A stretch of 64,000 nt of DNA, from the IMG/VR virus record IMGVR_UViG_3300042914_002678; one strand, given 5' to 3'. The notes under the pieces were generated by a model that saw only the letters and a program-made list of their open reading frames with translations, had not been told where the DNA came from and did no database searches. The position numbers were made by a program, and so were the translations under genes. The stretch is from a virus. Taxonomy: Duplodnaviria > Caudoviricetes. Positions 1 to 64,000 of the stretch are shown one piece after another (the stretch's first letter is position 1; every line of letters starts with the position of its first letter).

Positions 1-2
1 CA

Positions 3-3000
3 AGAACTACAACAATTCCATCTTCTGGATCCCCTGGAATACACACAATTGGTCAATATGAAGATTCTTATGATGCTGCTTACTTTATAGTTCAAGTAGC
101 AGACACAACAAATAATAACTATCAGATGTCTGAAGTGATTGTAGTTGATGATTATATTGCTTCGCTAGGAACTGGTGAAACATATGATACAGAGTTTGGC
201 GTCATTGAAACTTCTTCTGGATTAGGAACTATAGGTACAAGAGTTTCTGCTGCGGGAACTGTTGAACTCATATTTACGCCAAACCCAAGCATTGATACTC
301 AAGTCAAAGTGTATATGAACGCACTTAGACACGAAGATCAAAGTAGAGATGGAATTGATTTCAACAATGGAACGATTGAAACATTCTTCAGCGATTATAC
401 TGGAACAGATAGAGACATCAAGAGATCTTTTGAATTAAAGCATAAGAATTTCCAAATATTTGAAAGATATTTTGTAGGTAGTGCATCAAGTGTCGTAAAT
501 GTCTCTGAAAACACTATCGTAATACCAAATCACTTCTTCGTAAGTGGTGAAAATGTTGTTTATTATTGTGCTGGAGCAGGAACAACTCAGGCAATTGGAA
601 TTGGAACAACAACACTATCTGGAGTTGGTTCTACTGACAGACTAACACCAGGAATTACAACTAGTTTGTATGTTGTTAAAGTAGACAATAACAAAATTAA
701 ACTTGCTACAAGTGCCGAAAAAGCACTCAAAATTGTTCCTGAGACTTTAGATATTACTAGCGTTGGAATTGGAACGTCTCATAGATTTGTATCCACTAAC
801 CAAAATCCAAAAGTAATAATCTCTCTAGACAATATTATTCAATCTCCAGTAACAAATACTGATATTACTACAACATTGGCACAGTCTGTTTCTCCAATAG
901 ATGATGTTATCAAATTTAGTGGAATTACATCATTCTTTGGGTCTGATTTAATCAAGATTAATAACGAAATCTTAAAGATTGAATCGATTGGTATTGGTAG
1001 CACAAATACAATCAGAGTTCGTAGAAACTGGTTAGGAACACCTTTAGTTGGACACTCAACTGGAGATACTGTAACCAAGGTTGTTGGAAACTATAACATT
1101 GTAGATAATACCTTGACATTTAGTGAGGCTCCTTATGGAAATACTCCATTAGCAGCAAGTACAAATCCTCCAGATGAGAGGGACTGGATTGGTATATCAA
1201 CATCTTCATATTTTGCGGGTAGAACTTTCCTCCGTTCTGGAGTAAAAAATACTGTCGATGAAACTTACACACAAAACTATATTTTTGATGATATATCATC
1301 AGGTTTTGATGGAACAAATAGAACATTTACTCTCACGTCAAATGGTTCAAATGTAACAGGAATAACAACTAATACGGTAATTCTTATTAACGATGTTTTC
1401 CAGGGAAGAGGTGCTATTTTTGATTACTCCATAATAGAAAATGCTGGCATTTCATCAATAACTTTCGTCGGTTCAGCAGTTTCTGTTACATCGGATATAA
1501 ACACCTCAAATGTACCTATTGGTGGAATAATTGTTTCTGTAGGATCAACAGAAGGATTTGGATATCAACCTCTTGTTTCTGCAGGGGGAACTGCTGTAGT
1601 ATCCGCTTCAGGAACAATTCAATCAATTAGTATTGGAAATAGCGGATCTGGTTACAGAGCAGATACCTCTTATGAGATACTTACTGACGTTTCTTCACCA
1701 ATTGGATCGGGATCTACACAAATTTACATAAACAATAAGAATAGTGTATTTGCATTACTAAATCTTCTAAACAGTGGCAGTAACTGTACGATAGGGATTG
1801 GAACTTTTAATATTCCTACTACTATCGTTTCGGTTGCCTCCACATACGTCAATATTGGCATAGGAAGTACTGGTTCTTATGCAATACCTTCTGGAACCCA
1901 AGTTAGTGTTAAAATTTTAAATCCACAAATTGGGGTAGTTAATGTCAGTGTTGGTGAAAGTTCTGTTGGGGTTGGAACAATCACCCATATTGGATTTGCA
2001 ACGGTGATTGCTGGTAGTATTTCAACCTCCGTAACAATAACAAACCCAGGATCTGGTTATACATCAACAAATCAACCATTTGTATTAGTGGATGATCCAG
2101 ATTCATATTCAAACATGCCATTAATTTACAGTTCAACTTCATCTGGAGTTGGTACTGGTGCAAAAATTGACATTGTTGTTGGACAAGGTTCAAGTGTAAT
2201 TGATTTTGAAATCACCAATACTGGATATGCATTCGAAAATGGAGATGTTTTAACAGTTCCTTTTGGAGGATTGACTGGAATTCCAACAACTTCTGGATTT
2301 AATGAGTTCCAAGTAACTGTTCAAAGAGTCTTTACTGACGAATTTACTGGATGGACTTTAGGAGAACTAGAAATATTTGATAATTTTGACGAATTATTCG
2401 ATGGTGAAACAACTGCATTCCAGTTGACAAAAGATGGAATAGTCAAGTCTATTGTTGCAGGTAAAGGTTCTAATATTGATGTTCAGGATGTAATCCTCGT
2501 TTTCATCAATGATATTCTTCAGGTTCCAGGAAAAGGATATGTATTTACTGGTGGAAGTATCATTACATTTACAGAAGCACCAAAAGTTGGTGATACTTCA
2601 AAAATTCTATTCTATAAGGGAACGGGAAGTATTGATGTAACTTCAAGAGAAGTTATTGAAACGGTAAAACCAGGTGATGAATTAACTATAGGGTATGATC
2701 CTTCGATAGGACAGCAACCATATCTTCAAGAAGACCCAAGAACGGTAACTTCAGTAACATCAACTGATTCTGTTGATACAATACCATATTTTGGTCCAGG
2801 AAATACTGAAGATGAGACATTGCTAAGACCTGTCATTTGGTGCAGACAAACTGAAGATAAGATTATCAACGGAAAAGAAGTTGGTAAAGATAGAGAACTC
2901 TATGAACCAAATATCAATCCAGTTGCATACATCACAAAATCTGTTGGTATTGGGTCTACGACAATTTATGTTGATAATGTAAGACCATTCTTTAATGCAC

Positions 3001-3905
3001 AAAATGAAAGTGCAGTTTCAATTACATTCCAAAATAATGTAAGATTGATATCTCAAGATTCTAGAGTTGGTGCATCAGCGACTGCAATTGTATCTTCTGC
3101 AGGAACAATAACTTCTATTGTAATTAATGATGGTGGAAGTGGATACACTTCGAATCCTACCGTAAGCATTGGAAATACTCTTCAGTCTATTGGAATTGGA
3201 ACAACCGCAATTGCAACATCTTCAATAACCGCAGGTATTGTAACTACTATTATATTAACTAATGCAGGAACTGGATATACACAAACTAATCCACCACAAG
3301 TATTAATATCTCCACCAACATTAATTATGGAAACAAATAGTGTTTCATCTTATTCTGGAGATTCTGGAATAATTGTTGGATTTGGAACAACCACTCAAGC
3401 ATCTTTGGATAAATTTATTTTTGATTTGATTATTCCCCAAGATTCATTCTTCAGAAATGTGTCGTATGTTGGAACTGCAATTACACTAAGCGAAATTGGC
3501 GTCAATGATTATTTTGTAGTGAATAATTCAAACATTGGAGTTGCTTCTACAGCAATAACATCAAAAGATATTGGTGGAAATACTATTGGAATAGGAACTA
3601 GATTTGTTGATAATGTTTATCAAGTAGATTCTGTCAATACAGTACAATCTTCTGTGATAGGAATTGGACTAACTTATGTTAGAAGAGTTTCCGTAAGAAT
3701 AGTTGGCGCAGGAATCACTAATTATGGAATTGTTACATCTTCAAATTATTTTGGAGAGTTTAGTTGGGGTAAAATTTCCCTGGAAAGTAGATCTGAGTCA
3801 AATATTTTCAATTTCTATGGTGATTCAGGAATTTCTGGTATTTCTACATCAGCTATCGTACAAAGAACAAAACCACTTAAATACACAAATTACTTGGAAA
3901 TTTGA
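3..3905 (+). CDS. Large virion structural protein (VrlC-like, baseplate-wedge region), 5'-truncated by the window edge
   Basis: The frame of ORF 126..3905 is open back to position 3, so the gene starts upstream of the window. G/S/T/I/V-rich, with repeated NxGSGY modules and FDGxxxxF motifs. Lies directly upstream of gp8, as in T4-like cyanophages. Confidence 0.75.
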   Translation, partial: RTTTIPSSGSPGIHTIGQYEDSYDAAYFIVQVADTTNNNYQMSEVIVVDDYIASLGTGETYDTEFGVIETSSGLGTIGTRVSAAGTVELIFTPNPSIDTQVKVYMNALRHEDQSRDGIDFNNGTIETFFSDYTGTDRDIKRSFELKHKNFQIFERYFVGSASSVVNVSENTIVIPNHFFVSGENVVYYCAGAGTTQAIGIGTTTLSGVGSTDRLTPGITTSLYVVKVDNNKIKLATSAEKALKIVPETLDITSVGIGTSHRFVSTNQNPKVIISLDNIIQSPVTNTDITTTLAQSVSPIDDVIKFSGITSFFGSDLIKINNEILKIESIGIGSTNTIRVRRNWLGTPLVGHSTGDTVTKVVGNYNIVDNTLTFSEAPYGNTPLAASTNPPDERDWIGISTSSYFAGRTFLRSGVKNTVDETYTQNYIFDDISSGFDGTNRTFTLTSNGSNVTGITTNTVILINDVFQGRGAIFDYSIIENAGISSITFVGSAVSVTSDINTSNVPIGGIIVSVGSTEGFGYQPLVSAGGTAVVSASGTIQSISIGNSGSGYRADTSYEILTDVSSPIGSGSTQIYINNKNSVFALLNLLNSGSNCTIGIGTFNIPTTIVSVASTYVNIGIGSTGSYAIPSGTQVSVKILNPQIGVVNVSVGESSVGVGTITHIGFATVIAGSISTSVTITNPGSGYTSTNQPFVLVDDPDSYSNMPLIYSSTSSGVGTGAKIDIVVGQGSSVIDFEITNTGYAFENGDVLTVPFGGLTGIPTTSGFNEFQVTVQRVFTDEFTGWTLGELEIFDNFDELFDGETTAFQLTKDGIVKSIVAGKGSNIDVQDVILVFINDILQVPGKGYVFTGGSIITFTEAPKVGDTSKILFYKGTGSIDVTSREVIETVKPGDELTIGYDPSIGQQPYLQEDPRTVTSVTSTDSVDTIPYFGPGNTEDETLLRPVIWCRQTEDKIINGKEVGKDRELYEPNINPVAYITKSVGIGSTTIYVDNVRPFFNAQNESAVSITFQNNVRLISQDSRVGASATAIVSSAGTITSIVINDGGSGYTSNPTVSIGNTLQSIGIGTTAIATSSITAGIVTTIILTNAGTGYTQTNPPQVLISPPTLIMETNSVSSYSGDSGIIVGFGTTTQASLDKFIFDLIIPQDSFFRNVSYVGTAITLSEIGVNDYFVVNNSNIGVASTAITSKDIGGNTIGIGTRFVDNVYQVDSVNTVQSSVIGIGLTYVRRVSVRIVGAGITNYGIVTSSNYFGEFSWGKISLESRSESNIFNFYGDSGISGISTSAIVQRTKPLKYTNYLEI

Positions 3906-3908
3906 ATA

Positions 3909-3915
3909 ATAAATA
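3909..3915 (+). promoter_or_regulatory. T4-type late promoter (ATAAATA)
   Basis: ATAAATA in the short gap before gp8; matches the gp55-dependent TATAAATA core. Confidence 0.7.
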
Positions 3916-3933
3916 GATAAAAAACTCCGTCAA

Positions 3934-5478
3934 ATGGCTGCAATTATAACTGACCAAATTAGAATATTAAATGCGAAAAACTTTGTCTCGGATGTTGGTG
4001 TCAATACTTATTATTCTTTTATAGGACTTCCTAATCCTACAGATTATCAATCCAACTGGGATTCGAATCCACCAGCACCAAAAGACAATTTTGACCAAGA
4101 GAATGATTATTGGGATACAATGATTGCTTTGAAGAAAATTAATTCTTCAGACGTAAGACAAGTTGTTCAGAAAAGAATTTGGAGTTCTGGCACAACATAC
4201 GATTATTATAGACACGATTATAGTAGAACAAATACTGCGAAAATTTCTGGAGCAACCAATTTATATTCATCAAATTACTTTGTAATTAACGACGATTACC
4301 AGGTTTATATTTGTTTGCAGAATGGAACTGATCCAGACAACCCAAATGGGAGACCATCACTTGACCAACCAAACTTTACAGACTTAGAACCAAGAGCTGC
4401 TGGAACTAGTGGTGATGGATATGTTTGGAAGTATCTTTATACGATCAAACCAAGTGAGGTAGTTAAATTTGAAACTGCAGACTTTATTCCAGTTCCTTCA
4501 GATTGGTTAACGGGGACAAATAATGCTGCAGTTAGAGATAATGCAGTCGATGGATCAATTAAAATTGTAGTCGTTACTGATAGAGGAGTTGGTCTTGGAA
4601 CTGCAAACGTAACTTATACACGAGTACCAATTAAGGGTGATGGTATTGGTGCAGAATGCACTATTACAATCAATAATGATTCAAAAGTTGATTCAGTTAC
4701 AATATCAAGTCAAGGTTCTGGATATACTTATGCTAATGTCGATTTAGTGGCAGGTGGAGTTCCAACAGGAACAACAATACCAAAATTTGATGTTATCATT
4801 CCACCTAAAGGAGGACATGGCGCAGATATTTACAGAGAACTTGGTGCGTATAATGTTCTTCTATATTCCAGAATAGAAAATGACAACGAAAATCCTGATT
4901 TTATAACAGGAAATCAAATAGCAAGAGTTGGAATAGTTCAGAATCCGGAACAATCTGCAGGTACAACATTATCTGCCGACAAAGTTAGTGCCGTATATGC
5001 ACTTAGATTAACTGGCGCAGGTTATAGTTCTGCAACATTTACTGCAGATTCATACGTAACACAAACTATTGCAACTGGAACAACGGCTGTCGGTAGAGTT
5101 GTAAACTATGACCAAACAACAGGAGTCCTAAAGTATTGGCAAGATAGAAGTCTTGCAGGATTTAATACAGTAGGTACAGCACAAACTTTACCAAAATATG
5201 GATTTGAACTTAAAGAGTTTACATCATCTCCAGGAATTGGTGGAAATATAACAATCATTCCATCATCTGGTTCAAACTTGGCAATAGATACATCATTTAC
5301 TGGTATCAGTACTGTAATAAATAATAGAACATACTATCTTGGTCAAACTTTTGTTAGTGGTGTTGCTGGTCCAGAAGTAAGAAAACATTCTGGAAATGTT
5401 ATTTACGTCGATAACAGACCATCAATAACAAGATCATCCAATCAAAAAGAAGATATTAAAGTCATTTTGCAGTTCTAA
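3934..5478 (+). CDS. gp8: Baseplate wedge subunit gp8
   Basis: MAAIITDQIRILNA N-terminus, YxVYICLxNG and DGYVWKYLYTI motifs, and a C-terminal YVDNRPSITRSSNQKEDIKVILQF typical of cyanophage gp8. Confidence 0.9.
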   Translation: MAAIITDQIRILNAKNFVSDVGVNTYYSFIGLPNPTDYQSNWDSNPPAPKDNFDQENDYWDTMIALKKINSSDVRQVVQKRIWSSGTTYDYYRHDYSRTNTAKISGATNLYSSNYFVINDDYQVYICLQNGTDPDNPNGRPSLDQPNFTDLEPRAAGTSGDGYVWKYLYTIKPSEVVKFETADFIPVPSDWLTGTNNAAVRDNAVDGSIKIVVVTDRGVGLGTANVTYTRVPIKGDGIGAECTITINNDSKVDSVTISSQGSGYTYANVDLVAGGVPTGTTIPKFDVIIPPKGGHGADIYRELGAYNVLLYSRIENDNENPDFITGNQIARVGIVQNPEQSAGTTLSADKVSAVYALRLTGAGYSSATFTADSYVTQTIATGTTAVGRVVNYDQTTGVLKYWQDRSLAGFNTVGTAQTLPKYGFELKEFTSSPGIGGNITIIPSSGSNLAIDTSFTGISTVINNRTYYLGQTFVSGVAGPEVRKHSGNVIYVDNRPSITRSSNQKEDIKVILQF

Positions 5479-5484
5479 AGAATT

Positions 5485-8400
5485 ATGTCTCAGCAAACGA
5501 ATCTCAACGTAGCTCCCTATTTTGACGATTATGATCCAGCAAGTGATTATCATAAAGTCCTCTTCAAACCAGGATATCCTGTTCAGGCAAGAGAATTAAC
5601 AACCTTACAGTCAATACTGCAAAATCAAATTGAAAGGTTTGGTCGTCATTTATTCAAAGAAGGTGCCAAGGTAATACCAGGAAATACTTTATATAATTCA
5701 AAATATCCTTGTATTCAATTGAATACAACTTATCAGGGTGTTCCTGTCGCGGCTTATGCGGACCAATTAGTAGGAACAAAGATTACTGGCCAATCTTCGG
5801 GAATTTCTGCTTTTGTTGATAAAATTTTACTACCTCAAGATTCGGAAAGAGGCGTTTTAACGTTATATATCAATTATTTAAATTCTAGCACCACAAATAA
5901 TTCATCAGAAACTTTTTTTGATGGAGAACTTCTTACTTGCAGTGCTACACTAACTTCAGGTTTATTGGGAAATACTTCCATTACATCAGGAAGTCCTTTT
6001 GCAATAACTATAGAAAATAATGCTGCTGCAATTGGATGTGCTTATTCAATTCAAGATGGTGTTTATTTTGTACGTGGAAATTTTGTTAATGTACAAAAAG
6101 AAACTTTAATTCTTGATCAATATTCAAACACTCCAAATTATAGAGTTGGTTTATATGTCCAAGAGGATATTGTAAATGCAAATATTGACGAAACTTTAAA
6201 TGACAATTCTCAAGGATTTAACAACTATTCAGCTCCTGGTGCAGATAGACTTAAAATATCTTTAAGACTATTTAAAAAATCTTTGGATGATAATAATGAC
6301 AATAATTTTGTAGAACTAGCCAGCCTGAGAAATGGAAAAATAAGTTCTGTTTATGAAAGGGGTGATTTAGGGGGAGGTCCTGGATATAATGAAGTTATTG
6401 ATCTTCTTGCTAGTAGAACTTATGCAGAATCTGGAGACTATTTTGTAAAGCCATTTGATATAAATTTAGTAGATTCTTTAAATGATGATGTTGGAAATAG
6501 AGGTTTATTTCAAACAGGACAACTAACTTATAACGGATCTGTCCCATCTGACGATTTAGCAGTTTATCAGATCTCTTCAGGTAGAGCATTTATTCGTGGT
6601 TACGATTGCAACGTTCCAAATCAAACTTTTCTTGATGTAGATAAACCAAGAACAACAAAAACTTTAAAAGACCAATCTATAATTTATAATACAGGACCAA
6701 CATTAAAACTCAATAGAGTATATGGAAGTCCAATTTTAGGAATTGGAAATACTTATGCGTTAAGCTTAAGAGATCAAAGAAGAGCATCTGGAATAGCAAC
6801 TGTAGGAAAGGAAATTGGTGTTGCTAGGGTTTATGATTGTAGATTAGAGTCTGGTTCTTATAGTGCGTCTAATGCAAATACTAACCAGTGGAATATTTCC
6901 TTATATGATGTTCAAACTTTTACAGATCTTACTTTAAATTCTGCAGTAGATTTATCTGTACCAACTTATGTAAAGGGTGCTAATAGTGGTGCAACAGGAT
7001 TCATAAGATATGATGTTTCTTCTGGAGTAGCAGTAACTGTATACAATACTACTGGAGAATTTATTCCAAATGAGTCTTTAATTTTTGATGGAATTGGTAA
7101 TGGAAGAATTGCAATTGCAGTTACAACATATTCCATATCTGATGTAAAATCTGTCCATGGAACTAACGACGGAATTGTGGGTGTTGGATCTACTTTCCTC
7201 GGAGATGTAATTCAATCAATAGGATATAATGTTGGTATTGCTACAATTAGTGCAGCAGGTGGTGGAATTAGCACAGTAAGAAGTTCAAATCAAGATTTTC
7301 CAGGAACTATTGTAAGAAAAAATAATCTAGTACAATATACCAACCCAGCAAGTCCAAATATTAATTATGCTAAAGTAGTTAGTGTTGGTGCTACATCTAT
7401 TGTTATTGAAGCAGTAACTAATGTTACTGGGGTTGTATCAGGTGATCTCCCAACCTCTCAGTTAAATGTTACAGACTTTAAGATTTTGGCAACAAAACTT
7501 GAAAGATCTACCGATAATACTTTATATACAAGATTACCAAAAGTAAATATTGCATCTGTAGATTTAACTAATGCACAATTAACCATTAGGAAGACTTTTA
7601 CAGTTAATATTTCTGGAAATCAACTTTCCTCTCCAGTCAATGCAGGAACAAATGAGACTTTCTTAGGATTTGATGAAGAGAGATATTCTTTAATCAGATC
7701 AGATGGAACAACAGAAGAATTGACGGCAGATAAATTTGCGTTCCTACTTGGAGGTTCCCAATTACAAATTTATAATTTGGGCAGTAATGATACTGGTGCA
7801 ACATTAACAGCAACTCTAAGAAAAATTAAACCTAAAGCAAAGGAAAAAATTAAAAATAGAGTTAATAGCATTACCATCACAAAATCAAAATATTCTGCTT
7901 CTGGAATTGGTTCTACAACATTAAATGATGGTTTATCTTATGGAAACTATCCTTTTGGAACTAGAGTTCAGGATGAGATTTTGTCATTGAATGTTCCCGA
8001 CATCATTGAAATTCACGGAATTTTTGAATCAACTAGTGCTTCGGATAACGCAACTGCTCCAAGAGTAGTTTTATCTTCAATTATAAGCGAATCAACAACA
8101 ACATCTGAACTTATAGTAGGAGAACTTATAAAAGGACAAACAAGTGGTGCCGTTGCCATAGTTGCAGAAAAACTCACAGATTCTCAAATCTCTTTTGTTT
8201 ATAAAAACCAAGGTGGATATAGATTTAAGGAAGGAGAAACCCTGACATTTGCAGAATCAAATGTTACCGCAACTGCTCTCACAATAGATTCTCCAAGTTT
8301 TGATATATCACACAATTATACTTTTAAAACTGGTCAGCAAGACACATATTATGGATATGGTTCTCTGATAAGAAATGAACAATCGCAAGAGCCATCCAAA

Positions 8401-11400
8401 AAGTTAAAAGTATATTTCTCCAATGGATACTTTGATGCAACCGATGATGGAGATATTACAACTGTAGAATCATATAAGCAGTTTAATTATAGTAAAGATA
8501 TTTTATCAGTTGGAAATGTTTCTCCAAAAGACACTATTGATATTAGACCAAGAGTGTCGCAATTTAATGTTCAAGAAAATGCTCGCTCTCCTTTAGAGTT
8601 CTATGGAAGAACATTTAATCCATCTCTTGGATCTGCCAAAAATATTTTGGCATCTGATGAAACAATACTGACAACATTTTCATATTATCAGGGAAGAATT
8701 GATAGAATTTTCTTAACAAGAGAAGGGGTTTTCCAAGTTAAATATGGACAACCTTCTGATAAACCAGAAATGCCGGTTTCTGTTGACGAGGCACTTGAAA
8801 TAGCAACAATAACTTTCCCACCATATCTTTATAGAACAGAGCAAGCATCAATCAAATATCTTGAGCATAAAAGATATAGAATGGTTGATATTAAGCAACT
8901 CGAAACCAGAATCAGAAATTTAGAGTATTATACAACTTTATCTCTACTTGAAACAAATACTGCAAACTTGTTTATTCCAGATGCAGATGGCTTTAATAGA
9001 TTTAAATCTGGATTCCTTGTTGATAATTTCTCATCATTTATTTCTCAAGAAACAAATTATGGAATTAAAAATAGTATAGATTTAACAAATAAAGAACTTA
9101 GACCAGCTCACTATACAAATTCAATAGATTTGATTTTTGGTCCAGTATCAAATACAAGTCCAACTGAGTTCAGTCCTATTGAAGGGGTTAATATAAGAAA
9201 ATCTAATGATGTCATTACTCTCGATTATGCTGAAGTTGAATGGTTGAAGCATTCGTATGGAACTAGACTTGAAAGTGTAACTCCTTTCTTGGTCAATTTC
9301 TGGGAAGGAACATTAGAATTAACCCCAGAATCAGATACTTGGGTTGATACTACAAGATTAGAAGCTAGAATTATTGAAACTGAGGGTAACTATGCTCAAA
9401 CTGTAAATGATTTAGCTAGAACCGACAATTTAGACCCCCAGACAGGTTTTGCTCCTGTTGTTTGGGGTGCTTGGGTTGCAAACTGGACAGGTGCAACTCA
9501 AATTGTAAGAAGTACAACACAAACCAATGAATGGCGTGGTGGAGATGGTTGGGCTGAGCAAATAACTAGACTCAATACATTTGAAGAAACTAGAGAGGCT
9601 GGAAGTGAATCTAGAACTGGAACTCAAATAGTTGTTACTGAACAATTTGATAGAACATCAGTTGGTGATAGAGTCGTAAGTAGAGAGCTCATACCATTTA
9701 TGAGATCCAGAAATATTGAATTCTTTGCTAGAAAAGTAAAACCATTAACCAGAGTCTATCCATTCTTTAATGGTGTGGATATGTCAAGGTTCTGTGTACC
9801 AAAACTTCTAGAAGTTTCTATGGTATCTGGAACTTTCCAAGTTGGAGAAACAGTATCGGGAACAGTCATTACAACAGGATTAAATCCACAATTATTCGAT
9901 AGAGTTCCAAGAATATCATTTAGACTTGCACAAGCAAATCATAGGGAAGGACCATATGATTCTCCAACAAGAATTTATAGATTAAATCCATATGACAGTG
10001 CTAATCAACCTTTACCTTCAACATATTCTTCTACTTCAACAATTCTAAATGTTGATACATATTCTCTAGCTGCTCAAGTTTTAGGACAATTTAGTGGATA
10101 TATTGATATTGGTATGTCTTTAGTGGGTCAAACCAGTGGTGCCAGAGCAACAATTACCAATAACAGATTAATATCAGACTTATCTGCAGTTGTTGCTGGA
10201 AGTCTTTTTGTTCCAAATCCAAACTGTGTAAATCATCCAAGATTTGCTGTTGGAGATATTCCTTTCAGACTTATTAGCGATTCAAATAATAATGTAGATC
10301 TTTCAACTACTATAGCAGAAAGAAATTTCTCTGCTTCTGGAACTCACGAAACCGTACAAGAAAACATCATTTCTGTAAGAAATGCAAATGTTCAAGTTCA
10401 AACAGCAAGACAGGATAGAGGAATTACAAGATCTCTTGGCACAAGGCTTGCATCAAGTGAAATTATTAGCAGAAACTTCTGGACTTGGGCTGTTGGTGGT
10501 GGAGGAGGTGATCCACTAGCACAAACATTCTTTATAAATGAAACCACAGGAATTTTTGTCACCAAATGCGATTTCTTCTTTGGAACTAAAGATGACATGG
10601 ATATTCCACTCATGTTCTCTATAAGACCAGTTGTAAATGGATTCCCAACTCAAGAGATGCTTCCATTCTCTGTGATTGTTGTTGATCCAGATCAAATTAA
10701 TACATCTAGTGATGGATCAGTAGCAACTACAATCGAATTTGATGCACCTGTTTATCTTGAAAGTGGAAGAGAATATGCTTTAATCCTTGATTCACAATCC
10801 ACAAAGTACAATGTTTTCATCTCAAGAGTTGGGGAAAATGATTTAATAACTGATGAATTTGTTGCACAACAACCATATCTTGGATCTCTCTTAAAATCGC
10901 AAAATGGGTCAACATGGGAACCAAGTCAGTGGGATGATCTCAAATTTACTTTGTATAGAGCAGATTTTGTTGAGTCTGGATCTGTCGAGTTGTACAATCC
11001 ACAACTTAGAGAAGGAAACGGTCAAATACCAACTCTTCTCCCAGATGCTCTCACTCCAAATTCAAGAAGAATTAGAGTTGGATTAGGAACAACTCTTGCT
11101 GATTCTGGATATGTACTTGGAAATACTTTCTCACAATTAGGAACATATGGCACCGGCAATTTAGTTGGTGTTGCTGGTTCAGCGACTGGTTCTCTAACTG
11201 TTTCCAATGCTGGTATTGGATATACACCTTCAATTTCTGGATATACTTTCCCTGGCGTAAATCTTGTTACTTTGACAGGAAATGGAAGAGGTGCAACAGC
11301 AGAGGTTAGTATTTCTAATGGTGTCGCTATTGCTGCTACTATTACAAATGGTGGATCAGGATATCAAATTGGAGATGTTTTGGGGATTACAACTATAGGT

Positions 11401-12939
11401 ATTGCATCTATCGGAAGAGATGCAAGATTTACAGTAGTTTCTATTGGAACAACAAGTGAACTAATTTTAGATAACGTCCAAGGAAACTTTTTAACTGGTG
11501 CTGGATATACAATGATGTATACCAACAGCTCTGGTATAGTTACAACTTTAAATTATTCTAGAGGAGGTAATGTAACTCCAACATCAATAGTGGTTGAAAA
11601 TGATGGACTTCACATTAAAGTCAATCATAAAAACCATGGAATGTATGCTCCAGAAAACTTTGTAGAAATAAAAGGTGTCCTTTCCGATATAGTTCCAACA
11701 AGATTAACAGCGCAATATGACGCAACTTCAACAGGACCAATTGCAATTCAAGATCCAACAAACTTTGGAACATTTGAAAATGTTGGTGTTGGAACTACAA
11801 ATACGGGATATGTATTAATTGAAAATGAAATCATCGAATACACATCAGTTTCTGGAAGCAACCTTGGAGGAAATATTGTAAGGGGAATTAATCCCCGCAC
11901 ATACCCAGTAGGAACTCCTGTTTACAAATATGAACTTGGTGGAGTTAATCTTTCTAGGATAAACAAAGTCCATAGTTTGTCTGATGCAACGGTATCGAAT
12001 CCTATTACGTTCGATTCATACCATCTAAAATTAGATATGGAAGCACTTAATGTAAATAATGACGATAGAAGTGATGATGTTGGATATCCAGCTCTATATC
12101 TAAATCAAACTAAGTCTGCTGGTGGTTATAACATCAGAGCATCTCAAAATATGCCATTTGAGATTATAACCCCTATGGTACAAAATGTTACTGTTAGTGG
12201 AACCAATTTGAGTGGAGAAATCAAGACGACTACTGGTAAGAGTATGAGTGGTAATGAGATACCGTTTGTAGATAATGGTTTTGAACCAATAACTATCAAT
12301 GAACCAAATTATTTGGATACTCCAAGAATTATAGCATCGGACATTAACGAATCAAATAGACTTCTTGGAAATAAATCCTTGAACATGAGACTTTTACTGA
12401 ATACAACTGATAGTAGAATTACTCCAATTATTGATGCACAAAGAATAAATGTCATTACAACTTCAAATAGAGTCAATGACATTATTGAAAACTATGCAAC
12501 AGATAGAAGAGTAAATGGGTTTACTTCAGATCCAACAGCTTGTCAGTATATTTCTAAAGAGATTCTTTTAGAAAATTCAGCATCTTCTATCAAGATTTTG
12601 GTTGCTGCTCATGTAAATGTAAATTCTGATATTAGAGCATTCTATGCAATTGGAAATGAACCAGGATTTAATCCAATATTTGCACCATTCCCAGGTTATT
12701 CAAACTTGGATGTTAGAAATAGGATTATTGCTGCAGAAAACAACAATGGAGAACCAGATGTATTTGTTTCAAAAACAAATTCATATGGATTTGGAAATGA
12801 TGTTGAATTCAAAGAATATACGTTTAGCATAGATCAGTTACCACCATTTAGAACATATAGAGTTAAGTTGATTTTAACATCAACAAGTCAAGTATATGTT
12901 CCAAGACTTAAAGACTTAAGAGTAATTGCTCTTGCATAA
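5485..12939 (+). CDS. Very large virion structural protein (2484 aa; DUF4815/VrlC-like)
   Basis: N-terminus NLNVAPYFDDYD...KVLFKPGYPVQARELTTLQSILQNQ and APGADRLKI motif, typical of the large structural protein that follows gp8 in cyanomyoviruses; C-terminus VPRLKDLRVIALA. Confidence 0.8.
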   Translation: MSQQTNLNVAPYFDDYDPASDYHKVLFKPGYPVQARELTTLQSILQNQIERFGRHLFKEGAKVIPGNTLYNSKYPCIQLNTTYQGVPVAAYADQLVGTKITGQSSGISAFVDKILLPQDSERGVLTLYINYLNSSTTNNSSETFFDGELLTCSATLTSGLLGNTSITSGSPFAITIENNAAAIGCAYSIQDGVYFVRGNFVNVQKETLILDQYSNTPNYRVGLYVQEDIVNANIDETLNDNSQGFNNYSAPGADRLKISLRLFKKSLDDNNDNNFVELASLRNGKISSVYERGDLGGGPGYNEVIDLLASRTYAESGDYFVKPFDINLVDSLNDDVGNRGLFQTGQLTYNGSVPSDDLAVYQISSGRAFIRGYDCNVPNQTFLDVDKPRTTKTLKDQSIIYNTGPTLKLNRVYGSPILGIGNTYALSLRDQRRASGIATVGKEIGVARVYDCRLESGSYSASNANTNQWNISLYDVQTFTDLTLNSAVDLSVPTYVKGANSGATGFIRYDVSSGVAVTVYNTTGEFIPNESLIFDGIGNGRIAIAVTTYSISDVKSVHGTNDGIVGVGSTFLGDVIQSIGYNVGIATISAAGGGISTVRSSNQDFPGTIVRKNNLVQYTNPASPNINYAKVVSVGATSIVIEAVTNVTGVVSGDLPTSQLNVTDFKILATKLERSTDNTLYTRLPKVNIASVDLTNAQLTIRKTFTVNISGNQLSSPVNAGTNETFLGFDEERYSLIRSDGTTEELTADKFAFLLGGSQLQIYNLGSNDTGATLTATLRKIKPKAKEKIKNRVNSITITKSKYSASGIGSTTLNDGLSYGNYPFGTRVQDEILSLNVPDIIEIHGIFESTSASDNATAPRVVLSSIISESTTTSELIVGELIKGQTSGAVAIVAEKLTDSQISFVYKNQGGYRFKEGETLTFAESNVTATALTIDSPSFDISHNYTFKTGQQDTYYGYGSLIRNEQSQEPSKKLKVYFSNGYFDATDDGDITTVESYKQFNYSKDILSVGNVSPKDTIDIRPRVSQFNVQENARSPLEFYGRTFNPSLGSAKNILASDETILTTFSYYQGRIDRIFLTREGVFQVKYGQPSDKPEMPVSVDEALEIATITFPPYLYRTEQASIKYLEHKRYRMVDIKQLETRIRNLEYYTTLSLLETNTANLFIPDADGFNRFKSGFLVDNFSSFISQETNYGIKNSIDLTNKELRPAHYTNSIDLIFGPVSNTSPTEFSPIEGVNIRKSNDVITLDYAEVEWLKHSYGTRLESVTPFLVNFWEGTLELTPESDTWVDTTRLEARIIETEGNYAQTVNDLARTDNLDPQTGFAPVVWGAWVANWTGATQIVRSTTQTNEWRGGDGWAEQITRLNTFEETREAGSESRTGTQIVVTEQFDRTSVGDRVVSRELIPFMRSRNIEFFARKVKPLTRVYPFFNGVDMSRFCVPKLLEVSMVSGTFQVGETVSGTVITTGLNPQLFDRVPRISFRLAQANHREGPYDSPTRIYRLNPYDSANQPLPSTYSSTSTILNVDTYSLAAQVLGQFSGYIDIGMSLVGQTSGARATITNNRLISDLSAVVAGSLFVPNPNCVNHPRFAVGDIPFRLISDSNNNVDLSTTIAERNFSASGTHETVQENIISVRNANVQVQTARQDRGITRSLGTRLASSEIISRNFWTWAVGGGGGDPLAQTFFINETTGIFVTKCDFFFGTKDDMDIPLMFSIRPVVNGFPTQEMLPFSVIVVDPDQINTSSDGSVATTIEFDAPVYLESGREYALILDSQSTKYNVFISRVGENDLITDEFVAQQPYLGSLLKSQNGSTWEPSQWDDLKFTLYRADFVESGSVELYNPQLREGNGQIPTLLPDALTPNSRRIRVGLGTTLADSGYVLGNTFSQLGTYGTGNLVGVAGSATGSLTVSNAGIGYTPSISGYTFPGVNLVTLTGNGRGATAEVSISNGVAIAATITNGGSGYQIGDVLGITTIGIASIGRDARFTVVSIGTTSELILDNVQGNFLTGAGYTMMYTNSSGIVTTLNYSRGGNVTPTSIVVENDGLHIKVNHKNHGMYAPENFVEIKGVLSDIVPTRLTAQYDATSTGPIAIQDPTNFGTFENVGVGTTNTGYVLIENEIIEYTSVSGSNLGGNIVRGINPRTYPVGTPVYKYELGGVNLSRINKVHSLSDATVSNPITFDSYHLKLDMEALNVNNDDRSDDVGYPALYLNQTKSAGGYNIRASQNMPFEIITPMVQNVTVSGTNLSGEIKTTTGKSMSGNEIPFVDNGFEPITINEPNYLDTPRIIASDINESNRLLGNKSLNMRLLLNTTDSRITPIIDAQRINVITTSNRVNDIIENYATDRRVNGFTSDPTACQYISKEILLENSASSIKILVAAHVNVNSDIRAFYAIGNEPGFNPIFAPFPGYSNLDVRNRIIAAENNNGEPDVFVSKTNSYGFGNDVEFKEYTFSIDQLPPFRTYRVKLILTSTSQVYVPRLKDLRVIALA

Positions 12940-12940
12940 T

Positions 12941-13174
12941 ATGGAAAAACACGGAGTTGAAGGATATTCGGATCTCGCAAGAGATCCGGATACAAATTGC
13001 ATATTAAATGTAAATCGTTCTGAATATGAGCAGTATATTGCTAGAAGAGTAGCAAAAAATGAAAAGAATCAAAAGGTACAAACAATTGAACAAGAAGTTG
13101 CTAGTATGAAAGGTGATATTGATGAGATAAAATCACTACTAAAGGAGTTGTTAAATGGATCCCGACAAAATTGA
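12941..13174 (+). CDS. Small conserved phage protein with C-terminal coiled coil
   Basis: ATG at 12941 right after the upstream stop (the ORF track uses an upstream TTG). Sequence VEGYSDLARDPDTNCILN followed by a heptad-like tail. Confidence 0.7.
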   Translation: MEKHGVEGYSDLARDPDTNCILNVNRSEYEQYIARRVAKNEKNQKVQTIEQEVASMKGDIDEIKSLLKELLNGSRQN

Positions 13175-13346
13175 GCTAGAAAATTTGAGCAAGAGTTTTG
13201 AATTCTTTAAAGTTTCTGCAGAAATAGATAATATAGATGATATTGACCAATTAAGACTTATAGCAAAGTCTTATTATAAATTATATCTCAAACAACAGGA
13301 AGTTGTATCAACACTAGGCTTAATGGGAGTATCAGATGGCGAGTAA
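13155..13346 (+). CDS. Small two-helix protein, possibly NblA-like
   Basis: 63 aa, overlapping both neighbours as expected in an operon. Helix pattern LSKSFEF...IDNIDDIDQL...YYKLYLKQQE. Confidence 0.65.
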   Translation: MDPDKIELENLSKSFEFFKVSAEIDNIDDIDQLRLIAKSYYKLYLKQQEVVSTLGLMGVSDGE

Positions 13347-13725
13347 GACAATCACATTTGACCCAAATGCTGGAGTTCCAGTTGGAGCAAACCTTACTAT
13401 ACATACAGGTGCAGATTTTGTAACTAATTTTACAGTACAGAACACTTCAAATTCTGCATTTAATCTTACAGGATATACTGGATCGGCAGCAATGTCTAAA
13501 AGTGTTTCTATTGGTGCAACACTTGGAATAACAACTTCATTTGCAGTTGGGTTTACTAGTGCATATGCTGGTAAATTTAAAGTTTCTTTGGGTTCCACTC
13601 AAACTAGATCATTAAAAGAGGGTAGATATGTATATAACATATTAGTGAGTTCAGGTTCAACTGTTTATAATTTGGTAAACGGTAATGTTTTAGTTATTGC
13701 AGGGATAACTACAGCGCCATCATAA
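13336..13725 (+). CDS. Small virion protein, Ig/BppU-N-like beta sandwich
   Basis: GADFxxxFTV...FNLTGY...GKFKVSL...LKEGRYVYNILV pattern; located before gp13. Confidence 0.65.
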   Translation: MASKTITFDPNAGVPVGANLTIHTGADFVTNFTVQNTSNSAFNLTGYTGSAAMSKSVSIGATLGITTSFAVGFTSAYAGKFKVSLGSTQTRSLKEGRYVYNILVSSGSTVYNLVNGNVLVIAGITTAPS

Positions 13726-13728
13726 ATA
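13722..13728 (+). promoter_or_regulatory. Late promoter (ATAAATA)
   Basis: ATAAATA overlapping the upstream stop, about 20 nt before the gp13 start. Confidence 0.7.
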
Positions 13729-13749
13729 TTCTCAAGGGAGAAACTGTAA

Positions 13750-14595
13750 ATGGCACAACCATCAAGTAGGGCAGACCTAATAAATTATTGCAAAAGACAA
13801 CTGGGAGCACCGGTTTTAGAAATCAACGTTGCAGATGAACAAGTTGAGGACTTAGTAGATGATGCTTTGCAATATTTTCACGAAAGACACTTTGATGGTG
13901 TTGGACAAGTATTTTTAAAATATCAAATAACTCAAGATGATATTGATAGGGGAAGAGCACCTAGAGATAATACAACTGCAGGAATTGTAACGTCTACTGC
14001 ATCTGCTACTATAAATGGTTCTTCAGTATCATTTTCATACAAAGAAAATAGTAATTTCTTACAAATACCACCAGCAGTAATTGGTATTACCAAAATATAT
14101 CACTTTGATGGAACTAATACTACAACAAATAATATGTTTAGTATTAAGTATCAATTATTTCTGAATGATATTTACTATTGGGGTTCAACTGAAATACTAA
14201 CTTATGCAATGACAAAGACATATCTAGAAGACTTAGATTTTCTTTTGACTACACAGAAACAAATTAGATTCAATCAAAGGCAGGATAGATTATATTTGGA
14301 CATTGATTGGGGAAGTGTTAATGTTGGAGATTACATCATCATTGATTGTTACAGAACATTGGATCCAAATGATTATTCAAGGGTTTGGAATGATTCCTTC
14401 CTAAAGAAATATCTAACTTCTCTGATTAAAAGACAGTGGGGACAGAATCTTATCAAATTCCAAGGAGTTAAACTTCCTGGTGGAGTTGAATTAAATGGTA
14501 GACAAATTTATGATGATGCACAAAGAGAATTAGATATTATTGCAGAGAAAATGTCATCTACTTATGAACTACCACCATTAGATATGATTGGTTAA
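13750..14595 (+). CDS. gp13: Neck protein gp13
   Basis: LINYCKRQLGAPVLEINV, WGQNLIKFQGVKLPGGVELNG and PPLDMIG motifs. Confidence 0.95.
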   Translation: MAQPSSRADLINYCKRQLGAPVLEINVADEQVEDLVDDALQYFHERHFDGVGQVFLKYQITQDDIDRGRAPRDNTTAGIVTSTASATINGSSVSFSYKENSNFLQIPPAVIGITKIYHFDGTNTTTNNMFSIKYQLFLNDIYYWGSTEILTYAMTKTYLEDLDFLLTTQKQIRFNQRQDRLYLDIDWGSVNVGDYIIIDCYRTLDPNDYSRVWNDSFLKKYLTSLIKRQWGQNLIKFQGVKLPGGVELNGRQIYDDAQRELDIIAEKMSSTYELPPLDMIG

Positions 14596-14600
14596 TAAAT

Positions 14601-17174
14601 ATGCTTAATCCTTTTTTTCAACAAGGTTCAAGATCTGAACAAAACTTAATTCAGGATTTAATCAACGAACAGTTGAGAATGTATGGCGTTGAAATATATT
14701 ATCTACCAAGAAAATACTTAACTCAAAAAACAGTACTCAGAGAAGTAATTGAATCCAAATTTGACGATTCGTATCCAATAGAAGCATACCTAGAAAATTA
14801 TGAGGGTTATGCAGATAACACAACTTTATTATCTAAATTTGGTATTCAATCTACTCAAGAACTTACAGTAATAATATCGCAAGAGAGATTTGAAACGTAC
14901 ATATCTCCTCTGATTAAAAATGAAACTAATATTAAGTTATCGACGAGACCAAAAGAAGGAGACTTAATATATTTTCCCTTGGGAGATAGATTATTTGAGA
15001 TAAAATTTGTTGAACACGAAAAACCTTTCTATCAACTACAAAAAAATTACGTATATACTCTCAAGTGTGAGTTGTTTAGATATGAAGATGAAGTCATTGA
15101 TACTGGCATATCTGAGATTGATGATGTTTTAGAGCCAATCGATGGTTCAGATGGATCCGAATTTATAATTGGACCAATACAAACTTTAACTCTCGTTGGA
15201 GTTGGGATTACAGCAACTGCATTGACATCTCTTGTTGATGGTGCTATTAGAAGCATAACAGTAACAAATAGAGGTGGTGGATACAAGAGCGCACCTACTG
15301 TTGCAATATCATCAGCACCCAATGGCGGAATAACAGCAACTGCTGTAGCAGAAATGATAGGTGGAATTGTTGTATGTACTGATAATGTAAGTCCAGATTC
15401 TAAGTCAGTTCAATCTGTAAGGATTATTAATCCAGGTATGGGATACACCAGTAGACCTGGAATTAGATTTATTGGCGGCGGCGGATCCGGTGCTGCAGCA
15501 ACTGTTGGAATAGCAACAACAGGGTCTGTAGGTATTGTCACAGTAACCTCAGGAGGTTCTGGTTATACAACTGCACCAACAGTAACTTTCTCAACACCAA
15601 AACACGTTGGAGCTGCTGCCACTGCAATTATTGATACTACAGTTGGTACTGGTGGTAGTGTTTTATCTGCTGTTATTAGTCAAGGATCCTCAGCATACCT
15701 ATTCCCAGGAGGAACAACTGGTGGAGTATTTTATAGAGTCGCTCCATCAATTGTCTTTAGTTTGCCTTCTGGATCAGGAAATTCTGCTATAGCAACGGCA
15801 ACAATGGGAGATTATAACACAACTGGAGGAACTGTTGCTAATATAGCGATTACATCTGAAGGTAAGTTTTATGATCCAAATAATCCCCCAGTTGTTACAA
15901 TATCTTCTCCAGGAATAAGTTTTGCTAGTGCAACAGTTGATATTGGATATGGATTAAATGGAACTTCAATTAATCCATCACTAGTTGCATTTACAACAAC
16001 AGGTAGAGCATATACAACTGCCCCAGTGGTATCCATTTCAACTGGAGGAATATATGGAAATGATGCTCCAACACAAATCGCCGTTGGTATTGCAACTATT
16101 GATCCAATAACTGGTATAGTAACTGCTGTTGGATTTAACTCAACTACAGATCCATGGTGCGTTGGTACTGGTGCAACTATTGGATTTGGATATACCGTTG
16201 CACCAAGAATTACATTTTCTGGAAGTCCATCTCCAGTCACAGCAACCGCAACCGCAACAGTTGGAGTTGCTGGCACAATAACATCAATTTCTATAGGAAA
16301 TAGTGGATTCGGATATAGTGCTGGTTCAGTGGCTACTGTTAGCATAGCATCTCCAAGTGGAACAAATGAAGCATTTAGAGCACTAGGATTTACTACAATC
16401 AGATTTAATTCCGTTATTAGCACAGGAACAATTGCAGTTGGTTCTACCGCAATCACTGGTATTGGAACGACTAATATCTTAGTTGGAGATAGAGTAAGAT
16501 TATCAGTCGGTTATGATCAACCATATAATTTCATATCAACCAACGCATATGTTTCTCAGATTGGTATAAACACAATATACATGTCAACTGCGGCAACTAA
16601 TGTTGGAATAGCAACATCCGCGTTTGAATTTGGTATTGATCAGTGTGGAATTGTAACAGGTATAGGCATCACTTATGGTGGGGGTGGATACTTAACACCA
16701 CCAACTGTAACAATATCAAATGAGGTTTCTGATAAAAATTATATATCTGTTGCGGTAGGAATAAGAACCGCAACTGGAATATCAACCATCAATTCTGCAG
16801 GAGTTGTTACAGCAATCTATATTACTGACCCAGGAGAAGGATATATAATACCACCAACAGTATCATTCTCTTCACCATCCTTAACTTCTTCAGGAAACTT
16901 TATATTCAATGAAATTATTACTGGTTCCACAAGCGGAACTACTGCAAGGGTTAGATCATGGAATTCTGTTACGAGCACTCTTGAAGTTTCAAATGCTAGT
17001 GGTTCTTTCCTAATTGGAGAGAATATTGTTGGCACAGAATCTGGAGCTTCTCACCAATTAAGGAAATTCAATACAGACACGCCAAAGGATGGATATTCGG
17101 ATAATTCCCAAATAGAACTTGAGGCAGACTTAATTGTTGATTTTAGTGAATCAAACCCATTTGGTATGCCATAA
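14601..17174 (+). CDS. gp14: Neck/head completion protein gp14, with a large repeat insertion
   Basis: N-terminal EQNLIQDLINEQLRMYG, PKEGDLIYFP and FYQLQKNYVYTLKCELF core; C-terminal DFSESNPFG; about 10 GxGY repeat modules in between. Confidence 0.9.
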   Translation: MLNPFFQQGSRSEQNLIQDLINEQLRMYGVEIYYLPRKYLTQKTVLREVIESKFDDSYPIEAYLENYEGYADNTTLLSKFGIQSTQELTVIISQERFETYISPLIKNETNIKLSTRPKEGDLIYFPLGDRLFEIKFVEHEKPFYQLQKNYVYTLKCELFRYEDEVIDTGISEIDDVLEPIDGSDGSEFIIGPIQTLTLVGVGITATALTSLVDGAIRSITVTNRGGGYKSAPTVAISSAPNGGITATAVAEMIGGIVVCTDNVSPDSKSVQSVRIINPGMGYTSRPGIRFIGGGGSGAAATVGIATTGSVGIVTVTSGGSGYTTAPTVTFSTPKHVGAAATAIIDTTVGTGGSVLSAVISQGSSAYLFPGGTTGGVFYRVAPSIVFSLPSGSGNSAIATATMGDYNTTGGTVANIAITSEGKFYDPNNPPVVTISSPGISFASATVDIGYGLNGTSINPSLVAFTTTGRAYTTAPVVSISTGGIYGNDAPTQIAVGIATIDPITGIVTAVGFNSTTDPWCVGTGATIGFGYTVAPRITFSGSPSPVTATATATVGVAGTITSISIGNSGFGYSAGSVATVSIASPSGTNEAFRALGFTTIRFNSVISTGTIAVGSTAITGIGTTNILVGDRVRLSVGYDQPYNFISTNAYVSQIGINTIYMSTAATNVGIATSAFEFGIDQCGIVTGIGITYGGGGYLTPPTVTISNEVSDKNYISVAVGIRTATGISTINSAGVVTAIYITDPGEGYIIPPTVSFSSPSLTSSGNFIFNEIITGSTSGTTARVRSWNSVTSTLEVSNASGSFLIGENIVGTESGASHQLRKFNTDTPKDGYSDNSQIELEADLIVDFSESNPFGMP

Positions 17175-17177
17175 ATA
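17171..17177 (+). promoter_or_regulatory. Late promoter (ATAAATA)
   Basis: Overlaps the gp14 stop, upstream of gp15. Confidence 0.65.
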
Positions 17178-17218
17178 ATTTTTATTAGAATCAAATAATA
17201 TCATAAAGGAATCTAGAT

Positions 17219-18220
17219 ATGTTTGAATATTTTTACAACGAAATTTTGAGAAAGACTGTCATTTCATTTGGCACGTTATTTAATAATATTAATATCAAAC
17301 ATACAAATTCTTCGGGGGATGTTGTAAGTGTTATCAAGGTTCCTCTGGCATATGGACCCACTCAAAAGTTTCTTGCTAGATTAAATCAATCACCAGATTT
17401 AAACAAAAGTGTTGCAATGACATTACCAAGAATGTCATTCGAATTTACTGGTCTAACTTATGATCCATCTAGAAAAGTTACAACAACTCAGCAGTTTACA
17501 GTAAAGGATCCAAATAACGGGACAGAAACAAAAAAAGCATATATGCCAGTTCCTTATAATATGCAATTTGAACTAAGCATTATGGCAAAATTAAATGATG
17601 ATGCTTTGCAAATAGTCGAACAAATATTGCCATATTTTCAACCATCATACAATCTAACAGTTGAATTGGTGGATTCTATCAATGAAAAAAGAGATATACC
17701 AATCATATTAGAAAATGTAACTTTTCAAGATGATTATGAAGGCGATTTCACAACAAGAAGAGTTCTTCTTTATACACTAAGATTTACTGCAAAGACGTAT
17801 CTATTTGGTCCTGTTACAAGTGCTACAAAGGATATCATCAAAACTACAAAAATCAGTTACCTCACTGGCACAGATACCTCAAATACAACAAGGGAGGTTG
17901 TTTATACAGCAACTCCACGAGCAATCAAAAATTATACGGGCATTGTCGTCACAACTTTATCAAAAGATATTTCAACAACAGATACTATAATTAATGTTGA
18001 GAATGCATCATCAATCTCTACAAAAACATATCTCGATATTGGCGGCGAGGAAGTATATGTAACCTTAAAATCGGGCAATGCACTGACTGTTAAGAGAGGG
18101 CAAGATGGAACTACAGTTACTTCTCATCTAAGAGGCGAAGATGTTAAATCAATAACAACTGCAGATAATGCATTGATTGAAGAAGGAGATGACTTTGGAT
18201 TTAGTGGTTCGATAGGATGA
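17219..18220 (+). CDS. gp15: Tail sheath stabilizer / completion protein gp15
   Basis: MFEYFYNEILRK, VPLAYGP, LPRMSFE, VEQILPYFQP and YTLRFTAKTYLFGP motifs. Confidence 0.95.
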   Translation: MFEYFYNEILRKTVISFGTLFNNINIKHTNSSGDVVSVIKVPLAYGPTQKFLARLNQSPDLNKSVAMTLPRMSFEFTGLTYDPSRKVTTTQQFTVKDPNNGTETKKAYMPVPYNMQFELSIMAKLNDDALQIVEQILPYFQPSYNLTVELVDSINEKRDIPIILENVTFQDDYEGDFTTRRVLLYTLRFTAKTYLFGPVTSATKDIIKTTKISYLTGTDTSNTTREVVYTATPRAIKNYTGIVVTTLSKDISTTDTIINVENASSISTKTYLDIGGEEVYVTLKSGNALTVKRGQDGTTVTSHLRGEDVKSITTADNALIEEGDDFGFSGSIG

Positions 18221-18639
18221 AAATGACTAAAAAATTTGATGGATTGAATGATGCCTTTAATATTGAAGGTGAAATAGTGTCAAAAGACACTGAGATTGAA
18301 AAGATTGAGAAGATAAAGTCTTCGGTTGAAGATGTAAAAAAAGATTATGAATACACTAGAGGAAATTTGTATTCTTTGATAGAAAAGGGACAAGAAGCGA
18401 TTAACGGTATTCTTGAACTTGCCCAAGAAAGTGAGATGCCAAGAGCGTATGAAGTTGCTGGACAATTGATTAAAAATGTGGCAGATGCAACTGATAAATT
18501 GATGGACTTACAGAAGAAGTTGAAAGACGTTGAGGAAGACAAAACAAAAGGTCCAACCAATGTCACAAATGCATTATTTGTTGGTTCGACTGCAGATTTG
18601 GCAAAATTGCTAAAGAATCAAAACTTGAAAAATGAGTGA
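18217..18639 (+). CDS. gp16: Terminase small subunit gp16
   Basis: DYEYTRGNLY, PRAYEVAGQLIK and NALFVGSTADL motifs. Confidence 0.92.
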   Translation: MKMTKKFDGLNDAFNIEGEIVSKDTEIEKIEKIKSSVEDVKKDYEYTRGNLYSLIEKGQEAINGILELAQESEMPRAYEVAGQLIKNVADATDKLMDLQKKLKDVEEDKTKGPTNVTNALFVGSTADLAKLLKNQNLKNE

Positions 18640-18651
18640 TTTTTTAGTAAA

Positions 18652-18658
18652 ATAAATA
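18652..18658 (+). promoter_or_regulatory. Late promoter (ATAAATA)
   Basis: Intergenic, upstream of the 1332-aa ORF. Confidence 0.65.
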
Positions 18659-18689
18659 CATTTATATATGGACAATGGAGCAATAATAG

Positions 18690-21600
18690 GTGCCACTAGT
18701 AAAACCTTCGGAGTTTTTTGATGACAAGAATAAAAAAAGTTCTCTCGATTCTGTTAAAGAGAACTTAAATAGTGCTGCACCTGAAAAATTAGAAACTATA
18801 TCTGAAGCATACGATTCATTTAAAACAAATTTAAACCAGATTCAAAAGTTATCAAATTTTACTGAGACATTAGATAATTTTAAAGTTGGTCTTGAAAGGG
18901 TTGATTCATTATCAGATGCTGTTGAACAGATAAAAGCAGAGATTCAAGATTTTGCTAAGAAAGAAGATCTTGAAGAGTCTATAATGTCTCAACTTTTCTT
19001 TATAGAAGAGTCACTTAAGACAACTCAAAGTAAAATTAAGACATTAAATTCAAAAACTTTATTCAACATAAAAGAAGAATTTGATAGTCTTTCTTCAGTA
19101 GTAGAGAATTTTATATCTACTGAAGTTCCACTGTACAAAAAATTAATTACAGAGTCAGAAACTAGAGTTGATGATAGATTTTCTGCATACAAAGAATCTG
19201 TAGCATCAAAAGTAGATGATCTAAGTAATCAGATATCCAAAAAGTTTGAAAACATAGCAAAGACTCTTACTGGAATAAATGAGGACAGTTTAGATTCTAT
19301 TAGAGAAAATATATCTCTAGTTGAAGATAAAGTAGATTTTGTTTTAGAGAGAGAACTTCCCAAATATAAGAAAATATTTGCAGAAACAGAATTAAAAACT
19401 GAAGAAAGACTGCTAGAGACTGAAAATAAAATTAAAGAGCAGTCTGAAAATTTTGAATATCTTTATCTCTCCAAGATTGAAAGTCTTAGAGAAGACTTTG
19501 ATACATTTGTTGGTACAGAAATACCCAAATTTAAAAATACTCTGGTAGAGTTTAAATTAAACGCTGAAGATAATACAAATCAGGTATTAGAAAAATTAGA
19601 CGTTAATATCAAAATCATAAAAGAAAGTTTTGATATTTTCAAAAAGTCCGTAGAAGACAAAAATACAGAAGCAAATGAAGCACTAGAAAAGAACATTTCT
19701 TCTGTAGAAAACTTTATCAATGAGTCTAAGAAAGAAATTTCATCTCTAACAAAAACATACGAGAATCTTTATAAGGATTTTAAGAATAGAGAAATCCACG
19801 AAAATAAAAAGTTAGAAGAATATTCTTCTAAGATAGAAGGATTTTCTCAAAAAATTTCTGACTTAGAAAATTCCGTATCAGATCAATTTATTGATATTAA
19901 AGAAGATTTTGATTCTAAGTCTTCAGATTACTATACAACAGTAAAGTCTAGAGTAGAAGATTTTGAAAAATCTATTCTAGAAAAAGTTAGTGATATTGAA
20001 ATCAACTTCATCAGAAATGAGAGTCATATTCAAGGAATAAAAGAGTCATTACAAGATACACTATCAAGAATTCAACTTGATGTTATTGAAAGAAATAACA
20101 AAAAGATAACAGAAAAGATTGAGTACTTAGAATCAATACTTGATACTTTCAATGAAAAAACAATTTTAAGTGAGGGAACTTCTTTACTAACAGGAACTCC
20201 TGAAACCAAAACAAAAGATCCACTTACACCTTTAGATAAAAATTTCGTAACTTTTGATGACCTATCAAATCATTATAGGCAGTTTATCAATAGGGTTCAA
20301 ATTCAACTTGCATCCATTGGTGGCGGTGGTGCTGGATTCATCAAAGATCTCGATGATGTATCATTTGACCAGACAGTTGGTGACAATCAACTTCTTATTT
20401 ACAATCAAGCAAATTCAAAATGGGTTGGCATCGCTAGCACCGCTGTTGGTGGAAACATTGGTATTCAATCAGCAGGAACTTTAATCAAAGATAGCGTAAG
20501 AGTTTTAAACTTCATCGGACTGGGCAATACATTCTCAGTAAATGGAGATACTGTTGATATAAGCATATCGGCAGGTGCTGGGGGAACTTGGGCATTAACT
20601 TCTGCTGGCATCCACACAACTAAAAGTGTAGGTATTGCAACTACTTCAGCAAAAACGGGAGTTTCTTTATATGTTGTTGGTGATGCTGAAATTGCCGGCA
20701 ACATTTCAGTTGCAGGTACAATAACCTATGAGGATGTAACCAATGTAGATTCTATTGGATTAATAACTGCAAGATCTGGAATCAATGTTATTTCCGGTGG
20801 AATTAATGCAGTTGGAGTCATCAGCGCGACTTCTTTTAATGGCAATTTAACTGGTAATGTAACAGGTAACGCCGACACTGCTACTTATGCATCATTATCT
20901 GGTGTAGCAACTTATTCAAGTGTAACGGGAATATCTACCAATGTTATTGGAGGCATAGCATCTGTTACCCAACTGAATGTCTCTGGAATATCTACGTTCA
21001 ATAGTGATGTAAAGTTTAATAATAATATTTTACACACAGGTATTGCTACATTTGGTTCGTCTAATGGTATTGGCACAGTTACAGTTGGAGTTGGTAGTAC
21101 CGCTCTTTACGTAGATGGTGATGCAAGAATAGTTGGAGTTCTCACAGTTGGTAGAGCATCTGTAACCATTGATGGTGATAACAATACTATCACTGCAGGT
21201 ATTGTTACCATTACAAATTCAACAATTGTTCTTGGTGATAACATTACTTTAAGTGGAAATGCTGCAGGTATTAACTCCGCACCAAATGTATTGTATGTTG
21301 CTAAGGATGGTAATGATTCCAACAATGGTGTTTCTATTGATAATGCATTCCTAACAATATCTGCTGCCGTTGGCGCTGCATCATCAGGAACGATCGTTAA
21401 AGTTCTTGCAGGAAACTATCTTGAGAACAACCCAATTGAAGTTCCTGCCTTTGTTTCTGTCGTAGGTAATGATCTAAAAACAGTAACAGTAAGTCCAAAC
21501 AATGCAACCAAAGATATTTTCCACGTAAGAAAAGGTTGCTACCTTGCAAATATGACTTTTACAAATCATATTGCACCAGCAGCTGCTATCGGATTCCCAA

Positions 21601-22688
21601 CTACAGAGATAGCAACTAATGTTGGTGGAGGTAAGTGGGAAAGTCCATATATTCAAAACTGCACAAGTAATACAACAACTGGAACAGGACTTCGTATTGA
21701 TGGAAACCAAGCGGAAGGTCTCAAGTCAATTGTTTGCGATAGTTATACTCAATATAATCAAGGAGGAGTCGGCGTTGCTATAACAAACGGTGGATATGCT
21801 CAACTTGTTAGTGTCTTTACTATTTGTTGTGATGTTGGTATTAGTTGCCACAAGGGAGCACAATGTTCATTGACAAATAGTAATACCTCGTTTGGAACAA
21901 AGGGTTTAGTTTCCGATGGAGTAAGTGATTTGCAGTTTACTGGTGTTGTTACATCTTCTGCCTCTGCTGGACAAGACACAGTAACAGTTGCACTAACAAC
22001 GACTACAAGACCTTACGACGGACAAGTAATGTTCTTTGGTTCTCTTTACTATACTGTAGAGTCAATAACAGTTACAAACGGAGGAAGTGGTTACTTAACG
22101 ACTCCTTCTGTTACCGTAGATTCTCCTACTGGACCAAATGGACAAACAGCAACAGCATTTGCAACTTTAAATGGTGGTTCTGTAGAATCAATTACTATAA
22201 TTTCAAGTGGAAGTCAATATGCAACAACACCTTCCGTAACTATTTCTGCTCCAGATAGTGGAGTAACGGCTGTAGCAGTAGCAAATGTTTCTCCGATATA
22301 TTACACAATAAATAGTTCAACCCCAGTAACCGCTGGTATCACCACATTAACTCTTGAACAAAATTTAAACAATACAATTGGTGTGGGTTCTACAGCATAT
22401 TTCTACCAAGTAAGTAGAATTAGTGCAAGTTCACATACATTTGAATATGTTGGATCAGGTAATGATATTACCGCAGCAACACCATTAACAGGTGGTGTTC
22501 CAATTCAAGAAAATGAAGTTGTTGAAACAAATGGTGGCGTTGTAATTTACACAAGCACCGATCAATCAGGAAACTTTAGAATTGGTGATGGATTACAAAT
22601 AAATCAAAACACCGGTACAATTAGTGGAAGAGCTTTTACAAGAAGTTTATTTACAGAAATGACACCATTTATTTTAGCACTAAGTTAA
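18690..22688 (+). CDS. Coiled-coil plus fibre/beta-helix virion protein (1332 aa)
   Basis: GTG start. About 500 aa of K/E-rich heptads, then LTPLDKNFVTFDDL...GGGGAG, fibre-like segments, and NVLYVAKDGNDSNNG leading into a beta-helix-like region. Confidence 0.7.
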   Translation: MPLVKPSEFFDDKNKKSSLDSVKENLNSAAPEKLETISEAYDSFKTNLNQIQKLSNFTETLDNFKVGLERVDSLSDAVEQIKAEIQDFAKKEDLEESIMSQLFFIEESLKTTQSKIKTLNSKTLFNIKEEFDSLSSVVENFISTEVPLYKKLITESETRVDDRFSAYKESVASKVDDLSNQISKKFENIAKTLTGINEDSLDSIRENISLVEDKVDFVLERELPKYKKIFAETELKTEERLLETENKIKEQSENFEYLYLSKIESLREDFDTFVGTEIPKFKNTLVEFKLNAEDNTNQVLEKLDVNIKIIKESFDIFKKSVEDKNTEANEALEKNISSVENFINESKKEISSLTKTYENLYKDFKNREIHENKKLEEYSSKIEGFSQKISDLENSVSDQFIDIKEDFDSKSSDYYTTVKSRVEDFEKSILEKVSDIEINFIRNESHIQGIKESLQDTLSRIQLDVIERNNKKITEKIEYLESILDTFNEKTILSEGTSLLTGTPETKTKDPLTPLDKNFVTFDDLSNHYRQFINRVQIQLASIGGGGAGFIKDLDDVSFDQTVGDNQLLIYNQANSKWVGIASTAVGGNIGIQSAGTLIKDSVRVLNFIGLGNTFSVNGDTVDISISAGAGGTWALTSAGIHTTKSVGIATTSAKTGVSLYVVGDAEIAGNISVAGTITYEDVTNVDSIGLITARSGINVISGGINAVGVISATSFNGNLTGNVTGNADTATYASLSGVATYSSVTGISTNVIGGIASVTQLNVSGISTFNSDVKFNNNILHTGIATFGSSNGIGTVTVGVGSTALYVDGDARIVGVLTVGRASVTIDGDNNTITAGIVTITNSTIVLGDNITLSGNAAGINSAPNVLYVAKDGNDSNNGVSIDNAFLTISAAVGAASSGTIVKVLAGNYLENNPIEVPAFVSVVGNDLKTVTVSPNNATKDIFHVRKGCYLANMTFTNHIAPAAAIGFPTTEIATNVGGGKWESPYIQNCTSNTTTGTGLRIDGNQAEGLKSIVCDSYTQYNQGGVGVAITNGGYAQLVSVFTICCDVGISCHKGAQCSLTNSNTSFGTKGLVSDGVSDLQFTGVVTSSASAGQDTVTVALTTTTRPYDGQVMFFGSLYYTVESITVTNGGSGYLTTPSVTVDSPTGPNGQTATAFATLNGGSVESITIISSGSQYATTPSVTISAPDSGVTAVAVANVSPIYYTINSSTPVTAGITTLTLEQNLNNTIGVGSTAYFYQVSRISASSHTFEYVGSGNDITAATPLTGGVPIQENEVVETNGGVVIYTSTDQSGNFRIGDGLQINQNTGTISGRAFTRSLFTEMTPFILALS

Positions 22689-22689
22689 T

Positions 22690-23025
22690 ATGGCACAACT
22701 AGCACTTAATAGATTTCAGACAGAAACCTTAGAAGTAACCACAGGAATTCAAACAGCATATACAGCTCCTACTGGTTATACATCAATTATTCTATATGCA
22801 CATATAACGAATATTGGAGCAAGTGATGCGACAGTAACTATGTCCCATAAAAGAAGCACTACCAGTACAGAACTTATTAAAAATGGAACAGTTCCTGTAA
22901 ATGATGCTTTTATTCCCTTAGATGGGAAATTGGTTTTAGAAACCAACGATTCAATTGTTATTTCAGGAAGTGCTAATAACACTTTAAAACTTATTCTAAG
23001 CATTTTAGAGACTGCCAATGCCTAA
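22690..23025 (+). CDS. Small virion protein, partner of the preceding fibre-like gene
   Basis: 111 aa with YTAPTGYTSIIL...GKLVLETND pattern; starts 1 nt after the upstream stop. Confidence 0.7.
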   Translation: MAQLALNRFQTETLEVTTGIQTAYTAPTGYTSIILYAHITNIGASDATVTMSHKRSTTSTELIKNGTVPVNDAFIPLDGKLVLETNDSIVISGSANNTLKLILSILETANA

Positions 23026-23263
23026 ACTAGTCAGTCAAAAAAACTTAAGGAAACCTGCAGTATCTGGATATGTTCTTTCCAGTAGCACCGTAGGTATTCA
23101 GACTTGGGTTGATAATAAATCTGTAGGCATATCAAGTGATGGGACTTCAATAGGAACCGCATCAACTATCAACTTCAGTGGTGCTACTGTTTCAATTTCT
23201 GCAGGCATTGCCTCAGTTGCTATTGCAGGTGGTTTAAACGTTTATAGTATCATAGGTTTATGA
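23018..23263 (+). CDS. Small hypothetical virion protein
   Basis: 81 aa, overlapping both neighbours. The GTSIGTASTINFSG segment resembles the GTLIKDSVRVLNFIG segment of the 1332-aa protein. Confidence 0.6.
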   Translation: MPKLVSQKNLRKPAVSGYVLSSSTVGIQTWVDNKSVGISSDGTSIGTASTINFSGATVSISAGIASVAIAGGLNVYSIIGL

Positions 23264-23415
23264 AAACCTTTAAAGAGTTTCAAGAAGAGTGGACGAATAA
23301 ATATAAAAAGAGTATTGACTGCTCAAATCCAAAAGGATTTTCTCAACGTGCCCACTGCGCGGCAAGAAGAAAAAGAGCAAGAGGTGAAGAAACAACATCA
23401 AAACCAGTTGAATGA
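23260..23415 (+). CDS. 51-aa basic protein with capsid-targeting-like N-terminus (missed by the ORF track)
   Basis: Hand translation: MKTFKEFQEEWTNKYKKSIDCSNPKGFSQRAHCAARRKRARGEETTSKPVE*. ATGA overlaps at both ends. Confidence 0.8.
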   Translation: MKTFKEFQEEWTNKYKKSIDCSNPKGFSQRAHCAARRKRARGEETTSKPVE

Positions 23416-25082
23416 AGTATCAAAAATTTTCCCACAAAACACCACATCTAAAAGGGAAACAACATCAGTTGGATCCCAATCTAGATTTAAAACAATTAGT
23501 ACATCATGCTACGGTTCAATATGTTGACCGTGACGCAGATGGCGATGTGGATGTTTATGATAATCCAAAGAAAAAAACTCCAGATGAAAATCCTGTAGAT
23601 ATTAATGTTGGCGCAGTATCTAAGAAATTAATTGCAAAGCAAAAGGGAGAGATTAAGCATACCAAAAGAGGTATGGCTTACGAGGGAAGTTTACATAAGT
23701 GGTTTAAGTCTTCTAGTTCAAAAGATGGAAAACCTGGTTGGGTTAATGTTGTAACTGGTGGAACTTGTGCAAGTGACGAACCGGGAGAGGGAACACCTAA
23801 GTGTGTTTCTTCTGCAAAAAGAGCAAGTATGACAGATGCAGAACGTCGCTCTGCAGCAAGAAGAAAAAAAGAGGCAGATCCTGGACAGCAGCAAAAATCC
23901 GGAGCAGCAAAACCAACTTACGTCTCAACCGATAGTCCTAAAAAAATGAAAGAAGAAAAAGAAGAAAGAAGATATTGTACTAAGTGTAAAAAGAAAGAGA
24001 CTCGCAGCGAGTGCTCTTATGGTCCTCAAGTTTGGGACAAATATTCCATTGCTTCTATCGTTCCAGCGAATGAAGAAAGGGACCACGAACATTCTATGGC
24101 TCGTTCAGAACTTTCTACAATTATGAACGCTGCGAAGAGATTGAAGAAGAAAATGGGTAAGGGTGAAGGAAATATTGAAGCGTGGGTTCAATCAAAAATC
24201 ACCAAAGCAGCAGACTACTTAGATTCTGCAGCAGATTATATCGATAGTGGTGAACATGACGTTGATGAAGAATGTTGGTCTGGATATAAGCAAGTGGGAA
24301 TGAAAAAGAAAGGTAAAAAAATTGTTCCCAATTGTGTTCCAGAAGAAACTGTTGGTGAAGAGAAAGACGTTAAAGGTAAAGGAAGTGGTAAGAAAGATGC
24401 TTGCTACAATAAAGTAAAATCAAGATATGATGTTTGGCCATCTGCATATGCTTCTGGGGCACTTGTAAAGTGTCGTAAAGTTGGTGCTGCTAACTGGGGC
24501 AACAAATCGGAGTCTGTATCTATAGAAGATGCAAATGGCAATCTTTATGCAGAGTTTGTGGATATTATTAAACCAGAACCATTAAAACCAACTGAAGGTA
24601 TTGGAAGCGAACTAGTTGGGGAAGCAGTTCGTATTCCAGCAAAAACGGGAAATATAATTCTTGTGACTCTAATTTGGAGAGCAAAATATTATATGATTAA
24701 AATGTTCTTCCCACAAGTAACCAAACCAAATAGAAAGGAAGTTCAGGATCAAATTGAAAAGGTATATCCTGGAGCAAAAGTTCAGTCTTATTATATTTCC
24801 GATATCAAACCAGGTGAACAGTTCTTACAAACTGAAGGTGCTGCTTGGACTCGTAAAGAGGGGCAGAATAAAGAAGGTGGTTTGAACGAGAAAGGTCGCA
24901 AATCATATGAGAGAGAAAATCCCGGAAGTGACCTTAAGGCACCATCCAAAAAAGTTGGTAATAAGCGTCGTGCATCATTTTGTGCAAGAATGTCTGGTAT
25001 GAAGAAAAAACTAACTTCAGCAAAAACTGCCAACGATCCAAATAGCAGAATAAATAAGTCATTAAGAGCTTGGAACTGCTGA
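23412..25082 (+). CDS. Modular basic protein, probable internal head polyprotein
   Basis: 556 aa made of short modules (SLHKWFK..GWV, CTKC..EC, CWSGY..VPNCV, YDVWPSAYASGALVKCRK, AAWTRKEG..GGLN) separated by xxE/E or xxE/A junctions. Confidence 0.7.
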   Translation: MKYQKFSHKTPHLKGKQHQLDPNLDLKQLVHHATVQYVDRDADGDVDVYDNPKKKTPDENPVDINVGAVSKKLIAKQKGEIKHTKRGMAYEGSLHKWFKSSSSKDGKPGWVNVVTGGTCASDEPGEGTPKCVSSAKRASMTDAERRSAARRKKEADPGQQQKSGAAKPTYVSTDSPKKMKEEKEERRYCTKCKKKETRSECSYGPQVWDKYSIASIVPANEERDHEHSMARSELSTIMNAAKRLKKKMGKGEGNIEAWVQSKITKAADYLDSAADYIDSGEHDVDEECWSGYKQVGMKKKGKKIVPNCVPEETVGEEKDVKGKGSGKKDACYNKVKSRYDVWPSAYASGALVKCRKVGAANWGNKSESVSIEDANGNLYAEFVDIIKPEPLKPTEGIGSELVGEAVRIPAKTGNIILVTLIWRAKYYMIKMFFPQVTKPNRKEVQDQIEKVYPGAKVQSYYISDIKPGEQFLQTEGAAWTRKEGQNKEGGLNEKGRKSYERENPGSDLKAPSKKVGNKRRASFCARMSGMKKKLTSAKTANDPNSRINKSLRAWNC

Positions 25083-25083
25083 T

Positions 25084-25395
25084 ATGAAATCTTTTAAGCA
25101 ATTCTTATCAGAGAGTATAACTATCAACGGAGATTTTAATGGAACTCTAAACGTTGGTGGCATGTCTCATCCAGAACAAGCGCAGGAATCTTTTTTTGCT
25201 GATGTTGTATGGGAGGGTAGACTTTACCGTTTAGAGGTAGAAGGTAAAATGCTTTCTAAAAATGAACTAGCTGAACAAATCCAAGGAGAATATCCTGGAG
25301 CCATTGTTCATAATGTTTATCCTTCTCAAGAAAACACTTCAAAAATTAAAAACGCACATAGATATCAGCCAGAAAGATTAACGTGGAGTGATTGA
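25084..25395 (+). CDS. Hypothetical protein with capsid-targeting-like N-terminus
   Basis: Begins MKSFKQFLSE. The LAEQIQGEYPGAIV segment resembles VQDQIEKVYPGAKV in the upstream ORF. Confidence 0.7.
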   Translation: MKSFKQFLSESITINGDFNGTLNVGGMSHPEQAQESFFADVVWEGRLYRLEVEGKMLSKNELAEQIQGEYPGAIVHNVYPSQENTSKIKNAHRYQPERLTWSD

Positions 25396-25398
25396 TTT

Positions 25399-26829
25399 AT
25401 GGCTCAGTGGAATATAACTACACAAGATTATTTAAATCAAGAAAGATCATTATTTGAAGTTGTAGGTGTTGCCTCAAGTGATGGACAAATAATTAGTCAC
25501 CAAAATCCATTTCCAGTCACTGGAACTGTGGGTATTTCATCGGAAACTGTTGTAACGATTAATCCAGATACAAATGCGGTTGATGCATTTGGTAGAAGTA
25601 GAGTTTCTGAACCATTTACTCTTGGTGACTACAAGCACTTATATGCTATTGACCCAAACTTTTTAGATAGTGTTTCTGGTACTGGTTCAACAGTAACATT
25701 TAAAATAAATCAAGCAGCAGCAAGATTGCAAACTGGTATTGGATCTACTGCATTTAGTATTCACCAAACGAAGTTTTATCATCACTATCAACCAGGAAAA
25801 GGACAACTAATTTTTAGTTCTTTTAACTTCTATGCTCCTCAACAAAATGCAACTAAAAGAACTGGATATTTTGATGATAGAGACGGAATTTATTTTGAAC
25901 AGGTTGGACTTAATACTTCTGATGGAATAAATCCTGGTATTGGAACAAACAATTGGGTAATCAGAACTTTTGTAAGTGGAATTGCAACAGAAACAAGAAT
26001 TCCACAATCGGAATGGAATAAAGACAAATGTGATGGAACAGGTACTTCTGGGTTCAATTTAGATATTACAAAAACTCAACTTGCATTTATAGATTTTCAG
26101 TGGTTAGGTGTTGGTAGAGTTCGTTGTGGATTTGCTCATAATGGACAACTCATCACCGCACACGAATTCAACCATTCCAACTATCAGACCACAGTTTATA
26201 TTGCAAATCCAAACCTACCAGTTCGTTGCGAACTCCGAAATACTGGTGTAGGTATTGGGGCATCATTCGATCAGATTTGTTCTTCTGTGATGTCAGAAGG
26301 TGGATATGTAGAAAGTGGTATTGACTTTGCTTATACAATGACTACTACAAGAACCACACCAACACCAGCAGGGACAGAACTTCCTTTGGTTGCCATTCGT
26401 CTCAAAAATATTTTTCAGGGATATCCAAATAGAATATCAGTTAAATTGAATAATATTTCATTATTCTGTGAAACAAATAGTATTGTGTATAAAGTTATAA
26501 AACTTCCAAGTTCTGCTTATTTAAGTAATGCAGGAACTTTAACTTGGACTTCTGCTTCTGATAATAGTGGTGTTGAGTTTTGTATTGATGCGACAACTTA
26601 TTTTAATGGTGATGTTTTTGCGTCTGGTTATGTTCCTTCTGGCGCATCACAAAACTCACTTTCACCAGTTGCTTCTGGAACATTAAGTCAGGCAAAGAAA
26701 AATATTATTGTTCAAAATATAGATTCAACAAACTCTGAAATTTATGTGCTTGTTGTAAGAACTATTACTACTACAGGTAACGCTACTGCTAACGTCGCTG
26801 CTGCTCTTCAATGGAGAGAAATTTATTAA
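25399..26829 (+). CDS. Hypothetical, probably structural, beta-rich protein (476 aa)
   Basis: Long ORF with DAFGRSRVSEP, YQPGKG and IDFQWLGVGRVRCGF motifs; G/T/S-rich like the virion proteins. Confidence 0.65.
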   Translation: MAQWNITTQDYLNQERSLFEVVGVASSDGQIISHQNPFPVTGTVGISSETVVTINPDTNAVDAFGRSRVSEPFTLGDYKHLYAIDPNFLDSVSGTGSTVTFKINQAAARLQTGIGSTAFSIHQTKFYHHYQPGKGQLIFSSFNFYAPQQNATKRTGYFDDRDGIYFEQVGLNTSDGINPGIGTNNWVIRTFVSGIATETRIPQSEWNKDKCDGTGTSGFNLDITKTQLAFIDFQWLGVGRVRCGFAHNGQLITAHEFNHSNYQTTVYIANPNLPVRCELRNTGVGIGASFDQICSSVMSEGGYVESGIDFAYTMTTTRTTPTPAGTELPLVAIRLKNIFQGYPNRISVKLNNISLFCETNSIVYKVIKLPSSAYLSNAGTLTWTSASDNSGVEFCIDATTYFNGDVFASGYVPSGASQNSLSPVASGTLSQAKKNIIVQNIDSTNSEIYVLVVRTITTTGNATANVAAALQWREIY

Positions 26830-26832
26830 AAT

Positions 26833-28479
26833 ATGACTGATAGTGTATATCTTGGTAATCCAAATTTAAAAAAGGCTAATACTCCTATTGAGTTTACAGA
26901 AGAACAAATTCTTGAGTTTGTTAAGTGTAAAGACGATCCAGTTTACTTTGCAAATAACTATATCAAAATTGTTTCTCTTGATGAGGGATTAACTCAGTTT
27001 CATCCATATCACTTCCAAGAAAAATTAATCAACAATTTCCATACCAATAGATTTAATATTTGTAAGATGCCGCGTCAGACTGGTAAGTCTACAACTGTGG
27101 TTTCCTATCTTCTTCACTACCTCATTTTTAATGATAGTGTGAATATTGGTATCTTGGCAAACAAAGCGGCTACTGCAAGAGAACTATTAAGTAGGTTAGC
27201 AACTGCTTACGAAAACCTACCAAAATGGATGCAGCAAGGTATTATATCTTGGAATAAAGGTAACATCGAATTAGAAAATGGATCAAAGATTCTGGCTGCT
27301 TCTACGTCTGCAAGTGCTGTCCGAGGCATGTCGTTCAATATCCTCTTCTTGGACGAATTCGCTTTCGTTCCAAACCATATCGCAGATTCCTTCTTTGCAT
27401 CTGTTTATCCTACTATTACTTCTGGTAAAAGCACGAAAGTAATTATTGTTTCAACCCCACATGGTATGAATCATTTCTACCGAATGTGGCATGATGCTGA
27501 AAAGGGTAGAAATGAATATGTACCAACAGATGTTCACTGGTCAGAAGTCCCTGGAAGAGATGAGGAATGGAAAAAGCAAACGATAGCGAACACCTCAGAA
27601 CAGCAATTTAAGATTGAGTTTGAGTGTGAATTCCTTGGATCTGTTGATACATTGATTGCGCCAAGCAAACTCAAAAGTTTCATTTATGACGCTCCAATTC
27701 AGAGGAATGCTGGATTAGATGTATATGAACAGGTAAAAGAAAACCACGACTACGTAATCACTGTTGACGTTGCTAGAGGAGTGAGTGAAGATTACTCTGC
27801 ATTTATCGTTGTTGATATAACTTCTTTCCCCCATTCAGTTGTTGCAAAATATAGAAACAATGAAATAAAACCAATGCTATTTCCAAATGTAATATACGAA
27901 GTAGCAAAGAACTATAATGGTGCATATATTCTCTGTGAGGTCAACGATATTGGGGACCAGGTAGCGTCATTGCTGCATTATGACCTAGAGTATCAAAACG
28001 TCTTAATGTGCTCAATGAGGGGGCGTGCAGGGCAGATTGTGGGGCAAGGATTTTCTGGGAAGAAAACTCAACTTGGCGTTAAGATGTCCAAGACTGTAAA
28101 AAAAGTTGGTGCCCTCAATCTCAAAACTATGATTGAGAGTGACAAATTGCTTTTCAAGGATTATGAAATAATTTCCGAACTTACGACTTTCATTTCAAAG
28201 CACAACTCATTTGAAGCAGAGGAGGGTTGTAATGATGACCTTGCAATGTGTCTGGTAATTTATGCTTGGTTGGTTGCACAAGACTACTTCAAAGAACTAA
28301 CTGACCAAGATATTAGAAAACGTTTATATGAAGAACAAAAGAACCAAATAGAACAAGATATGTCACCATTTGGATTTATTGTGGATGGTACAGATACGAC
28401 AAGTTTTGTTGACGTTGATGGAGACAGATGGTTTACTGATGAGTATGGTGATATGGCATATATGTGGGAGTATCAGTGA
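26833..28479 (+). CDS. gp17: Terminase large subunit gp17
   Basis: Walker A in KMPRQTGKST, Walker B in LFLDEFAF, IIVSTPHG, and nuclease motifs VDVARG and NDDLAM. Confidence 0.97.
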   Translation: MTDSVYLGNPNLKKANTPIEFTEEQILEFVKCKDDPVYFANNYIKIVSLDEGLTQFHPYHFQEKLINNFHTNRFNICKMPRQTGKSTTVVSYLLHYLIFNDSVNIGILANKAATARELLSRLATAYENLPKWMQQGIISWNKGNIELENGSKILAASTSASAVRGMSFNILFLDEFAFVPNHIADSFFASVYPTITSGKSTKVIIVSTPHGMNHFYRMWHDAEKGRNEYVPTDVHWSEVPGRDEEWKKQTIANTSEQQFKIEFECEFLGSVDTLIAPSKLKSFIYDAPIQRNAGLDVYEQVKENHDYVITVDVARGVSEDYSAFIVVDITSFPHSVVAKYRNNEIKPMLFPNVIYEVAKNYNGAYILCEVNDIGDQVASLLHYDLEYQNVLMCSMRGRAGQIVGQGFSGKKTQLGVKMSKTVKKVGALNLKTMIESDKLLFKDYEIISELTTFISKHNSFEAEEGCNDDLAMCLVIYAWLVAQDYFKELTDQDIRKRLYEEQKNQIEQDMSPFGFIVDGTDTTSFVDVDGDRWFTDEYGDMAYMWEYQ

Positions 28480-28706
28480 TGGAATTAGACAAGCAAATAA
28501 AACTTGGTCATTTATTGCTTGCTGATAGAAAATGTAGAGTTTGTGGTGAGGTAAAAAATTTAATTGAAGACTTTTATAGAACAAGAAAAGATAGAGGACC
28601 AGTTGCATCATCGTATTCTTATGAATGTAAAGACTGCACGATAAAGCGTGTTGTGGGAAGAATAACCACTAAAATTTTTGATAGATGGGAATATCCTGAC
28701 TGGTAA
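28479..28706 (+). CDS. Small Zn-finger-like protein
   Basis: ATG overlaps the gp17 stop. CRVC...FY...YECKDC gives two CxxC pairs. Confidence 0.7.
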   Translation: MELDKQIKLGHLLLADRKCRVCGEVKNLIEDFYRTRKDRGPVASSYSYECKDCTIKRVVGRITTKIFDRWEYPDW

Positions 28707-28747
28707 ATTATTCACGTCATCTTTCCCCTCTGTAAAGTAACTTTTTA

Positions 28748-28754
28748 ATAAATA
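28748..28754 (+). promoter_or_regulatory. Late promoter (ATAAATA)
   Basis: Upstream of gp18, followed by a GGAG Shine-Dalgarno. Confidence 0.75.
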
Positions 28755-28789
28755 TTTTTTAGATAAACTGAGACTTCACGGAGAAAAAC

Positions 28790-31033
28790 ATGGCGACTCC
28801 TCAATTATCTCCAGGCGTACTCGTCAGAGAGGTTGATTTAACAGTAGGAAGAGCTGATAATGTTTTAGATAATATTGGTGCCATTGCTGGACCATTTGAA
28901 ATTGGACCTGTTAACGAACCTATTGATATTAGTACTGAGGCAGATCTTATCAACGTATTTGGTAAGCCAATCTCAACAGATACCCAGTACGAATACTGGA
29001 TGAGCGCAGCATCATACCTCTCATATGGAGGAGTTCTTAAAGTTGTTAGAGTTGCTGGAAGTACTCTGGCAAATGCAAACGCTGGTGTTAATGCAGCGAG
29101 TGCAACATTAACGGGTAATGGTCGTATTGATAACTACGACGATTACATGAACAATCACGTTGATGCAACCAACTTTACATATGCAGCAAAAAACCCAGGA
29201 AGCTGGGCAAATGGATTAAAAGTTTGCTTCATTGATGACAAGGCAGACCAGATAATCGGTATTGGAACAACCAATCTCGCTGAAGCAGGTGCAACCGTAG
29301 GTGCAGGTATCACAGCACCTCTCGTCAATGTGGTTGTACCATCAGTTGCAACTGGAACTACTGCATTCTTTAATGGATACCTGAAAGGAATTATTACTGG
29401 AGTTTCTACAGATACTGTAAGTGGAAATAGCAAAATTGATGTTAAGATTGTTTCTAGAGTAGAAACTTCTGGGGCGGGCGTAACAGAGACGACAATTAAT
29501 TATTCAGAAGGAACTGCATTTGCAGCATTCGATACTGCAGACACACTAACCTTTGTTAATAATGTTGGTGTTAATACCGGACTTTCTGCTACTACACCAT
29601 ATACTCCAACTTCAGTTTCTGATTGGTATGACAATCAAACTTTAGGTCTTAACAATGCTTCAATCTTCTGGAAAGAAATTGCAGCAAAACCAACTTCCAA
29701 CGTCTATGCAACTGATAGACAGGGTAAGAATGATGCATTACACATTGTTATCGTAGATGACAATGGAACAGTTTCTGGAATTAAAGGCAACATTCTTGAG
29801 AAGCATGTTAGCATCTCTAAGGCAAATGATGCAGTTTCTAGCGTAAACTCCCCACAAAAAATCTGGTACGAACAGTATCTTGCAGATTTCTCCCAGTATA
29901 TCTACGCTGGTAGCAATCCTTCAGCAGCAATTGATACGTATCATAATACAGTTCCAGTTGCTACTGGATTTACAACGTATTCTGGCGTTAAGTCTGCATC
30001 CTTCACCCCAATTGCATTGGGAGACCGTCTGTGGGGACAAGATGCTCAAGGAGTAACTTTCTCGGCAATCGGAAACGTATCATATACTCTTGCAGCAGGA
30101 GTTGATTATTCTGCAAATGGTGGAATGAAGGCAGAACTTTCTGACCTAATCACCGCATACGGATACTTCCAAAACAAAGATGAGATCCAAGTAGATTATT
30201 TAATCATGGGTCCTGGTCTGACTTCTGAAGGCGAATCTCAAGCAAAGGCAAACTACCTAATCTCTCTTGCAGGCGCAAGAAAAGATTGTGTTGCAACTAT
30301 TGGACCTCACAGAGGAAATCTGGTAAATGTTACAAACACAACAACCCAGACAAATAATCTAATTAACTTCTTTAGCCCACTTGCATCTTCATCATACGCA
30401 ATATTTGATAGTGGATATAAGTATACCTATGATAGATTCAACAACAGATTTGTCTACATTCCTTGTAATGCTGACGTTGCTGGTCTGATGACTAGAACAA
30501 ATGTTGTTGCTTATCCTTGGTTCTCACCTGCAGGACAGCAAAGAGGAATCTTAAACAACACCATTAAACTAGCATACAATCCAACCAAAGCACAAAGAGA
30601 CAAACTTTATCCACTGAGAATTAACTCAATTGTTACTCAACCTGGAATTGGAACTCTTCTCTTTGGTGACAAAACGGCTTTAGGTTATGCATCTGCGTTT
30701 GATAGAATCAACGTTCGTCGTTTGTTCCTGACCATTGAGCAAGCACTCGAAAGAGCTGCACAAGCTCAACTCTTCGAACTGAACGACGAATTGACACGAG
30801 CGAACTTCAGAAACATCGTTGAACCATATCTCCGCGATGTTCAGGCAAAGAGGGGTCTATATGGATTCCTAGTTGTTTGTGATACAACAAACAACACTCC
30901 TGATGTTATTGATAACAATGAATTCCGTGCAGATATCTTCTTAAAACCAACGAAGTCAATTAACTTCGTAACTCTCACGTTCGTTGCCACACGCACTGGA
31001 GTAAGTTTTGATGAAGTAGTTGGTAGAGTTTGA
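28790..31033 (+). CDS. gp18: Tail sheath protein gp18
   Basis: SPGVLVREVDLT, YPWFSPAG, FDRINVRRLFL and IFLKPTKSINFVTLTF motifs. Confidence 0.97.
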   Translation: MATPQLSPGVLVREVDLTVGRADNVLDNIGAIAGPFEIGPVNEPIDISTEADLINVFGKPISTDTQYEYWMSAASYLSYGGVLKVVRVAGSTLANANAGVNAASATLTGNGRIDNYDDYMNNHVDATNFTYAAKNPGSWANGLKVCFIDDKADQIIGIGTTNLAEAGATVGAGITAPLVNVVVPSVATGTTAFFNGYLKGIITGVSTDTVSGNSKIDVKIVSRVETSGAGVTETTINYSEGTAFAAFDTADTLTFVNNVGVNTGLSATTPYTPTSVSDWYDNQTLGLNNASIFWKEIAAKPTSNVYATDRQGKNDALHIVIVDDNGTVSGIKGNILEKHVSISKANDAVSSVNSPQKIWYEQYLADFSQYIYAGSNPSAAIDTYHNTVPVATGFTTYSGVKSASFTPIALGDRLWGQDAQGVTFSAIGNVSYTLAAGVDYSANGGMKAELSDLITAYGYFQNKDEIQVDYLIMGPGLTSEGESQAKANYLISLAGARKDCVATIGPHRGNLVNVTNTTTQTNNLINFFSPLASSSYAIFDSGYKYTYDRFNNRFVYIPCNADVAGLMTRTNVVAYPWFSPAGQQRGILNNTIKLAYNPTKAQRDKLYPLRINSIVTQPGIGTLLFGDKTALGYASAFDRINVRRLFLTIEQALERAAQAQLFELNDELTRANFRNIVEPYLRDVQAKRGLYGFLVVCDTTNNTPDVIDNNEFRADIFLKPTKSINFVTLTFVATRTGVSFDEVVGRV

Positions 31034-31042
31034 TTCGTTAAT

Positions 31043-31049
31043 CTAAATA
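31043..31049 (+). promoter_or_regulatory. Late promoter variant (CTAAATA)
   Basis: Upstream of gp19, followed by a strong AAAGGAGG Shine-Dalgarno. Confidence 0.65.
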
Positions 31050-31069
31050 ACTAAAGGAGGACAAAAATC

Positions 31070-31660
31070 ATGGCATCAACAAGAGAAAACAAGACAATTT
31101 CTCAGTTTAAGTCTGCACTTGTTGGGGGCGGCGCTCGCCCCAATCTATTTGAAGTAGAGATGACCACTCTACCCAATGGAATTAATTGGGATGCAGAAAA
31201 TTTTAGATTTATGTGCAAGGCAGCTGCGCTTCCTGCTCAGAATGTTGCATCAATCGATGTCCCATTCCGTGGAAGAATTTTCAAGGTTGCTGGAGACAGA
31301 ACAATTGATACCTGGACTGTAACGATCATCAATGATGAAGGATTCCTTCTCAGAAATGCTTTTGAAGAATGGTCCAACCTAATTGCAGATCTCGGAACAA
31401 ACATTGGTGCAACTGATCCAAGTGCATATATGACAAATGCAACTGTTTATCAGTTGGGTAGAGGTTCATCTGCAAGCAGTCAGGATAATTCAGGGAACGC
31501 AAATGCTGTTCTAAAGCAGTATGAGTTTGTTGATATTTTCCCAACCAATGTATCACAAATTGATCTTTCATATGATTCTTCAGACACAATTGAAGAATTC
31601 ACGGTTGAATTCCAAGTTCAGTCATTCACAACAACCGGTGCTGGCGGTCCAAACGGATAA
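31070..31660 (+). CDS. gp19: Tail tube protein gp19
   Basis: GGGARPNLFEV, VPFRGR, AGDRTIDTWTVT and IEEFTVEFQ motifs. Confidence 0.97.
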   Translation: MASTRENKTISQFKSALVGGGARPNLFEVEMTTLPNGINWDAENFRFMCKAAALPAQNVASIDVPFRGRIFKVAGDRTIDTWTVTIINDEGFLLRNAFEEWSNLIADLGTNIGATDPSAYMTNATVYQLGRGSSASSQDNSGNANAVLKQYEFVDIFPTNVSQIDLSYDSSDTIEEFTVEFQVQSFTTTGAGGPNG

Positions 31661-31666
31661 TAAATA
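31660..31666 (+). promoter_or_regulatory. Late promoter (ATAAATA)
   Basis: Immediately after the gp19 stop, upstream of the portal gene. Confidence 0.7.
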
Positions 31667-31696
31667 GTAGAAAGGTTAAACTTAAAATAATAAATT

Positions 31697-33376
31697 ATGG
31701 CAAAATTATTTGGGTTCTCTATTGAGGACACTGAGTCACTATCACCCACTGCCGTTTCCCCCATCCCATCTAATAATGAGGATGGGGTTGAACATTATGC
31801 AAGCAGTGGGTTTTTTGGTTCTTATGTAGACTTAGAAGGAGTCTATAGAACAGAATTCGAATTAATTAAAAGATATAGAGAAATGGCACTGCATCCAGAG
31901 GTGGATAGTGCTATCGAAGATATTGTGAATGAAGCAATCGTATCTGATACTAATGATACTCCTGTTTCGATTGAGTTATCTAACCTAAATGCTAGTGATG
32001 GAATTAAAAAAACTATTCGTCAAGAGTTTAAATATATTCTAGATCTTTTAGACTTTGATAAAAAGTGTCACGAAATATATAGAAATTGGTATATTGATGG
32101 TAGACTTTATTACCATAAAGTAATCGATTTAAAAAATCCACAAGAAGGTATCCAAGAACTTCGTTATATTGATGCATCAAAGATGCGTTTTATCAGGCAG
32201 CAAAAGAAAAAACCTGCGGATAAACTCAACAATATAAAGACTTTACAAAGGATTACTACCGATAATCCAATGGATTATGATTTTCCTGAGATAGAAGAAT
32301 ATTTTATCTACAATCCAAGATCAATTTATCCATCAACAAATCCATCTCAAACTGGGGCAAGTCAAGGAATTAAAATCGCAAAAGATTCAATTACTTATTG
32401 CACCTCAGGATTGGTAGATAGAAATAAAGGACATACTCTATCATATCTTCACAAGGCAATCAAATCTCTCAATCAATTGAGAATGATTGAAGATAGTTTG
32501 GTAATCTACAGATTGTCACGCGCACCAGAACGTAGAATTTTTTATATTGATGTAGGCAATCTTCCAAAGGTAAAAGCAGAGCAATACCTCCGTGATGTTA
32601 TGATGCGTTATCGCAATAAACTTGTGTATGATGCAAATACAGGTGAGATTCGTGATGACAAAAAATATATGAGTATGCTTGAAGATTTCTGGCTTCCTCG
32701 TCGTGAAGGTGGTAGAGGAACTGAGATCACAACTCTACCAGGTGGTCAAAATCTAGGTGAAATCACAGATATTGAATATTTCAAGAAGAAATTATATCGC
32801 TCTTTAAATGTTCCACCATCAAGAATGGATGGAGAAGGTGGATTCAATCTAGGTCGTTCATCAGAAATTTTAAGAGATGAACTGAAATTCACCAAGTTTG
32901 TTGGACGTTTGAGAAAGAGATTTTCAAATATGTTCAATGATATGTTGAGAACTCAATTAATTCTCAAAAACATTATTACCCCAGAAGATTGGGAGGTAAT
33001 GAGTGAGCATATTCAATATGACTTCATTTATGACAATCACTTCTCAGAACTAAAAGATGCGGAGTTGCTGAATGAAAGACTAACAATGGTTGCAGCAGCA
33101 GAACCATATGTTGGCAAATATTTCTCTCAAGATTATCTGAGAAGAAATGTTCTTCGCCAAACAGATGAAGAAATCCTTGAGCAAGATGCTCTCATCAAAA
33201 AAGAAATCAAAGATGGTATAATTCCAGACCCATCACAACCAGTTGATCCAGAAACTGGAATGCCAATTGATGCTTCAGCGGGAGCAGATTTGGGTGCTCC
33301 AGTAATGGAACCTGATCTAGAATCCCAAGGAAAAGCAACTGAAGCTCCAAGTATCCCCAAGGGTGGGGAAATATAA
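31697..33376 (+). CDS. gp20: Portal protein gp20
   Basis: IYRLSRAPERRIFYIDVGNLPK and EDFWLPRREGGRGTEITTLPGGQNL motifs. Confidence 0.98.
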   Translation: MAKLFGFSIEDTESLSPTAVSPIPSNNEDGVEHYASSGFFGSYVDLEGVYRTEFELIKRYREMALHPEVDSAIEDIVNEAIVSDTNDTPVSIELSNLNASDGIKKTIRQEFKYILDLLDFDKKCHEIYRNWYIDGRLYYHKVIDLKNPQEGIQELRYIDASKMRFIRQQKKKPADKLNNIKTLQRITTDNPMDYDFPEIEEYFIYNPRSIYPSTNPSQTGASQGIKIAKDSITYCTSGLVDRNKGHTLSYLHKAIKSLNQLRMIEDSLVIYRLSRAPERRIFYIDVGNLPKVKAEQYLRDVMMRYRNKLVYDANTGEIRDDKKYMSMLEDFWLPRREGGRGTEITTLPGGQNLGEITDIEYFKKKLYRSLNVPPSRMDGEGGFNLGRSSEILRDELKFTKFVGRLRKRFSNMFNDMLRTQLILKNIITPEDWEVMSEHIQYDFIYDNHFSELKDAELLNERLTMVAAAEPYVGKYFSQDYLRRNVLRQTDEEILEQDALIKKEIKDGIIPDPSQPVDPETGMPIDASAGADLGAPVMEPDLESQGKATEAPSIPKGGEI

Positions 33377-33379
33377 ATA
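33372..33379 (+). promoter_or_regulatory. Late promoter (TATAAATA)
   Basis: Perfect consensus overlapping the gp20 stop. Confidence 0.75.
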
Positions 33380-33405
33380 CAACGTTAGTGTTTTAATTAA
33401 TTAAA

Positions 33406-33573
33406 ATGGAAGAACTTTTAGATATGATTGTCACCGATGAATCTCCATCTCAAATTAGTGACAAAATTAAAGAACTACTTTTTGCAAAATCTGCAGAAAA
33501 AATTGATAATTTTCGTCCTATTGTAGCATCAGACATCTTCGGTGACCAAGAAGATTCTGACGGGGAAGAGTAA
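33406..33573 (+). CDS. 55-aa acidic protein in the gp67 (prohead core) position (missed by the ORF track)
   Basis: Hand translation: MEELLDMIVTDESPSQISDKIKELLFAKSAEKIDNFRPIVASDIFGDQEDSDGEE*. Has its own late promoter and lies between the portal and protease genes. Confidence 0.75.
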   Translation: MEELLDMIVTDESPSQISDKIKELLFAKSAEKIDNFRPIVASDIFGDQEDSDGEE

Positions 33574-33575
33574 AT

Positions 33576-33583
33576 TATAAATA
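33576..33583 (+). promoter_or_regulatory. Late promoter (TATAAATA)
   Basis: Perfect consensus upstream of ORF 33614. Confidence 0.75.
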
Positions 33584-33613
33584 ACTATTATAAAATAAAA
33601 AATCTTTATAGCA

Positions 33614-33883
33614 ATGTCAAGAATAATCGTTTCTGCTGGTGAAAATACATTATCCCCTGGTATTGGCAATTCAACAACTGTAAACAGTGCAAGATTTGTT
33701 AGAGTTGTCAACAACTCTGGAGCATCTGCAGTTCTATTTGTGCAAAATGCCAGTTATGCTGGAATTGGATCTGTAACACTATTAAACAGTACTGTTGAAA
33801 CTATTGAAAAGCATCCAGAAGATTCCATTTATTACTTGGGTAGTGGAACTATTAAAGTAGCAAGAGTAGGAGTTTCTCAATGA
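33614..33883 (+). CDS. Small hypothetical virion-associated protein
   Basis: 89 aa beta-rich ORF, with an ATGA overlap onto gp21. Confidence 0.65.
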   Translation: MSRIIVSAGENTLSPGIGNSTTVNSARFVRVVNNSGASAVLFVQNASYAGIGSVTLLNSTVETIEKHPEDSIYYLGSGTIKVARVGVSQ

Positions 33884-34530
33884 AACTAATTAGAGAAGAA
33901 ATCGAAAAGGTAGAAGTTATTACCGAAGAAAAAAACGGTAAGAAAGTTCTATTCATTCAAGGACCTTTTTTACAAACCGAACAACAAAATCGTAACGGTA
34001 GAGTTTATCGCCGTGATGTGATGGAGCGTGAGGTTAAGAGATATGCGGAGCAGTATATTTCTAAAGGTCGTGCTCTAGGTGAACTAGGACACCCAGAAGG
34101 TCCAACCATTAACCTGGATAGAGTATCTCATAAAATTATTTCACTAGAACAAAAGGGAAATGATTTTATCGGTAAAGCACAAATTCTATCCACACCAATG
34201 GGTAAAATTGCAGAGTCTCTATTAAAAGATGGAGTTACTCTTGGAGTTTCTTCTCGTGGTATTGGATCATTGAGACCAACTAAAGAAGGTTATTCTGAAG
34301 TCGGTGAAGATTTTATGCTTGCAACTGCTGCTGACATTGTTGCTGATCCATCTGCACCTGACGCTTTTGTTCAGGGAATTATGGAAGGAAAAGAGTGGGT
34401 TTGGGAAGGAGGAATTCTTCGTGAAAGACTCGCTGAACAAACTAAGAACAAAATTAATACTCTTGTAGATCAAAATGTTCTAGAAGAGTACAAACTTTCA
34501 ATTTTCAATGAGTTCTTAAATTCATTGTAA
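33880..34530 (+). CDS. gp21: Prohead core protease gp21
   Basis: NRNGRVY, RALGELGHP, GVSSRGIGSL and DIVADPSAPDAFV motifs. Confidence 0.97.
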   Translation: MKLIREEIEKVEVITEEKNGKKVLFIQGPFLQTEQQNRNGRVYRRDVMEREVKRYAEQYISKGRALGELGHPEGPTINLDRVSHKIISLEQKGNDFIGKAQILSTPMGKIAESLLKDGVTLGVSSRGIGSLRPTKEGYSEVGEDFMLATAADIVADPSAPDAFVQGIMEGKEWVWEGGILRERLAEQTKNKINTLVDQNVLEEYKLSIFNEFLNSL

Positions 34531-34540
34531 TTTGTTAATT

Positions 34541-34548
34541 TATAAATA
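34541..34548 (+). promoter_or_regulatory. Late promoter (TATAAATA)
   Basis: Perfect consensus upstream of gp22. Confidence 0.78.
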
Positions 34549-34584
34549 AATATAGATTTTATACAGGAAAATCGGAGAGTTCAA

Positions 34585-35712
34585 ATGTCTCGTGGTAACA
34601 ATTTACAAGAAATGGAAGTAGGCACTAAACCATCCAAGACTGCTGTTAATGCTGGAGCAAAAGCAGCAGAAGCAATGCCAAAACTTTCAGGCAATATCCC
34701 TGATGGTCAAACTGGTTCTTGGGAAGATCTTGGCGGTCCTACACCAGAAAACTACAAGTCTGACGATGATTCTGCAAAGCTGAAGACCCCTGGTGCTACA
34801 CTCAAGCAAGTTAGAGATGTAGTAAACAAGGGTGCAAAGCCTGCAGAAGCAATGAAGGGCATGAAGGAAGAAGAGGAACTCGATGATGAAGATGTAATCC
34901 TTGAGTCTGAAGAGGACGAAGAGGAAGTAGAACTCGAAGATGCCGAAGTAGAAGAAGGTGAAGAAGAAGAGGAAGTTGTAGAAGAAGAGTATGACTTAGA
35001 AGAGGATGTAAATGCCCTTCTAGGTGGCGAAGAACTCTCTGAAGAGTTCAAGGAAAGAGCAAAAACAATCTTCGAAGCAGCTATCAATTCTAAAGTTTCT
35101 GAAATTAAGGAACAACTCGAAGAGCAGTATGCTGCTGCTCTGACCGAGGAAGTAGAAGAAATTAAGGAAGCACTTTCCCAGCGTGTTGATTCATACCTAG
35201 AGTATGTTTCAGACGAGTGGTTCAATGAGAATGCACTTGTTATCGAGCACGCACTTAAGACCGAAGTAACTGAGAGTTTCCTCTCAGGTATGAAGGAACT
35301 TTTTGAAGCACATTATGTATCAATCCCTGAAGATAAATATGATGTTCTTGAGAGCATGGTAGAAAAACTTGATGAAATGGAGACAAAACTCAACGAGCAA
35401 ATTGAGAAAAACGTTTCCCTAAACAAGCGTCTCGCAGAGTCGGTTGCTGAAGGAATCTTAGATCAAGTCTCTGAAGGTCTTGCACAGACTCAGAAAGAGA
35501 AACTCGCTTCACTTGCCGAAAGTGTTGAGTTTGAAAGTGAAGAAGAATATCGTGAAAAACTGGAGATGCTAAAAGAGTCATATTTTGCCTCTAAGACCGC
35601 AGCTCCTACTGCTAAATCCGAATCGCTTTCTGAGGGAGTAGACGTTACGCCTGAAATTCATTCAGGTACAATGGAAAGATACCTCAGAACACTAGGTACT
35701 ATTAGCAAATAA
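34585..35712 (+). CDS. gp22: Prohead core scaffold protein gp22
   Basis: Acidic tract, LSEEFKERAKTIFEAA and VDSYLEYV motifs; lies between gp21 and gp23. Confidence 0.95.
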   Translation: MSRGNNLQEMEVGTKPSKTAVNAGAKAAEAMPKLSGNIPDGQTGSWEDLGGPTPENYKSDDDSAKLKTPGATLKQVRDVVNKGAKPAEAMKGMKEEEELDDEDVILESEEDEEEVELEDAEVEEGEEEEEVVEEEYDLEEDVNALLGGEELSEEFKERAKTIFEAAINSKVSEIKEQLEEQYAAALTEEVEEIKEALSQRVDSYLEYVSDEWFNENALVIEHALKTEVTESFLSGMKELFEAHYVSIPEDKYDVLESMVEKLDEMETKLNEQIEKNVSLNKRLAESVAEGILDQVSEGLAQTQKEKLASLAESVEFESEEEYREKLEMLKESYFASKTAAPTAKSESLSEGVDVTPEIHSGTMERYLRTLGTISK

Positions 35713-35763
35713 TTGAATTTAATATAATTCAAACAAAACATCCACAAACAAAGGTAAACGCAA

Positions 35764-37182
35764 ATGTTCCAATCAGAGCATCTGCAGGAAAAGTGGGCAC
35801 CTCTCCTCAACTATGAGGGTCTTGATCCAATCAAAGATTCCCATCGTAAGGCGGTAACCGCAGTCCTGCTAGAAAACCAAGAAAAATTCCTGCGTGAGCA
35901 AAATGCTTTCGCAACCTCAGGTTCATTCCTAACCGAAGCTCCAACTAATGCAGTTGGTAACGGCGGTTTCACCAGTGCTGGTGGAGACACCACCACTGCA
36001 GGTTTCGATCCTGTTCTGATCTCCCTGATCAGACGCTCAATGCCTAACCTGGTCGCTTATGACCTCGCAGGTGTTCAGCCAATGAGTGGTCCTACTGGAC
36101 TCATCTTCGCAATGCGTTCACGCTACACCAGCCAGACCGGAACTGAAGCATTCTACGATGAAGTAGATTCTTCATTCTCTGGACAAGACGCTGGCTTCGA
36201 CGAGACCGATGGTTTCTCCGATGCTAATGCTGGTCTTGGTACAACTGGTTTTGGTGGTCTAGGAAGCAACCCTGCAGTTCTCAACCCTGTTGCAACTGCA
36301 TCATCAACCGGTTATAAGGTTGGTCAGGGTATGCGTACTGACGCTGCTGAGAATCTTGACGGCACCACTTCTGATGCCTTCAACCAGATGGCATTCTCAA
36401 TCGAGAAAGTCACTGTTACCGCTAAGTCAAGAGCTCTGAAAGCTGAGTACTCACTAGAACTCGCTCAGGACCTCAAGGCAATCCACGGTCTGAATGCTGA
36501 AGCGGAATTAGCAAACATTCTCTCAACTGAGATTCTTGCTGAAATCAACCGCGAAGTTATCAGAACCATTTACAAGATTGCTGAGCAAGGTGCTGCACAA
36601 AACACCGCAACTGCTGGTATCTTCGACCTCGACGTTGATTCAAACGGTCGTTGGTCTGTTGAGAAGTTCAAGGGTCTTCTATTCCAAATCGAGCGCGACG
36701 CTAACGCAATCGCACAAAGAACTCGTAGAGGAAAGGGCAACATCATCATGTGCTCTGCTGACGTTGCTTCAGCACTGACCATGGCTGGTGTTCTCGACTA
36801 CACCCCTGCACTCAACGCAAACCTCAACGTTGACGACACTGGTAACACCTTCGCTGGTGTTCTGCAAGGTAAGTATCGTGTTTATATCGATCCTTATTCT
36901 GCAAACCTCACCTCAGGTAACGCTGCAAACGGTAACCAGTATTACGTTGTTGGTTATAAGGGTTCTTCCCCTTATGACGCTGGACTCTTCTATTGTCCTT
37001 ATGTTCCTCTCCAAATGGTTCGTGCCGTTGGTGAGAACTCCTTCCAGCCAAAAATCGGCTTCAAGACCCGTTATGGTATTGTTGCCAACCCATTCGCTGA
37101 AGGAACAACTCAAGGTCTTGGTCGCCTGCGTGTTAACGCTAACCGCTACTACAGACGTGTTGCTGTTAAGAATCTCATGTGA
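35764..37182 (+). CDS. gp23: Major capsid protein gp23
   Basis: FDPVLISLIRR, VQPMSGPTGLIFAMR, AKSRALKAEYS, YCPYVPLQM and FQPKIGFKTRYG motifs. Confidence 0.99.
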   Translation: MFQSEHLQEKWAPLLNYEGLDPIKDSHRKAVTAVLLENQEKFLREQNAFATSGSFLTEAPTNAVGNGGFTSAGGDTTTAGFDPVLISLIRRSMPNLVAYDLAGVQPMSGPTGLIFAMRSRYTSQTGTEAFYDEVDSSFSGQDAGFDETDGFSDANAGLGTTGFGGLGSNPAVLNPVATASSTGYKVGQGMRTDAAENLDGTTSDAFNQMAFSIEKVTVTAKSRALKAEYSLELAQDLKAIHGLNAEAELANILSTEILAEINREVIRTIYKIAEQGAAQNTATAGIFDLDVDSNGRWSVEKFKGLLFQIERDANAIAQRTRRGKGNIIMCSADVASALTMAGVLDYTPALNANLNVDDTGNTFAGVLQGKYRVYIDPYSANLTSGNAANGNQYYVVGYKGSSPYDAGLFYCPYVPLQMVRAVGENSFQPKIGFKTRYGIVANPFAEGTTQGLGRLRVNANRYYRRVAVKNLM

Positions 37183-37206
37183 GTCTTTCTCACAAAGATT
37201 TTATGG

Positions 37207-37231
37207 GGGGTCCGAAAGGACCCCTTTTTTT
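37207..37231 (+). terminator. Rho-independent terminator after gp23
   Basis: GGGGTCC-GAAA-GGACCCC followed by a run of T. Confidence 0.9.
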
Positions 37232-37233
37232 AT

Positions 37234-37240
37234 CTAAATA
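37234..37240 (+). promoter_or_regulatory. Late promoter variant (CTAAATA)
   Basis: Immediately after the terminator, upstream of gp3. Confidence 0.6.
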
Positions 37241-37250
37241 ATTAGAAAAA

Positions 37251-37808
37251 ATGGCAAGATCGTCGCAGATAGAGAATAGAAATTTTCTATCACCAACTGG
37301 ATTTAAATTTAGTTTGAAAAGAAGTCCAAGAGTTGCATTCTTTTGCAATCAGGCAAATATACCTGATTTAAATTTAGGACTGGCAGTACAACCATCGTAC
37401 TTAAAAGATATTCCAACACCAGGAGATAAAATTGAGTTTGGTGATTTAAGTCTTCGTTTTCTTGTTGATGAAAATTTAGAAAATTATATGGAAATCCAGA
37501 ACTGGATCCGTGGATTGGGATATCCTGAAAGTGGACAAGAATTTCGGGATTTGGTAAAATCTGGTGCAGAAAATGGTATTTTGTCTCCAGAAGGAGGTGG
37601 AGACAACATATACTCGGATGGAACCTTACAAATTTTGAGTAGCAATCTAGTTGCAAAGTTTAATGTTAATTTCAAAGATTTATTTCCATATTCATTGTCA
37701 ACTGTAACTTTTGATGCCACAGATACAGACATTCAATACTTTACAGCAGACGTAAGTTTCAAGTATACTATTTACAATATAACTACGCTTGGTGGCACTC
37801 CTCTATGA
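37251..37808 (+). CDS. gp3: Tail tube terminator / tail completion protein gp3
   Basis: NRNFLSPTGFKF, PGDKIEFGDLSLRFLVDENLENY and FKDLFPYSLS motifs. Confidence 0.9.
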   Translation: MARSSQIENRNFLSPTGFKFSLKRSPRVAFFCNQANIPDLNLGLAVQPSYLKDIPTPGDKIEFGDLSLRFLVDENLENYMEIQNWIRGLGYPESGQEFRDLVKSGAENGILSPEGGGDNIYSDGTLQILSSNLVAKFNVNFKDLFPYSLSTVTFDATDTDIQYFTADVSFKYTIYNITTLGGTPL

Positions 37809-38242
37809 GTATTGATCTTGATAAAATTCAAGAAATGTGGACTAAAGACTCTAAGATAGATCCTGATAACTTACATACAGAGTCTTTAAATATCCCTGTT
37901 CTTCATGCAAAATATTTTGATTTATATAATACTATCTTTCTTTTAAGAAAGAAAGCAGAACAACAAAAAAGAAATATTCGTCACGAACGATATGAGTACT
38001 ATTCTGGAAAATCAGACCCAGAAGTCTATGTCGATAATCCATTTCCAAAAAAGATTCGTGACAAAGACACAATGCAAAAGTATCTTGATGCAGATGAAAA
38101 ACTATCTACAGTCTGTCTGAAAATTGATTACTACGATACAATGTTGGTTTATATTGAAAGCATTTTGAAGATGATCCAAAACAGAACATATCAAATTAAA
38201 AATGCTATCGAATTTATGAGATTTAACTCTGGACTAGGATAG
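37805..38242 (+). CDS. uvsY: Recombination mediator UvsY
   Basis: PVLHAKY, YEYYSGK, YLDADE and NRTYQIKNAIEFMRF motifs; synteny. Confidence 0.9.
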   Translation: MSIDLDKIQEMWTKDSKIDPDNLHTESLNIPVLHAKYFDLYNTIFLLRKKAEQQKRNIRHERYEYYSGKSDPEVYVDNPFPKKIRDKDTMQKYLDADEKLSTVCLKIDYYDTMLVYIESILKMIQNRTYQIKNAIEFMRFNSGLG

Positions 38243-38270
38243 ATAAATATTTCTAGATGAATGGATTTAT

Positions 38271-39746
38271 GTGATTGATACAACAGCAAATCTTGTTATT
38301 TCCAAGTCCAACGAAGTATTTTTAAAAATCAATACGGAACCTCATATTGAGTATGAGTTGAGAGACCATTTTAAATTTGAGGTTCCTAATGCCAAATTCA
38401 TGCCACAATATCGTGGTAGGAATTGGAATGGAGAAATCCATTTATATGATATGAGATCGAAACAGATTTATGTTGGTCTCTTAGATAAGATTGTATCTTT
38501 CTGTAAGCAATATGGATACACTTATAAGTTTGAAGATAATAAATTTTATGGTGCCCCATATGAAGAGAATGAGCAAATCTCTTATGAGGGTGTCAAGGAT
38601 TACATGCATTCCATTTGTGCCCATACTCCCAGGAAGTATCAAATTGAGGGAGTATATGGTGCCCTAAAGCATAATAGAAAACTATTGATAAGCCCCACTG
38701 CGAGCGGCAAATCACTGATGATTTATTCTCTCGTAAGATATTATGTGGATAAAGGCGAAAAAATTCTTCTAGTTGTTCCGACGACATCTCTTGTAGAACA
38801 GATGTACAAGGATTTCCTTGATTATGGTTGGGATGCTGATTCATATTGTCACCGTATCTATTCTGGTAGAGAGAAAACGAATGAATATCCAGTAACAATT
38901 ACAACTTGGCAATCTGTATACAAACTAGAGCGTTCATTCTTTGAAGACTATGGTTGCATTATAGGTGATGAAGCACATTTATTCAAGAGCAAATCTCTAA
39001 TTGAGATTATGACAAAACTTCATCATGCAAAATATAGATTTGGTTTTACTGGAACTTTAGATGGAACACAAACTCACAAGTGGGTTCTTGAAGGTTTGTT
39101 TGGACCATCATATAAGGTAACAAAAACTGAAGAACTGATGAGGCAAGGGCACCTATCCCAGTTGGATATTCAATGCCTAGTTCTAAAGCACACTCCACAA
39201 AATTTCCAAACTTATGAGGATGAAATCCAGTATTTAATTTCTCATGAGCAAAGGAATAACTTTATTAGAAACTTAACTTTAGATCTAAAAGGAAATACTC
39301 TTGTGCTATTCAGCAGAGTAGAAGCACACGGAGCAATACTTTACGACAAGATAAATAAGAACAAAGGTGAAAATCGTAAAGTATTCTTTGTCCATGGCGG
39401 TGTTGATGCAGAAGAAAGAGAGTTAGTTAGAGAAATAACGGAAAGAGAAAACAACGCAATTATTGTTGCCTCTTATGGAACTTTTTCTACTGGTATCAAC
39501 ATTAAAAATCTCCATAATGTTATCTTTGCCTCACCAAGTAAGTCACGTATTAGAAATTTGCAATCAATTGGACGAGTACTTAGAAAAGGAAAAGACAAAG
39601 TAAAAGCCGTCCTTTATGATATTGCTGATGACTGCACAAATAAATCAAAAAGAAATTATACTTTAAATCATTTTATCGAAAGAATTAAAATTTACAATGA
39701 AGAAAAGTTTAACTATGAAATAATTACAATTCAGTTAAAGGTATGA
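38271..39746 (+). CDS. uvsW: RNA-DNA / DNA helicase UvsW
   Basis: SPTASGKS (Walker A), GDEAH, GFTGTL, ASYGTFSTGINI and QSIGRVLR SF2 motifs. Confidence 0.97.
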   Translation: MIDTTANLVISKSNEVFLKINTEPHIEYELRDHFKFEVPNAKFMPQYRGRNWNGEIHLYDMRSKQIYVGLLDKIVSFCKQYGYTYKFEDNKFYGAPYEENEQISYEGVKDYMHSICAHTPRKYQIEGVYGALKHNRKLLISPTASGKSLMIYSLVRYYVDKGEKILLVVPTTSLVEQMYKDFLDYGWDADSYCHRIYSGREKTNEYPVTITTWQSVYKLERSFFEDYGCIIGDEAHLFKSKSLIEIMTKLHHAKYRFGFTGTLDGTQTHKWVLEGLFGPSYKVTKTEELMRQGHLSQLDIQCLVLKHTPQNFQTYEDEIQYLISHEQRNNFIRNLTLDLKGNTLVLFSRVEAHGAILYDKINKNKGENRKVFFVHGGVDAEERELVREITERENNAIIVASYGTFSTGINIKNLHNVIFASPSKSRIRNLQSIGRVLRKGKDKVKAVLYDIADDCTNKSKRNYTLNHFIERIKIYNEEKFNYEIITIQLKV

Positions 39747-40135
39747 TGGAAGAAGATTTTTATGCAACACTAAAATTAAAAACAGGTGAGGAAGTATTTG
39801 CTAAAGTAGCAGCTTCTGAAGAAGAAGATAGAACACTGCTCTTAGTTTCAAATCCTGTTATAATATCTGAGATTAAAACTAAATTTGGTGTAGTTGGATA
39901 TAAAGTAGAACCTTGGTTGAAAACAACAACAGAAGATTTATTCATTTTAAATATTGAAGATGTTTTAACTATGTCAGAATCTTCAGATATTGAAATGATT
40001 ATGATTTATCAGAAATTTGTTCGTCAATCACAGAAAGACTCAGGCAATCCATCCAAGTTAAACCGAAGAATGGGATATATTGCCAATGTGAATGATGCTA
40101 AAGAGATACTAGAAAAGATCTTTAAAAGTAGCTAA
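39743..40135 (+). CDS. Conserved hypothetical protein (Sm-like pattern)
   Basis: LKLKTGEEVFAKV...EPWLK pattern; occupies the usual slot between uvsW and gp55. Confidence 0.7.
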   Translation: MMEEDFYATLKLKTGEEVFAKVAASEEEDRTLLLVSNPVIISEIKTKFGVVGYKVEPWLKTTTEDLFILNIEDVLTMSESSDIEMIMIYQKFVRQSQKDSGNPSKLNRRMGYIANVNDAKEILEKIFKSS

Positions 40136-40155
40136 AGCTAATCTTTTCAACCTCC

Positions 40156-40215
40156 ACAAAGGTAATTGTACAGGTTTTGAAGTACCTTGTCAAGTATTTA
40201 AAAGTATGTTAGTAT
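40156..40215 (+). promoter_or_regulatory. Sigma70-type promoter for gp55, overlapped by an inverted repeat
   Basis: -35 TTGTCA (40187-92), 17 nt spacer, -10 TAGTAT (40210-15). ACAAAGGTA (40156-64) pairs with TACCTTGT (40183-90). Confidence 0.6.
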
Positions 40216-40240
40216 TCATACATAATAATGATAAAAACTT

Positions 40241-40738
40241 ATGATTACCACAGCAGTTATGGTTCACAAAAAGAGGTCTGAGCATTATGTTAATAATAAG
40301 GAGTTTCTTGCTGCACTAATTAAGTATCGTGAAGACAAAGAAATCGCAGAGATTCAGGGAAAACCAAAACCTCCAATTCCACGCTACATCGGAGAGTGTT
40401 TCCTGAAGATTGCTAATCACCTTTCCTTCAAACCAAACTTCGTGAACTACATGTTCAAAGAGGACATGATTTCTGATGGTATTGAGAATTGCGTTCAGTA
40501 TATTCACAATTTCAATCCAGAGAAGTCACAAAATCCTTTTGCATATTTCACTCAAATTATTCACTATGCTTTCCTCCGTCGTATTCAAAGAGAAAAGCGT
40601 CAGTTAGAAATCAAGAACAAAATTCTTGAGCGTTCTGGTTTCTCAGAAGTTTTTGCAGATGACAATACGGTTGACGGTGGTAACTATTCCGACTATAATT
40701 CAATTAAGGATGGTGTCCATAGTAAGCTTCGTTATTGA
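40241..40738 (+). CDS. gp55: Late transcription sigma factor gp55
   Basis: HYVNNKEFL, YIGECFLKIA, MISDGIENC and NPFAYFTQI motifs. Confidence 0.97.
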   Translation: MITTAVMVHKKRSEHYVNNKEFLAALIKYREDKEIAEIQGKPKPPIPRYIGECFLKIANHLSFKPNFVNYMFKEDMISDGIENCVQYIHNFNPEKSQNPFAYFTQIIHYAFLRRIQREKRQLEIKNKILERSGFSEVFADDNTVDGGNYSDYNSIKDGVHSKLRY

Positions 40739-41779
40739 ATGAAAGTTGCAATTATTACAGATCAGCACTTTGGAGCAAGGAAGAACTCTAAACTCTTTCA
40801 TGATTATTTCCTAAAGTTCTACAATAATGTATTTTTCCCTACACTCGAAGAGCAAGGGATTACTACCGTTGTAGATATGGGAGATACTTTTGATAGTCGT
40901 AAAGGAATTGACTTCTCTGCTCTCTCTTGGTCTAAGAATAACTACTATGATCGTCTCCAAGAGATGGGTGTAAAAGTTCATACCATCGTTGGAAATCATA
41001 CTGCATATTATAAGAATACTAATCAAGTAAATGCAGTTGATTTGCTTTTACGAGAATATGATAATGTGACTGTTTACTCGGAACCAACTGAAGTGATGTT
41101 GGGTAAACTACCCGTACTTTTTATACCTTGGATTAATCAAGAAAATGAAGCAAATACTCTTAAACTTATTGAAAAGACATCTTGCCCGTGCGCGATGGGG
41201 CACCTTGAACTCCAAGGATTTAGAGTTAATAAACAAATCGTCATGGAGCATGGTTTGGAGAGCAAACTATTTGAAAAGTTCTCCAGGGTCTACTCTGGAC
41301 ACTATCACACTAGATCGGATAACGGAACAGTCTTCTATCTAGGAAATCCGTATGAAATGTTCTGGAATGATGTTAATGATACCAGAGGATTTCATATTTT
41401 TGATACTGAAACGGTAACTCACGAACCTATCAACAATCCTTTTAGATTGTTTTATAACATCTACTATGAGGATAATGATTATCAAACTTTTGATACTCGT
41501 GAGTATGAAAATAAAATCGTAAGAATTATCGTCCGTAAAAAAACAAATACTAAAAAGTTTGAGAAGTTTGTTGACAAATTATATGCATCCGGAATAGCAG
41601 AACTTAAAATTGTAGAGAACTTCCAAATAAAAGAAAATGAGGAGTTTGAAGCATTTGAGTCTGAAGATACCCTTTCTATTTTGAATAGATATATTGAGGA
41701 GGCAGAAATCAATCTTGATAAATCAATCGTCAAAAAAATGATTGATGAGATATATCAAGAGGCATGTGAACTAATCTAA
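40739..41779 (+). CDS. gp47: Recombination endonuclease subunit gp47 (Mre11/SbcD-like)
   Basis: Metallophosphoesterase motifs DQHFG, GDTFD, GNH, GHLE and SGHYH. Confidence 0.96.
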   Translation: MKVAIITDQHFGARKNSKLFHDYFLKFYNNVFFPTLEEQGITTVVDMGDTFDSRKGIDFSALSWSKNNYYDRLQEMGVKVHTIVGNHTAYYKNTNQVNAVDLLLREYDNVTVYSEPTEVMLGKLPVLFIPWINQENEANTLKLIEKTSCPCAMGHLELQGFRVNKQIVMEHGLESKLFEKFSRVYSGHYHTRSDNGTVFYLGNPYEMFWNDVNDTRGFHIFDTETVTHEPINNPFRLFYNIYYEDNDYQTFDTREYENKIVRIIVRKKTNTKKFEKFVDKLYASGIAELKIVENFQIKENEEFEAFESEDTLSILNRYIEEAEINLDKSIVKKMIDEIYQEACELI

Positions 41780-42051
41780 TGTTTATCCTAACAATTAAGG
41801 GGAGAGAATCTGAAGGCGCATACTCAGTATCTGATGATGATGGAGAACAAATATTATATTTGTTTGAAGAGGAAGATGATGCAGTTAGATATGCTTTGAT
41901 GTTGGAAGATAATGATTTCCCCGAAATGCATGTAATTGAGATAGAAGATGATGTAATGATAAAGACCTGCGAAATTCATGATTACAAGTATGTGGTCATC
42001 ACCCCTAATGATATTGTGATTCCTCCCGAGACTGAATATGATTTTATTTAA
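41779..42051 (+). CDS. Conserved hypothetical protein
   Basis: 90 aa with LYLFEEEDDAVRYA; overlaps both gp47 and gp46. Confidence 0.75.
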   Translation: MFILTIKGRESEGAYSVSDDDGEQILYLFEEEDDAVRYALMLEDNDFPEMHVIEIEDDVMIKTCEIHDYKYVVITPNDIVIPPETEYDFI

Positions 42052-43750
42052 AACAATTCGTTGGAAAAATTTTCTCAGCACTGGAAATCAATATACTGAA
42101 GTTGATTTTAGAAAGAATAAAACAAATTTAATCATCGGAACAAATGGTGCTGGTAAATCCACTGTTCTTGATGCTCTTACTTTTTCTTTGTTTGGAAAAC
42201 CTTTCCGAAAAATCAATAAACCCCAACTTATCAATTCTGTGAACGAAAAGGATTGTAAAGTTGAAGTTGAGTTTTCTATTGGAAACACTGAATGGAAAGT
42301 CGTAAGGGGAATTAAACCTGCTGTATTTGAAATCTGGAGGAATGGTGCTGTTTTAGATCAGTCTGCAGCTGCTTTGGATCAGCAAAAGTGGTTAGAGCAG
42401 AATGTTCTTAAAATGAACTATAAGTCTTTTACTCAGATTGTAATTCTGGGTAGTAGTACCTTTGTACCTTTTATGCAACTTTCTGCTGCTCATCGAAGGG
42501 AAGTCATTGAAGATTTGTTGGATATTAAAATCTTCTCGTCAATGAATTCTCTGATAAAAGAAAAAATCAGACAATCAAAAGAAGATATCAAAGTTCTTGA
42601 ACTTAAGAAAGAATCTTTCCTTGATAAAGTCAAGATGCAACAGAGTTTCATTGAGGAACTTGAGAATCGTGGTAATGCCAATATAAATGCCAACAAAGAA
42701 AAGATTGCCAATTTAGATAGTGAAATTGGCAATTACTTGAAAGAAAACGAGTCTGTAGAGGAACCACTTAGAGCACTCATTCGTGAGCAAGATTCCCTCA
42801 CTGGATATGCTGAGAAACTCCGTAAGTTAGGAAACCTTAAAGGTAAGATATCTCAGAAAGTATCTACGATTACTAAAGAGCATAAGTTCTTCACTGAAAA
42901 TACGGTATGCCCCACATGCACTCAGTCCATTGAGGAGACCTTCAGAATAAATAGAATTAAGGACGCTCAAGATAAAGCAAAGGAGTTGCAATCTGGTTAT
43001 AAAGAACTAGAGGAGGCAATTAAAGAGGAAGAAGAGCGAGAGCGTCAATTTAATACTCTATCGAAGGAGATTTCTAAATTAACGAATGGCATTTCTCAAA
43101 ACAATATTCAGATTAATGGATTGCGAAAGCAAATCAGAAATCTTGAACAAGAAATTCAAGTTCTTACCGAGAACCTTGCAAACAGAAATTCTGAACATGA
43201 GAAACTAGAATCCTTCAAAGAAAATTTAAAAACTACATACGACGAACTCGCTTCTAGAAAAGACACAATTAACTACTACGATTTTTCGTATAGTTTGCTT
43301 AAAGACGGTGGAGTAAAAACCAAAATCATTAAGAAGTATCTACCGCTGATAAATCAGCAAGTTAACCGTTATCTTCAGATGATGGATTTTTATATTAACT
43401 TCACTCTTGATGAGGAATTTAACGAAACCGTCCAGTCACCTATTCACGAAGATTTCTCCTATGCTTCCTTTAGTGAAGGGGAGAAAATGAGAATCGACCT
43501 AGCACTTCTTTTCACTTGGAGAGAAGTTGCAAGAATGAAAAATTCAGTCAATACAAATCTTCTCATTATGGATGAGGTGTTTGATTCTTCCCTTGATGGT
43601 GAAGGAACAGGTGAGTTTCTTAAGATCATTCGTTATGTGATTAAAGACGCTAACATCTTTGTTATCTCCCACAAGACTGGTCTAGAGGACAGATTTGAAA
43701 GTGTCATAAAGTTTGAGAAAGTCAAAGGTTTTTCGCGTATGGTGGTCTGA
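42038..43750 (+). CDS. gp46: Recombination ATPase subunit gp46 (Rad50/SbcC-like)
   Basis: GTNGAGKS, Zn-hook CPTC, FSEGEK signature and LIMDEVFDSSLD. Confidence 0.97.
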   Translation: MILFKTIRWKNFLSTGNQYTEVDFRKNKTNLIIGTNGAGKSTVLDALTFSLFGKPFRKINKPQLINSVNEKDCKVEVEFSIGNTEWKVVRGIKPAVFEIWRNGAVLDQSAAALDQQKWLEQNVLKMNYKSFTQIVILGSSTFVPFMQLSAAHRREVIEDLLDIKIFSSMNSLIKEKIRQSKEDIKVLELKKESFLDKVKMQQSFIEELENRGNANINANKEKIANLDSEIGNYLKENESVEEPLRALIREQDSLTGYAEKLRKLGNLKGKISQKVSTITKEHKFFTENTVCPTCTQSIEETFRINRIKDAQDKAKELQSGYKELEEAIKEEEERERQFNTLSKEISKLTNGISQNNIQINGLRKQIRNLEQEIQVLTENLANRNSEHEKLESFKENLKTTYDELASRKDTINYYDFSYSLLKDGGVKTKIIKKYLPLINQQVNRYLQMMDFYINFTLDEEFNETVQSPIHEDFSYASFSEGEKMRIDLALLFTWREVARMKNSVNTNLLIMDEVFDSSLDGEGTGEFLKIIRYVIKDANIFVISHKTGLEDRFESVIKFEKVKGFSRMVV

Positions 43751-43764
43751 ACCACCTAAGAATA

Positions 43765-43986
43765 ATGAAAGTTCCAAACTGGCAACACCACTCCCGCAAG
43801 GAGCAGAAACGAAAACTTAAACCGCAAGCACTGAGGCAAGCCAAAGCACGACTCGCCCATTTCAAAAAGCGTCACATGGGTCGTCCTAAGGGCGACCTTT
43901 CGTTGTATGATGGGTACATACGAAACGAAACCGATGCCTGTTCGCCACGAAATCAAATCTCAACTTGCCAAACTGCTTGCCACTGA
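43765..43986 (+). CDS. Small basic protein (K/R-rich N-terminal ~38 aa); tail overlaps the downstream promoter and gene
   Basis: MKVPNWQHHSRKEQKRKLKPQALRQAKAR resembles a small ORF seen after gp46 in T4-like cyanophages (recognised from memory). Confidence 0.55.
   Translation: MKVPNWQHHSRKEQKRKLKPQALRQAKARLAHFKKRHMGRPKGDLSLYDGYIRNETDACSPRNQISTCQTACH
43857..43911 (+). promoter_or_regulatory. Early-type promoter element: CCAnTT-N4-AAnnGTCAC box, hairpin and -10
   Basis: CCATTTCAAAAAGCGTCAC (43857-75), hairpin GGTCGTCC-TAA-GGGCGACC (43879-97), then TTTCGTTG and TATGAT (43906-11). Same layout as 46827-46881. Confidence 0.6.
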
Positions 43987-46120
43987 GGATTTGGTGGTTG
44001 AGCACAAGAGTGTTTCTACCGCTTGCTTCAATGTTCACACTCGGGTCTTGACTCTTCCTCTCTGGGAGAAAGCAAGTGGAACTGTCTATGACCTTCTTGT
44101 TGGACACGAAGTAGGACACGCTCTCTTCACTCCTGATGAAGATTGGTTGGATAAAGTAAAGGTTCCTCAACAGTTTGTGAACATTGTTGAAGATGCCCGT
44201 GTAGAAAAACTGATGAAGCGCAAGTATGCTGGACTTGCTAAGACTTTCTTTAATGGTTATAAGGAACTGAACGAAGAAGATTTCTTTCAGATTGCCGATG
44301 ATGATATTTCTACTTTCAATCTTGCTGACCGAGTAAATCTTTACTTCAAGGTTGGAAACTTTATTACTCTGGATTTCAAACCAGAGGAGCAGGAAATCAT
44401 CAATCTGATTTCTGTGTCTGAAACTTTTGCAGATGTTCTGATTGCTGCAGAAGAACTTTACAAGTATTGTAAGAAAGAAAAGGAACAGGAACAAAAGGTT
44501 GCTGACTTTGATTCGCATGAAATGCAAGGAGATTCTCGGTCTCCCGCAAACGAAATTGTGGAAACTAATGACTCCTCTTCTGAACAGGAAGATGATAGTG
44601 ATAACTCCCAACCTAAGGAGGATGATGGTTCCTACGGTGGAACTGCTCAGGGAGATCAAACCCCAGTTAAATCTTCGGGTGAGGAAGATGAACCTGAAGT
44701 TCGCACTGCAGATTCTTTAGAAGAAAAGATTCGTGACCTTGTGGGAAATGACGCATATGATAATACTTATGTTGAAGTTCCCCAACTGAATCTGGAGACT
44801 GTTATTGCTAAAAACTCTGATATTCATAAGGATATTGACCACTCATTTTCTAATCAACAGAAAATTCATAATGACTGGGCTGCTGGGCATGGAGTTGAAC
44901 CAACAAATCTCTATAAGATTTCTGACACTGAATTCAAGAAGTTCAAGTCCTCTGCACAGAAAGAAGTGAACTATCTTGTGAAAGAGTTTGAATGTCGTAA
45001 AGCAGCAGATCAATATGCTCGTGCTTCAACTGCTCGCACTGGTGTTCTTGATACTGCACGTCTTCATACCTACAAGTACAATGAAGACTTGTTCAAAAAG
45101 GTTTCTGTAATTCCTGACGGTAAGAATCATGGTCTGGTGTTTGTACTGGATTGGAGTGGTTCTATGTCCGAAGTAATGCTTGATACTTGTAAGCAACTCT
45201 TCAATCTTGTATGGTTCTGTAAGAAAGTTTCTATTCCTTTTGAGGTTTATGCTTTCACTAATGAATGGCGGCGCGGTGAGTATGATTATGAAAATGAACG
45301 TTACATTGCTGCTGATCGTACCCCTCATTATGATGGGAAAGAAAGTTTGTTGATTGTGGATGAAACTTTCTCTATGATGAACATTCTTACCAGTAAAGTT
45401 TCTGGTAAAGATCTAGAGCATCAACTTCTCAATATCTGGCGTCTTGCATATTGCTTTGGTAGGCAGTATCAGTGTCACTATACATATTCTCATCGTATGT
45501 GTCTTTCTGGCACTCCATTGAATGAGGCATTGATTTCTCTTCACCAAATTCTCCCTAAGTTTCAGAAGGAAAATAAACTGCAAAAGGTTCAGTGTATTGT
45601 TCTGACTGATGGTGAAGCAAACCAACTGACTTATCACAAAGAAGTACGACGTTCTTACTCCAAAGAACCTGTCCTTGGTAGTGGTTATGTACATCCTCAC
45701 AATACTCTTCTTCGTGACCGTAAACTTGGAACCACTTATAAAATTGACCATGGGTATCACACTTTTACGGATACTCTCCTCAATAACCTAAAGGATAAGT
45801 TTTCATCTACAAACTTTATCGGCATTCGTGTTCTTGAAAGTAGGAATGCTCAGCGGTTTATCAGTCTCTATCATTCTCAACTTGATAAACAGTATGAGAA
45901 AATTCAGAATGACTGGAGGAAACTGAGGAGTTTTACTATTACTAACTCTGGTTATGATGCCTACTTTGGAATGTCTGCAACTGCCCTTGCTCAGGAATCC
46001 GAGTTTGAAGTTGCCGAATGTGCTACAAAATCTCAAATTAAAACTGCATTTTTGAAGTCTCTGAAGACCAAGAAACTCAACAAAAAAGTTCTTGGTGAGT
46101 TCATTTCTCTTGTGGCATAA
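43934..46120 (+). CDS. Metallopeptidase-motif (HExxH) plus vWA/MIDAS protein (CobT-like)
   Basis: HEVGH, NIVEDARVE, MIDAS DWSGS, SGTPL and LTDGE motifs. Start moved to MPVRHEIK (43934) because the track ATG at 43907 lies in the -10 box. Confidence 0.85.
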   Translation: MPVRHEIKSQLAKLLATEDLVVEHKSVSTACFNVHTRVLTLPLWEKASGTVYDLLVGHEVGHALFTPDEDWLDKVKVPQQFVNIVEDARVEKLMKRKYAGLAKTFFNGYKELNEEDFFQIADDDISTFNLADRVNLYFKVGNFITLDFKPEEQEIINLISVSETFADVLIAAEELYKYCKKEKEQEQKVADFDSHEMQGDSRSPANEIVETNDSSSEQEDDSDNSQPKEDDGSYGGTAQGDQTPVKSSGEEDEPEVRTADSLEEKIRDLVGNDAYDNTYVEVPQLNLETVIAKNSDIHKDIDHSFSNQQKIHNDWAAGHGVEPTNLYKISDTEFKKFKSSAQKEVNYLVKEFECRKAADQYARASTARTGVLDTARLHTYKYNEDLFKKVSVIPDGKNHGLVFVLDWSGSMSEVMLDTCKQLFNLVWFCKKVSIPFEVYAFTNEWRRGEYDYENERYIAADRTPHYDGKESLLIVDETFSMMNILTSKVSGKDLEHQLLNIWRLAYCFGRQYQCHYTYSHRMCLSGTPLNEALISLHQILPKFQKENKLQKVQCIVLTDGEANQLTYHKEVRRSYSKEPVLGSGYVHPHNTLLRDRKLGTTYKIDHGYHTFTDTLLNNLKDKFSSTNFIGIRVLESRNAQRFISLYHSQLDKQYEKIQNDWRKLRSFTITNSGYDAYFGMSATALAQESEFEVAECATKSQIKTAFLKSLKTKKLNKKVLGEFISLVA

Positions 46121-46123
46121 ATA
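46117..46123 (+). promoter_or_regulatory. Late promoter (ATAAATA) within the early/middle region
   Basis: Overlaps the stop of the vWA gene, 25 nt before ORF 46148. Confidence 0.65.
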
Positions 46124-46147
46124 CCTAAAAAGTATTTTGCATATAAA

Positions 46148-46660
46148 ATGAGAACATTCCAGGAGTTTATGTCAGAATGTTATTCTCTTCAGGAGACTTC
46201 TCTTACTCGTGTAATGAGCAAGTCAAAGAAGGGTGGTATGGCAATTATGTCTGCCCAAAGAGGCGATAAATCAAAAGCAGAAAACAAAGCACGTTCAAAA
46301 CAACTTGAAAAGGATGTGAGGGGTGCTGGTCTTCCTGGACCTACTAAAGTTGCTGGTAGATACACGGAAAATCCTGGAACTCCTCAGGAGAAAAAAGTAG
46401 GAGAGAAATCTCACGTTATTACTCCTGGTAAAAAGGGTAAGAGAAAATTTAAAAAGGCGATTGAAAAACTTGGTAAAAAGTATGACCAAGATTCTGTATT
46501 GCTTCAACGCAAAAAAGGTGGAGAAGCAACTCTTAAAGGAACTTCAAAAACCTCTTGGCCAGGTAAAGGAAAGAATGTTAAAATAGGTAGTATGAAACCT
46601 GGTAGAACTGGTGAGTTTGATACCAAAGTTAAAAACAAAACATTTACAGTTGAAAAATGA
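46148..46660 (+). CDS. Basic protein with capsid-targeting-like N-terminus (DUF3293-like pattern)
   Basis: Begins MRTFQEFMSE. AIMSAQR...G.Y.E...EKS...LGKKYDQDSVL pattern. Confidence 0.7.
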   Translation: MRTFQEFMSECYSLQETSLTRVMSKSKKGGMAIMSAQRGDKSKAENKARSKQLEKDVRGAGLPGPTKVAGRYTENPGTPQEKKVGEKSHVITPGKKGKRKFKKAIEKLGKKYDQDSVLLQRKKGGEATLKGTSKTSWPGKGKNVKIGSMKPGRTGEFDTKVKNKTFTVEK

Positions 46661-46842
46661 AATCTAAATTTCCACTTGAACACGTTGTTAAATATGACAC
46701 CAAAGAAGTTTGGGTAAAGTGTGATAGTTCTATTACCGCGATGGGTATTAATGCTATGGTTGAAAAATATTATCCTGGTTATAAAGGACATATTGGTAGC
46801 AAGGAGTACCTGGAGACACTTCGGAACCAGTTGGCAAACTGA
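46657..46842 (+). CDS. Small hypothetical protein
   Basis: 61 aa with an ATGA overlap on the upstream gene. Confidence 0.65.
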   Translation: MKSKFPLEHVVKYDTKEVWVKCDSSITAMGINAMVEKYYPGYKGHIGSKEYLETLRNQLAN

Positions 46843-46881
46843 CCACAGGGGTCCCAAACGGACCCCTTTTTCGTTTATAAT
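46827..46881 (+). promoter_or_regulatory. Early-type promoter: CCAGTT-N4-AACTG box, hairpin and -10 TATAAT
   Basis: CCAGTTGGCAAACTGACCAC (46827-46), hairpin GGGGTCC-CAAAC-GGACCCC (46848-66) with T-tract, TATAAT (46876-81). Confidence 0.7.
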
Positions 46882-46914
46882 GACTAGGTTGAAACAAAAC
46901 AAATCGCCCAAATT

Positions 46915-48006
46915 ATGGCACTCTCTTCCGACTACATCCGCACTTCTCTTCAAGCACTTTATGGCAATAATGTCACTGGTGCTGATATTCGCGCCTGGTG
47001 TGCTCTGAACGATTCTAACTATCAGACTGTTACTAAAAAACTTGACCAGTTTAAAGTTGGACGTGGTAAGTGGAACCTTGAAGTAACTCAACAAAAAGTG
47101 GAAGAAATTGAACGTACTTTCCAAGCACCTGCAGTAGTTCCTCCTGTAGAGCAAAACCTTATTCCCGATAAAGATGATACCTTCGTCAAGTTTGGTAACT
47201 TTAGCGATATTAAGAAAATTATTCAGTCCCGTATCTTTTACCCTACGTTCATTACGGGTCTGTCGGGTAACGGTAAAACGTTCTCGGTGGAGCAAGCGTG
47301 TGCTCAACTCAAGCGTGAACTGATTCGCGTTAACATCACTATCGAAACTGACGAGGATGACCTGATTGGTGGTTTCCGTCTGGTGAATGGCGAAACTGTC
47401 TGGCACAATGGTCCTGTGATTGAAGCACTGGAGCGTGGTGCGATCCTGCTGCTGGATGAGATTGACCTTGCTTCTAACAAGATTCTTTGCCTCCAATCTG
47501 TTCTGGAAGGTAAGGGTGTCTTCCTGAAAAAGATTGGTCGCTTCGTGAAACCTGCCGCTGGTTTCAATGTGATTGCTACCGCTAACACCAAGGGTAAGGG
47601 TAGCGATGATGGACGTTTCATTGGCACTAATGTTCTCAATGAAGCGTTCTTGGAGCGGTTCCCTGTGACCTTTGAGCAGTCCTATCCTGCTCCTTCTACT
47701 GAGCAGAAGATTCTGGAAGGCATCGCTCTGGACCTTGGCGTGGAAGACCGTGACTTCTGCAAGCGCCTTGTGGATTGGGCAGATATTATCCGCAAGACCT
47801 TCTACGATGGTGGTATTGAGGAAATCATCAGCACCCGTCGTTTGGTTCACATCATCCGTGCCTACAGCATCTTTGGTAACAAAGCGAAAGCAATTGATGT
47901 TTGTACTGCACGATTTGATGATGAAACCAAGCAAGCCTTCCTAGAACTGTATGATAAGGTTGATGTTGATTTCCAAATGCCTGTTGACGAAGATCAAGCA
48001 AACTGA
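46915..48006 (+). CDS. cobS: CobS-like / MoxR-type AAA+ ATPase
   Basis: GLSGNGKT (Walker A), LLLDEID (Walker B), ATANTKGKG and NVLNEAFLERF; the gene is annotated cobS in cyanomyoviruses. Confidence 0.9.
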   Translation: MALSSDYIRTSLQALYGNNVTGADIRAWCALNDSNYQTVTKKLDQFKVGRGKWNLEVTQQKVEEIERTFQAPAVVPPVEQNLIPDKDDTFVKFGNFSDIKKIIQSRIFYPTFITGLSGNGKTFSVEQACAQLKRELIRVNITIETDEDDLIGGFRLVNGETVWHNGPVIEALERGAILLLDEIDLASNKILCLQSVLEGKGVFLKKIGRFVKPAAGFNVIATANTKGKGSDDGRFIGTNVLNEAFLERFPVTFEQSYPAPSTEQKILEGIALDLGVEDRDFCKRLVDWADIIRKTFYDGGIEEIISTRRLVHIIRAYSIFGNKAKAIDVCTARFDDETKQAFLELYDKVDVDFQMPVDEDQAN

Positions 48007-48012
48007 TAGAAT
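47984..48012 (+). promoter_or_regulatory. Sigma70-type promoter inside the cobS 3' end
   Basis: TTGACG (47984-89), 17 nt spacer, TAGAAT (48007-12). Confidence 0.65.
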
Positions 48013-48014
48013 AT

Positions 48015-48040
48015 GGGGAGGTAAAACTATCTCCCCTTTA
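48015..48040 (+). terminator. Terminator-like hairpin after cobS
   Basis: GGGGAG-N10-CTCCCC followed by TTTA; short T tract. Confidence 0.5.
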
Positions 48041-48042
48041 TT

Positions 48043-48453
48043 ATGGATGAGTATCCTTACGGAACCGAATATGTGTTCTCGATTAATTCAAACGACATGA
48101 TTGAAATTGAAAAAAAATCTGTGAGTATGACCGAACCTAAAAACCATCTCTGGAAATACAACGAAGATAAAATCCTCAAAGATGTTGAGGATTATGTGAC
48201 TAGCACCTATGGTAGTCACTACTGTGGACATAATGAAAACTACAAAGATATTCAAACCATCGATCTGATGGCAGCAAAAGACCTTGCAGTTGGTTTTTGC
48301 CAATCAAATATTCTTAAGTATGGAAGTCGTTATGGTGATAAAGATGGACGCAATAAGCGTGATTTGCTTAAAGTAATTCACTATGCTATGCTTCTGCTTC
48401 ATTTTGATGGGCACTATACCCGCAAAGATAATGGTCTCACCGAATTTCGCTGA
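48043..48453 (+). CDS. Conserved phage protein, DUF3310/SaV-like (possible nucleotide kinase-like); start may be Met at 48127
   Basis: STYGSHY...IQTIDL...GFCQSNILKYGSRYGDK..RNKRDLLKVIHY pattern. Confidence 0.65.
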   Translation: MDEYPYGTEYVFSINSNDMIEIEKKSVSMTEPKNHLWKYNEDKILKDVEDYVTSTYGSHYCGHNENYKDIQTIDLMAAKDLAVGFCQSNILKYGSRYGDKDGRNKRDLLKVIHYAMLLLHFDGHYTRKDNGLTEFR

Positions 48454-48458
48454 ATATT

Positions 48459-49124
48459 ATGAAACTTTCTGATAAAACTCTGACTCTGCTGAAGAACTTT
48501 TCTTCTATTAATCAATCTATCCTTTTCAAGGAAGGTAATAATCTTCGTACCATTTCTGTGATGAAAAACATTCTTGCAGAAGCAACAATTGAAGAAGAAC
48601 TTCCTAAGGATTTTGGTATCTATGATTTGAACCAGTTTTTGAATGGTTTGAATCTTCATCAGAATGCTGAACTTGATTTCCAAAATGATGGTTATGTTGT
48701 CATCAAAGAGGGTAAGTCTCGTTCTAAGTATTTCTTTGCAGACCCTAACGTAATTATTACACCTCCCGAAAAGGATATTGTTCTTCCTAGTGAAGATGTT
48801 TGTTTCCTTCTTGATACCAAAGAACTTGATAAACTCCTTAAGGCTGCTGCTGTTTATCAACTTCCTGACCTGTCTGTGGTTGGTGAAGCAGGTGTGGTGA
48901 AACTGGTGGTTCGTGATAAGAAGAACGATACTTCCAACGACTTCTCTGTGGTTGTTGGCGAAACTGATGAAGTATTCTCCTTCAACTTTAAAGTGGAAAA
49001 CATCAAGATTCTCCCTGGTTCGTATGAAGTGGTTATCTCACGTAAACTTCTGTCACGGTTTAAGAACACTGCATTTGATGTGACTTATCATATTGCTCTG
49101 GAGCCTGATTCTACTTTTGGTTGA
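48459..49124 (+). CDS. gp45: Sliding clamp gp45
   Basis: LLKNFSSINQSILFKEG, FGIYDLNQFL and FKVENIKILPGSY motifs. Confidence 0.96.
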   Translation: MKLSDKTLTLLKNFSSINQSILFKEGNNLRTISVMKNILAEATIEEELPKDFGIYDLNQFLNGLNLHQNAELDFQNDGYVVIKEGKSRSKYFFADPNVIITPPEKDIVLPSEDVCFLLDTKELDKLLKAAAVYQLPDLSVVGEAGVVKLVVRDKKNDTSNDFSVVVGETDEVFSFNFKVENIKILPGSYEVVISRKLLSRFKNTAFDVTYHIALEPDSTFG

Positions 49125-49636
49125 TGAACATTTTTGTTACAAATCCATTTCCTGCTGAGAGTGCTGTTTGTCTTCCCGACAAGCACATCGTTAAAATGCC
49201 ACTAGAGTGTTGTCAAATGCTCTCTATCGTTGCCTCTGACAAGTGGGGACACGGATACGGCACTCTCCCTAAGGCAGATGGAACGCCCTACAAGACCGAG
49301 AAAGGAGCATTTCGCAATCATCCCTGCACCAAGTGGGCTATGGAGAGTATCCATAATGCTTACTGGTTAATTAAGTGGGGATTGAACTTGTCTGATGAAT
49401 ACTGCCTGAGATATAATAAAACTCATTCCTGTTATAAAACTCTTGTGGATGCATACTATTTGTTTCCCAAGGGTAAGATTACAGAAGTGACTCCATTTGC
49501 TCGTGCGATGCCTGAGGAATGGAAATTTGACAACACTATTGATACATTTGAAGCATACAAAAGATACATCGCATCCAAACCTTGGGTGTCTGATAATTAT
49601 CTCCGTATGCCTGAACGCAAACCTGATTGGGTCTAA
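49124..49636 (+). CDS. Pyrimidine-dimer DNA glycosylase-like protein (DenV family)
   Basis: MNIF...A..LPDKHIVKMPLECCQML and HPCTKWA motifs, typical of DenV-related proteins. Confidence 0.75.
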   Translation: MNIFVTNPFPAESAVCLPDKHIVKMPLECCQMLSIVASDKWGHGYGTLPKADGTPYKTEKGAFRNHPCTKWAMESIHNAYWLIKWGLNLSDEYCLRYNKTHSCYKTLVDAYYLFPKGKITEVTPFARAMPEEWKFDNTIDTFEAYKRYIASKPWVSDNYLRMPERKPDWV

Positions 49637-49639
49637 ATT

Positions 49640-50584
49640 ATGACAAGTGAATTTCTTTTTGTGGAGAAGTATCGTCCTCAAGTAATTGATGATTGTATCC
49701 TCCCCGATGAAACTAAAAAAACATTTAAGGAGTTTGTAGAGAAGGGAGAGATTCCAAATCTTCTTCTTGCTGGACCTCCTGGTATTGGTAAGACTACCAT
49801 TGCAAAAGCACTGTGTACTGAATTGGGGGCAGATTATTATGTCATCAACGGATCCGACGAAGGGCGTTTCCTGGATACTGTACGAAACCAAGCAAAGAAC
49901 TTCGCTTCGACCGTCTCACTTACGGGATCTTCTAAACACAAAGTCATCATCATCGATGAGGCAGATAACACAGGCAACGACGTACAACTCCTACTACGGG
50001 CGAATATTGAGGCATTTTATAACAACTGCCGATTCATCTTTACCTGTAATTACAAAAATAAAATCATTGAACCCCTTCATTCTCGATGTGCAGTCATTGA
50101 CTTTACAATCAAGGGGAAGCAGAGGGTACAACTTGCAGGAAATTTCTTCCAAAGGTTGCAATTTATCCTTAATCAAGAAAAGATTGAGTATGATCAAAAA
50201 GTCGTTGCGGAACTTGTATCCAAACACTTTCCCGACTTTCGGCGGGTTTTGAATGAAATTCAGAGGTATTCTACTGGTGGAAAGATTGACTCTGGAATTC
50301 TTGCATCTTTCTCTGACGTATCTGTAAATGAACTTGTTAAAAATCTTAAGGATAAAAACTTTCCTGAAGTCCGAAAGTGGGTGGTCGGGAACTTGGACAA
50401 TGATGCTTCTCATCTACTTCGCAGGGTTTATGACGCCACTTATGATTGCCTTGTTCCCGCATCTATCCCTGCTGCCGTTCTTGTTATTGCTAAGTATCAA
50501 TACCAATGTGCGTTCGTTGCTGACCAAGAAATAAATCTTCTTGCTGCCCTTACTGAACTTATGGTGGAGTGTGAATTCAAATGA
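49640..50584 (+). CDS. gp44: Clamp loader large subunit gp44
   Basis: VEKYRP, GPPGIGKT, IIDEAD, SRC and YQCAFVADQEIN motifs. Confidence 0.97.
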   Translation: MTSEFLFVEKYRPQVIDDCILPDETKKTFKEFVEKGEIPNLLLAGPPGIGKTTIAKALCTELGADYYVINGSDEGRFLDTVRNQAKNFASTVSLTGSSKHKVIIIDEADNTGNDVQLLLRANIEAFYNNCRFIFTCNYKNKIIEPLHSRCAVIDFTIKGKQRVQLAGNFFQRLQFILNQEKIEYDQKVVAELVSKHFPDFRRVLNEIQRYSTGGKIDSGILASFSDVSVNELVKNLKDKNFPEVRKWVVGNLDNDASHLLRRVYDATYDCLVPASIPAAVLVIAKYQYQCAFVADQEINLLAALTELMVECEFK

Positions 50585-50778
50585 ATAAAGAACATCAAGT
50601 AAAAGCAAAGTGGTATTACATTTTCTGGGGTGCTATGGCAGTTGCTGTAGTTGGTGGACAGATTTATGTTGGAACTGGATATCGTGAGATGGCAGAAGCA
50701 ACTAAATCAACTGAAATTTCGGTTTCCTGTGTATTACCTTACGAGACATCTAGAAATAGAAGTGGAGAGTTTGAATGA
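50581..50778 (+). CDS. Small protein with one predicted membrane segment
   Basis: Hydrophobic stretch WYYIFWGAMAVAVVGGQIYVG; ATGA overlaps at both ends. Confidence 0.65.
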   Translation: MNKEHQVKAKWYYIFWGAMAVAVVGGQIYVGTGYREMAEATKSTEISVSCVLPYETSRNRSGEFE

Positions 50779-51617
50779 AAGAACTCAAGACTCCCCTGAG
50801 GTATCCTGGTGGTAAATCCCGTGCTTGTGAAAAGATGGGACCTTATTTTCCAGACCTTCGTAATTATGAAGAATTCCGAGAACCATTTCTTGGTGGAGGA
50901 AGTGTTGCGATTTATATCACAAAGAAGTATCCTGGATTAAATATTTGGGTAAATGATTTATATGAACCTCTTGTAAACTTCTGGCAACAACTCCAGATGT
51001 TTGGTACTGATCTTAAAGATAAACTGGTAGATTTAAAGACAGCAAATAATACTCCCGATTTAGCAAGAGAACTTTTTCTTCACTCAAAAGGGCAGATCAA
51101 TGACCAAAGTTTGCCAAGTATTTATCGTGCTGTGGCTTTCTATATTGTCAATAAGTGTAGTTTTAGTGGTCTTACAGAGAGTTCATCATTTTCACCACAG
51201 GCTTCCAATAACAACTTCAGTCTGCGAGGGATCGAAAAGTTGCCTGCGTATTCTACGCTAATAGCAAATTGGCGTATAACTAATTACTCTTACGACTATT
51301 TGTTGGATGGGAATATGGGTGCTTTTGTGTATCTCGATCCTCCTTATGATATTAAGGATAATCTCTATGGGCGTAAAGGATCAATGCACAAAGGATTTGA
51401 TCACGATAAGTTTGCTGTTGATTGTGATTCTTGTTATATGCATCAACTAATAAGTTATAATTCTGATCAACTAGTCAAAGATCGTTTTAAAAAATGGAAG
51501 ACTGGTGAGTTTGATTTGACTTATACAATGCGTTCTGTTGGTGAATATATGCGAGAGCAAAAAGAAAGAAAGGAACTTTTGCTGTTTAATTATGATAAAA
51601 ATTTGTTATGGAACTGA
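50775..51617 (+). CDS. dam: DNA adenine methyltransferase (Dam/D12 family)
   Basis: LRYPGGKS, EPFLGGGSV (SAM-binding), NDL and YLDPPY motifs. Confidence 0.92.
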   Translation: MKELKTPLRYPGGKSRACEKMGPYFPDLRNYEEFREPFLGGGSVAIYITKKYPGLNIWVNDLYEPLVNFWQQLQMFGTDLKDKLVDLKTANNTPDLARELFLHSKGQINDQSLPSIYRAVAFYIVNKCSFSGLTESSSFSPQASNNNFSLRGIEKLPAYSTLIANWRITNYSYDYLLDGNMGAFVYLDPPYDIKDNLYGRKGSMHKGFDHDKFAVDCDSCYMHQLISYNSDQLVKDRFKKWKTGEFDLTYTMRSVGEYMREQKERKELLLFNYDKNLLWN

Positions 51618-51976
51618 AGGACTGGTTGAATTCAATTAACTTTACAAAAGAGGATTTATCTGAAGATATCAAAGACTATCCTCCGTATATTATTAACAAA
51701 TGCTTGTCGGGTAGCATCGATTGCGTTCTCTTTGCAAATGAAATGAATATTAATCATCATATTGACAAAGATATGCAATATTCGTTTTATCTAAATAGTC
51801 TAAGGAAAAAGAAGAGATTTTCTCCCTGGCTCCGAAAAGATAAGGTTACAGACTTAGAATGTATTAAATCATACTATGGTTATAGTAATGAGAAGGCATC
51901 TCAAGCACTGAAAATCTTAACAAAAGAACAACTTACTTTCATTAAAAAACGACTTGATATTGGAGGAACAAAATGA
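51608..51976 (+). CDS. gp62: Clamp loader small subunit gp62
   Basis: YPPYIINKCLS, ANEMN and YYGYSNEKA motifs. Confidence 0.93.
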   Translation: MELKDWLNSINFTKEDLSEDIKDYPPYIINKCLSGSIDCVLFANEMNINHHIDKDMQYSFYLNSLRKKKRFSPWLRKDKVTDLECIKSYYGYSNEKASQALKILTKEQLTFIKKRLDIGGTK

Positions 51977-52410
51977 CTACTACGGTAGAACCTACTGTTG
52001 AATGGTCTCAAGACCAAATGGTAGAGGTAATTCTTAATGAACCTGATGACTTTTTGAAAGTTCGTGAGACTTTAACTCGCATCGGAGTTGCATCACGTAA
52101 GGAGAAAAAACTTTATCAATCCTGCCATATTCTTCACAAGCAGGGTAAGTATTATATCGTTCACTTTAAAGAACTGTTTGCACTTGACGGTAAACATGCA
52201 AACTTAACAGTAAATGATGTCCAAAGACGTAATCGTATCGTTCGTCTTCTTGCTGATTGGGGATTAATTACTGTTGTAAAAGAAGATAAAGTATCTGATA
52301 TTGCTCCACTTAACCAAATTAAAGTTCTTGCCTATAAGGATAAGGGTGATTGGATTCTTGAGCAAAAGTATAACATTGGCAAGAAAGGAAAAGCAGTAGA
52401 GGTAGAATAA
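51973..52410 (+). CDS. regA: Translational repressor RegA
   Basis: DDFLKVRETLTRIG, LYQSCHILHKQG and YYIVHFKELFALDG motifs. Confidence 0.97.
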   Translation: MTTTVEPTVEWSQDQMVEVILNEPDDFLKVRETLTRIGVASRKEKKLYQSCHILHKQGKYYIVHFKELFALDGKHANLTVNDVQRRNRIVRLLADWGLITVVKEDKVSDIAPLNQIKVLAYKDKGDWILEQKYNIGKKGKAVEVE

Positions 52411-52418
52411 ATAATTCT

Positions 52419-52495
52419 GTGCCATTCGTGCGGCACTCTACAAAAGTCGGAACACCCTAAAGAGAAGTTCGGTTTTTACCGTTCTTCTCTTTTCT
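52419..52495 (+). ncRNA. Putative structured RNA between regA and hsp20
   Basis: Follows a late promoter (52407-13). Hairpin GTGCC/GGCAC, linker AAAAGTCGGAACACCC, long hairpin AAAGAGAAG..CGGT-TTTT-ACCG..CTTCTCTTT. Confidence 0.45.
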
Positions 52496-52504
52496 GTTCT
52501 TTGG

Positions 52505-52512
52505 TATAAATA
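52505..52512 (+). promoter_or_regulatory. Late promoter (TATAAATA) for hsp20
   Basis: Perfect consensus about 60 nt upstream of the hsp20 start. Confidence 0.75.
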
Positions 52513-52517
52513 ATAAT

Positions 52518-52570
52518 GGATGCCGAAAGGGTCCACAAAACACAAACTCGCTTTTAAAGGAGCTACTATA
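52518..52570 (+). promoter_or_regulatory. Structured hsp20 5' UTR, ROSE-like RNA thermometer candidate
   Basis: Hairpin GGATGCC-GAAA-GGGTCC, then CTCGCTT pairs with the Shine-Dalgarno AAGGAG leaving a bulged G. Confidence 0.55.
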
Positions 52571-53005
52571 ATGACTAATCTGATGAAGTATCAGGCTGCG
52601 GATCTTCCTGCCTTGCTGGAAAGAATCAACCGCAATACAATTGGACTAGATGAATATTTTGATCGCATCTTTAGTCTTCACGAAACAACTTCTAACTATC
52701 CCCCATACAATCTTGTTCAAGTTAGCAATGTAGAGTCACGACTGGAACTTGCACTTGCTGGATTTAAAAAGAAGGAGGTTTATGTCTATACGCAAGACGG
52801 AAAACTCTTTGTTGAAGGGCAGAAAGAAGATAAAGAAACGCAGTCAAACTATCTTCACAAAGGTCTGGCTCAACGGAGTTTTACACGTTCCTGGACACTC
52901 TCTGATGACACGGAAGTTCGATCAGTTGATTTTGAGGATGGGCTTCTGACAGTGACTCTTGGTAGAATTGTTCCAGAGCATCATAAGCGAAAGGACTATC
53001 TATAA
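52571..53005 (+). CDS. hsp20: Small heat shock protein Hsp20
   Basis: NYPPYN, LALAGF, YLHKGLAQRSFTRSWTL and DGLLTVTL motifs. Start set at 52571 because AAAGGAG lies 8 nt upstream. Confidence 0.95.
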   Translation: MTNLMKYQAADLPALLERINRNTIGLDEYFDRIFSLHETTSNYPPYNLVQVSNVESRLELALAGFKKKEVYVYTQDGKLFVEGQKEDKETQSNYLHKGLAQRSFTRSWTLSDDTEVRSVDFEDGLLTVTLGRIVPEHHKRKDYL

Positions 53006-53029
53006 ATATAACTGAATATCGTCGGCGCT

Positions 53030-53082
53030 GGGAGGCAACTGGCAAAATCCAGTTGACGCCTCCCCTTTTTCTTGCTAAAATA
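53030..53082 (+). promoter_or_regulatory. Terminator-like hairpin overlapping a sigma70-type promoter
   Basis: GGGAGGC-AACTGG...CCAGTT-GAC-GCCTCCC plus T-tract. -35 TTGACG (53053-58) and extended -10 TGnTAAAAT (53074-82). Confidence 0.65.
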
Positions 53083-53102
53083 TTACTAGGTAAAAGTGTT
53101 TT

Positions 53103-53483
53103 ATGACTATTAAATTGCTGCTTCTCAAATCTGGAGAAGATATCATCGCAAACGTAAATGAAATGGTTGTTGGTGATGAAGAAAACAAAAGAATCGTTGG
53201 ATATTTTCTAGATAGACCTTGTATTGTCAAGATGAGAAGTCCTACGATGATTACTGAAGAAGTTGGAGAGGGTGTACAGAGAACAGGATTTGAAGTGTCC
53301 TTGTTTCCTTGGATGCCACTGTCCAAAGATGAGAGAATCCCAATCCCCGCAGATTGGATGATTACTATGGTTGAACCAGTTGATAAACTAAAAGAAATGT
53401 ACGTTGAGGACATTACACAAAATGGAAAAGACAATAAAGATACTTCTTCTACTGAACAATCAGATTCTGATATCACAGATTGA
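53103..53483 (+). CDS. Conserved hypothetical protein (Sm-like pattern)
   Basis: IKLLLLKSGEDIIA...LFPWMPLS pattern. Confidence 0.75.
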   Translation: MTIKLLLLKSGEDIIANVNEMVVGDEENKRIVGYFLDRPCIVKMRSPTMITEEVGEGVQRTGFEVSLFPWMPLSKDERIPIPADWMITMVEPVDKLKEMYVEDITQNGKDNKDTSSTEQSDSDITD

Positions 53484-53682
53484 GGAAGTATCTGCTGATA
53501 TTGGGGAACCTGACTGTAAACTTGTTAAACCCTTTGTCGTAAAAGAAAATAAAACCTTAGAACCATTCTTGTTTGAAGTGACCAAGCAAGACACATTTAT
53601 GATGAGTTCGGACAAGATACTTACTCTTGCAAATCCAACTCCGACACTTCTTGAAAAATATGAGGACTTGATTAAGGAATGA
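53422..53682 (+). CDS. Conserved hypothetical protein
   Basis: ATG at 53422 (MEKTIKILLL..GEPDCKLVKPF); ATGA overlap with gp43. Confidence 0.7.
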   Translation: MEKTIKILLLLNNQILISQIEEVSADIGEPDCKLVKPFVVKENKTLEPFLFEVTKQDTFMMSSDKILTLANPTPTLLEKYEDLIKE

Positions 53683-56174
53683 GATTTTACACTAATGTTC
53701 AATTGATTGGAAATCAATTTTTGGTTCGTGGCGTTGAAGATGATAAAAGATTTGAGACAAGAGATGAGTTTTTCCCAACTCTATTTGTAAAGACAAAAAA
53801 AGATTCTAAGTATAGAACATTAGGTGGAGAAGCAGTAGAACCAATCAATCCAGGAACAGTTCGTGACTGTCGTGAGTTCTACAAAAAGTATGATGAGATT
53901 GATGGGTTTGAAATCTACGGTAATGATCGTTACATCTACCAATATATCTCAGAGAAATACCCTGAAGATGAAATCAAGTTTGACATTAGTAAAATCAAAC
54001 TTGTAACTCTTGATATTGAGGTTGCTTCTGAAGAAGGATTCCCTGATGTAGAATCTTGCTCAGAAGAAATCCTTGCAATCACAATTCAGGACTACACCAC
54101 TAAAAAGATTATTACTTGGGGAGTAAAACCATTCAACAATAAACAAAAGAATGTTACTTACCATCACTGCCCAAGTGAGTATGAACTTCTGAATCACTTT
54201 ATCAACTATTGGATGGTTGATGTTCCTGATGTGATTACTGGTTGGAACATTCAGTTGTATGATATTCCATATATCTGTAAGCGTTTGAATCGTGTTCTTG
54301 GTGAAAAACTAATGAAGCGTTTTTCGAACTGGGGACTGGTTACTGAAGGCGAAGTTTTTATCAATGGACGTAAGCACACGACATTTGATGTTGGTGGTTT
54401 GACTCAATTAGACTATCTTGACCTCTATAAGAAGTTCACTTATAAGGCACAAGAATCATACCGTCTTGACTATATTGCTGAAGTAGAACTGGGGCAAAAG
54501 AAACTAGACCACTCTGAGTTTGATACCTTTAAGGACTTCTATACTCAAGGTTGGCAAAAGTTTATTGAATACAACATCGTTGACGTGGAACTTGTTGACC
54601 GTTTGGAAGACAAGATGAAACTGATTGAACTTGCACTTACGATGGCATACGACGCAAAGGTAAACTATGCGGATGTGTTCTATCAGGTAAGGATGTGGGA
54701 CAATATTATCTACAACTATCTTAAGAAGCGGGATATTGTCATTCCTCCAAGGAACAAATCTCAGAAGAATGAAAAGTATGCTGGTGCATATGTAAAAGAA
54801 CCAAAACCTGGTAGGTATGATTGGGTTGTGAACTTTGACCTTAACTCACTGTATCCACACTTGATTATGCAATACAACATCTCCCCAGAAACTCTGGTTG
54901 ATGAAAGGCACCCAACAGTAAGTGTTGACAAAATCCTCAATCAATCAATTAACTTTGAGATGTATAAGGACTATGCAGTATGTGCTAATGGTGCAATGTT
55001 CCGAAAGGACATTCGTGGATTCCTTCCAGAACTGATGGAAAAAATGTATCAGGATAGGGTCATCTTCAAGAAGAAGATGATTGCTGCAAAGAAAGAGTAT
55101 GAGAAAACCAAAAACAAAGAATTGGTAAAAGAGATTGCCCGCTGTAATAACATTCAGATGGCAAAGAAGATTTCTCTAAACTCTGCTTATGGTGCCATCG
55201 GAAATCAATACTTCCGTTATTATAAACTTGCAAATGCAGAAGCAATCACTCTGTCTGGTCAAGTTTCAATTCGGTGGATTGAAAACAAGATGAACACTTA
55301 TATAAACAAACTACTCAAGACTGAAGATGTTGATTACGTTATTGCTTCGGATACTGATTCTATCTATCTTAATATGGGTCCTTTGGTTGAGACTGTATAC
55401 AAAGGAAGAGAGAAAACTACTGAAGGCATTGTTTCGTTCCTTGATAAGGTCGCTTCAATGGAACTTGAAAAGTATATTGAGGGTTCTTACCAAGAACTGG
55501 CGACCTATGTGAATGCTTATGACCAGAAGATGCAAATGAAGCGAGAGAACATCGCTGACCGTGGCATCTGGACTGCGAAGAAGCGATACATCCTTAATGT
55601 ATGGGACAGTGAAGGTGTCCGATATGAGGAACCTAAACTCAAGATGATGGGTATTGAGGCAGTTAAATCTTCTACCCCAGCACCTTGCCGTAAAATGATT
55701 AAGGATGCTCTTAAGTTGATGATGAGTGGAACTGAAGATGAAGTTATTGACTTTATTGAAAATTCCCGTAAGGAGTTCAAGTCTTTACCTCCAGAGCAAA
55801 TTTCATTCCCTCGTTCTGCATCTGATGTTGTTAAATATCAGTCATCTTCCGACATTTATATAAAAGGAACTCCGATTCATGTTCGCGGAGCACTTCTGTT
55901 CAATCACTACGTTAAAGAGAATAAGTTGACTAATAAGTATTCTCTAATTCAAAACGGCGAGAAGATTAAGTTTGTATACTTGAAAAAACCAAACACAATA
56001 CACGAGAATGTGATCTCCTTTATTCAAGAATTTCCAAAGGAACTTAACCTTGACAGATACATAGACTATGAACTACAATTTGAGAAAGCATTTCTAGAAC
56101 CACTCAAGATTATCCTTGATTCGATTGGGTGGTCTGTAGAAAAAACTGTAAACCTTGATTCCTTTTTTGCTTGA
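53679..56174 (+). CDS. gp43: DNA polymerase gp43 (family B)
   Basis: Exonuclease motifs LDIE, GWNIQLYD and YNIVD; polymerase motifs FDLNSLYP, KISLNSAYG and SDTDS. 831 aa with no visible intein. Confidence 0.98.
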   Translation: MRFYTNVQLIGNQFLVRGVEDDKRFETRDEFFPTLFVKTKKDSKYRTLGGEAVEPINPGTVRDCREFYKKYDEIDGFEIYGNDRYIYQYISEKYPEDEIKFDISKIKLVTLDIEVASEEGFPDVESCSEEILAITIQDYTTKKIITWGVKPFNNKQKNVTYHHCPSEYELLNHFINYWMVDVPDVITGWNIQLYDIPYICKRLNRVLGEKLMKRFSNWGLVTEGEVFINGRKHTTFDVGGLTQLDYLDLYKKFTYKAQESYRLDYIAEVELGQKKLDHSEFDTFKDFYTQGWQKFIEYNIVDVELVDRLEDKMKLIELALTMAYDAKVNYADVFYQVRMWDNIIYNYLKKRDIVIPPRNKSQKNEKYAGAYVKEPKPGRYDWVVNFDLNSLYPHLIMQYNISPETLVDERHPTVSVDKILNQSINFEMYKDYAVCANGAMFRKDIRGFLPELMEKMYQDRVIFKKKMIAAKKEYEKTKNKELVKEIARCNNIQMAKKISLNSAYGAIGNQYFRYYKLANAEAITLSGQVSIRWIENKMNTYINKLLKTEDVDYVIASDTDSIYLNMGPLVETVYKGREKTTEGIVSFLDKVASMELEKYIEGSYQELATYVNAYDQKMQMKRENIADRGIWTAKKRYILNVWDSEGVRYEEPKLKMMGIEAVKSSTPAPCRKMIKDALKLMMSGTEDEVIDFIENSRKEFKSLPPEQISFPRSASDVVKYQSSSDIYIKGTPIHVRGALLFNHYVKENKLTNKYSLIQNGEKIKFVYLKKPNTIHENVISFIQEFPKELNLDRYIDYELQFEKAFLEPLKIILDSIGWSVEKTVNLDSFFA

Positions 56175-56338
56175 TGGACTTGCCTATTAACGACGATGAA
56201 CTGAATACTATTATTAGTGCTATGCATCTTGGTGGAGATGTTGCACTTTATCAAAAACTAAAACTGGTGAAAGAACTGCGAGAGCAAGGTTTGCCTTATA
56301 AAAAAATACTTCGTGAACAGTATGGGATGGTGGCATGA
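56174..56338 (+). CDS. 54-aa hypothetical protein (missed by the ORF track)
   Basis: MDLPINDDELNTIISAMHLGGDVALYQKLKLVKELREQGLPYKKILREQYGMVA*; ATG overlaps the gp43 stop. Confidence 0.65.
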   Translation: MDLPINDDELNTIISAMHLGGDVALYQKLKLVKELREQGLPYKKILREQYGMVA

Positions 56339-56466
56339 TGATTAAAGTAAAGTATTATCTTAAAGAGTTTCCAAATACAACACTCTTTAAGTTTTTTAGA
56401 ACTGAAGAGGCAGTAGAGATGTTTAAATCTCAAAATCCAGATTATGTTTTTATTGGGGATAAGTGA
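56335..56466 (+). CDS. 43-aa hypothetical protein (missed by the ORF track)
   Basis: MMIKVKYYLKEFPNTTLFKFFRTEEAVEMFKSQNPDYVFIGDK*; overlaps both neighbours. Confidence 0.55.
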   Translation: MMIKVKYYLKEFPNTTLFKFFRTEEAVEMFKSQNPDYVFIGDK

Positions 56467-57467
56467 TGGATTTTCTTAAAGATATTGTAAAAGAGATTGG
56501 TGATGACTTTACTAAGTTAGCATCAGACATTGACGAAACAGAAACTTATGTTGACACGGGTTCATACATTTTTAATGCACTGGTTTCAGGTAGCATATTT
56601 GGTGGTGTATCTGGCAATAAGATTACTGCTATTGCTGGAGAGTCTAGTACTGGAAAAACTTTCTTCAGTCTCGCCGTTGTTAAGAATTTTCTTGATTCCA
56701 ATCCCGATGGGTATTGTCTCTATTTTGATACTGAAGCTGCTATTACTAAATCCCTTGTAGAATCGCGTGGAATTGATACTTCTCGTCTTGTGGTTGTTAA
56801 TGTTGTTACTATTGAAGAATTTCGTGGAAAGGCACTCAAAGCAGTAGATATGTATCTTAAGAAACCCTTAGAAGAACGCAAACCGTGCATGTTTGTGCTA
56901 GACTCTTTGGGTATGCTTTCCACAGAGAAAGAAATTACTGATGCACTAAACGATAAGCAAGTTCGTGATATGACTAAATCACAACTGGTAAAAGGTGCAT
57001 TCCGAATGCTCACACTCAAACTAGGTCAAGCAAATGTCCCGCTCATTGTCACAAATCATACATACGATGTCATCGGAGCTTACGTACCAACTAAAGAAAT
57101 GGGAGGAGGTTCTGGACTCAAATACGCAGCAAGTACGATCATTTATCTCAGCAAAAAGAAAGAAAAGGATGGAACGGAAGTGGTCGGAAATATTATCAAA
57201 GCTAAGACTGCTAAATCGCGTTTGAGTAAGGAGAACAAAGATGTTGAAGTCCGTTTGTATTATGATGAGCGCGGTCTTGATCGTTACTATGGTCTTCTGG
57301 AACTTGGTGAACTTGGTGGACTCTGGAAGAATGTAGCAGGACGTTATGAGATTGATGGTAAAAAGATTTATGCTAAGCAAATTCTAAAAGAACCTGAAGT
57401 ATATTTCACTGAAGAAGTGATGCAACAATTGGATGAAATTGCAAGGAAAGAATTTAGTTATGGATAA
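56466..57467 (+). CDS. uvsX: RecA-like recombinase UvsX
   Basis: AGESSTGKT, YFDTEAA, LDSLG, NHTY and MGGGSG motifs. Confidence 0.96.
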   Translation: MDFLKDIVKEIGDDFTKLASDIDETETYVDTGSYIFNALVSGSIFGGVSGNKITAIAGESSTGKTFFSLAVVKNFLDSNPDGYCLYFDTEAAITKSLVESRGIDTSRLVVVNVVTIEEFRGKALKAVDMYLKKPLEERKPCMFVLDSLGMLSTEKEITDALNDKQVRDMTKSQLVKGAFRMLTLKLGQANVPLIVTNHTYDVIGAYVPTKEMGGGSGLKYAASTIIYLSKKKEKDGTEVVGNIIKAKTAKSRLSKENKDVEVRLYYDERGLDRYYGLLELGELGGLWKNVAGRYEIDGKKIYAKQILKEPEVYFTEEVMQQLDEIARKEFSYG

Positions 57468-58017
57468 ACTTTCTGATTTAATCAGGGTTTATGATAATGC
57501 ACTGGATAATAAAATCTGCACACTGCTTATTCAAAAATTTGAGGAATTGAAAGGAGACCAGGAAAGAGTTGAACAACAAAGAAAACCAGATTTTACACAA
57601 CTCAATCTTACTCAGATTTCTAATAAAACTCCAGAACTAAATTATCTACATCAATTTTTAATAAAGTCTGCTCTTGAATATAAAAAGAAATATTATTCCC
57701 ACATTGGTGATTGGAAGTTTCCAACAAAAAATGGATTTGAAGAATTCAGAGTAAAAAGGTATCTTAATAACGGTAACGATGTATTTGAACGTCATATTGA
57801 TGTCAATGATTATGCATCTGCCAGAAGATATCTTTCTTTTTTGTGGTACTTGAATGATGTTAAAGATGGTGGAGAAACAGTTTTTGATAATTTGACTATC
57901 AAACCAGAAACTGGTAAATTAATTATCTTCCCTCCTATGTGGATGTTTCCTCATAGTGGAGAGTGTCCTGTTAGTAATACAAAGTATATCGTTAGCACCT
58001 ATTTACATTATATCTGA
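57460..58017 (+). CDS. 2OG-Fe(II) oxygenase (prolyl-4-hydroxylase-like)
   Basis: HID...R.LSFLWYLND..GGET...GKLIIFP...PH...K motif set. Start set at ATG 57460. Confidence 0.88.
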   Translation: MDKLSDLIRVYDNALDNKICTLLIQKFEELKGDQERVEQQRKPDFTQLNLTQISNKTPELNYLHQFLIKSALEYKKKYYSHIGDWKFPTKNGFEEFRVKRYLNNGNDVFERHIDVNDYASARRYLSFLWYLNDVKDGGETVFDNLTIKPETGKLIIFPPMWMFPHSGECPVSNTKYIVSTYLHYI

Positions 58018-59393
58018 TGGATAAAGTTGAAATTCTAATTCTTCGCAATCTCCTTCATAATGAGGAATACATCCGAAAGGTAGTTCCTTTTATTAAGTCT
58101 GATTATTTTGAAGAAACAAACCAAAAAATTATTTTTGAAGAAATACTCAAATTTATTCAAGAATATAACCAACCAGCGACTAAAGAAGTTCTTTGTATTG
58201 AAGTAGAAAATAGGCAAGACATAAACGATTCCTCCTTTAAAGAGATTACGCAACTTATCAGTTATCTTGATGATGAACCATCTGAATTTAATTGGTTGGT
58301 TGATACCACTGAGAAGTGGTGTCGAGATCGTGCAATCTATCTTGCTCTTATGGAATCAATCCATATTGCAGATGGTAAAGATGATAAGAAAAATCGTGAC
58401 AGCATACCTAGTATTCTATCTGATGCTCTTGCAGTATCTTTTGACACAAACATTGGTCACGATTACCTGCTAGACTATGAAAAACGTTATGAATCTTATC
58501 ATAAGAAAGAAGACAAGATTGAATTTGACCTCGAATACTTTAACAAAATCACAAAGGGTGGTTTACCTAATAAGACTCTCAATATCGCTCTTGCTGGTAC
58601 GGGTGTCGGAAAAAGTCTCTTTATGTGCCATGTTGCTGCTTCCGTCTTATTGCAAGGCAGGAACGTTCTCTACATCACTCTTGAAATGGCGGAGGAACGA
58701 ATTGCTGAGCGAATTGATGCAAACCTCCTCAATGTCCCGATTCAGGATATTGCAGAACTACCAAAGCAGATGTTTGAAAATAAAGTAACGAATCTTTCAA
58801 AGAAAACTCAGGGAACTCTAATTATCAAAGAGTATCCAACTGCTTCTGCTCATGCTGGACACTTCAAGTCACTTCTTAATGAACTTGCACTTAAGAAGTC
58901 ATTTAGACCTGATATTATTTTCATTGACTACCTTAATATTTGTGCTTCCTCTAGGTATCGCGGAAATAGTAACATCAATTCCTATACGTTTGTAAAAGCA
59001 ATTGCTGAGGAACTTAGGGGACTTGCCGTTGAGTTTAATGTTCCAATTGTCTCCGCTACCCAGACCACTCGTTCAGGTTATGGTTCTTCTGATGTTGAAC
59101 TTACTGATACTTCTGAATCCTTTGGTCTCCCTGCTACTGCTGATCTTATGTTTGCCCTTATTAGCACTGAAGAATTGGAGGGATTGGGACAGATACTTGT
59201 AAAACAACTTAAGAATCGTTATAACGACCCTACCATTCATAAGCGGTTTGTGGTTGGTATTGATAGAGCAAAGATGCGTCTTTATGATTGTGAACAGTCT
59301 GCTCAACAGGATATCCTTGACAATGGAAAGGATGAAGAGTATGATTATGAAGAAAGAAAACCTAAAAAATCATTTGAGGGATTCAAGTTTTGA
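58017..59393 (+). CDS. gp41: Replicative DNA helicase gp41
   Basis: AGTGVGKS, ITLEMAEE, IDYLN, SATQTTR, SESFG and KNRY motifs. Confidence 0.97.
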   Translation: MDKVEILILRNLLHNEEYIRKVVPFIKSDYFEETNQKIIFEEILKFIQEYNQPATKEVLCIEVENRQDINDSSFKEITQLISYLDDEPSEFNWLVDTTEKWCRDRAIYLALMESIHIADGKDDKKNRDSIPSILSDALAVSFDTNIGHDYLLDYEKRYESYHKKEDKIEFDLEYFNKITKGGLPNKTLNIALAGTGVGKSLFMCHVAASVLLQGRNVLYITLEMAEERIAERIDANLLNVPIQDIAELPKQMFENKVTNLSKKTQGTLIIKEYPTASAHAGHFKSLLNELALKKSFRPDIIFIDYLNICASSRYRGNSNINSYTFVKAIAEELRGLAVEFNVPIVSATQTTRSGYGSSDVELTDTSESFGLPATADLMFALISTEELEGLGQILVKQLKNRYNDPTIHKRFVVGIDRAKMRLYDCEQSAQQDILDNGKDEEYDYEERKPKKSFEGFKF

Positions 59394-59677
59394 TTTACTA
59401 CACGGTATTTGATGCAAATGGTAACAAGATTGCCGATTGTGGTGATGAAGGAGATGCTAAGTGGTTGGCAGAATGTCGCAGAGGCACTTATAAAACCAAC
59501 AGACTTGACTGGAGCGTAACTATTGATGTAGAATTGCCAAGATTTGAACTTCCTGTCCACCAAGTTGTTCCTAAAGAATATTGGAATTCTATGTATCCAG
59601 ACATTCCAGATGACATTGATGAACCGATTGTTAAACAACTTTCTGAATCTGACCTAGAAAAATTTACTGTTAATTGA
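59390..59677 (+). CDS. Hypothetical protein
   Basis: 95 aa filling the gp41-mazG gap, overlapping the gp41 stop and ending 1 nt before mazG. Confidence 0.65.
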   Translation: MIYYTVFDANGNKIADCGDEGDAKWLAECRRGTYKTNRLDWSVTIDVELPRFELPVHQVVPKEYWNSMYPDIPDDIDEPIVKQLSESDLEKFTVN

Positions 59678-59678
59678 T

Positions 59679-60092
59679 ATGACTAAAGTTATTGACTCTG
59701 ATAAGTATATTGAATTTGTGCGCCAAACGACAAGTCCTGCCAGTAGTGACTTTGCACAACTTCTCACTCGAATGACTGAACTTGAAGCAAATGATGATGC
59801 AGATGTTCCCCGTCTCTTGACTGCTGCTTTTGGTATTAGTGCGGAAGCAGGTGAGTTTACTGAAGTTGTTAAAAAGATTTTCCTTCAAGGAAAACCTTAT
59901 AATGAAGATAATGTTTTTCACATGAAGCGTGAACTTGGAGATATCTGCTGGTATATTGCTCAAGCGTGTATGGCACTTGATACTAACTTTCGTGAGATTA
60001 TGGAAATGAATTATGAGAAGTTAAGTGCTCGTTATCCTGACGGTACATTTGATGTTTACCGTTCTGAAAATCGTGTGGAGGGAGATCTGTGA
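59679..60092 (+). CDS. mazG: MazG-like nucleoside triphosphate pyrophosphohydrolase
   Basis: AEAGEFTEVVKK, RELGDICWY and NYEKLSARY motifs. Confidence 0.93.
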   Translation: MTKVIDSDKYIEFVRQTTSPASSDFAQLLTRMTELEANDDADVPRLLTAAFGISAEAGEFTEVVKKIFLQGKPYNEDNVFHMKRELGDICWYIAQACMALDTNFREIMEMNYEKLSARYPDGTFDVYRSENRVEGDL

Positions 60093-60274
60093 CTAAAGAA
60101 AAACAAGTTACACTTAAACTAGATGCACGTTGTGCTGCAGCAGTTCGTCAAGTTCTATTTGATGCACAGAAAGGATACACTTATGATGAAGTGAGTGTTC
60201 CTCCTCGTGTCTCTGATATTCGTGGAGTAATTCAACAACTTGATGATAATATTGGCGCTGTCCTTGGTGTTTGA
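60089..60274 (+). CDS. Small hypothetical protein
   Basis: 61 aa, GTG start overlapping the mazG stop. Confidence 0.65.
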   Translation: MTKEKQVTLKLDARCAAAVRQVLFDAQKGYTYDEVSVPPRVSDIRGVIQQLDDNIGAVLGV

Positions 60275-60293
60275 CCCTTCGGGGTCTTTTTTT
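60273..60293 (+). terminator. Rho-independent terminator with UUCG tetraloop
   Basis: GACCC-TTCG-GGGTC followed by a run of T. Confidence 0.88.
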
Positions 60294-60300
60294 ATAAATA
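60293..60300 (+). promoter_or_regulatory. Late promoter (TATAAATA)
   Basis: Perfect consensus fused to the terminator T-tract. Confidence 0.75.
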
Positions 60301-60322
60301 TCTAAAAAAGTATTTGTAAAAA

Positions 60323-60679
60323 ATGGACTCTAAAGAACTACGCGGTTTGATGGAAGCATATGCCGCAGTTTATGCCCCAAAAGAAAAAATTGAAGAAGCA
60401 ATGCATGAAGATGAAGATGAAGAAGATGAGAAGGAAATGAAAAAAGGTAAGAAGTCCAAAAAGTCTGAAGAAGACGAAGAGGGCGATGAAGAGGAAGATG
60501 AAGATCTAAAAGAAGCATCTTACTCCGCAAAGGCAGCAAGAGCAGGTAAGGATATTGGCAAACCTGGTAAAGCATTTGCAAAGATTGCAAAGTCTGCTGC
60601 AAAGCGTTATGGTTCTGAAGAGCGTGGTAAAAAGGTAGCAGGAGCAATCCTTGCAAAACTACGTGCTAAGAAGGGTTAA
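60323..60679 (+). CDS. Probable internal head protein (acidic linker plus basic C-terminal module)
   Basis: LMEAYAAVY N-terminus, IEE/A and LKE/A junctions, a D/E tract and a K/A/G-rich tail; late promoter upstream. Confidence 0.65.
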   Translation: MDSKELRGLMEAYAAVYAPKEKIEEAMHEDEDEEDEKEMKKGKKSKKSEEDEEGDEEEDEDLKEASYSAKAARAGKDIGKPGKAFAKIAKSAAKRYGSEERGKKVAGAILAKLRAKKG

Positions 60680-60703
60680 TAAATAACCACGGAAGGTTGC
60701 TCC

Positions 60704-60739
60704 AACCCACTTGACTTTTAGTTAAGTGGGTTTTATAAT
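60704..60739 (+). promoter_or_regulatory. Near-consensus sigma70 promoter for the tRNA, overlapped by an inverted repeat
   Basis: TTGACT (60711-16), 17 nt spacer, TATAAT (60734-39). AACCCACTT (60704-12) pairs with AAGTGGGTT (60724-32). Confidence 0.8.
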
Positions 60740-60748
60740 ATCTGCATC

Positions 60749-60821
60749 GGGGAATTAGCTTAGTTGGTAGAGCGCCTGCTTTGCACGCAGGAGGTCAGGA
60801 GTTCGAGTCTCCTATTCTCCA
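60749..60821 (+). tRNA. tRNA-Ala (anticodon UGC), CCA not encoded
   Basis: Cloverleaf: acceptor GGGGAAT/ATTCTCC with the G3:U70 Ala identity pair, D-loop AGTTGGTA, anticodon stem CCTGC/GCAGG with loop TTTGCAC, T-loop TTCGAGT. Confidence 0.96.
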
Positions 60822-60824
60822 TTT

Positions 60825-60831
60825 CTAAATA
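60825..60831 (+). promoter_or_regulatory. Late promoter variant (CTAAATA)
   Basis: Between the tRNA and ORF 60845. Confidence 0.5.
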
Positions 60832-60844
60832 AAAATAAAACACG

Positions 60845-62149
60845 ATGGCTGTTTTAAATAGCACTTCTCCAGGACAACTTGGCAAATACGTTTTGCCAAC
60901 AATAGAAATAATCAGAACTGGAACAGTAACTACAGCAACAAAAACCTTTAAATTAACTAAAGGTAAGTTTAATGAAGATGCAATAAAAAAATTTGCCGAT
61001 GTTGGAATGAAGGGGTCTTCTCATCAAAAAGAAGCTTTACAAATTCCTCTAGAAACTACAGACCCAAAAAATAAATATGTTAATATTGGTAGATTAAATA
61101 AGCCTAATATAAAATACAATCTTGGTGACATGGCAGAAGGAGTTGTTGGGGCAGCTATCACCGCTAGATTTATATACAAAAATAGAAATATAAATTCTCA
61201 ACTTGTATATGGAGTTTTGAGAACTTTGGCGAAGGCTGGAACTAGTAACTATCCAGGAAAGAAAGGTAAACAAGTTGAAAAAACATTTAAGTCTGCGAAT
61301 GCAAACCCAAAAATTATGGATGATGTTAGATGTTTTATATCTTTAGCCGAAGTAAATATGAGTGCTTTGCTTGAGAGAAGTAAGGAATCTATATTAAAAG
61401 AATATGTAGACTCCGCAGTAAAATATGCAAACAGTAATAATGTTAAGAAGTGGGCGGAGTTAGTTTATAACAATAATAGATATGACAAAATAGAAGTATT
61501 GTCTGATGGATTGGGGGGGCAAAAAACAACAAAAGTTGATGTCACTGTAAAAATTACTGATGATAAAGGAAAATTAATGCCGGTTGATATTTTAGTTTCA
61601 TTAAAAGCTGGTGATGTGAAACAATTTGGTCAAGTTTCTGGAGCAGAGTTTTCGAAACAAGAAGAACTATGGGAACGCTTATTTGGCTATAAAAAAATTA
61701 TCAAACCTTTGGAAAAAGAATATGAAAAGTTAATGTTTGTTGATAAGCAACCAGATGAAGCAGTATTTTTGGTATATCAAAAAGTAAGTCAACAACTGCA
61801 GTCAGATTTGAATAGTAATAAGTCTGAGGAAATTTTAAAAAAAATGTCAGCAGCTATAAAATATTTTGCTACCTTAAATGAAGATTACGTATCTCTTGTG
61901 CAAGTAGGTGGTGGTAAAGCAAAAATTTATAAGTTTGATAACATTTATGAAAAATTAATTGGAAGAGACTATAGATCATCCATAAAAACTGGAGCAAGTG
62001 GGTTGCCCACAATAATTATAAGTAGTGGTAATGAAGATCTAATTCAATTTAGAGTAAAACAAGAATTCAAATCTGATGGTAGTCCATATATAAGAAATTA
62101 CGTCGAAAAATTATCTTTACTTGGAGATTTGTTGGCAGAAACATTGTAA
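60845..62149 (+). CDS. Hypothetical protein, possible PD-(D/E)xK nuclease fold
   Basis: GDMAEG...KVDV...VSLKAG arrangement resembles E..D..(S/E)xK nuclease active sites; AT-rich coding sequence. Confidence 0.5.
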   Translation: MAVLNSTSPGQLGKYVLPTIEIIRTGTVTTATKTFKLTKGKFNEDAIKKFADVGMKGSSHQKEALQIPLETTDPKNKYVNIGRLNKPNIKYNLGDMAEGVVGAAITARFIYKNRNINSQLVYGVLRTLAKAGTSNYPGKKGKQVEKTFKSANANPKIMDDVRCFISLAEVNMSALLERSKESILKEYVDSAVKYANSNNVKKWAELVYNNNRYDKIEVLSDGLGGQKTTKVDVTVKITDDKGKLMPVDILVSLKAGDVKQFGQVSGAEFSKQEELWERLFGYKKIIKPLEKEYEKLMFVDKQPDEAVFLVYQKVSQQLQSDLNSNKSEEILKKMSAAIKYFATLNEDYVSLVQVGGGKAKIYKFDNIYEKLIGRDYRSSIKTGASGLPTIIISSGNEDLIQFRVKQEFKSDGSPYIRNYVEKLSLLGDLLAETL

Positions 62150-62155
62150 TAAATA
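62149..62155 (+). promoter_or_regulatory. Late promoter (ATAAATA)
   Basis: Overlaps the upstream stop, about 20 nt before ORF 62176. Confidence 0.7.
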
Positions 62156-62175
62156 AAGGTATAAGATTAAACAAT

Positions 62176-63471
62176 ATGAAGAGTTTTTTCCAATTTCTAA
62201 ATGAGGCAACCCAATCGCAAGCATCGATGCAAGCGAAGAAGTTAAACCTCAAGAGTGATGGTCACGGCGGTTGGTTGGACAGTCGTGGAGAATTTGTTGC
62301 GAAAACAGAGGGGGGAAAATTAGTATTCTATGATAAGGGTAGAGTAGACGGGGGTAAAGACCAACCAAAAGGTGCAGTAGGAAGATCGGATGCTACATCA
62401 AAACCAGAAGCAAAACCAACAGCAGCACCTGCGCCAAAGGCATCGGCAAAAGCAACTTCATCAACTGCAGATGTTCCTACAGATAGTGATACCTTAACTG
62501 TTGCATTTGGAAGATTTAATCCGCCAACAGTAGGACACGAAAAACTTTTGAAGTCTGCAAGAAAGGCAGCTGCTGGTGGAGATTTGAAGATTTATCCTTC
62601 AAGAACTCAGGACCCAAAGAAAAATCCTCTTGATCCTGATATGAAGATTTCTTTTATGAAAAAAATGTTCCCCGACTTTGATGAGAATATTATTAATGAT
62701 GATGAAATGAAATCAATTTTTAATGTACTAGTTGCAGCATCTGAGGAAGGATATGCTAATGTCAATATAGTTGTTGGATCTGATAGACAAGCGGAATTTG
62801 AAAATCTTGCTCAGAAATACAATGGAGACTTATACCAATTTGATTTAATCCGTGTTATTTCTGCTGGTATGAGAGATGCTGATGCCGAAGGCGTTGAAGG
62901 TATGTCCGCATCTAAAATGAGAAAGGCAGTTATCGAAGATGATTTTGAATCTTTCCGCAGAGGAACACCAAAGACATTAGATGATGGTGATACTCAAGCA
63001 CTCTTTGATGCAGTCCGTCAGGGAATGGGTGCAAAGAAAAAGAAGAAGGTTGCTGAGTTGTGGCAGATTGCTCCAAAGTATGATTTAGAGACTCTCCGTG
63101 AAAATTATATTACTGGCAAAATTTTCAGAATTGGTGATATTGTAGAAAATTTAAATACGGGATTGGTTGGAGAAATTATGCGTAGAGGTACAAATTATCT
63201 CATCTGTGTCACTGAAGATGGTTATATGTTTAAATCTTGGATTCGTGATGTAATGGAATATACTGAAGTGAAAATGGAAAAGAAAGTGAGAGTTTCTGGT
63301 AAACCGAATACATTAGTTGGAACGGGTGGATATTTTAAATATGCTGTTGATATGACACCTGGATTTGAAAAAGGAGACAAAACAAATCTTCAATATGGCG
63401 CAAAACCTTATAGTGGATATAAGCAAACTAACGTTAAGGAATTCATAAATAAGTATAAGGTAAAGAAATAG
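62176..63471 (+). CDS. HIGH-family nucleotidyltransferase (cytidylyltransferase-like)
   Basis: FGRFNPPTVGH (HxGH-like), VVGSDR and MSASKMR (KMSKS-like) motifs; N-terminus MKSFFQFLNE. Confidence 0.85.
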   Translation: MKSFFQFLNEATQSQASMQAKKLNLKSDGHGGWLDSRGEFVAKTEGGKLVFYDKGRVDGGKDQPKGAVGRSDATSKPEAKPTAAPAPKASAKATSSTADVPTDSDTLTVAFGRFNPPTVGHEKLLKSARKAAAGGDLKIYPSRTQDPKKNPLDPDMKISFMKKMFPDFDENIINDDEMKSIFNVLVAASEEGYANVNIVVGSDRQAEFENLAQKYNGDLYQFDLIRVISAGMRDADAEGVEGMSASKMRKAVIEDDFESFRRGTPKTLDDGDTQALFDAVRQGMGAKKKKKVAELWQIAPKYDLETLRENYITGKIFRIGDIVENLNTGLVGEIMRRGTNYLICVTEDGYMFKSWIRDVMEYTEVKMEKKVRVSGKPNTLVGTGGYFKYAVDMTPGFEKGDKTNLQYGAKPYSGYKQTNVKEFINKYKVKK

Positions 63472-63480
63472 TAAGTTACA

Positions 63481-64000
63481 ATGTCTATCAATCCTCTGAA
63501 TGATATTTCCAGAGTGTATCTGGAGCAAGTTTCTGTTGATGAAGCAAAGCAATCTTTCCCTTTTAAGAAGGTTGAAGGAAAGATGAAGGAGAAATTTGCT
63601 AAGTCAGTATGGGCTAAAAAAGGAAATCCTGCTGTTCCTAATACAACTGATGATGAGAAGAAAGCAACTACTCAGCACAGTAAAATGTTCCGCACTTATG
63701 AGAAGGAAAAGAGGGCAAAACAAGAGGCAGATAAGGCAAGACGTTCATCGACTTTTTATAAGGACACTCACCCAGCAAGTGCTCCTAAGATGAAGAAAGC
63801 AAATGAAGAGTTTGAAATTGATGAAGCAGTGAAGGGTGCTGATCCAGAAATGAGAAAAGCAGCTGCCGTTGAAAGAAAAGAAGGGGATAAAAGACTTGCT
63901 CCTTCAAAAGGAAAAGGTTATGCAGACCAGCAAAAACAAAGCATTGCATATATGGACAAGTTGACCAAGAAAAATAAGAACGTAGTTGGTCTTGTTGCTA
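63481..64000 (+). CDS. Probable internal head protein, 3'-truncated by the window edge (missed by the ORF track)
   Basis: Open frame from ATG 63481 to the end: MSINPLNDISRVYLEQVSVDEAKQ...FEIDEAVKG.... ATAAATA at 63445-51 upstream. Confidence 0.75.
   Translation, partial: MSINPLNDISRVYLEQVSVDEAKQSFPFKKVEGKMKEKFAKSVWAKKGNPAVPNTTDDEKKATTQHSKMFRTYEKEKRAKQEADKARRSSTFYKDTHPASAPKMKKANEEFEIDEAVKGADPEMRKAAAVERKEGDKRLAPSKGKGYADQQKQSIAYMDKLTKKNKNVVGLVA

Follow-up and report, generated by a model that had tools for sequence, protein, structure and literature searches.

Four open reading frames (ORFs) in a 64,000-nt stretch of viral DNA (the window) encode proteins of 51, 103, 170 and 431 aa that begin with nearly the same ten residues, which raises the question of whether this N-terminus works like the capsid-targeting sequence (CTS) of T4 internal proteins. 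A first-pass annotation had proposed that the phage uses one such tag to load unrelated cargoes into its head. We consider it likely, with a probability of roughly 0.75, that the decapeptide M-(K/R)-(S/T)-F-x-(E/Q)-F-(L/M)-x-E is a cyanophage CTS of the T4 type, which would mediate docking, gp21 cleavage, loading into the head and exit with the DNA.

A T4-type leader and its assembly machinery

The window belongs to a T4-like cyanomyovirus in which Pfam searches identified gp20, the gp21 protease, the gp22 scaffold and gp23. The match of gp20 to Portal_T4 and that of gp23 to Gp23 (E 6e-148) scored far above the cutoffs, as did Peptidase_S77 and T4_CASP (Table 1). Within this machinery, gp21 is the enzyme expected to take off the tags and gp22 their expected docking partner. 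The maturation site GSFLTE/A (slash, cleavage point) is common to the gp23 proteins of T4 and of the window.

A six-frame scan of the window with M[KR][ST][FY]x[EQ]Fxx[E] returned four matches only, all of them the ORF starts that the first-pass annotation had listed, each at the extreme N-terminus and 4–31 codons downstream of an in-frame stop. The DNA pattern ATGARRWCNTWYNNNSARTTYNNNNNNGAR matched three of the four tagged ORFs, compared with 0.00 expected from 100 dinucleotide shuffles of the window, while the remaining one escaped it through an AGT Ser codon. Phe4, Phe7 and Glu10 were constant in all four tags. Residues 8–10 read LSE, MSE and LNE in the three longer proteins and appear to fit, or nearly fit, the gp21 site (L/I)-x-E, much like LTE/A in gp23.

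The T4 CTS was described for IPI, IPII and IPIII (Mullaney and Black 1996, reviewed in PMC9026906 and PMC3012670); targeting depends above all on its residues 4 and 7, and processing on 8 and 10 (PMC9026906). The T4 record bore out the N-termini that the first-pass annotation had given for these proteins: IPI starts with MKTFKEFTSTTTPVSTITE followed by A, and its MKTFKEF is identical to the first seven residues of the 51-aa ORF, while IPII and IPIII start with MKTYQEFIAE. With these sequences the window tags share the ten-residue N-terminal form MKT(F/Y)xEFxxE, in which positions 4 and 7 are hydrophobic, a putative gp21 site covers 8–10 and Glu is followed by a small residue. The genes that bear the tags are likewise apparently late, belong to a phage that has gp20, gp21, gp22 and gp23, and encode unrelated cargos that have only the tag in common. 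Tags and genes differ from those of T4 in that Leu or Met mostly takes the place of Ile at position 8, that the tagged genes are scattered over structural and replication modules, and that the cargos are enzymes and cyanophage-specific small proteins rather than IPI–III. The decapeptide matches the T4 CTS in position, sequence and predicted cleavage motif.

As a control, the relaxed DNA pattern was run on T4, where it matched only ipII, ipIII and gp61.1 (ipI shares MKTFKEF). Gene gp61.1 is annotated only as hypothetical, and the 60 nt before it contain no late-promoter motif; since it bears the tag motif, that motif by itself is no proof of packaging. Its place next to the primase gene and away from the virion modules would also suit a different explanation, namely that the common N-terminus serves expression or recombination (as an AT-rich initiation region or the seam of a 5' cassette) and that detections in virions reflect carry-over of abundant late proteins. 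An AAA second codon and AT-rich starts do favour translation. We nevertheless judge this explanation very unlikely, as synonymous sites vary among the four tags, the upstream DNA is unrelated except for the promoter motif, and conservation acts at the residue level, on F4, F7, E10 and a small residue 11. The constant Phe4, Phe7 and Glu10 are positions that the T4 review names for targeting or processing, which also counts against an expression element.

The late-promoter-like motif ATAAATA occurred 28 times on the coding strand of the window and once on the other strand, and preceded three of the four tagged genes against 15 of 59 genes overall (hypergeometric P = 0.047). Two of these copies, before the 170-aa and 431-aa ORFs, had been pointed out before; the additional copy lies upstream of the 103-aa ORF. 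The 51-aa ORF has no promoter motif of its own and is located in a late structural operon. The enrichment that was to be tested in related genomes was seen in IMG/VR, where the motif preceded 17 of 63 tagged ORFs and 84 of 1053 ORFs in the background set (P = 1.5e-5), a contrast inflated by the non-genes in that set.

Table 1 Tagged ORFs, promoter motifs and head-assembly genes of the window (slash, predicted or aligned cleavage point)
Feature	Coordinates	Strand	Remarks
51-aa ORF, MKTFKEFQEE then basic Cys module (CSNPKGFSQRAHC)	23260..23415	+	ATGA overlap with start of next gene
556-aa untagged modular basic protein	23412..25082	+	Between two tagged ORFs; DUF6321 at C-terminus
ATAAATA late-promoter-like motif	25050..25056	+	34 nt before 25084 start
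103-aa ORF, MKSFKQFLSE/S	25084..25395	+	phrog_1742; viral-only family, 135 cyanophage records
gp21 prohead core protease	33880..34530	+	Pfam Peptidase_S77, E 3e-33
gp22 scaffolding core protein	34585..35712	+	Pfam T4_CASP, E 1e-79
gp23 residues 55–58 FLTE, then A59	35926..35937	+	Aligns with T4 gp23 maturation site GSFLTE/AEIGG
ATAAATA late-promoter-like motif	46117..46123	+	31 nt before 46148 start
170-aa SAM lyase precursor, MRTFQEFMSE/C, short linker, T3-type SAM lyase domain (residues about 33–156)	46148..46660	+	Pfam PF23780
ATAAATA late-promoter-like motif	62149..62155	+	27 nt before 62176 start
431-aa nucleotidyltransferase precursor, MKSFFQFLNE/A	62176..63471	+	phrog_395 'cytidyltransferase', E 9e-105

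The proteins behind the tags

The 170-aa protein, whose function the first-pass annotation had left unnamed, falls into the SAM lyase family of Pfam (PF23780, residues 33–156, 60.3 bits against a cutoff of 28, E 2.5e-16). Its AF2 model had a mean pLDDT of 62, with a better predicted core at about residues 31–150, and the top seven PDB matches of the model were phage SAM lyases, T3 gp0.3 (8BB1, 7OCK) and Svi3-3 (6ZM9, 6ZNB), with a best E of 1.2e-4 and TM-scores of 0.50 and 0.57; no PDB match was obtained at the sequence level. By Pfam family and modelled fold, both shared with the T3 and Svi3-3 enzymes, this protein is a predicted SAM lyase. The 120 listed homologs all carry PF23780, and nearly all of them start with MKT[FY]x[EQ]F[IVM]xE (one reads MKTYREFIAE), with variable inserts behind the tag, a pattern that speaks for selection on the protein. 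The residue after Glu10 is mostly Ser or Ala.

By analogy with T3 gp0.3, the anti-restriction logic of removing SAM presumably applies here as well. The T3 enzyme is made as an early gene product, after entry, whereas the window's gene, with its late-promoter-like motif and putative head-targeting leader, would supply an enzyme that arrives pre-made. It would deplete the SAM on which type I/III restriction and BREX-like defences depend, ahead of any phage gene expression.

The 431-aa protein had been proposed as a tagged nucleotidyltransferase, and the PHROG match, sequence motifs and fold all agree with that proposal. Downstream of the tag it consists of a DGHGGW mini-domain, a P/A/K-rich linker, an NMNAT-like domain of the HIGH superfamily and a C-terminal beta domain. 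The (H/T)xGH motif reads FGRFNPPTVGH and the ISxTxxR-type motif MSASKMR, with G120, H121, S244 and R249 invariant in the alignment. Pfam and TIGR scores stayed under threshold (CTP_transf_like 16.1 bits, cutoff 21; TIGR00125 17.5, cutoff 27.7), and the AF2 model matched NadM, NadD, NMNAT and also PPAT at E 2e-5 to 1e-3. The modelled fold thus supports an NMN-adenylyltransferase-like enzyme, with NMN, another mononucleotide or CTP-dependent chemistry as candidates for its substrate, and the enzyme may act on NAD or nucleotide metabolism.

The 103-aa ORF had no Pfam match, and the DUF3293-like protein announced among the cargos was not found. Its family was the commonest cargo in our IMG/VR sample, in a cluster that also includes the neighbouring 556-aa protein, with which it has one domain in common. 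That neighbour is itself untagged, but it contains modules of which some are encountered elsewhere on their own, as separate proteins with a tag.

The 51-aa ORF matched neither a Pfam nor a PHROG family and aligns at 82% identity over 38 aa with the C-terminal module of a tagged family of 142–144 aa (S-SM2 91376; IMG/VR locus L147), whose proteins carry internally, as RKTFGQFQEGW, a motif matching its tag. Residues 8–10 are QEE, a misfit, with Gln at position 8 in place of the Leu, Ile or Met of the cleavage site. This ORF alone might be a decayed remnant of a gene for the longer protein, starting on the internal tag-like repeat, rather than a working cargo. An alignment that covers only the final 38 residues of the longer proteins, the Gln at position 8, and the lack of a promoter and of any family match speak for decay, but the frame is intact, the ATG lies 4 codons past a stop, the ORF is coupled to the next gene by ATGA, and F4 and F7 are kept. 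On balance we find the remnant origin possible but doubtful.

Tagged proteins in virions and in related phages

Published virion proteomes contain orthologs of two of the cargos. Orthologs of the 431-aa protein were found in virions of S-SM1, S-SCSM1, S-SZBM1 and S-CREM2 (PMC3037559, PMC9602691, PMC9146016, PMC10665884); it shares 64% identity with SSCSM1_91, which carries a virion-protein annotation, and 46% with PSSM2_194 (T4-GC190). T4-GC190 was detected in S-SM1 virions (PMC3037559), and the S-SZBM1 counterpart detected in virions is S-SZBM1_140. The SAM lyase shares 55% identity with residues 1–171 of the S-CREM2 virion protein ORF6, represented by 19 peptides (PMC10665884). Because both bear a T4-type tag and have relatives in purified virus particles, these two proteins are probably carried in the head.

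Across the S-CREM2 genome, six ORF starts matched the relaxed regex. The five clear ones (ORF6, a SAM hydrolase; ORF13; ORF14, a kinase; ORF136; and ORF154, a cytidylyltransferase) were all in the virion proteome, and the sixth, a weak match, was absent from it. The proteome authors themselves warned that abundant late proteins may co-purify with virions, a caveat that would suit carry-over of proteins sharing merely an expression element; set against it, five of five clear tags appear in a proteome that covers only 52 of 221 ORFs (24%; PMC10665884).

The 103-aa ORF fared differently. Its orthologs SSCSM1_30 (54% identity, starting MKTFKQFMSE) and S-SZBM1_191 were absent from the 45 and 30 virion proteins detected in S-SCSM1 and S-SZBM1, respectively, bearing in mind that these are small proteins and the S-SZBM1 list is short. 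The 556-aa neighbour is 49% identical to SSCSM1_29, one of the virion proteins of this region that have no tag; other routes into the virion therefore exist. The proposal that one tag loads unrelated cargoes is largely supported: the tag itself, the T4 machinery and the virion orthologs of two cargos are in favour, and the undetected orthologs of the 103-aa ORF and the motif misfit of the 51-aa ORF are its weaker points.

Scanning related genomes, as had been suggested, gave at least 120 tag matches in IMG/VR, whereas the reversed pattern used as a control gave 5. All of the sampled matches (81/81) stood at an ORF start, 0–34 codons past a stop; they fell into at least 34 cargo clusters, the window's own proteins among them, and 74 of 80 tagged loci had T4-like flanks. 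These results show that the tag is portable over unrelated cargos. MK- starts are common in AT-rich genomes, yet chance or composition is ruled out as the source of the motif by the shuffles, the reversed control and the position of all sampled matches at ORF starts.

Proposed delivery and its meaning for cyanophages

In the proposed route, the tagged genes would be expressed late, either from ATAAATA promoters or as parts of late operons, and the leader, a predicted short helix, would dock each precursor on the gp22 core during prohead assembly. gp21 would then cut after Glu10, at (L/M)-x-E/(S/A/C), the motif also found at gp23 FLTE/A; the mature cargo would remain in the head while scaffold fragments exit, and would leave with the DNA at the next infection. 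The predicted cargo comprises the SAM lyase, the NMN-adenylyltransferase-like enzyme and the two small proteins. We infer docking, cleavage at Glu10, location in the head rather than the tail, ejection and action in the host, where the cargos may counter defences.

Loading into the prohead could also occur without any injected effector, if the tagged proteins condense DNA or neutralise its charge, act as scaffold accessories or are degraded by gp21 inside the head. The 51-aa ORF and the 556-aa neighbour are rich in Lys/Arg, and T4 packs about 1000 molecules of internal protein alongside its DNA (PMC3012670). Two cargos, however, are folded enzymes with cytoplasmic substrates (SAM; nucleotides) and no obvious task in a DNA-filled head, and T4 CTS cargos, fusion proteins included, do reach the cell (PMC9026906). 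A purely in-head role therefore seems unlikely for the set, though it could hold for the two small proteins.

A delivered cargo has precedents. T4 Alt, P1 DarA/DarB/Hdf, the N4 virion RNA polymerase and the SPN3US ejection proteins are likewise late products that are packed into the capsid and reach the cell together with the DNA, and several of them are reported to be trimmed by the prohead protease (PMC5694885, PMC9024508); they use other or unknown targeting signals, and none is known to use the decapeptide. Also close are the virion-associated 'regulatory proteins' of T4-like cyanophages, of which the T4-GC190 cytidylyltransferase/NMNAT and the S-CREM2 SAM hydrolase are direct orthologs of the 431-aa and 170-aa proteins, and an APH/ChoK-like kinase of S-CREM2 is a further member. 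The proteome authors proposed that these proteins enter the cell with the virion and, for the SAM hydrolase, a role against restriction-modification (PMC3037559, PMC9602691, PMC9146016, PMC10665884). Those papers gave no targeting signal and left carry-over open, whereas the shared T4-type leader, which each of these proteins bears, offers a mechanism and a predictive rule; our literature search turned up no publication that connects the tag with cyanophages.

The enzymes in purified particles (NMNAT-like transferase, SAM hydrolase, kinases) had puzzled those authors, with contamination an open explanation, and the leader would account for how they get there while giving a simple sequence rule for predicting the proteins that a phage brings into the cell. 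It also suggests that anti-restriction by SAM depletion may be deliverable pre-made, as opposed to early expression, and cyanophage leaders, if they work in T4 heads, would be a source of natural variation for protein-delivery vectors built on T4. Few viruses of the sea are as abundant as T4-like cyanophages. Evenly poised, in our estimate, is the wider reading that the decapeptide is a general label for a large, exchangeable set of capsid-loaded, co-injected proteins in these phages and their marine and freshwater relatives, spanning dozens of cargo families (SAM lyase, NMNAT-like transferases, kinases, ligase-like and P-loop proteins, Cys-rich mini-proteins and modular proteins). If so, the carried proteins would be readable straight from the genome, and among the late genes now called 'hypothetical' in the most abundant myoviruses of the ocean, many would encode host-takeover or anti-defence factors of the first minute of infection.

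Four tagged ORFs and the T4 capsid-targeting sequence

The window (G+C 36.5%) covers the structural and replication region of an uncultured T4-like cyanomyovirus, with its closest DNA matches, at ~74% identity, in Synechococcus phages SynMITS9220M01, S-SM2, Bellamy and S-SCSM1. No exact copy of a window 50-mer occurred in IMG/VR. All confidently called genes lie on the + strand and follow a T4-like order, with baseplate/fibres, terminase, sheath, tube, portal gp20, gp21 protease, gp22 scaffold and gp23 preceding the replication genes. The first-pass annotation had claimed that four ORFs in this region begin with a decapeptide resembling the capsid-targeting sequence (CTS) of T4 internal proteins, and we found all four as described; a six-frame scan of the window with the regular expression it proposed for the tag gave no match beyond them. 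In its DNA form the motif matched three times, against 0.00 expected from shuffles, and the fourth tagged ORF, missed by this pattern, has AGT as its Ser codon. Residues F4, F7 and E10 are invariant across the four tags, while position 8 is L, M and L in three ORFs and Q in the 51-aa ORF 23260.

Both the T4 CTS and the diversity of internal proteins among T-even phages are well established, and in T4 an E10D change is reported to block processing while leaving targeting intact. Reading the T4 record confirmed the starts previously quoted for its internal proteins, namely MKTYQEFIAE for both IPII and IPIII, and MKTFKEFTSTTTPVSTITE for IPI, with Ala after the cut. In T4 gp23, GSFLTE is followed by AEIGG, the known gp21 maturation site; at the aligned position the window gp23 also reads GSFLTE, with A next, and in other cyanophages the motif is (L/I)xE. 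For three of the four tags, the last residues therefore form a site of the type that the window protease must already cut in the capsid protein. The first ten residues of IPIII are enough for packaging, and targeting depends most on residues 4 and 7, processing on residues 8 and 10 (PMC9026906). Searching the whole T4 genome with the relaxed DNA pattern M(K/R)x(F/Y)xxFxxE returned ipII, ipIII and one other gene, 61.1, which encodes a 54-aa hypothetical protein and adjoins the primase gene, so that the motif is possible outside virion modules.

Tagged ORFs and related features (slash, predicted cut)
Feature	Coordinates	Length (aa)	N-terminus	Description
Window ORF 23260	from 23260	51	MKTFKEFQEE	
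Window ORF 25084	from 25084	103	MKSFKQFLSE	
Window ORF 46148	from 46148	170	MRTFQEFMSE	SAM lyase family
Window ORF 62176	from 62176	431	MKSFFQFLNE	nucleotidyltransferase fold
Window basic protein	23412-25082	556	untagged	C-terminal DUF6321
142-144-aa tagged family	S-SM2 91376-91804 (L033:11376-11804); L147:259-690	142-144	tag, then gp23-like PTNSVG..GY..AG.DP	
T4 gene 61.1	L081:467-631	54	MKTFKEFIKE/DMVAGDSGGNP..TSGAV	hypothetical protein
S-CREM2 ORF6			MKDFDSFLEE	SAM hydrolase; in proteome, 19 peptides
S-CREM2 ORF13			MKDLHSFLTE	in proteome
S-CREM2 ORF14			VKRFDAFLTE	kinase; in proteome
S-CREM2 ORF136			MQTFSMFFSE	in proteome
S-CREM2 ORF154			MKNFSSFLTE	cytidylyltransferase; in proteome

Distribution of the tag and its late-promoter motif

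A scan of related genomes for the tag had been suggested, and in IMG/VR the pattern MK(S/T)Fx(Q/E)FLxE matched at least 120 stretches, compared with 5 for the same pattern reversed. Among the 80 loci listed, all 81 matches lay 0-34 codons past an in-frame stop and thus represent ORF starts, and T4-like genes were present in the flanks of 74 loci. The sequences behind the tag in these loci formed 34 BLAST clusters, window proteins included. The three larger window families are among them, as are two further families of 67 aa (Cys-rich) and 185 aa, a P-loop protein and a ligase-like protein. Since the four window tags carry synonymous DNA differences and have unrelated upstream regions, conservation acts on the peptide and does not reflect a recombination seam. 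Single families also exist in tagged and untagged versions. For instance, the ligase-like family (KxDG motif) is tagged in one IMG/VR contig (L169, a 409-aa ORF starting MKSFRQFLGE/EKNTHMEHLED...), whereas its S-SZBM1 member (L225:2538-3731), which adjoins the transferase gene, starts MAKNTHLEHLED... and is untagged.

The late-promoter-like motif ATAAATA was found 31 nt upstream of ORF 46148 and 27 nt upstream of ORF 62176, in agreement with the first-pass annotation, and also 34 nt upstream of a third tagged ORF, 25084. Within the window, 28 copies of this motif lie on the + strand against a single copy on the - strand, and the motif precedes 15 of 59 genes, mainly structural ones. In the replication module (window 60323-64000), such motifs precede 60323, 62176 and 63481, by their sequence forming a small putative late island around the tagged transferase. 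In the suggested enrichment test, run on IMG/VR, among the matches listed the motif preceded 17 of 63 tagged ORFs compared with 84 of 1053 background ORFs, a background that includes some non-genes (P = 1.5e-5).

Proteins behind the tag

ORF 46148 belongs to the SAM lyase family (Pfam PF23780 over residues 33-156, scoring ~60 bits where the cutoff is 28). A PDB sequence search with ORF 46148 or ORF 62176 gave no useful match, and both folds were therefore predicted instead; the seven best PDB matches of the AF2 model of 46148 were T3 SAM lyase and Svi3-3. Nearly all of its 120 listed homologs start MKT(F/Y)x(E/Q)F(I/V/M)xE, and one starts MKTYREFIAE, sharing nine of ten residues with T4 IPII/IPIII. 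The position behind Glu10 is mostly occupied by Ser or Ala. Insert modules of differing kinds lie between tag and enzyme, so the tag holds the extreme N-terminus despite these indels. Many of the homologs (P0015-P0124) reach 205-292 aa owing to such unrelated inserts (e.g. AGDWWHPDP... and AYDRSSGRPHRGTDY...). The S-CREM2 homolog, ORF6, is 55% identical to the window enzyme over residues 1-171 and carries ~240 extra residues at its C-terminus. The 707-aa S-SZBM1_194 apparently ends in a SAM-lyase-like module, and an Alishewanella phage homolog (L005:2501-3106) starts MNFVQLLESE, a shorter or shifted leader.

The nucleotidyltransferase named in the first-pass annotation, ORF 62176, held at fold level, with HxGH and ISxTxxR-type motifs as in nucleotidyltransferases of the HIGH superfamily, a predicted model that best matched NMN/NaMN adenylyltransferases with PPAT slightly lower, and a Pfam score below threshold. 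Motifs and model thus support the fold and not a substrate. In some short nucleotidyltransferases the tag is attached directly to the catalytic domain.

The 'DUF3293-like' cargo was rejected, as Pfam and NCBIfam profiles gave no match for ORF 25084 or ORF 23260 and the Atlas matches of 25084 were viral hypothetical clusters only. The 25084 family is viral-only, with 135 cyanophage records. ORF 23260, tag included, aligns to the C-terminal 38 residues of a family of 142-144 aa (S-SM2 and IMG/VR members). Members of this family bear a separate tag at the N-terminus, behind which the mature gp23 N-terminus is copied, and MKTFKEFQEE of ORF 23260 aligns with RKTFGQFQEGW in their interior. This C-terminal alignment to an internal repeat suggests that the 51-aa ORF is a short form or remnant of the longer gene, which would account for its atypical Q8. 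Compared with T4 gp23, T4 gp61.1 looks like the same combination of tag and mature gp23 N-terminus.

Untagged virion proteins of the region also occur, such as SSCSM1_29, the ortholog of the window's untagged 556-aa basic protein. This window protein consists of successive modules, and elsewhere some of these stand alone behind a tag: a W.G..Y...YPG module resembles ORF 25084, a CW.GY...VPNCVPEE module lies behind a tag in locus L155, and the C-terminal module follows a tag and a Cys module in S-SZBM1_192 (MKTFKQYITE). The 556-aa protein may be a head-loaded polyprotein.

Virion proteomes and a proposed route to the next host

The published virion-associated proteins of cyanophages already include NMNAT-like, SAM hydrolase and kinase examples (PMC3037559, PMC10665884). 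The 62176 family is T4-GC190, a cyanophage core gene found in S-SM1 virions by Sullivan et al. (PMC3037559). Its S-SCSM1 ortholog, SSCSM1_91 (64% identical, starting MKSFLQFLKE), is in that phage's virion proteome, and the family is the sole enzyme in the S-SZBM1 proteome (PMC9146016), where the member S-SZBM1_140 starts MRFRQFIIE/A, another shorter or shifted leader. In S-SCSM1, the genes flanking the transferase ortholog on both sides are annotated as virion proteins; window 60845-62149 was dropped as an ortholog of one of these, SSCSM1_90, having no BLAST similarity to it. Orthologs of the 103-aa ORF 25084 were absent from the proteins detected in S-SCSM1 and S-SZBM1 virions.

In S-CREM2, 52 of 221 ORFs are virion proteins (Table 3 of PMC10665884). 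A relaxed tag expression matched six ORF starts in its genome, five of them clear, and all five clear ones are in the proteome (chance ~7 in 10,000 by a simple binomial). Variant leaders also occur in its virion proteins, as gp15 (L087, S-CREM2 3000-14500) starts with the shorter or shifted MNFSEFNESL and the 'Cas9-like' gp12 has LRFASFMAE/A at residues 17-25. The S-CREM2 authors proposed that these tagged virion proteins are carried into the cell, with the SAM hydrolase acting against restriction; they identified no targeting signal and allowed for carry-over (PMC10665884).

By close likeness to T4 and its shared machinery, the tagged proteins would be made late and dock through the leader on the gp22 core, and the prohead would then enclose the precursor. 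Both AF2 models (46148 and 62176) predict the leader, with low confidence, as a short helix at residues 4-11. Published proteomes of orthologs point to presence in the virion. We infer that gp21 would cut off residues 1-10 and that the mature protein would stay among the DNA in the head until released into the next host, where the SAM lyase would remove SAM ahead of any phage gene expression. A search of the open-access literature and bioRxiv found no paper linking the CTS to cyanophages.

Follow-up and report, generated by a model that had tools for sequence, protein, structure and literature searches.

A candidate ROSE-like RNA thermometer in the hsp20 leader of a T4-like cyanophage and its relatives

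The hsp20 gene of a T4-like cyanophage is preceded by a leader of two hairpins, the second of which can pair the Shine-Dalgarno (SD) sequence with an upstream anti-SD strand around a bulged G. We consider it fairly probable that this is a ROSE-like leader through which temperature opens the translation of hsp20; the comparative structure is observed across phages, and the temperature response is argued by analogy with known thermometers. By the same analogy, the output of the phage Hsp20 chaperone is probably tuned by temperature. We infer the transcription start site, the occlusion of the SD in vivo and the melting of the stem within the temperature range of the host. The ROSE-like identity had been proposed in an earlier note on this DNA, and is now supported by the defining anatomy of the leader, by an end-to-end alignment to the Rfam family ROSE_3, by covariation, and by the leaders of ibpA in SAR11 bacteria.

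Locus and anatomy of the leader

The window, by which we mean the whole 64-kb stretch of DNA that was analyzed, is T4-like cyanophage DNA of freshwater origin, and its sequence is present in lake-water metagenomes. The hsp20 locus lies inside a block of replication genes, all on the + strand. Upstream stand a clamp-loader gp44-like ORF (49640-50584), a D12 adenine methyltransferase gene (50775-51617), the gene for the clamp-loader A subunit (51608-51976) and regA (51973-52410), the last immediately before the hsp20 unit; hsp20 itself (52571-53005) is followed by genes for a DUF6561 protein (53103-53483) and for the DNA polymerase (from 53679). The methyltransferase gene, of the D12 class of N6-adenine DNA methyltransferases, is wedged between the gp44-like and gp62-like clamp-loader genes and overlaps its neighbors at the ends.

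The product of hsp20 is an IbpA-like (class A) small heat-shock protein of 144 amino acids, assigned to its family by matches to Pfam HSP20 and to PDB 7ck4. Its nearest named relative is Hsp20 of Synechococcus phage S-T4 (83% identity). The best NCBIfam matches were IbpA (89.8 bits) and IbpB, both below their equivalog cut-offs, which for the IbpA equivalog NF008013 is 212 bits. By its sequence, the protein is IbpA-like and not an IbpA equivalog. An in-frame ATG at 52520, inside the first hairpin of the leader, lengthens the ORF to 161 amino acids, and the equivalent upstream ATG underlies the long form of hsp20 annotated in the S-SRM01 record. Since this upstream ATG is lost in variants of the leader (GGUUGCC, GAUCGCC, GGACGCC), we place the start at 52571 and not at 52520. 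In the S-T4 record, the start of the coding sequence is placed 75 nt too far downstream.

The coordinates of the leader elements in the earlier note proved exact to the base. A T4 late-type promoter box, TATAAATA (52505-52512, + strand), lies 5 nt upstream of the first hairpin, and the ATG of hsp20 occupies 52571-52573; the leader is 53 nt long, matching the earlier estimate of about 53 nt, if transcription starts at G52518. Hairpin I (52518-52534, + strand) reads GGAUGCC-GAAA-GGGUCC and is the GAAA-capped hairpin that had been noticed there. With the leading 52 omitted from the numbering of pairs, it consists of G518-C534, G519-C533, A520-U532, U521-G531, C523-G530 and C524-G529, with G52522 bulged, and it probably forms the 5' end of the mRNA. 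An A/C-rich, unpaired spacer follows (ACAAAACACAAA, 52535-52546, + strand). Next comes hairpin II (52547-52562, + strand), the presumed sensor, in which the anti-SD CUCGCU (52547-52552) faces the SD AGGAG (52558-52562) and G52550 is bulged. The two motifs from which this hairpin had been proposed, CUCGCUU (52547-52553) and AAGGAG (52557-52562), are both in place, and all of the proposed pairs (C547-G562, U548-A561, C549-G560, C551-G559 and U552-A558, with G550 bulged) can form; U553-A557 is an optional further pair. The leader thus has the features of a ROSE element: it is a 5' UTR (52518-52570) directly preceding a small heat-shock gene, UCGCU (52548-52552) pairs with AGGA (52558-52561) in the 3'-proximal hairpin, and G52550 is the bulged G opposite the SD.

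A box resembling TAAATA or TATAAT(T) was found in about 197 of the 259 distinct leaders compared below. Its 3' end lies 8-11 nt upstream of the bulged G in hairpin I and 4-7 nt upstream of the foot of that stem, a spacing that fits a transcript beginning with the first base of the hairpin. In the remaining 62 leaders, promoter and hairpin I are separated by an extra hairpin. We infer from the sequence that the promoter is used, that it belongs to the late class, and that transcription starts at about 52518. The TATAAATA box is not enriched in the window (6 copies against 5.6 expected), and all six copies lie on the + strand. Bacterial ibpA leaders have a sigma-32 promoter upstream; the window has TATAAATA instead. 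Contigs of RNA libraries covered small shares only, including parts of hsp20, and came mostly from relatives less than 90% alike. One contig piece of 163 nt was identical to the window (52862-53024), and the contigs are uninformative on the transcript start or on transcription.

Terminator-like hairpins lie on both sides of the hsp20 unit. The upstream one, with its U-rich tract (52459-52492, + strand; -17.5 kcal/mol, z -5.96), resembles an intrinsic terminator and, as modeled, would end the regA unit and insulate hsp20; relatives have a G+C-rich hairpin and T-run of other sequence at the matching place. The hairpin after hsp20, followed by UUUUU (53030-53064, + strand; -21.8 kcal/mol, z -2.41), makes hsp20 a monocistronic unit. 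A second TATAAATA (53001-53008) overlaps the stop codon of hsp20, directly before that hairpin, and a sigma-70-like TTGACG-17-TAAAAT (53053-53081) precedes the next gene.

In a permissive scan of 501 nt, ROSE_3 (RF02523) aligned to 52514-52576 over model positions 1-69, with 26.8 bits and an E value of 0.0017. The alignment is in register throughout: hairpin I with its bulged G, ACUCGCU/AGGAG around model position G39, and the start AUGACU. As in the two-hairpin architecture of ROSE_3, both hairpins have a bulged G and the AUG lies downstream of the stem. The gathering score of the family (43 bits) was not reached, either by the window or by its relatives, among which Methylophilales phage Melnitz scored best (34.1 bits) and MED4-213 scored 29.2 bits. 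A scan of the whole window against Rfam at the gathering threshold returned a tRNA gene (60749-60821, 71.8 bits) as its only match and no ROSE element. Because the score lies below the Rfam threshold, routine annotation would miss the leader. The numbering of Krajewski et al. for the Pseudomonas thermometers puts G15 and A46 in the loops of hairpins I and II, respectively, the bulge at G39 and the start codon at about position 65 (PMC3669281). The bulged G39, the loops and the AUG of ROSE_3 match this numbering, and we therefore read ROSE_3 as the Pseudomonas short-ROSE family.

Folded as a single sequence, the leader is unremarkable. The minimum free energy of 52518-52573 is -9.8 kcal/mol (z -1.24), not better than chance, and ViennaRNA favors another register of hairpin II here, running from G550-C563 onward and pairing GCUUU with GGAGC. 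Hairpin I on its own is predicted at -4.8 kcal/mol. In the nearest-neighbor model, the energy at 37 °C is -6.5 kcal/mol for hairpin I and only -2.2 kcal/mol for hairpin II, which reaches -4.55 kcal/mol at 20 °C; the values for hairpin II justify the earlier doubt about the stability of so short a stem. The median of the phage family at 37 °C is likewise -2.2 kcal/mol (interquartile range -3.0 to -1.5), the ROSE_3 consensus reaches -7.8 kcal/mol, and the leaders of SAR11 lie at about 0 to -0.6 kcal/mol. With a difference of about 5.6 kcal/mol from the ROSE_3 consensus, repression by hairpin II may be slight, as far as these models go. The modeled accessibility of the hsp20 SD ranked 14th among the 51 SD-like sites in the window, which is not exceptional, and was nearly constant from 15 to 37 °C under nearest-neighbor energies, which cannot model the non-canonical geometry of ROSE stems. 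Given this rank, thermodynamics alone lends no support to a thermometer, and with an unremarkable single-sequence fold the case rests on comparison across relatives.

Conservation and covariation among phage leaders

Loci with hsp20 were gathered by protein homology and not by RNA motif. They comprised 80 close relatives of the window Hsp20, 18 named phages spanning Kyanoviridae, S-TIM5, MED4-213 and Methylophilales phage Melnitz, and further IMG/VR sets seeded with Syn9, S-PM2, S-TIM5, Melnitz and S-CAM4. The total of 347 phage loci, with Hsp20 identity down to about 30%, yielded 259 distinct leaders. A leader with both hairpins was found in all of them (259/259) and at every locus with enough upstream sequence. 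The pattern used to search for the leader fixed the bulged G of hairpin II and left its two outer pairs free.

Covariation across cyanophage hsp20 leaders had been suggested earlier as a check on the structure; both hairpins covary in the 259 distinct leaders. The ROSE register of hairpin II was paired in 98.8-100% of the leaders at its five pairs. Next to the loop, U552-A558 is U-A in 256 leaders and unpaired in 3, and C551-G559 is C-G in all 259. Across the bulge, C549-G560 is C-G in 196 leaders and U-G in 63, so that the anti-SD motif reads UCGCU in 196/259 and UUGCU in 63/259. The two outer pairs show double compensatory changes. At 548-561, U-A (253 leaders) is replaced by A-U in the 4 leaders of the S-TIM5 clade, where CACGCU faces AGGUG, and by U-G in 2. 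At 547-562, C-G (196 leaders) is replaced by G-C in 56, which make up the whole S-CAM4 clade (GUCGCU with AGGAC), by U-G in 5 and by A-U in 1, with a single mismatch. The sole A-U case at this pair (L186) has AUCGCU with AGGAU, and its sister (L184) has CUCGCU with AGGAG. Taken together, 517 of 518 cells at the two outer pairs were paired, whereas 2000 shuffles averaged 420 and never exceeded 441; kinship among the sequences inflates this kind of test, here and below. The compensatory swaps in hairpin II trace to about three independent events. Much of the hairpin is invariant, and translation would conserve the SD in any case, which weakens the covariation case. Between GCU and AGG, the arms enclose a loop of 3-9 nt and of variable sequence; the arms themselves are fixed. 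The alternative register favored by ViennaRNA was kept in only 40, 78, 98, 96 and 40% of the leaders at its five pairs, and was therefore rejected as a conserved structure.

Hairpin I is separated from hairpin II by a spacer of 9-12 nt in most leaders. Its motif of four pairs, a bulged G, two pairs and a loop occurs in 259/259 leaders, against about 25/259 in shuffles, and it covaries at four of its six pairs. Pair 520-532 is A-U in 175 leaders, U-A in 65, G-C in 6 and C-G in 4; pair 519-533 is G-C in 176, A-U in 44 and U-A in 30; and pair 518-534 is G-C in 161, A-U in 47 and U-A in 43. The loops swap among stable tetraloop classes (UUCG 95, GAAA 36, UAAC 23, GUAA 17).

Pairing was also counted in two alignments. 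In the first (A5), restricted to leaders with a loop length of 6 and ungapped in hairpin II, 92.2% of the cells were paired against 82.3% after shuffling (0/500 shuffles as high) and 38-68% in slid controls; hairpin II alone reached 99.2%. The second (A6) comprised held-out leaders with other loop lengths and the window. It was aligned by a covariance model built from relatives of the leader (R1) and is thus fitted to that model; here, 97.8% of the cells were paired against 90.0% after shuffling and 46-67% in slid controls, and 9 of 12 pairs had changed on both sides. Two MAFFT alignments (A1 and A4) shifted the SD between columns and were excluded from the pair counts in favor of A5 and A6.

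When R1 was run over the 64-kb window, it returned a single match, at 52518-52562 (43.3 bits, E about 2e-14). Likewise, the window has 12 AGGAG..ATG sites, and an upstream anti-SD with a bulged G is present at hsp20 only.

Some leaders depart from the common plan. In S-T4 (L081), S-CAM9 (L083), S-PM2 (L092), one further locus (L094) and part of the S-CAM4 clade (L268-L347), a third hairpin lies between the promoter box and hairpin I; these three-hairpin leaders recall classical ROSE elements. Throughout the S-CAM4 clade, the SD-like AGGAC stands 0-1 nt from the ATG, too close for normal SD spacing, and the base of the stem touches the start codon.

Proposed mechanism and alternative explanations

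Herein, we describe how a ROSE-like leader would act in this phage. The hsp20 mRNA probably begins at about G52518, from the late-type TATAAATA promoter (52505-52512). The stable hairpin I at its 5' end would aid folding and protect the mRNA end, to judge by its Pseudomonas counterpart. The weak hairpin II, with its six pairs interrupted by G52550, would hold the SD AGGAG against the anti-SD CUCGCU, and the ribosome-binding site would be mostly closed at low temperature. Upon warming, hairpin II would open and the 30S subunit would bind, giving more Hsp20 from an unchanged amount of mRNA. Gene and leader would both belong to the ibpA type of proteobacteria and would have been passed on as a single cassette, with the sigma-32 promoter swapped for a phage promoter. 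Counting against a thermometer, marine and freshwater picocyanobacteria depend less on SD pairing than proteobacteria do. Krajewski et al. (2013) showed for the Pseudomonas ibpA thermometers that warming from 25 to 42 °C opens hairpin II and leaves hairpin I intact, and that the delta-G39/U38C variant stays locked (PMC3669281).

An alternative that we hold to be unlikely is that the leader, inherited with the gene, is a constitutive attenuator and mRNA stabilizer with no temperature response within the host range. Hairpin I would then protect the 5' end, and hairpin II would set a low and fixed rate of translation. Such a role accords with the very weak hairpin II (median -2.2 kcal/mol at 37 °C), with a modeled SD accessibility that hardly moves with temperature, and with the stabilizing role that Krajewski et al. 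proposed for the 5'-terminal hairpin I in Pseudomonas (PMC3669281). However, the bulged G and the U(U/C)GCU motif, which tune melting in tested ROSE elements and would be needless in an attenuator, are kept in 259/259 leaders. The weak stem would moreover suit hosts living at 5-30 °C, a point against the constitutive reading, although on modeled energies weak constitutive attenuation would be suited equally well.

The leader may instead be mainly an operator at which phage Hsp20 represses its own synthesis until clients titrate the chaperone. The signal would then be protein-folding load, e.g., capsid assembly, rather than temperature. This proposal, which is drawn by analogy and compatible with a thermometer, seems to us distinctly unlikely as the main role of the leader. 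In its favor, the phage protein is IbpA-like, and its GLAQRSF motif contains Arg102, a residue that shows no variation among 8 diverse phage Hsp20s; we take Arg102 to be the equivalent of Arg93 in E. coli IbpA. In E. coli, Cedecea and Vibrio, free IbpA represses translation by binding to the 5' UTR of its own mRNA, and unfolded clients titrate it; this self-repression needs Arg93, which is absent from IbpB (PMC10474464). The phage resembles that system in having an IbpA-type protein with a candidate critical arginine beside a ROSE-type leader. On the other hand, K98 of IbpA is not conserved, being Ser107 in the Hsp20 of this phage, and self-repression is shown for gammaproteobacterial IbpA only (PMC10474464).

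The thermometer and self-repression could also be combined. Warmth would open the leader, and free phage Hsp20, keeping the leader-binding arginine of IbpA, would close it. If so, the late promoter and this gate would together provide a self-adjusting supply of chaperone during capsid assembly, the shortened stem would be an adaptation to lake and ocean temperatures of 5-30 °C, and phages with hosts as unrelated as cyanobacteria, SAR11 and OM43 would have come to share the cassette by its spread. As one joint claim about the gate, the late chaperone supply, the shortened stem and the spread of the cassette, this combination is tentative and on the whole doubtful.

Other readings of the conserved sequence fare worse. 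We rejected the view that RegA, the translational repressor of the phage, has its binding site in the conserved leader. This view is very improbable even though regA is the upstream neighbor here (51973-52410) and in many cyanophages, because the leader also precedes hsp20 without a regA neighbor in Syn9, S-SM1, P-SSM4, S-TIM5 and Melnitz, and precedes ibpA in SAR11 bacteria, without RegA; the covariation, too, indicates RNA pairing over a sequence-specific operator. Hardly credible is the reading of the conserved AAACTCGCTTAAATA-type sequence as a DNA Pho box for host PhoB. It goes back to S-PM2d, where ATTCAAACTCGCTTAAATA upstream of hsp20 is listed as a putative Pho box, and was rejected since the S-PM2d fragment did not bind PhoB and the gene was unresponsive to low phosphate (PMC10976474). 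Compensatory changes with the SD again favor RNA pairing, and the ROSE reading explains why ATTCAAACTCGCTTAAATA, the anti-SD region of S-PM2d hsp20, is conserved. Chance complementarity beside an ordinary SD, with which the non-significant single-sequence z-scores would agree, has next to no probability in view of the conservation, the covariation and the sole R1 match in the window.

A ROSE-like thermometer at this locus would matter beyond the single phage. T4-like cyanophages account for a large part of the mortality of picocyanobacteria in oceans and lakes. The hsp20 gene is one of 25 genes common to all T4-like cyanophages (PMC3037559). If the thermometer reading is true, viral protein output would be coupled directly to water temperature without a host regulator, it would bear on how the outcome of infection shifts with warming, and viruses would gain their first described thermometer of the ROSE type. 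The phage leaders also offer a series of natural, very short variants for low temperature, on which the tuning of such sensors could be studied. Standard annotation misses the leader. The anti-SD of S-PM2 had been taken for a Pho box.

Origin of the leader and comparison with known systems

Maaroufi and Tanguay (2013) found that cyanophage small heat-shock proteins group with bacterial class A and not with those of cyanobacteria, and proposed lateral acquisition; leaders and promoters were not discussed (PMC3827213). Our search of species-representative bacterial genomes gave two kinds of match, namely a few contigs resembling mis-binned phage DNA and ibpA of Pelagibacterales (SAR11). The former (L348-L351) are filed as Acidibacter, Psychromonas, a 5.16-Mb 'Thermoplasmata archaeon chromosome' and Actinomycetota. 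They have a cyanophage-type hsp20 (70-82% identical) with phage leader and promoter, and probably entered these assemblies as phage DNA through wrong binning or joining.

In SAR11 (L355-L362), ibpA has a matching two-hairpin leader with a UUGCU anti-SD, behind CTTGAAA...CCCATATA-like boxes that resemble sigma-32 promoters. The phage-derived R1 scored these leaders at 17-34 bits. They share with the phage leaders the two hairpins, a low G+C content and a weak hairpin II, whereas they are bacterial, stand behind a sigma-32-like promoter and precede genes for proteins 36-42% identical to phage Hsp20. We found no description of ROSE-like leaders of SAR11 ibpA, which are apparently undescribed. Since the phage protein is IbpA-like, gene and leader are likely one cassette; they probably travelled together, with the promoter replaced by the phage late-type TATAAATA. 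Joint transfer, in whichever direction, with an exchange of promoters would be the simplest reading of the sequences.

Temperature-sensitive RNA structure has a precedent among phages in the cIII mRNA switch of phage lambda, on which the translation of that phage mRNA depends. Unlike the hsp20 leader, lambda cIII has two alternative structures and an unrelated sequence, and it serves the lysis-lysogeny decision and not a chaperone. A literature search on cyanophages or phages together with RNA thermometers or ROSE found no phage ROSE element described, in keeping with the earlier note, which knew of no characterized one, and RNA structures of phages that respond to temperature figure as speculation in a 2024 review.

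Within the phylum of the host, the hsp17 thermometer of Synechocystis is likewise a short, weak hairpin gating a small heat-shock gene. As far as the account cited in PMC3669281 goes, it differs from the phage leader in being a single hairpin without ROSE motif or bulged G, and in preceding a gene of another small heat-shock protein class. The phage leader is not host-derived. With the classical ROSE elements of Bradyrhizobium and other rhizobia and of ibpA in E. coli and Salmonella, it has in common the U(U/C)GCU anti-SD, the bulged G and the small heat-shock gene. Classical elements, in contrast, have three to four hairpins, longer and G+C-rich sensor stems and an AUG that is partly paired. 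R1 fails to recognize the G+C-rich ROSE leaders of alphaproteobacteria (L364-L368).

Compared with ROSE_3, hairpin II of the phage has six pairs and lacks the flanking G-C clamps (-2.2 vs. -7.8 kcal/mol at 37 °C), and compared with Pseudomonas ibpA, the leader resides in a virus, behind a late-type promoter rather than a sigma-32 promoter. In other respects, it is built like the short ROSE of Pseudomonas. Both have two hairpins, the first of them with a bulged G and near-identical in sequence (GAUGCC...GGGUC), then an unpaired spacer, and then a short hairpin II in which UCGCU pairs with AGGA(G) around a bulged G. In both, the AUG lies outside the stem and an IbpA-type gene follows downstream.
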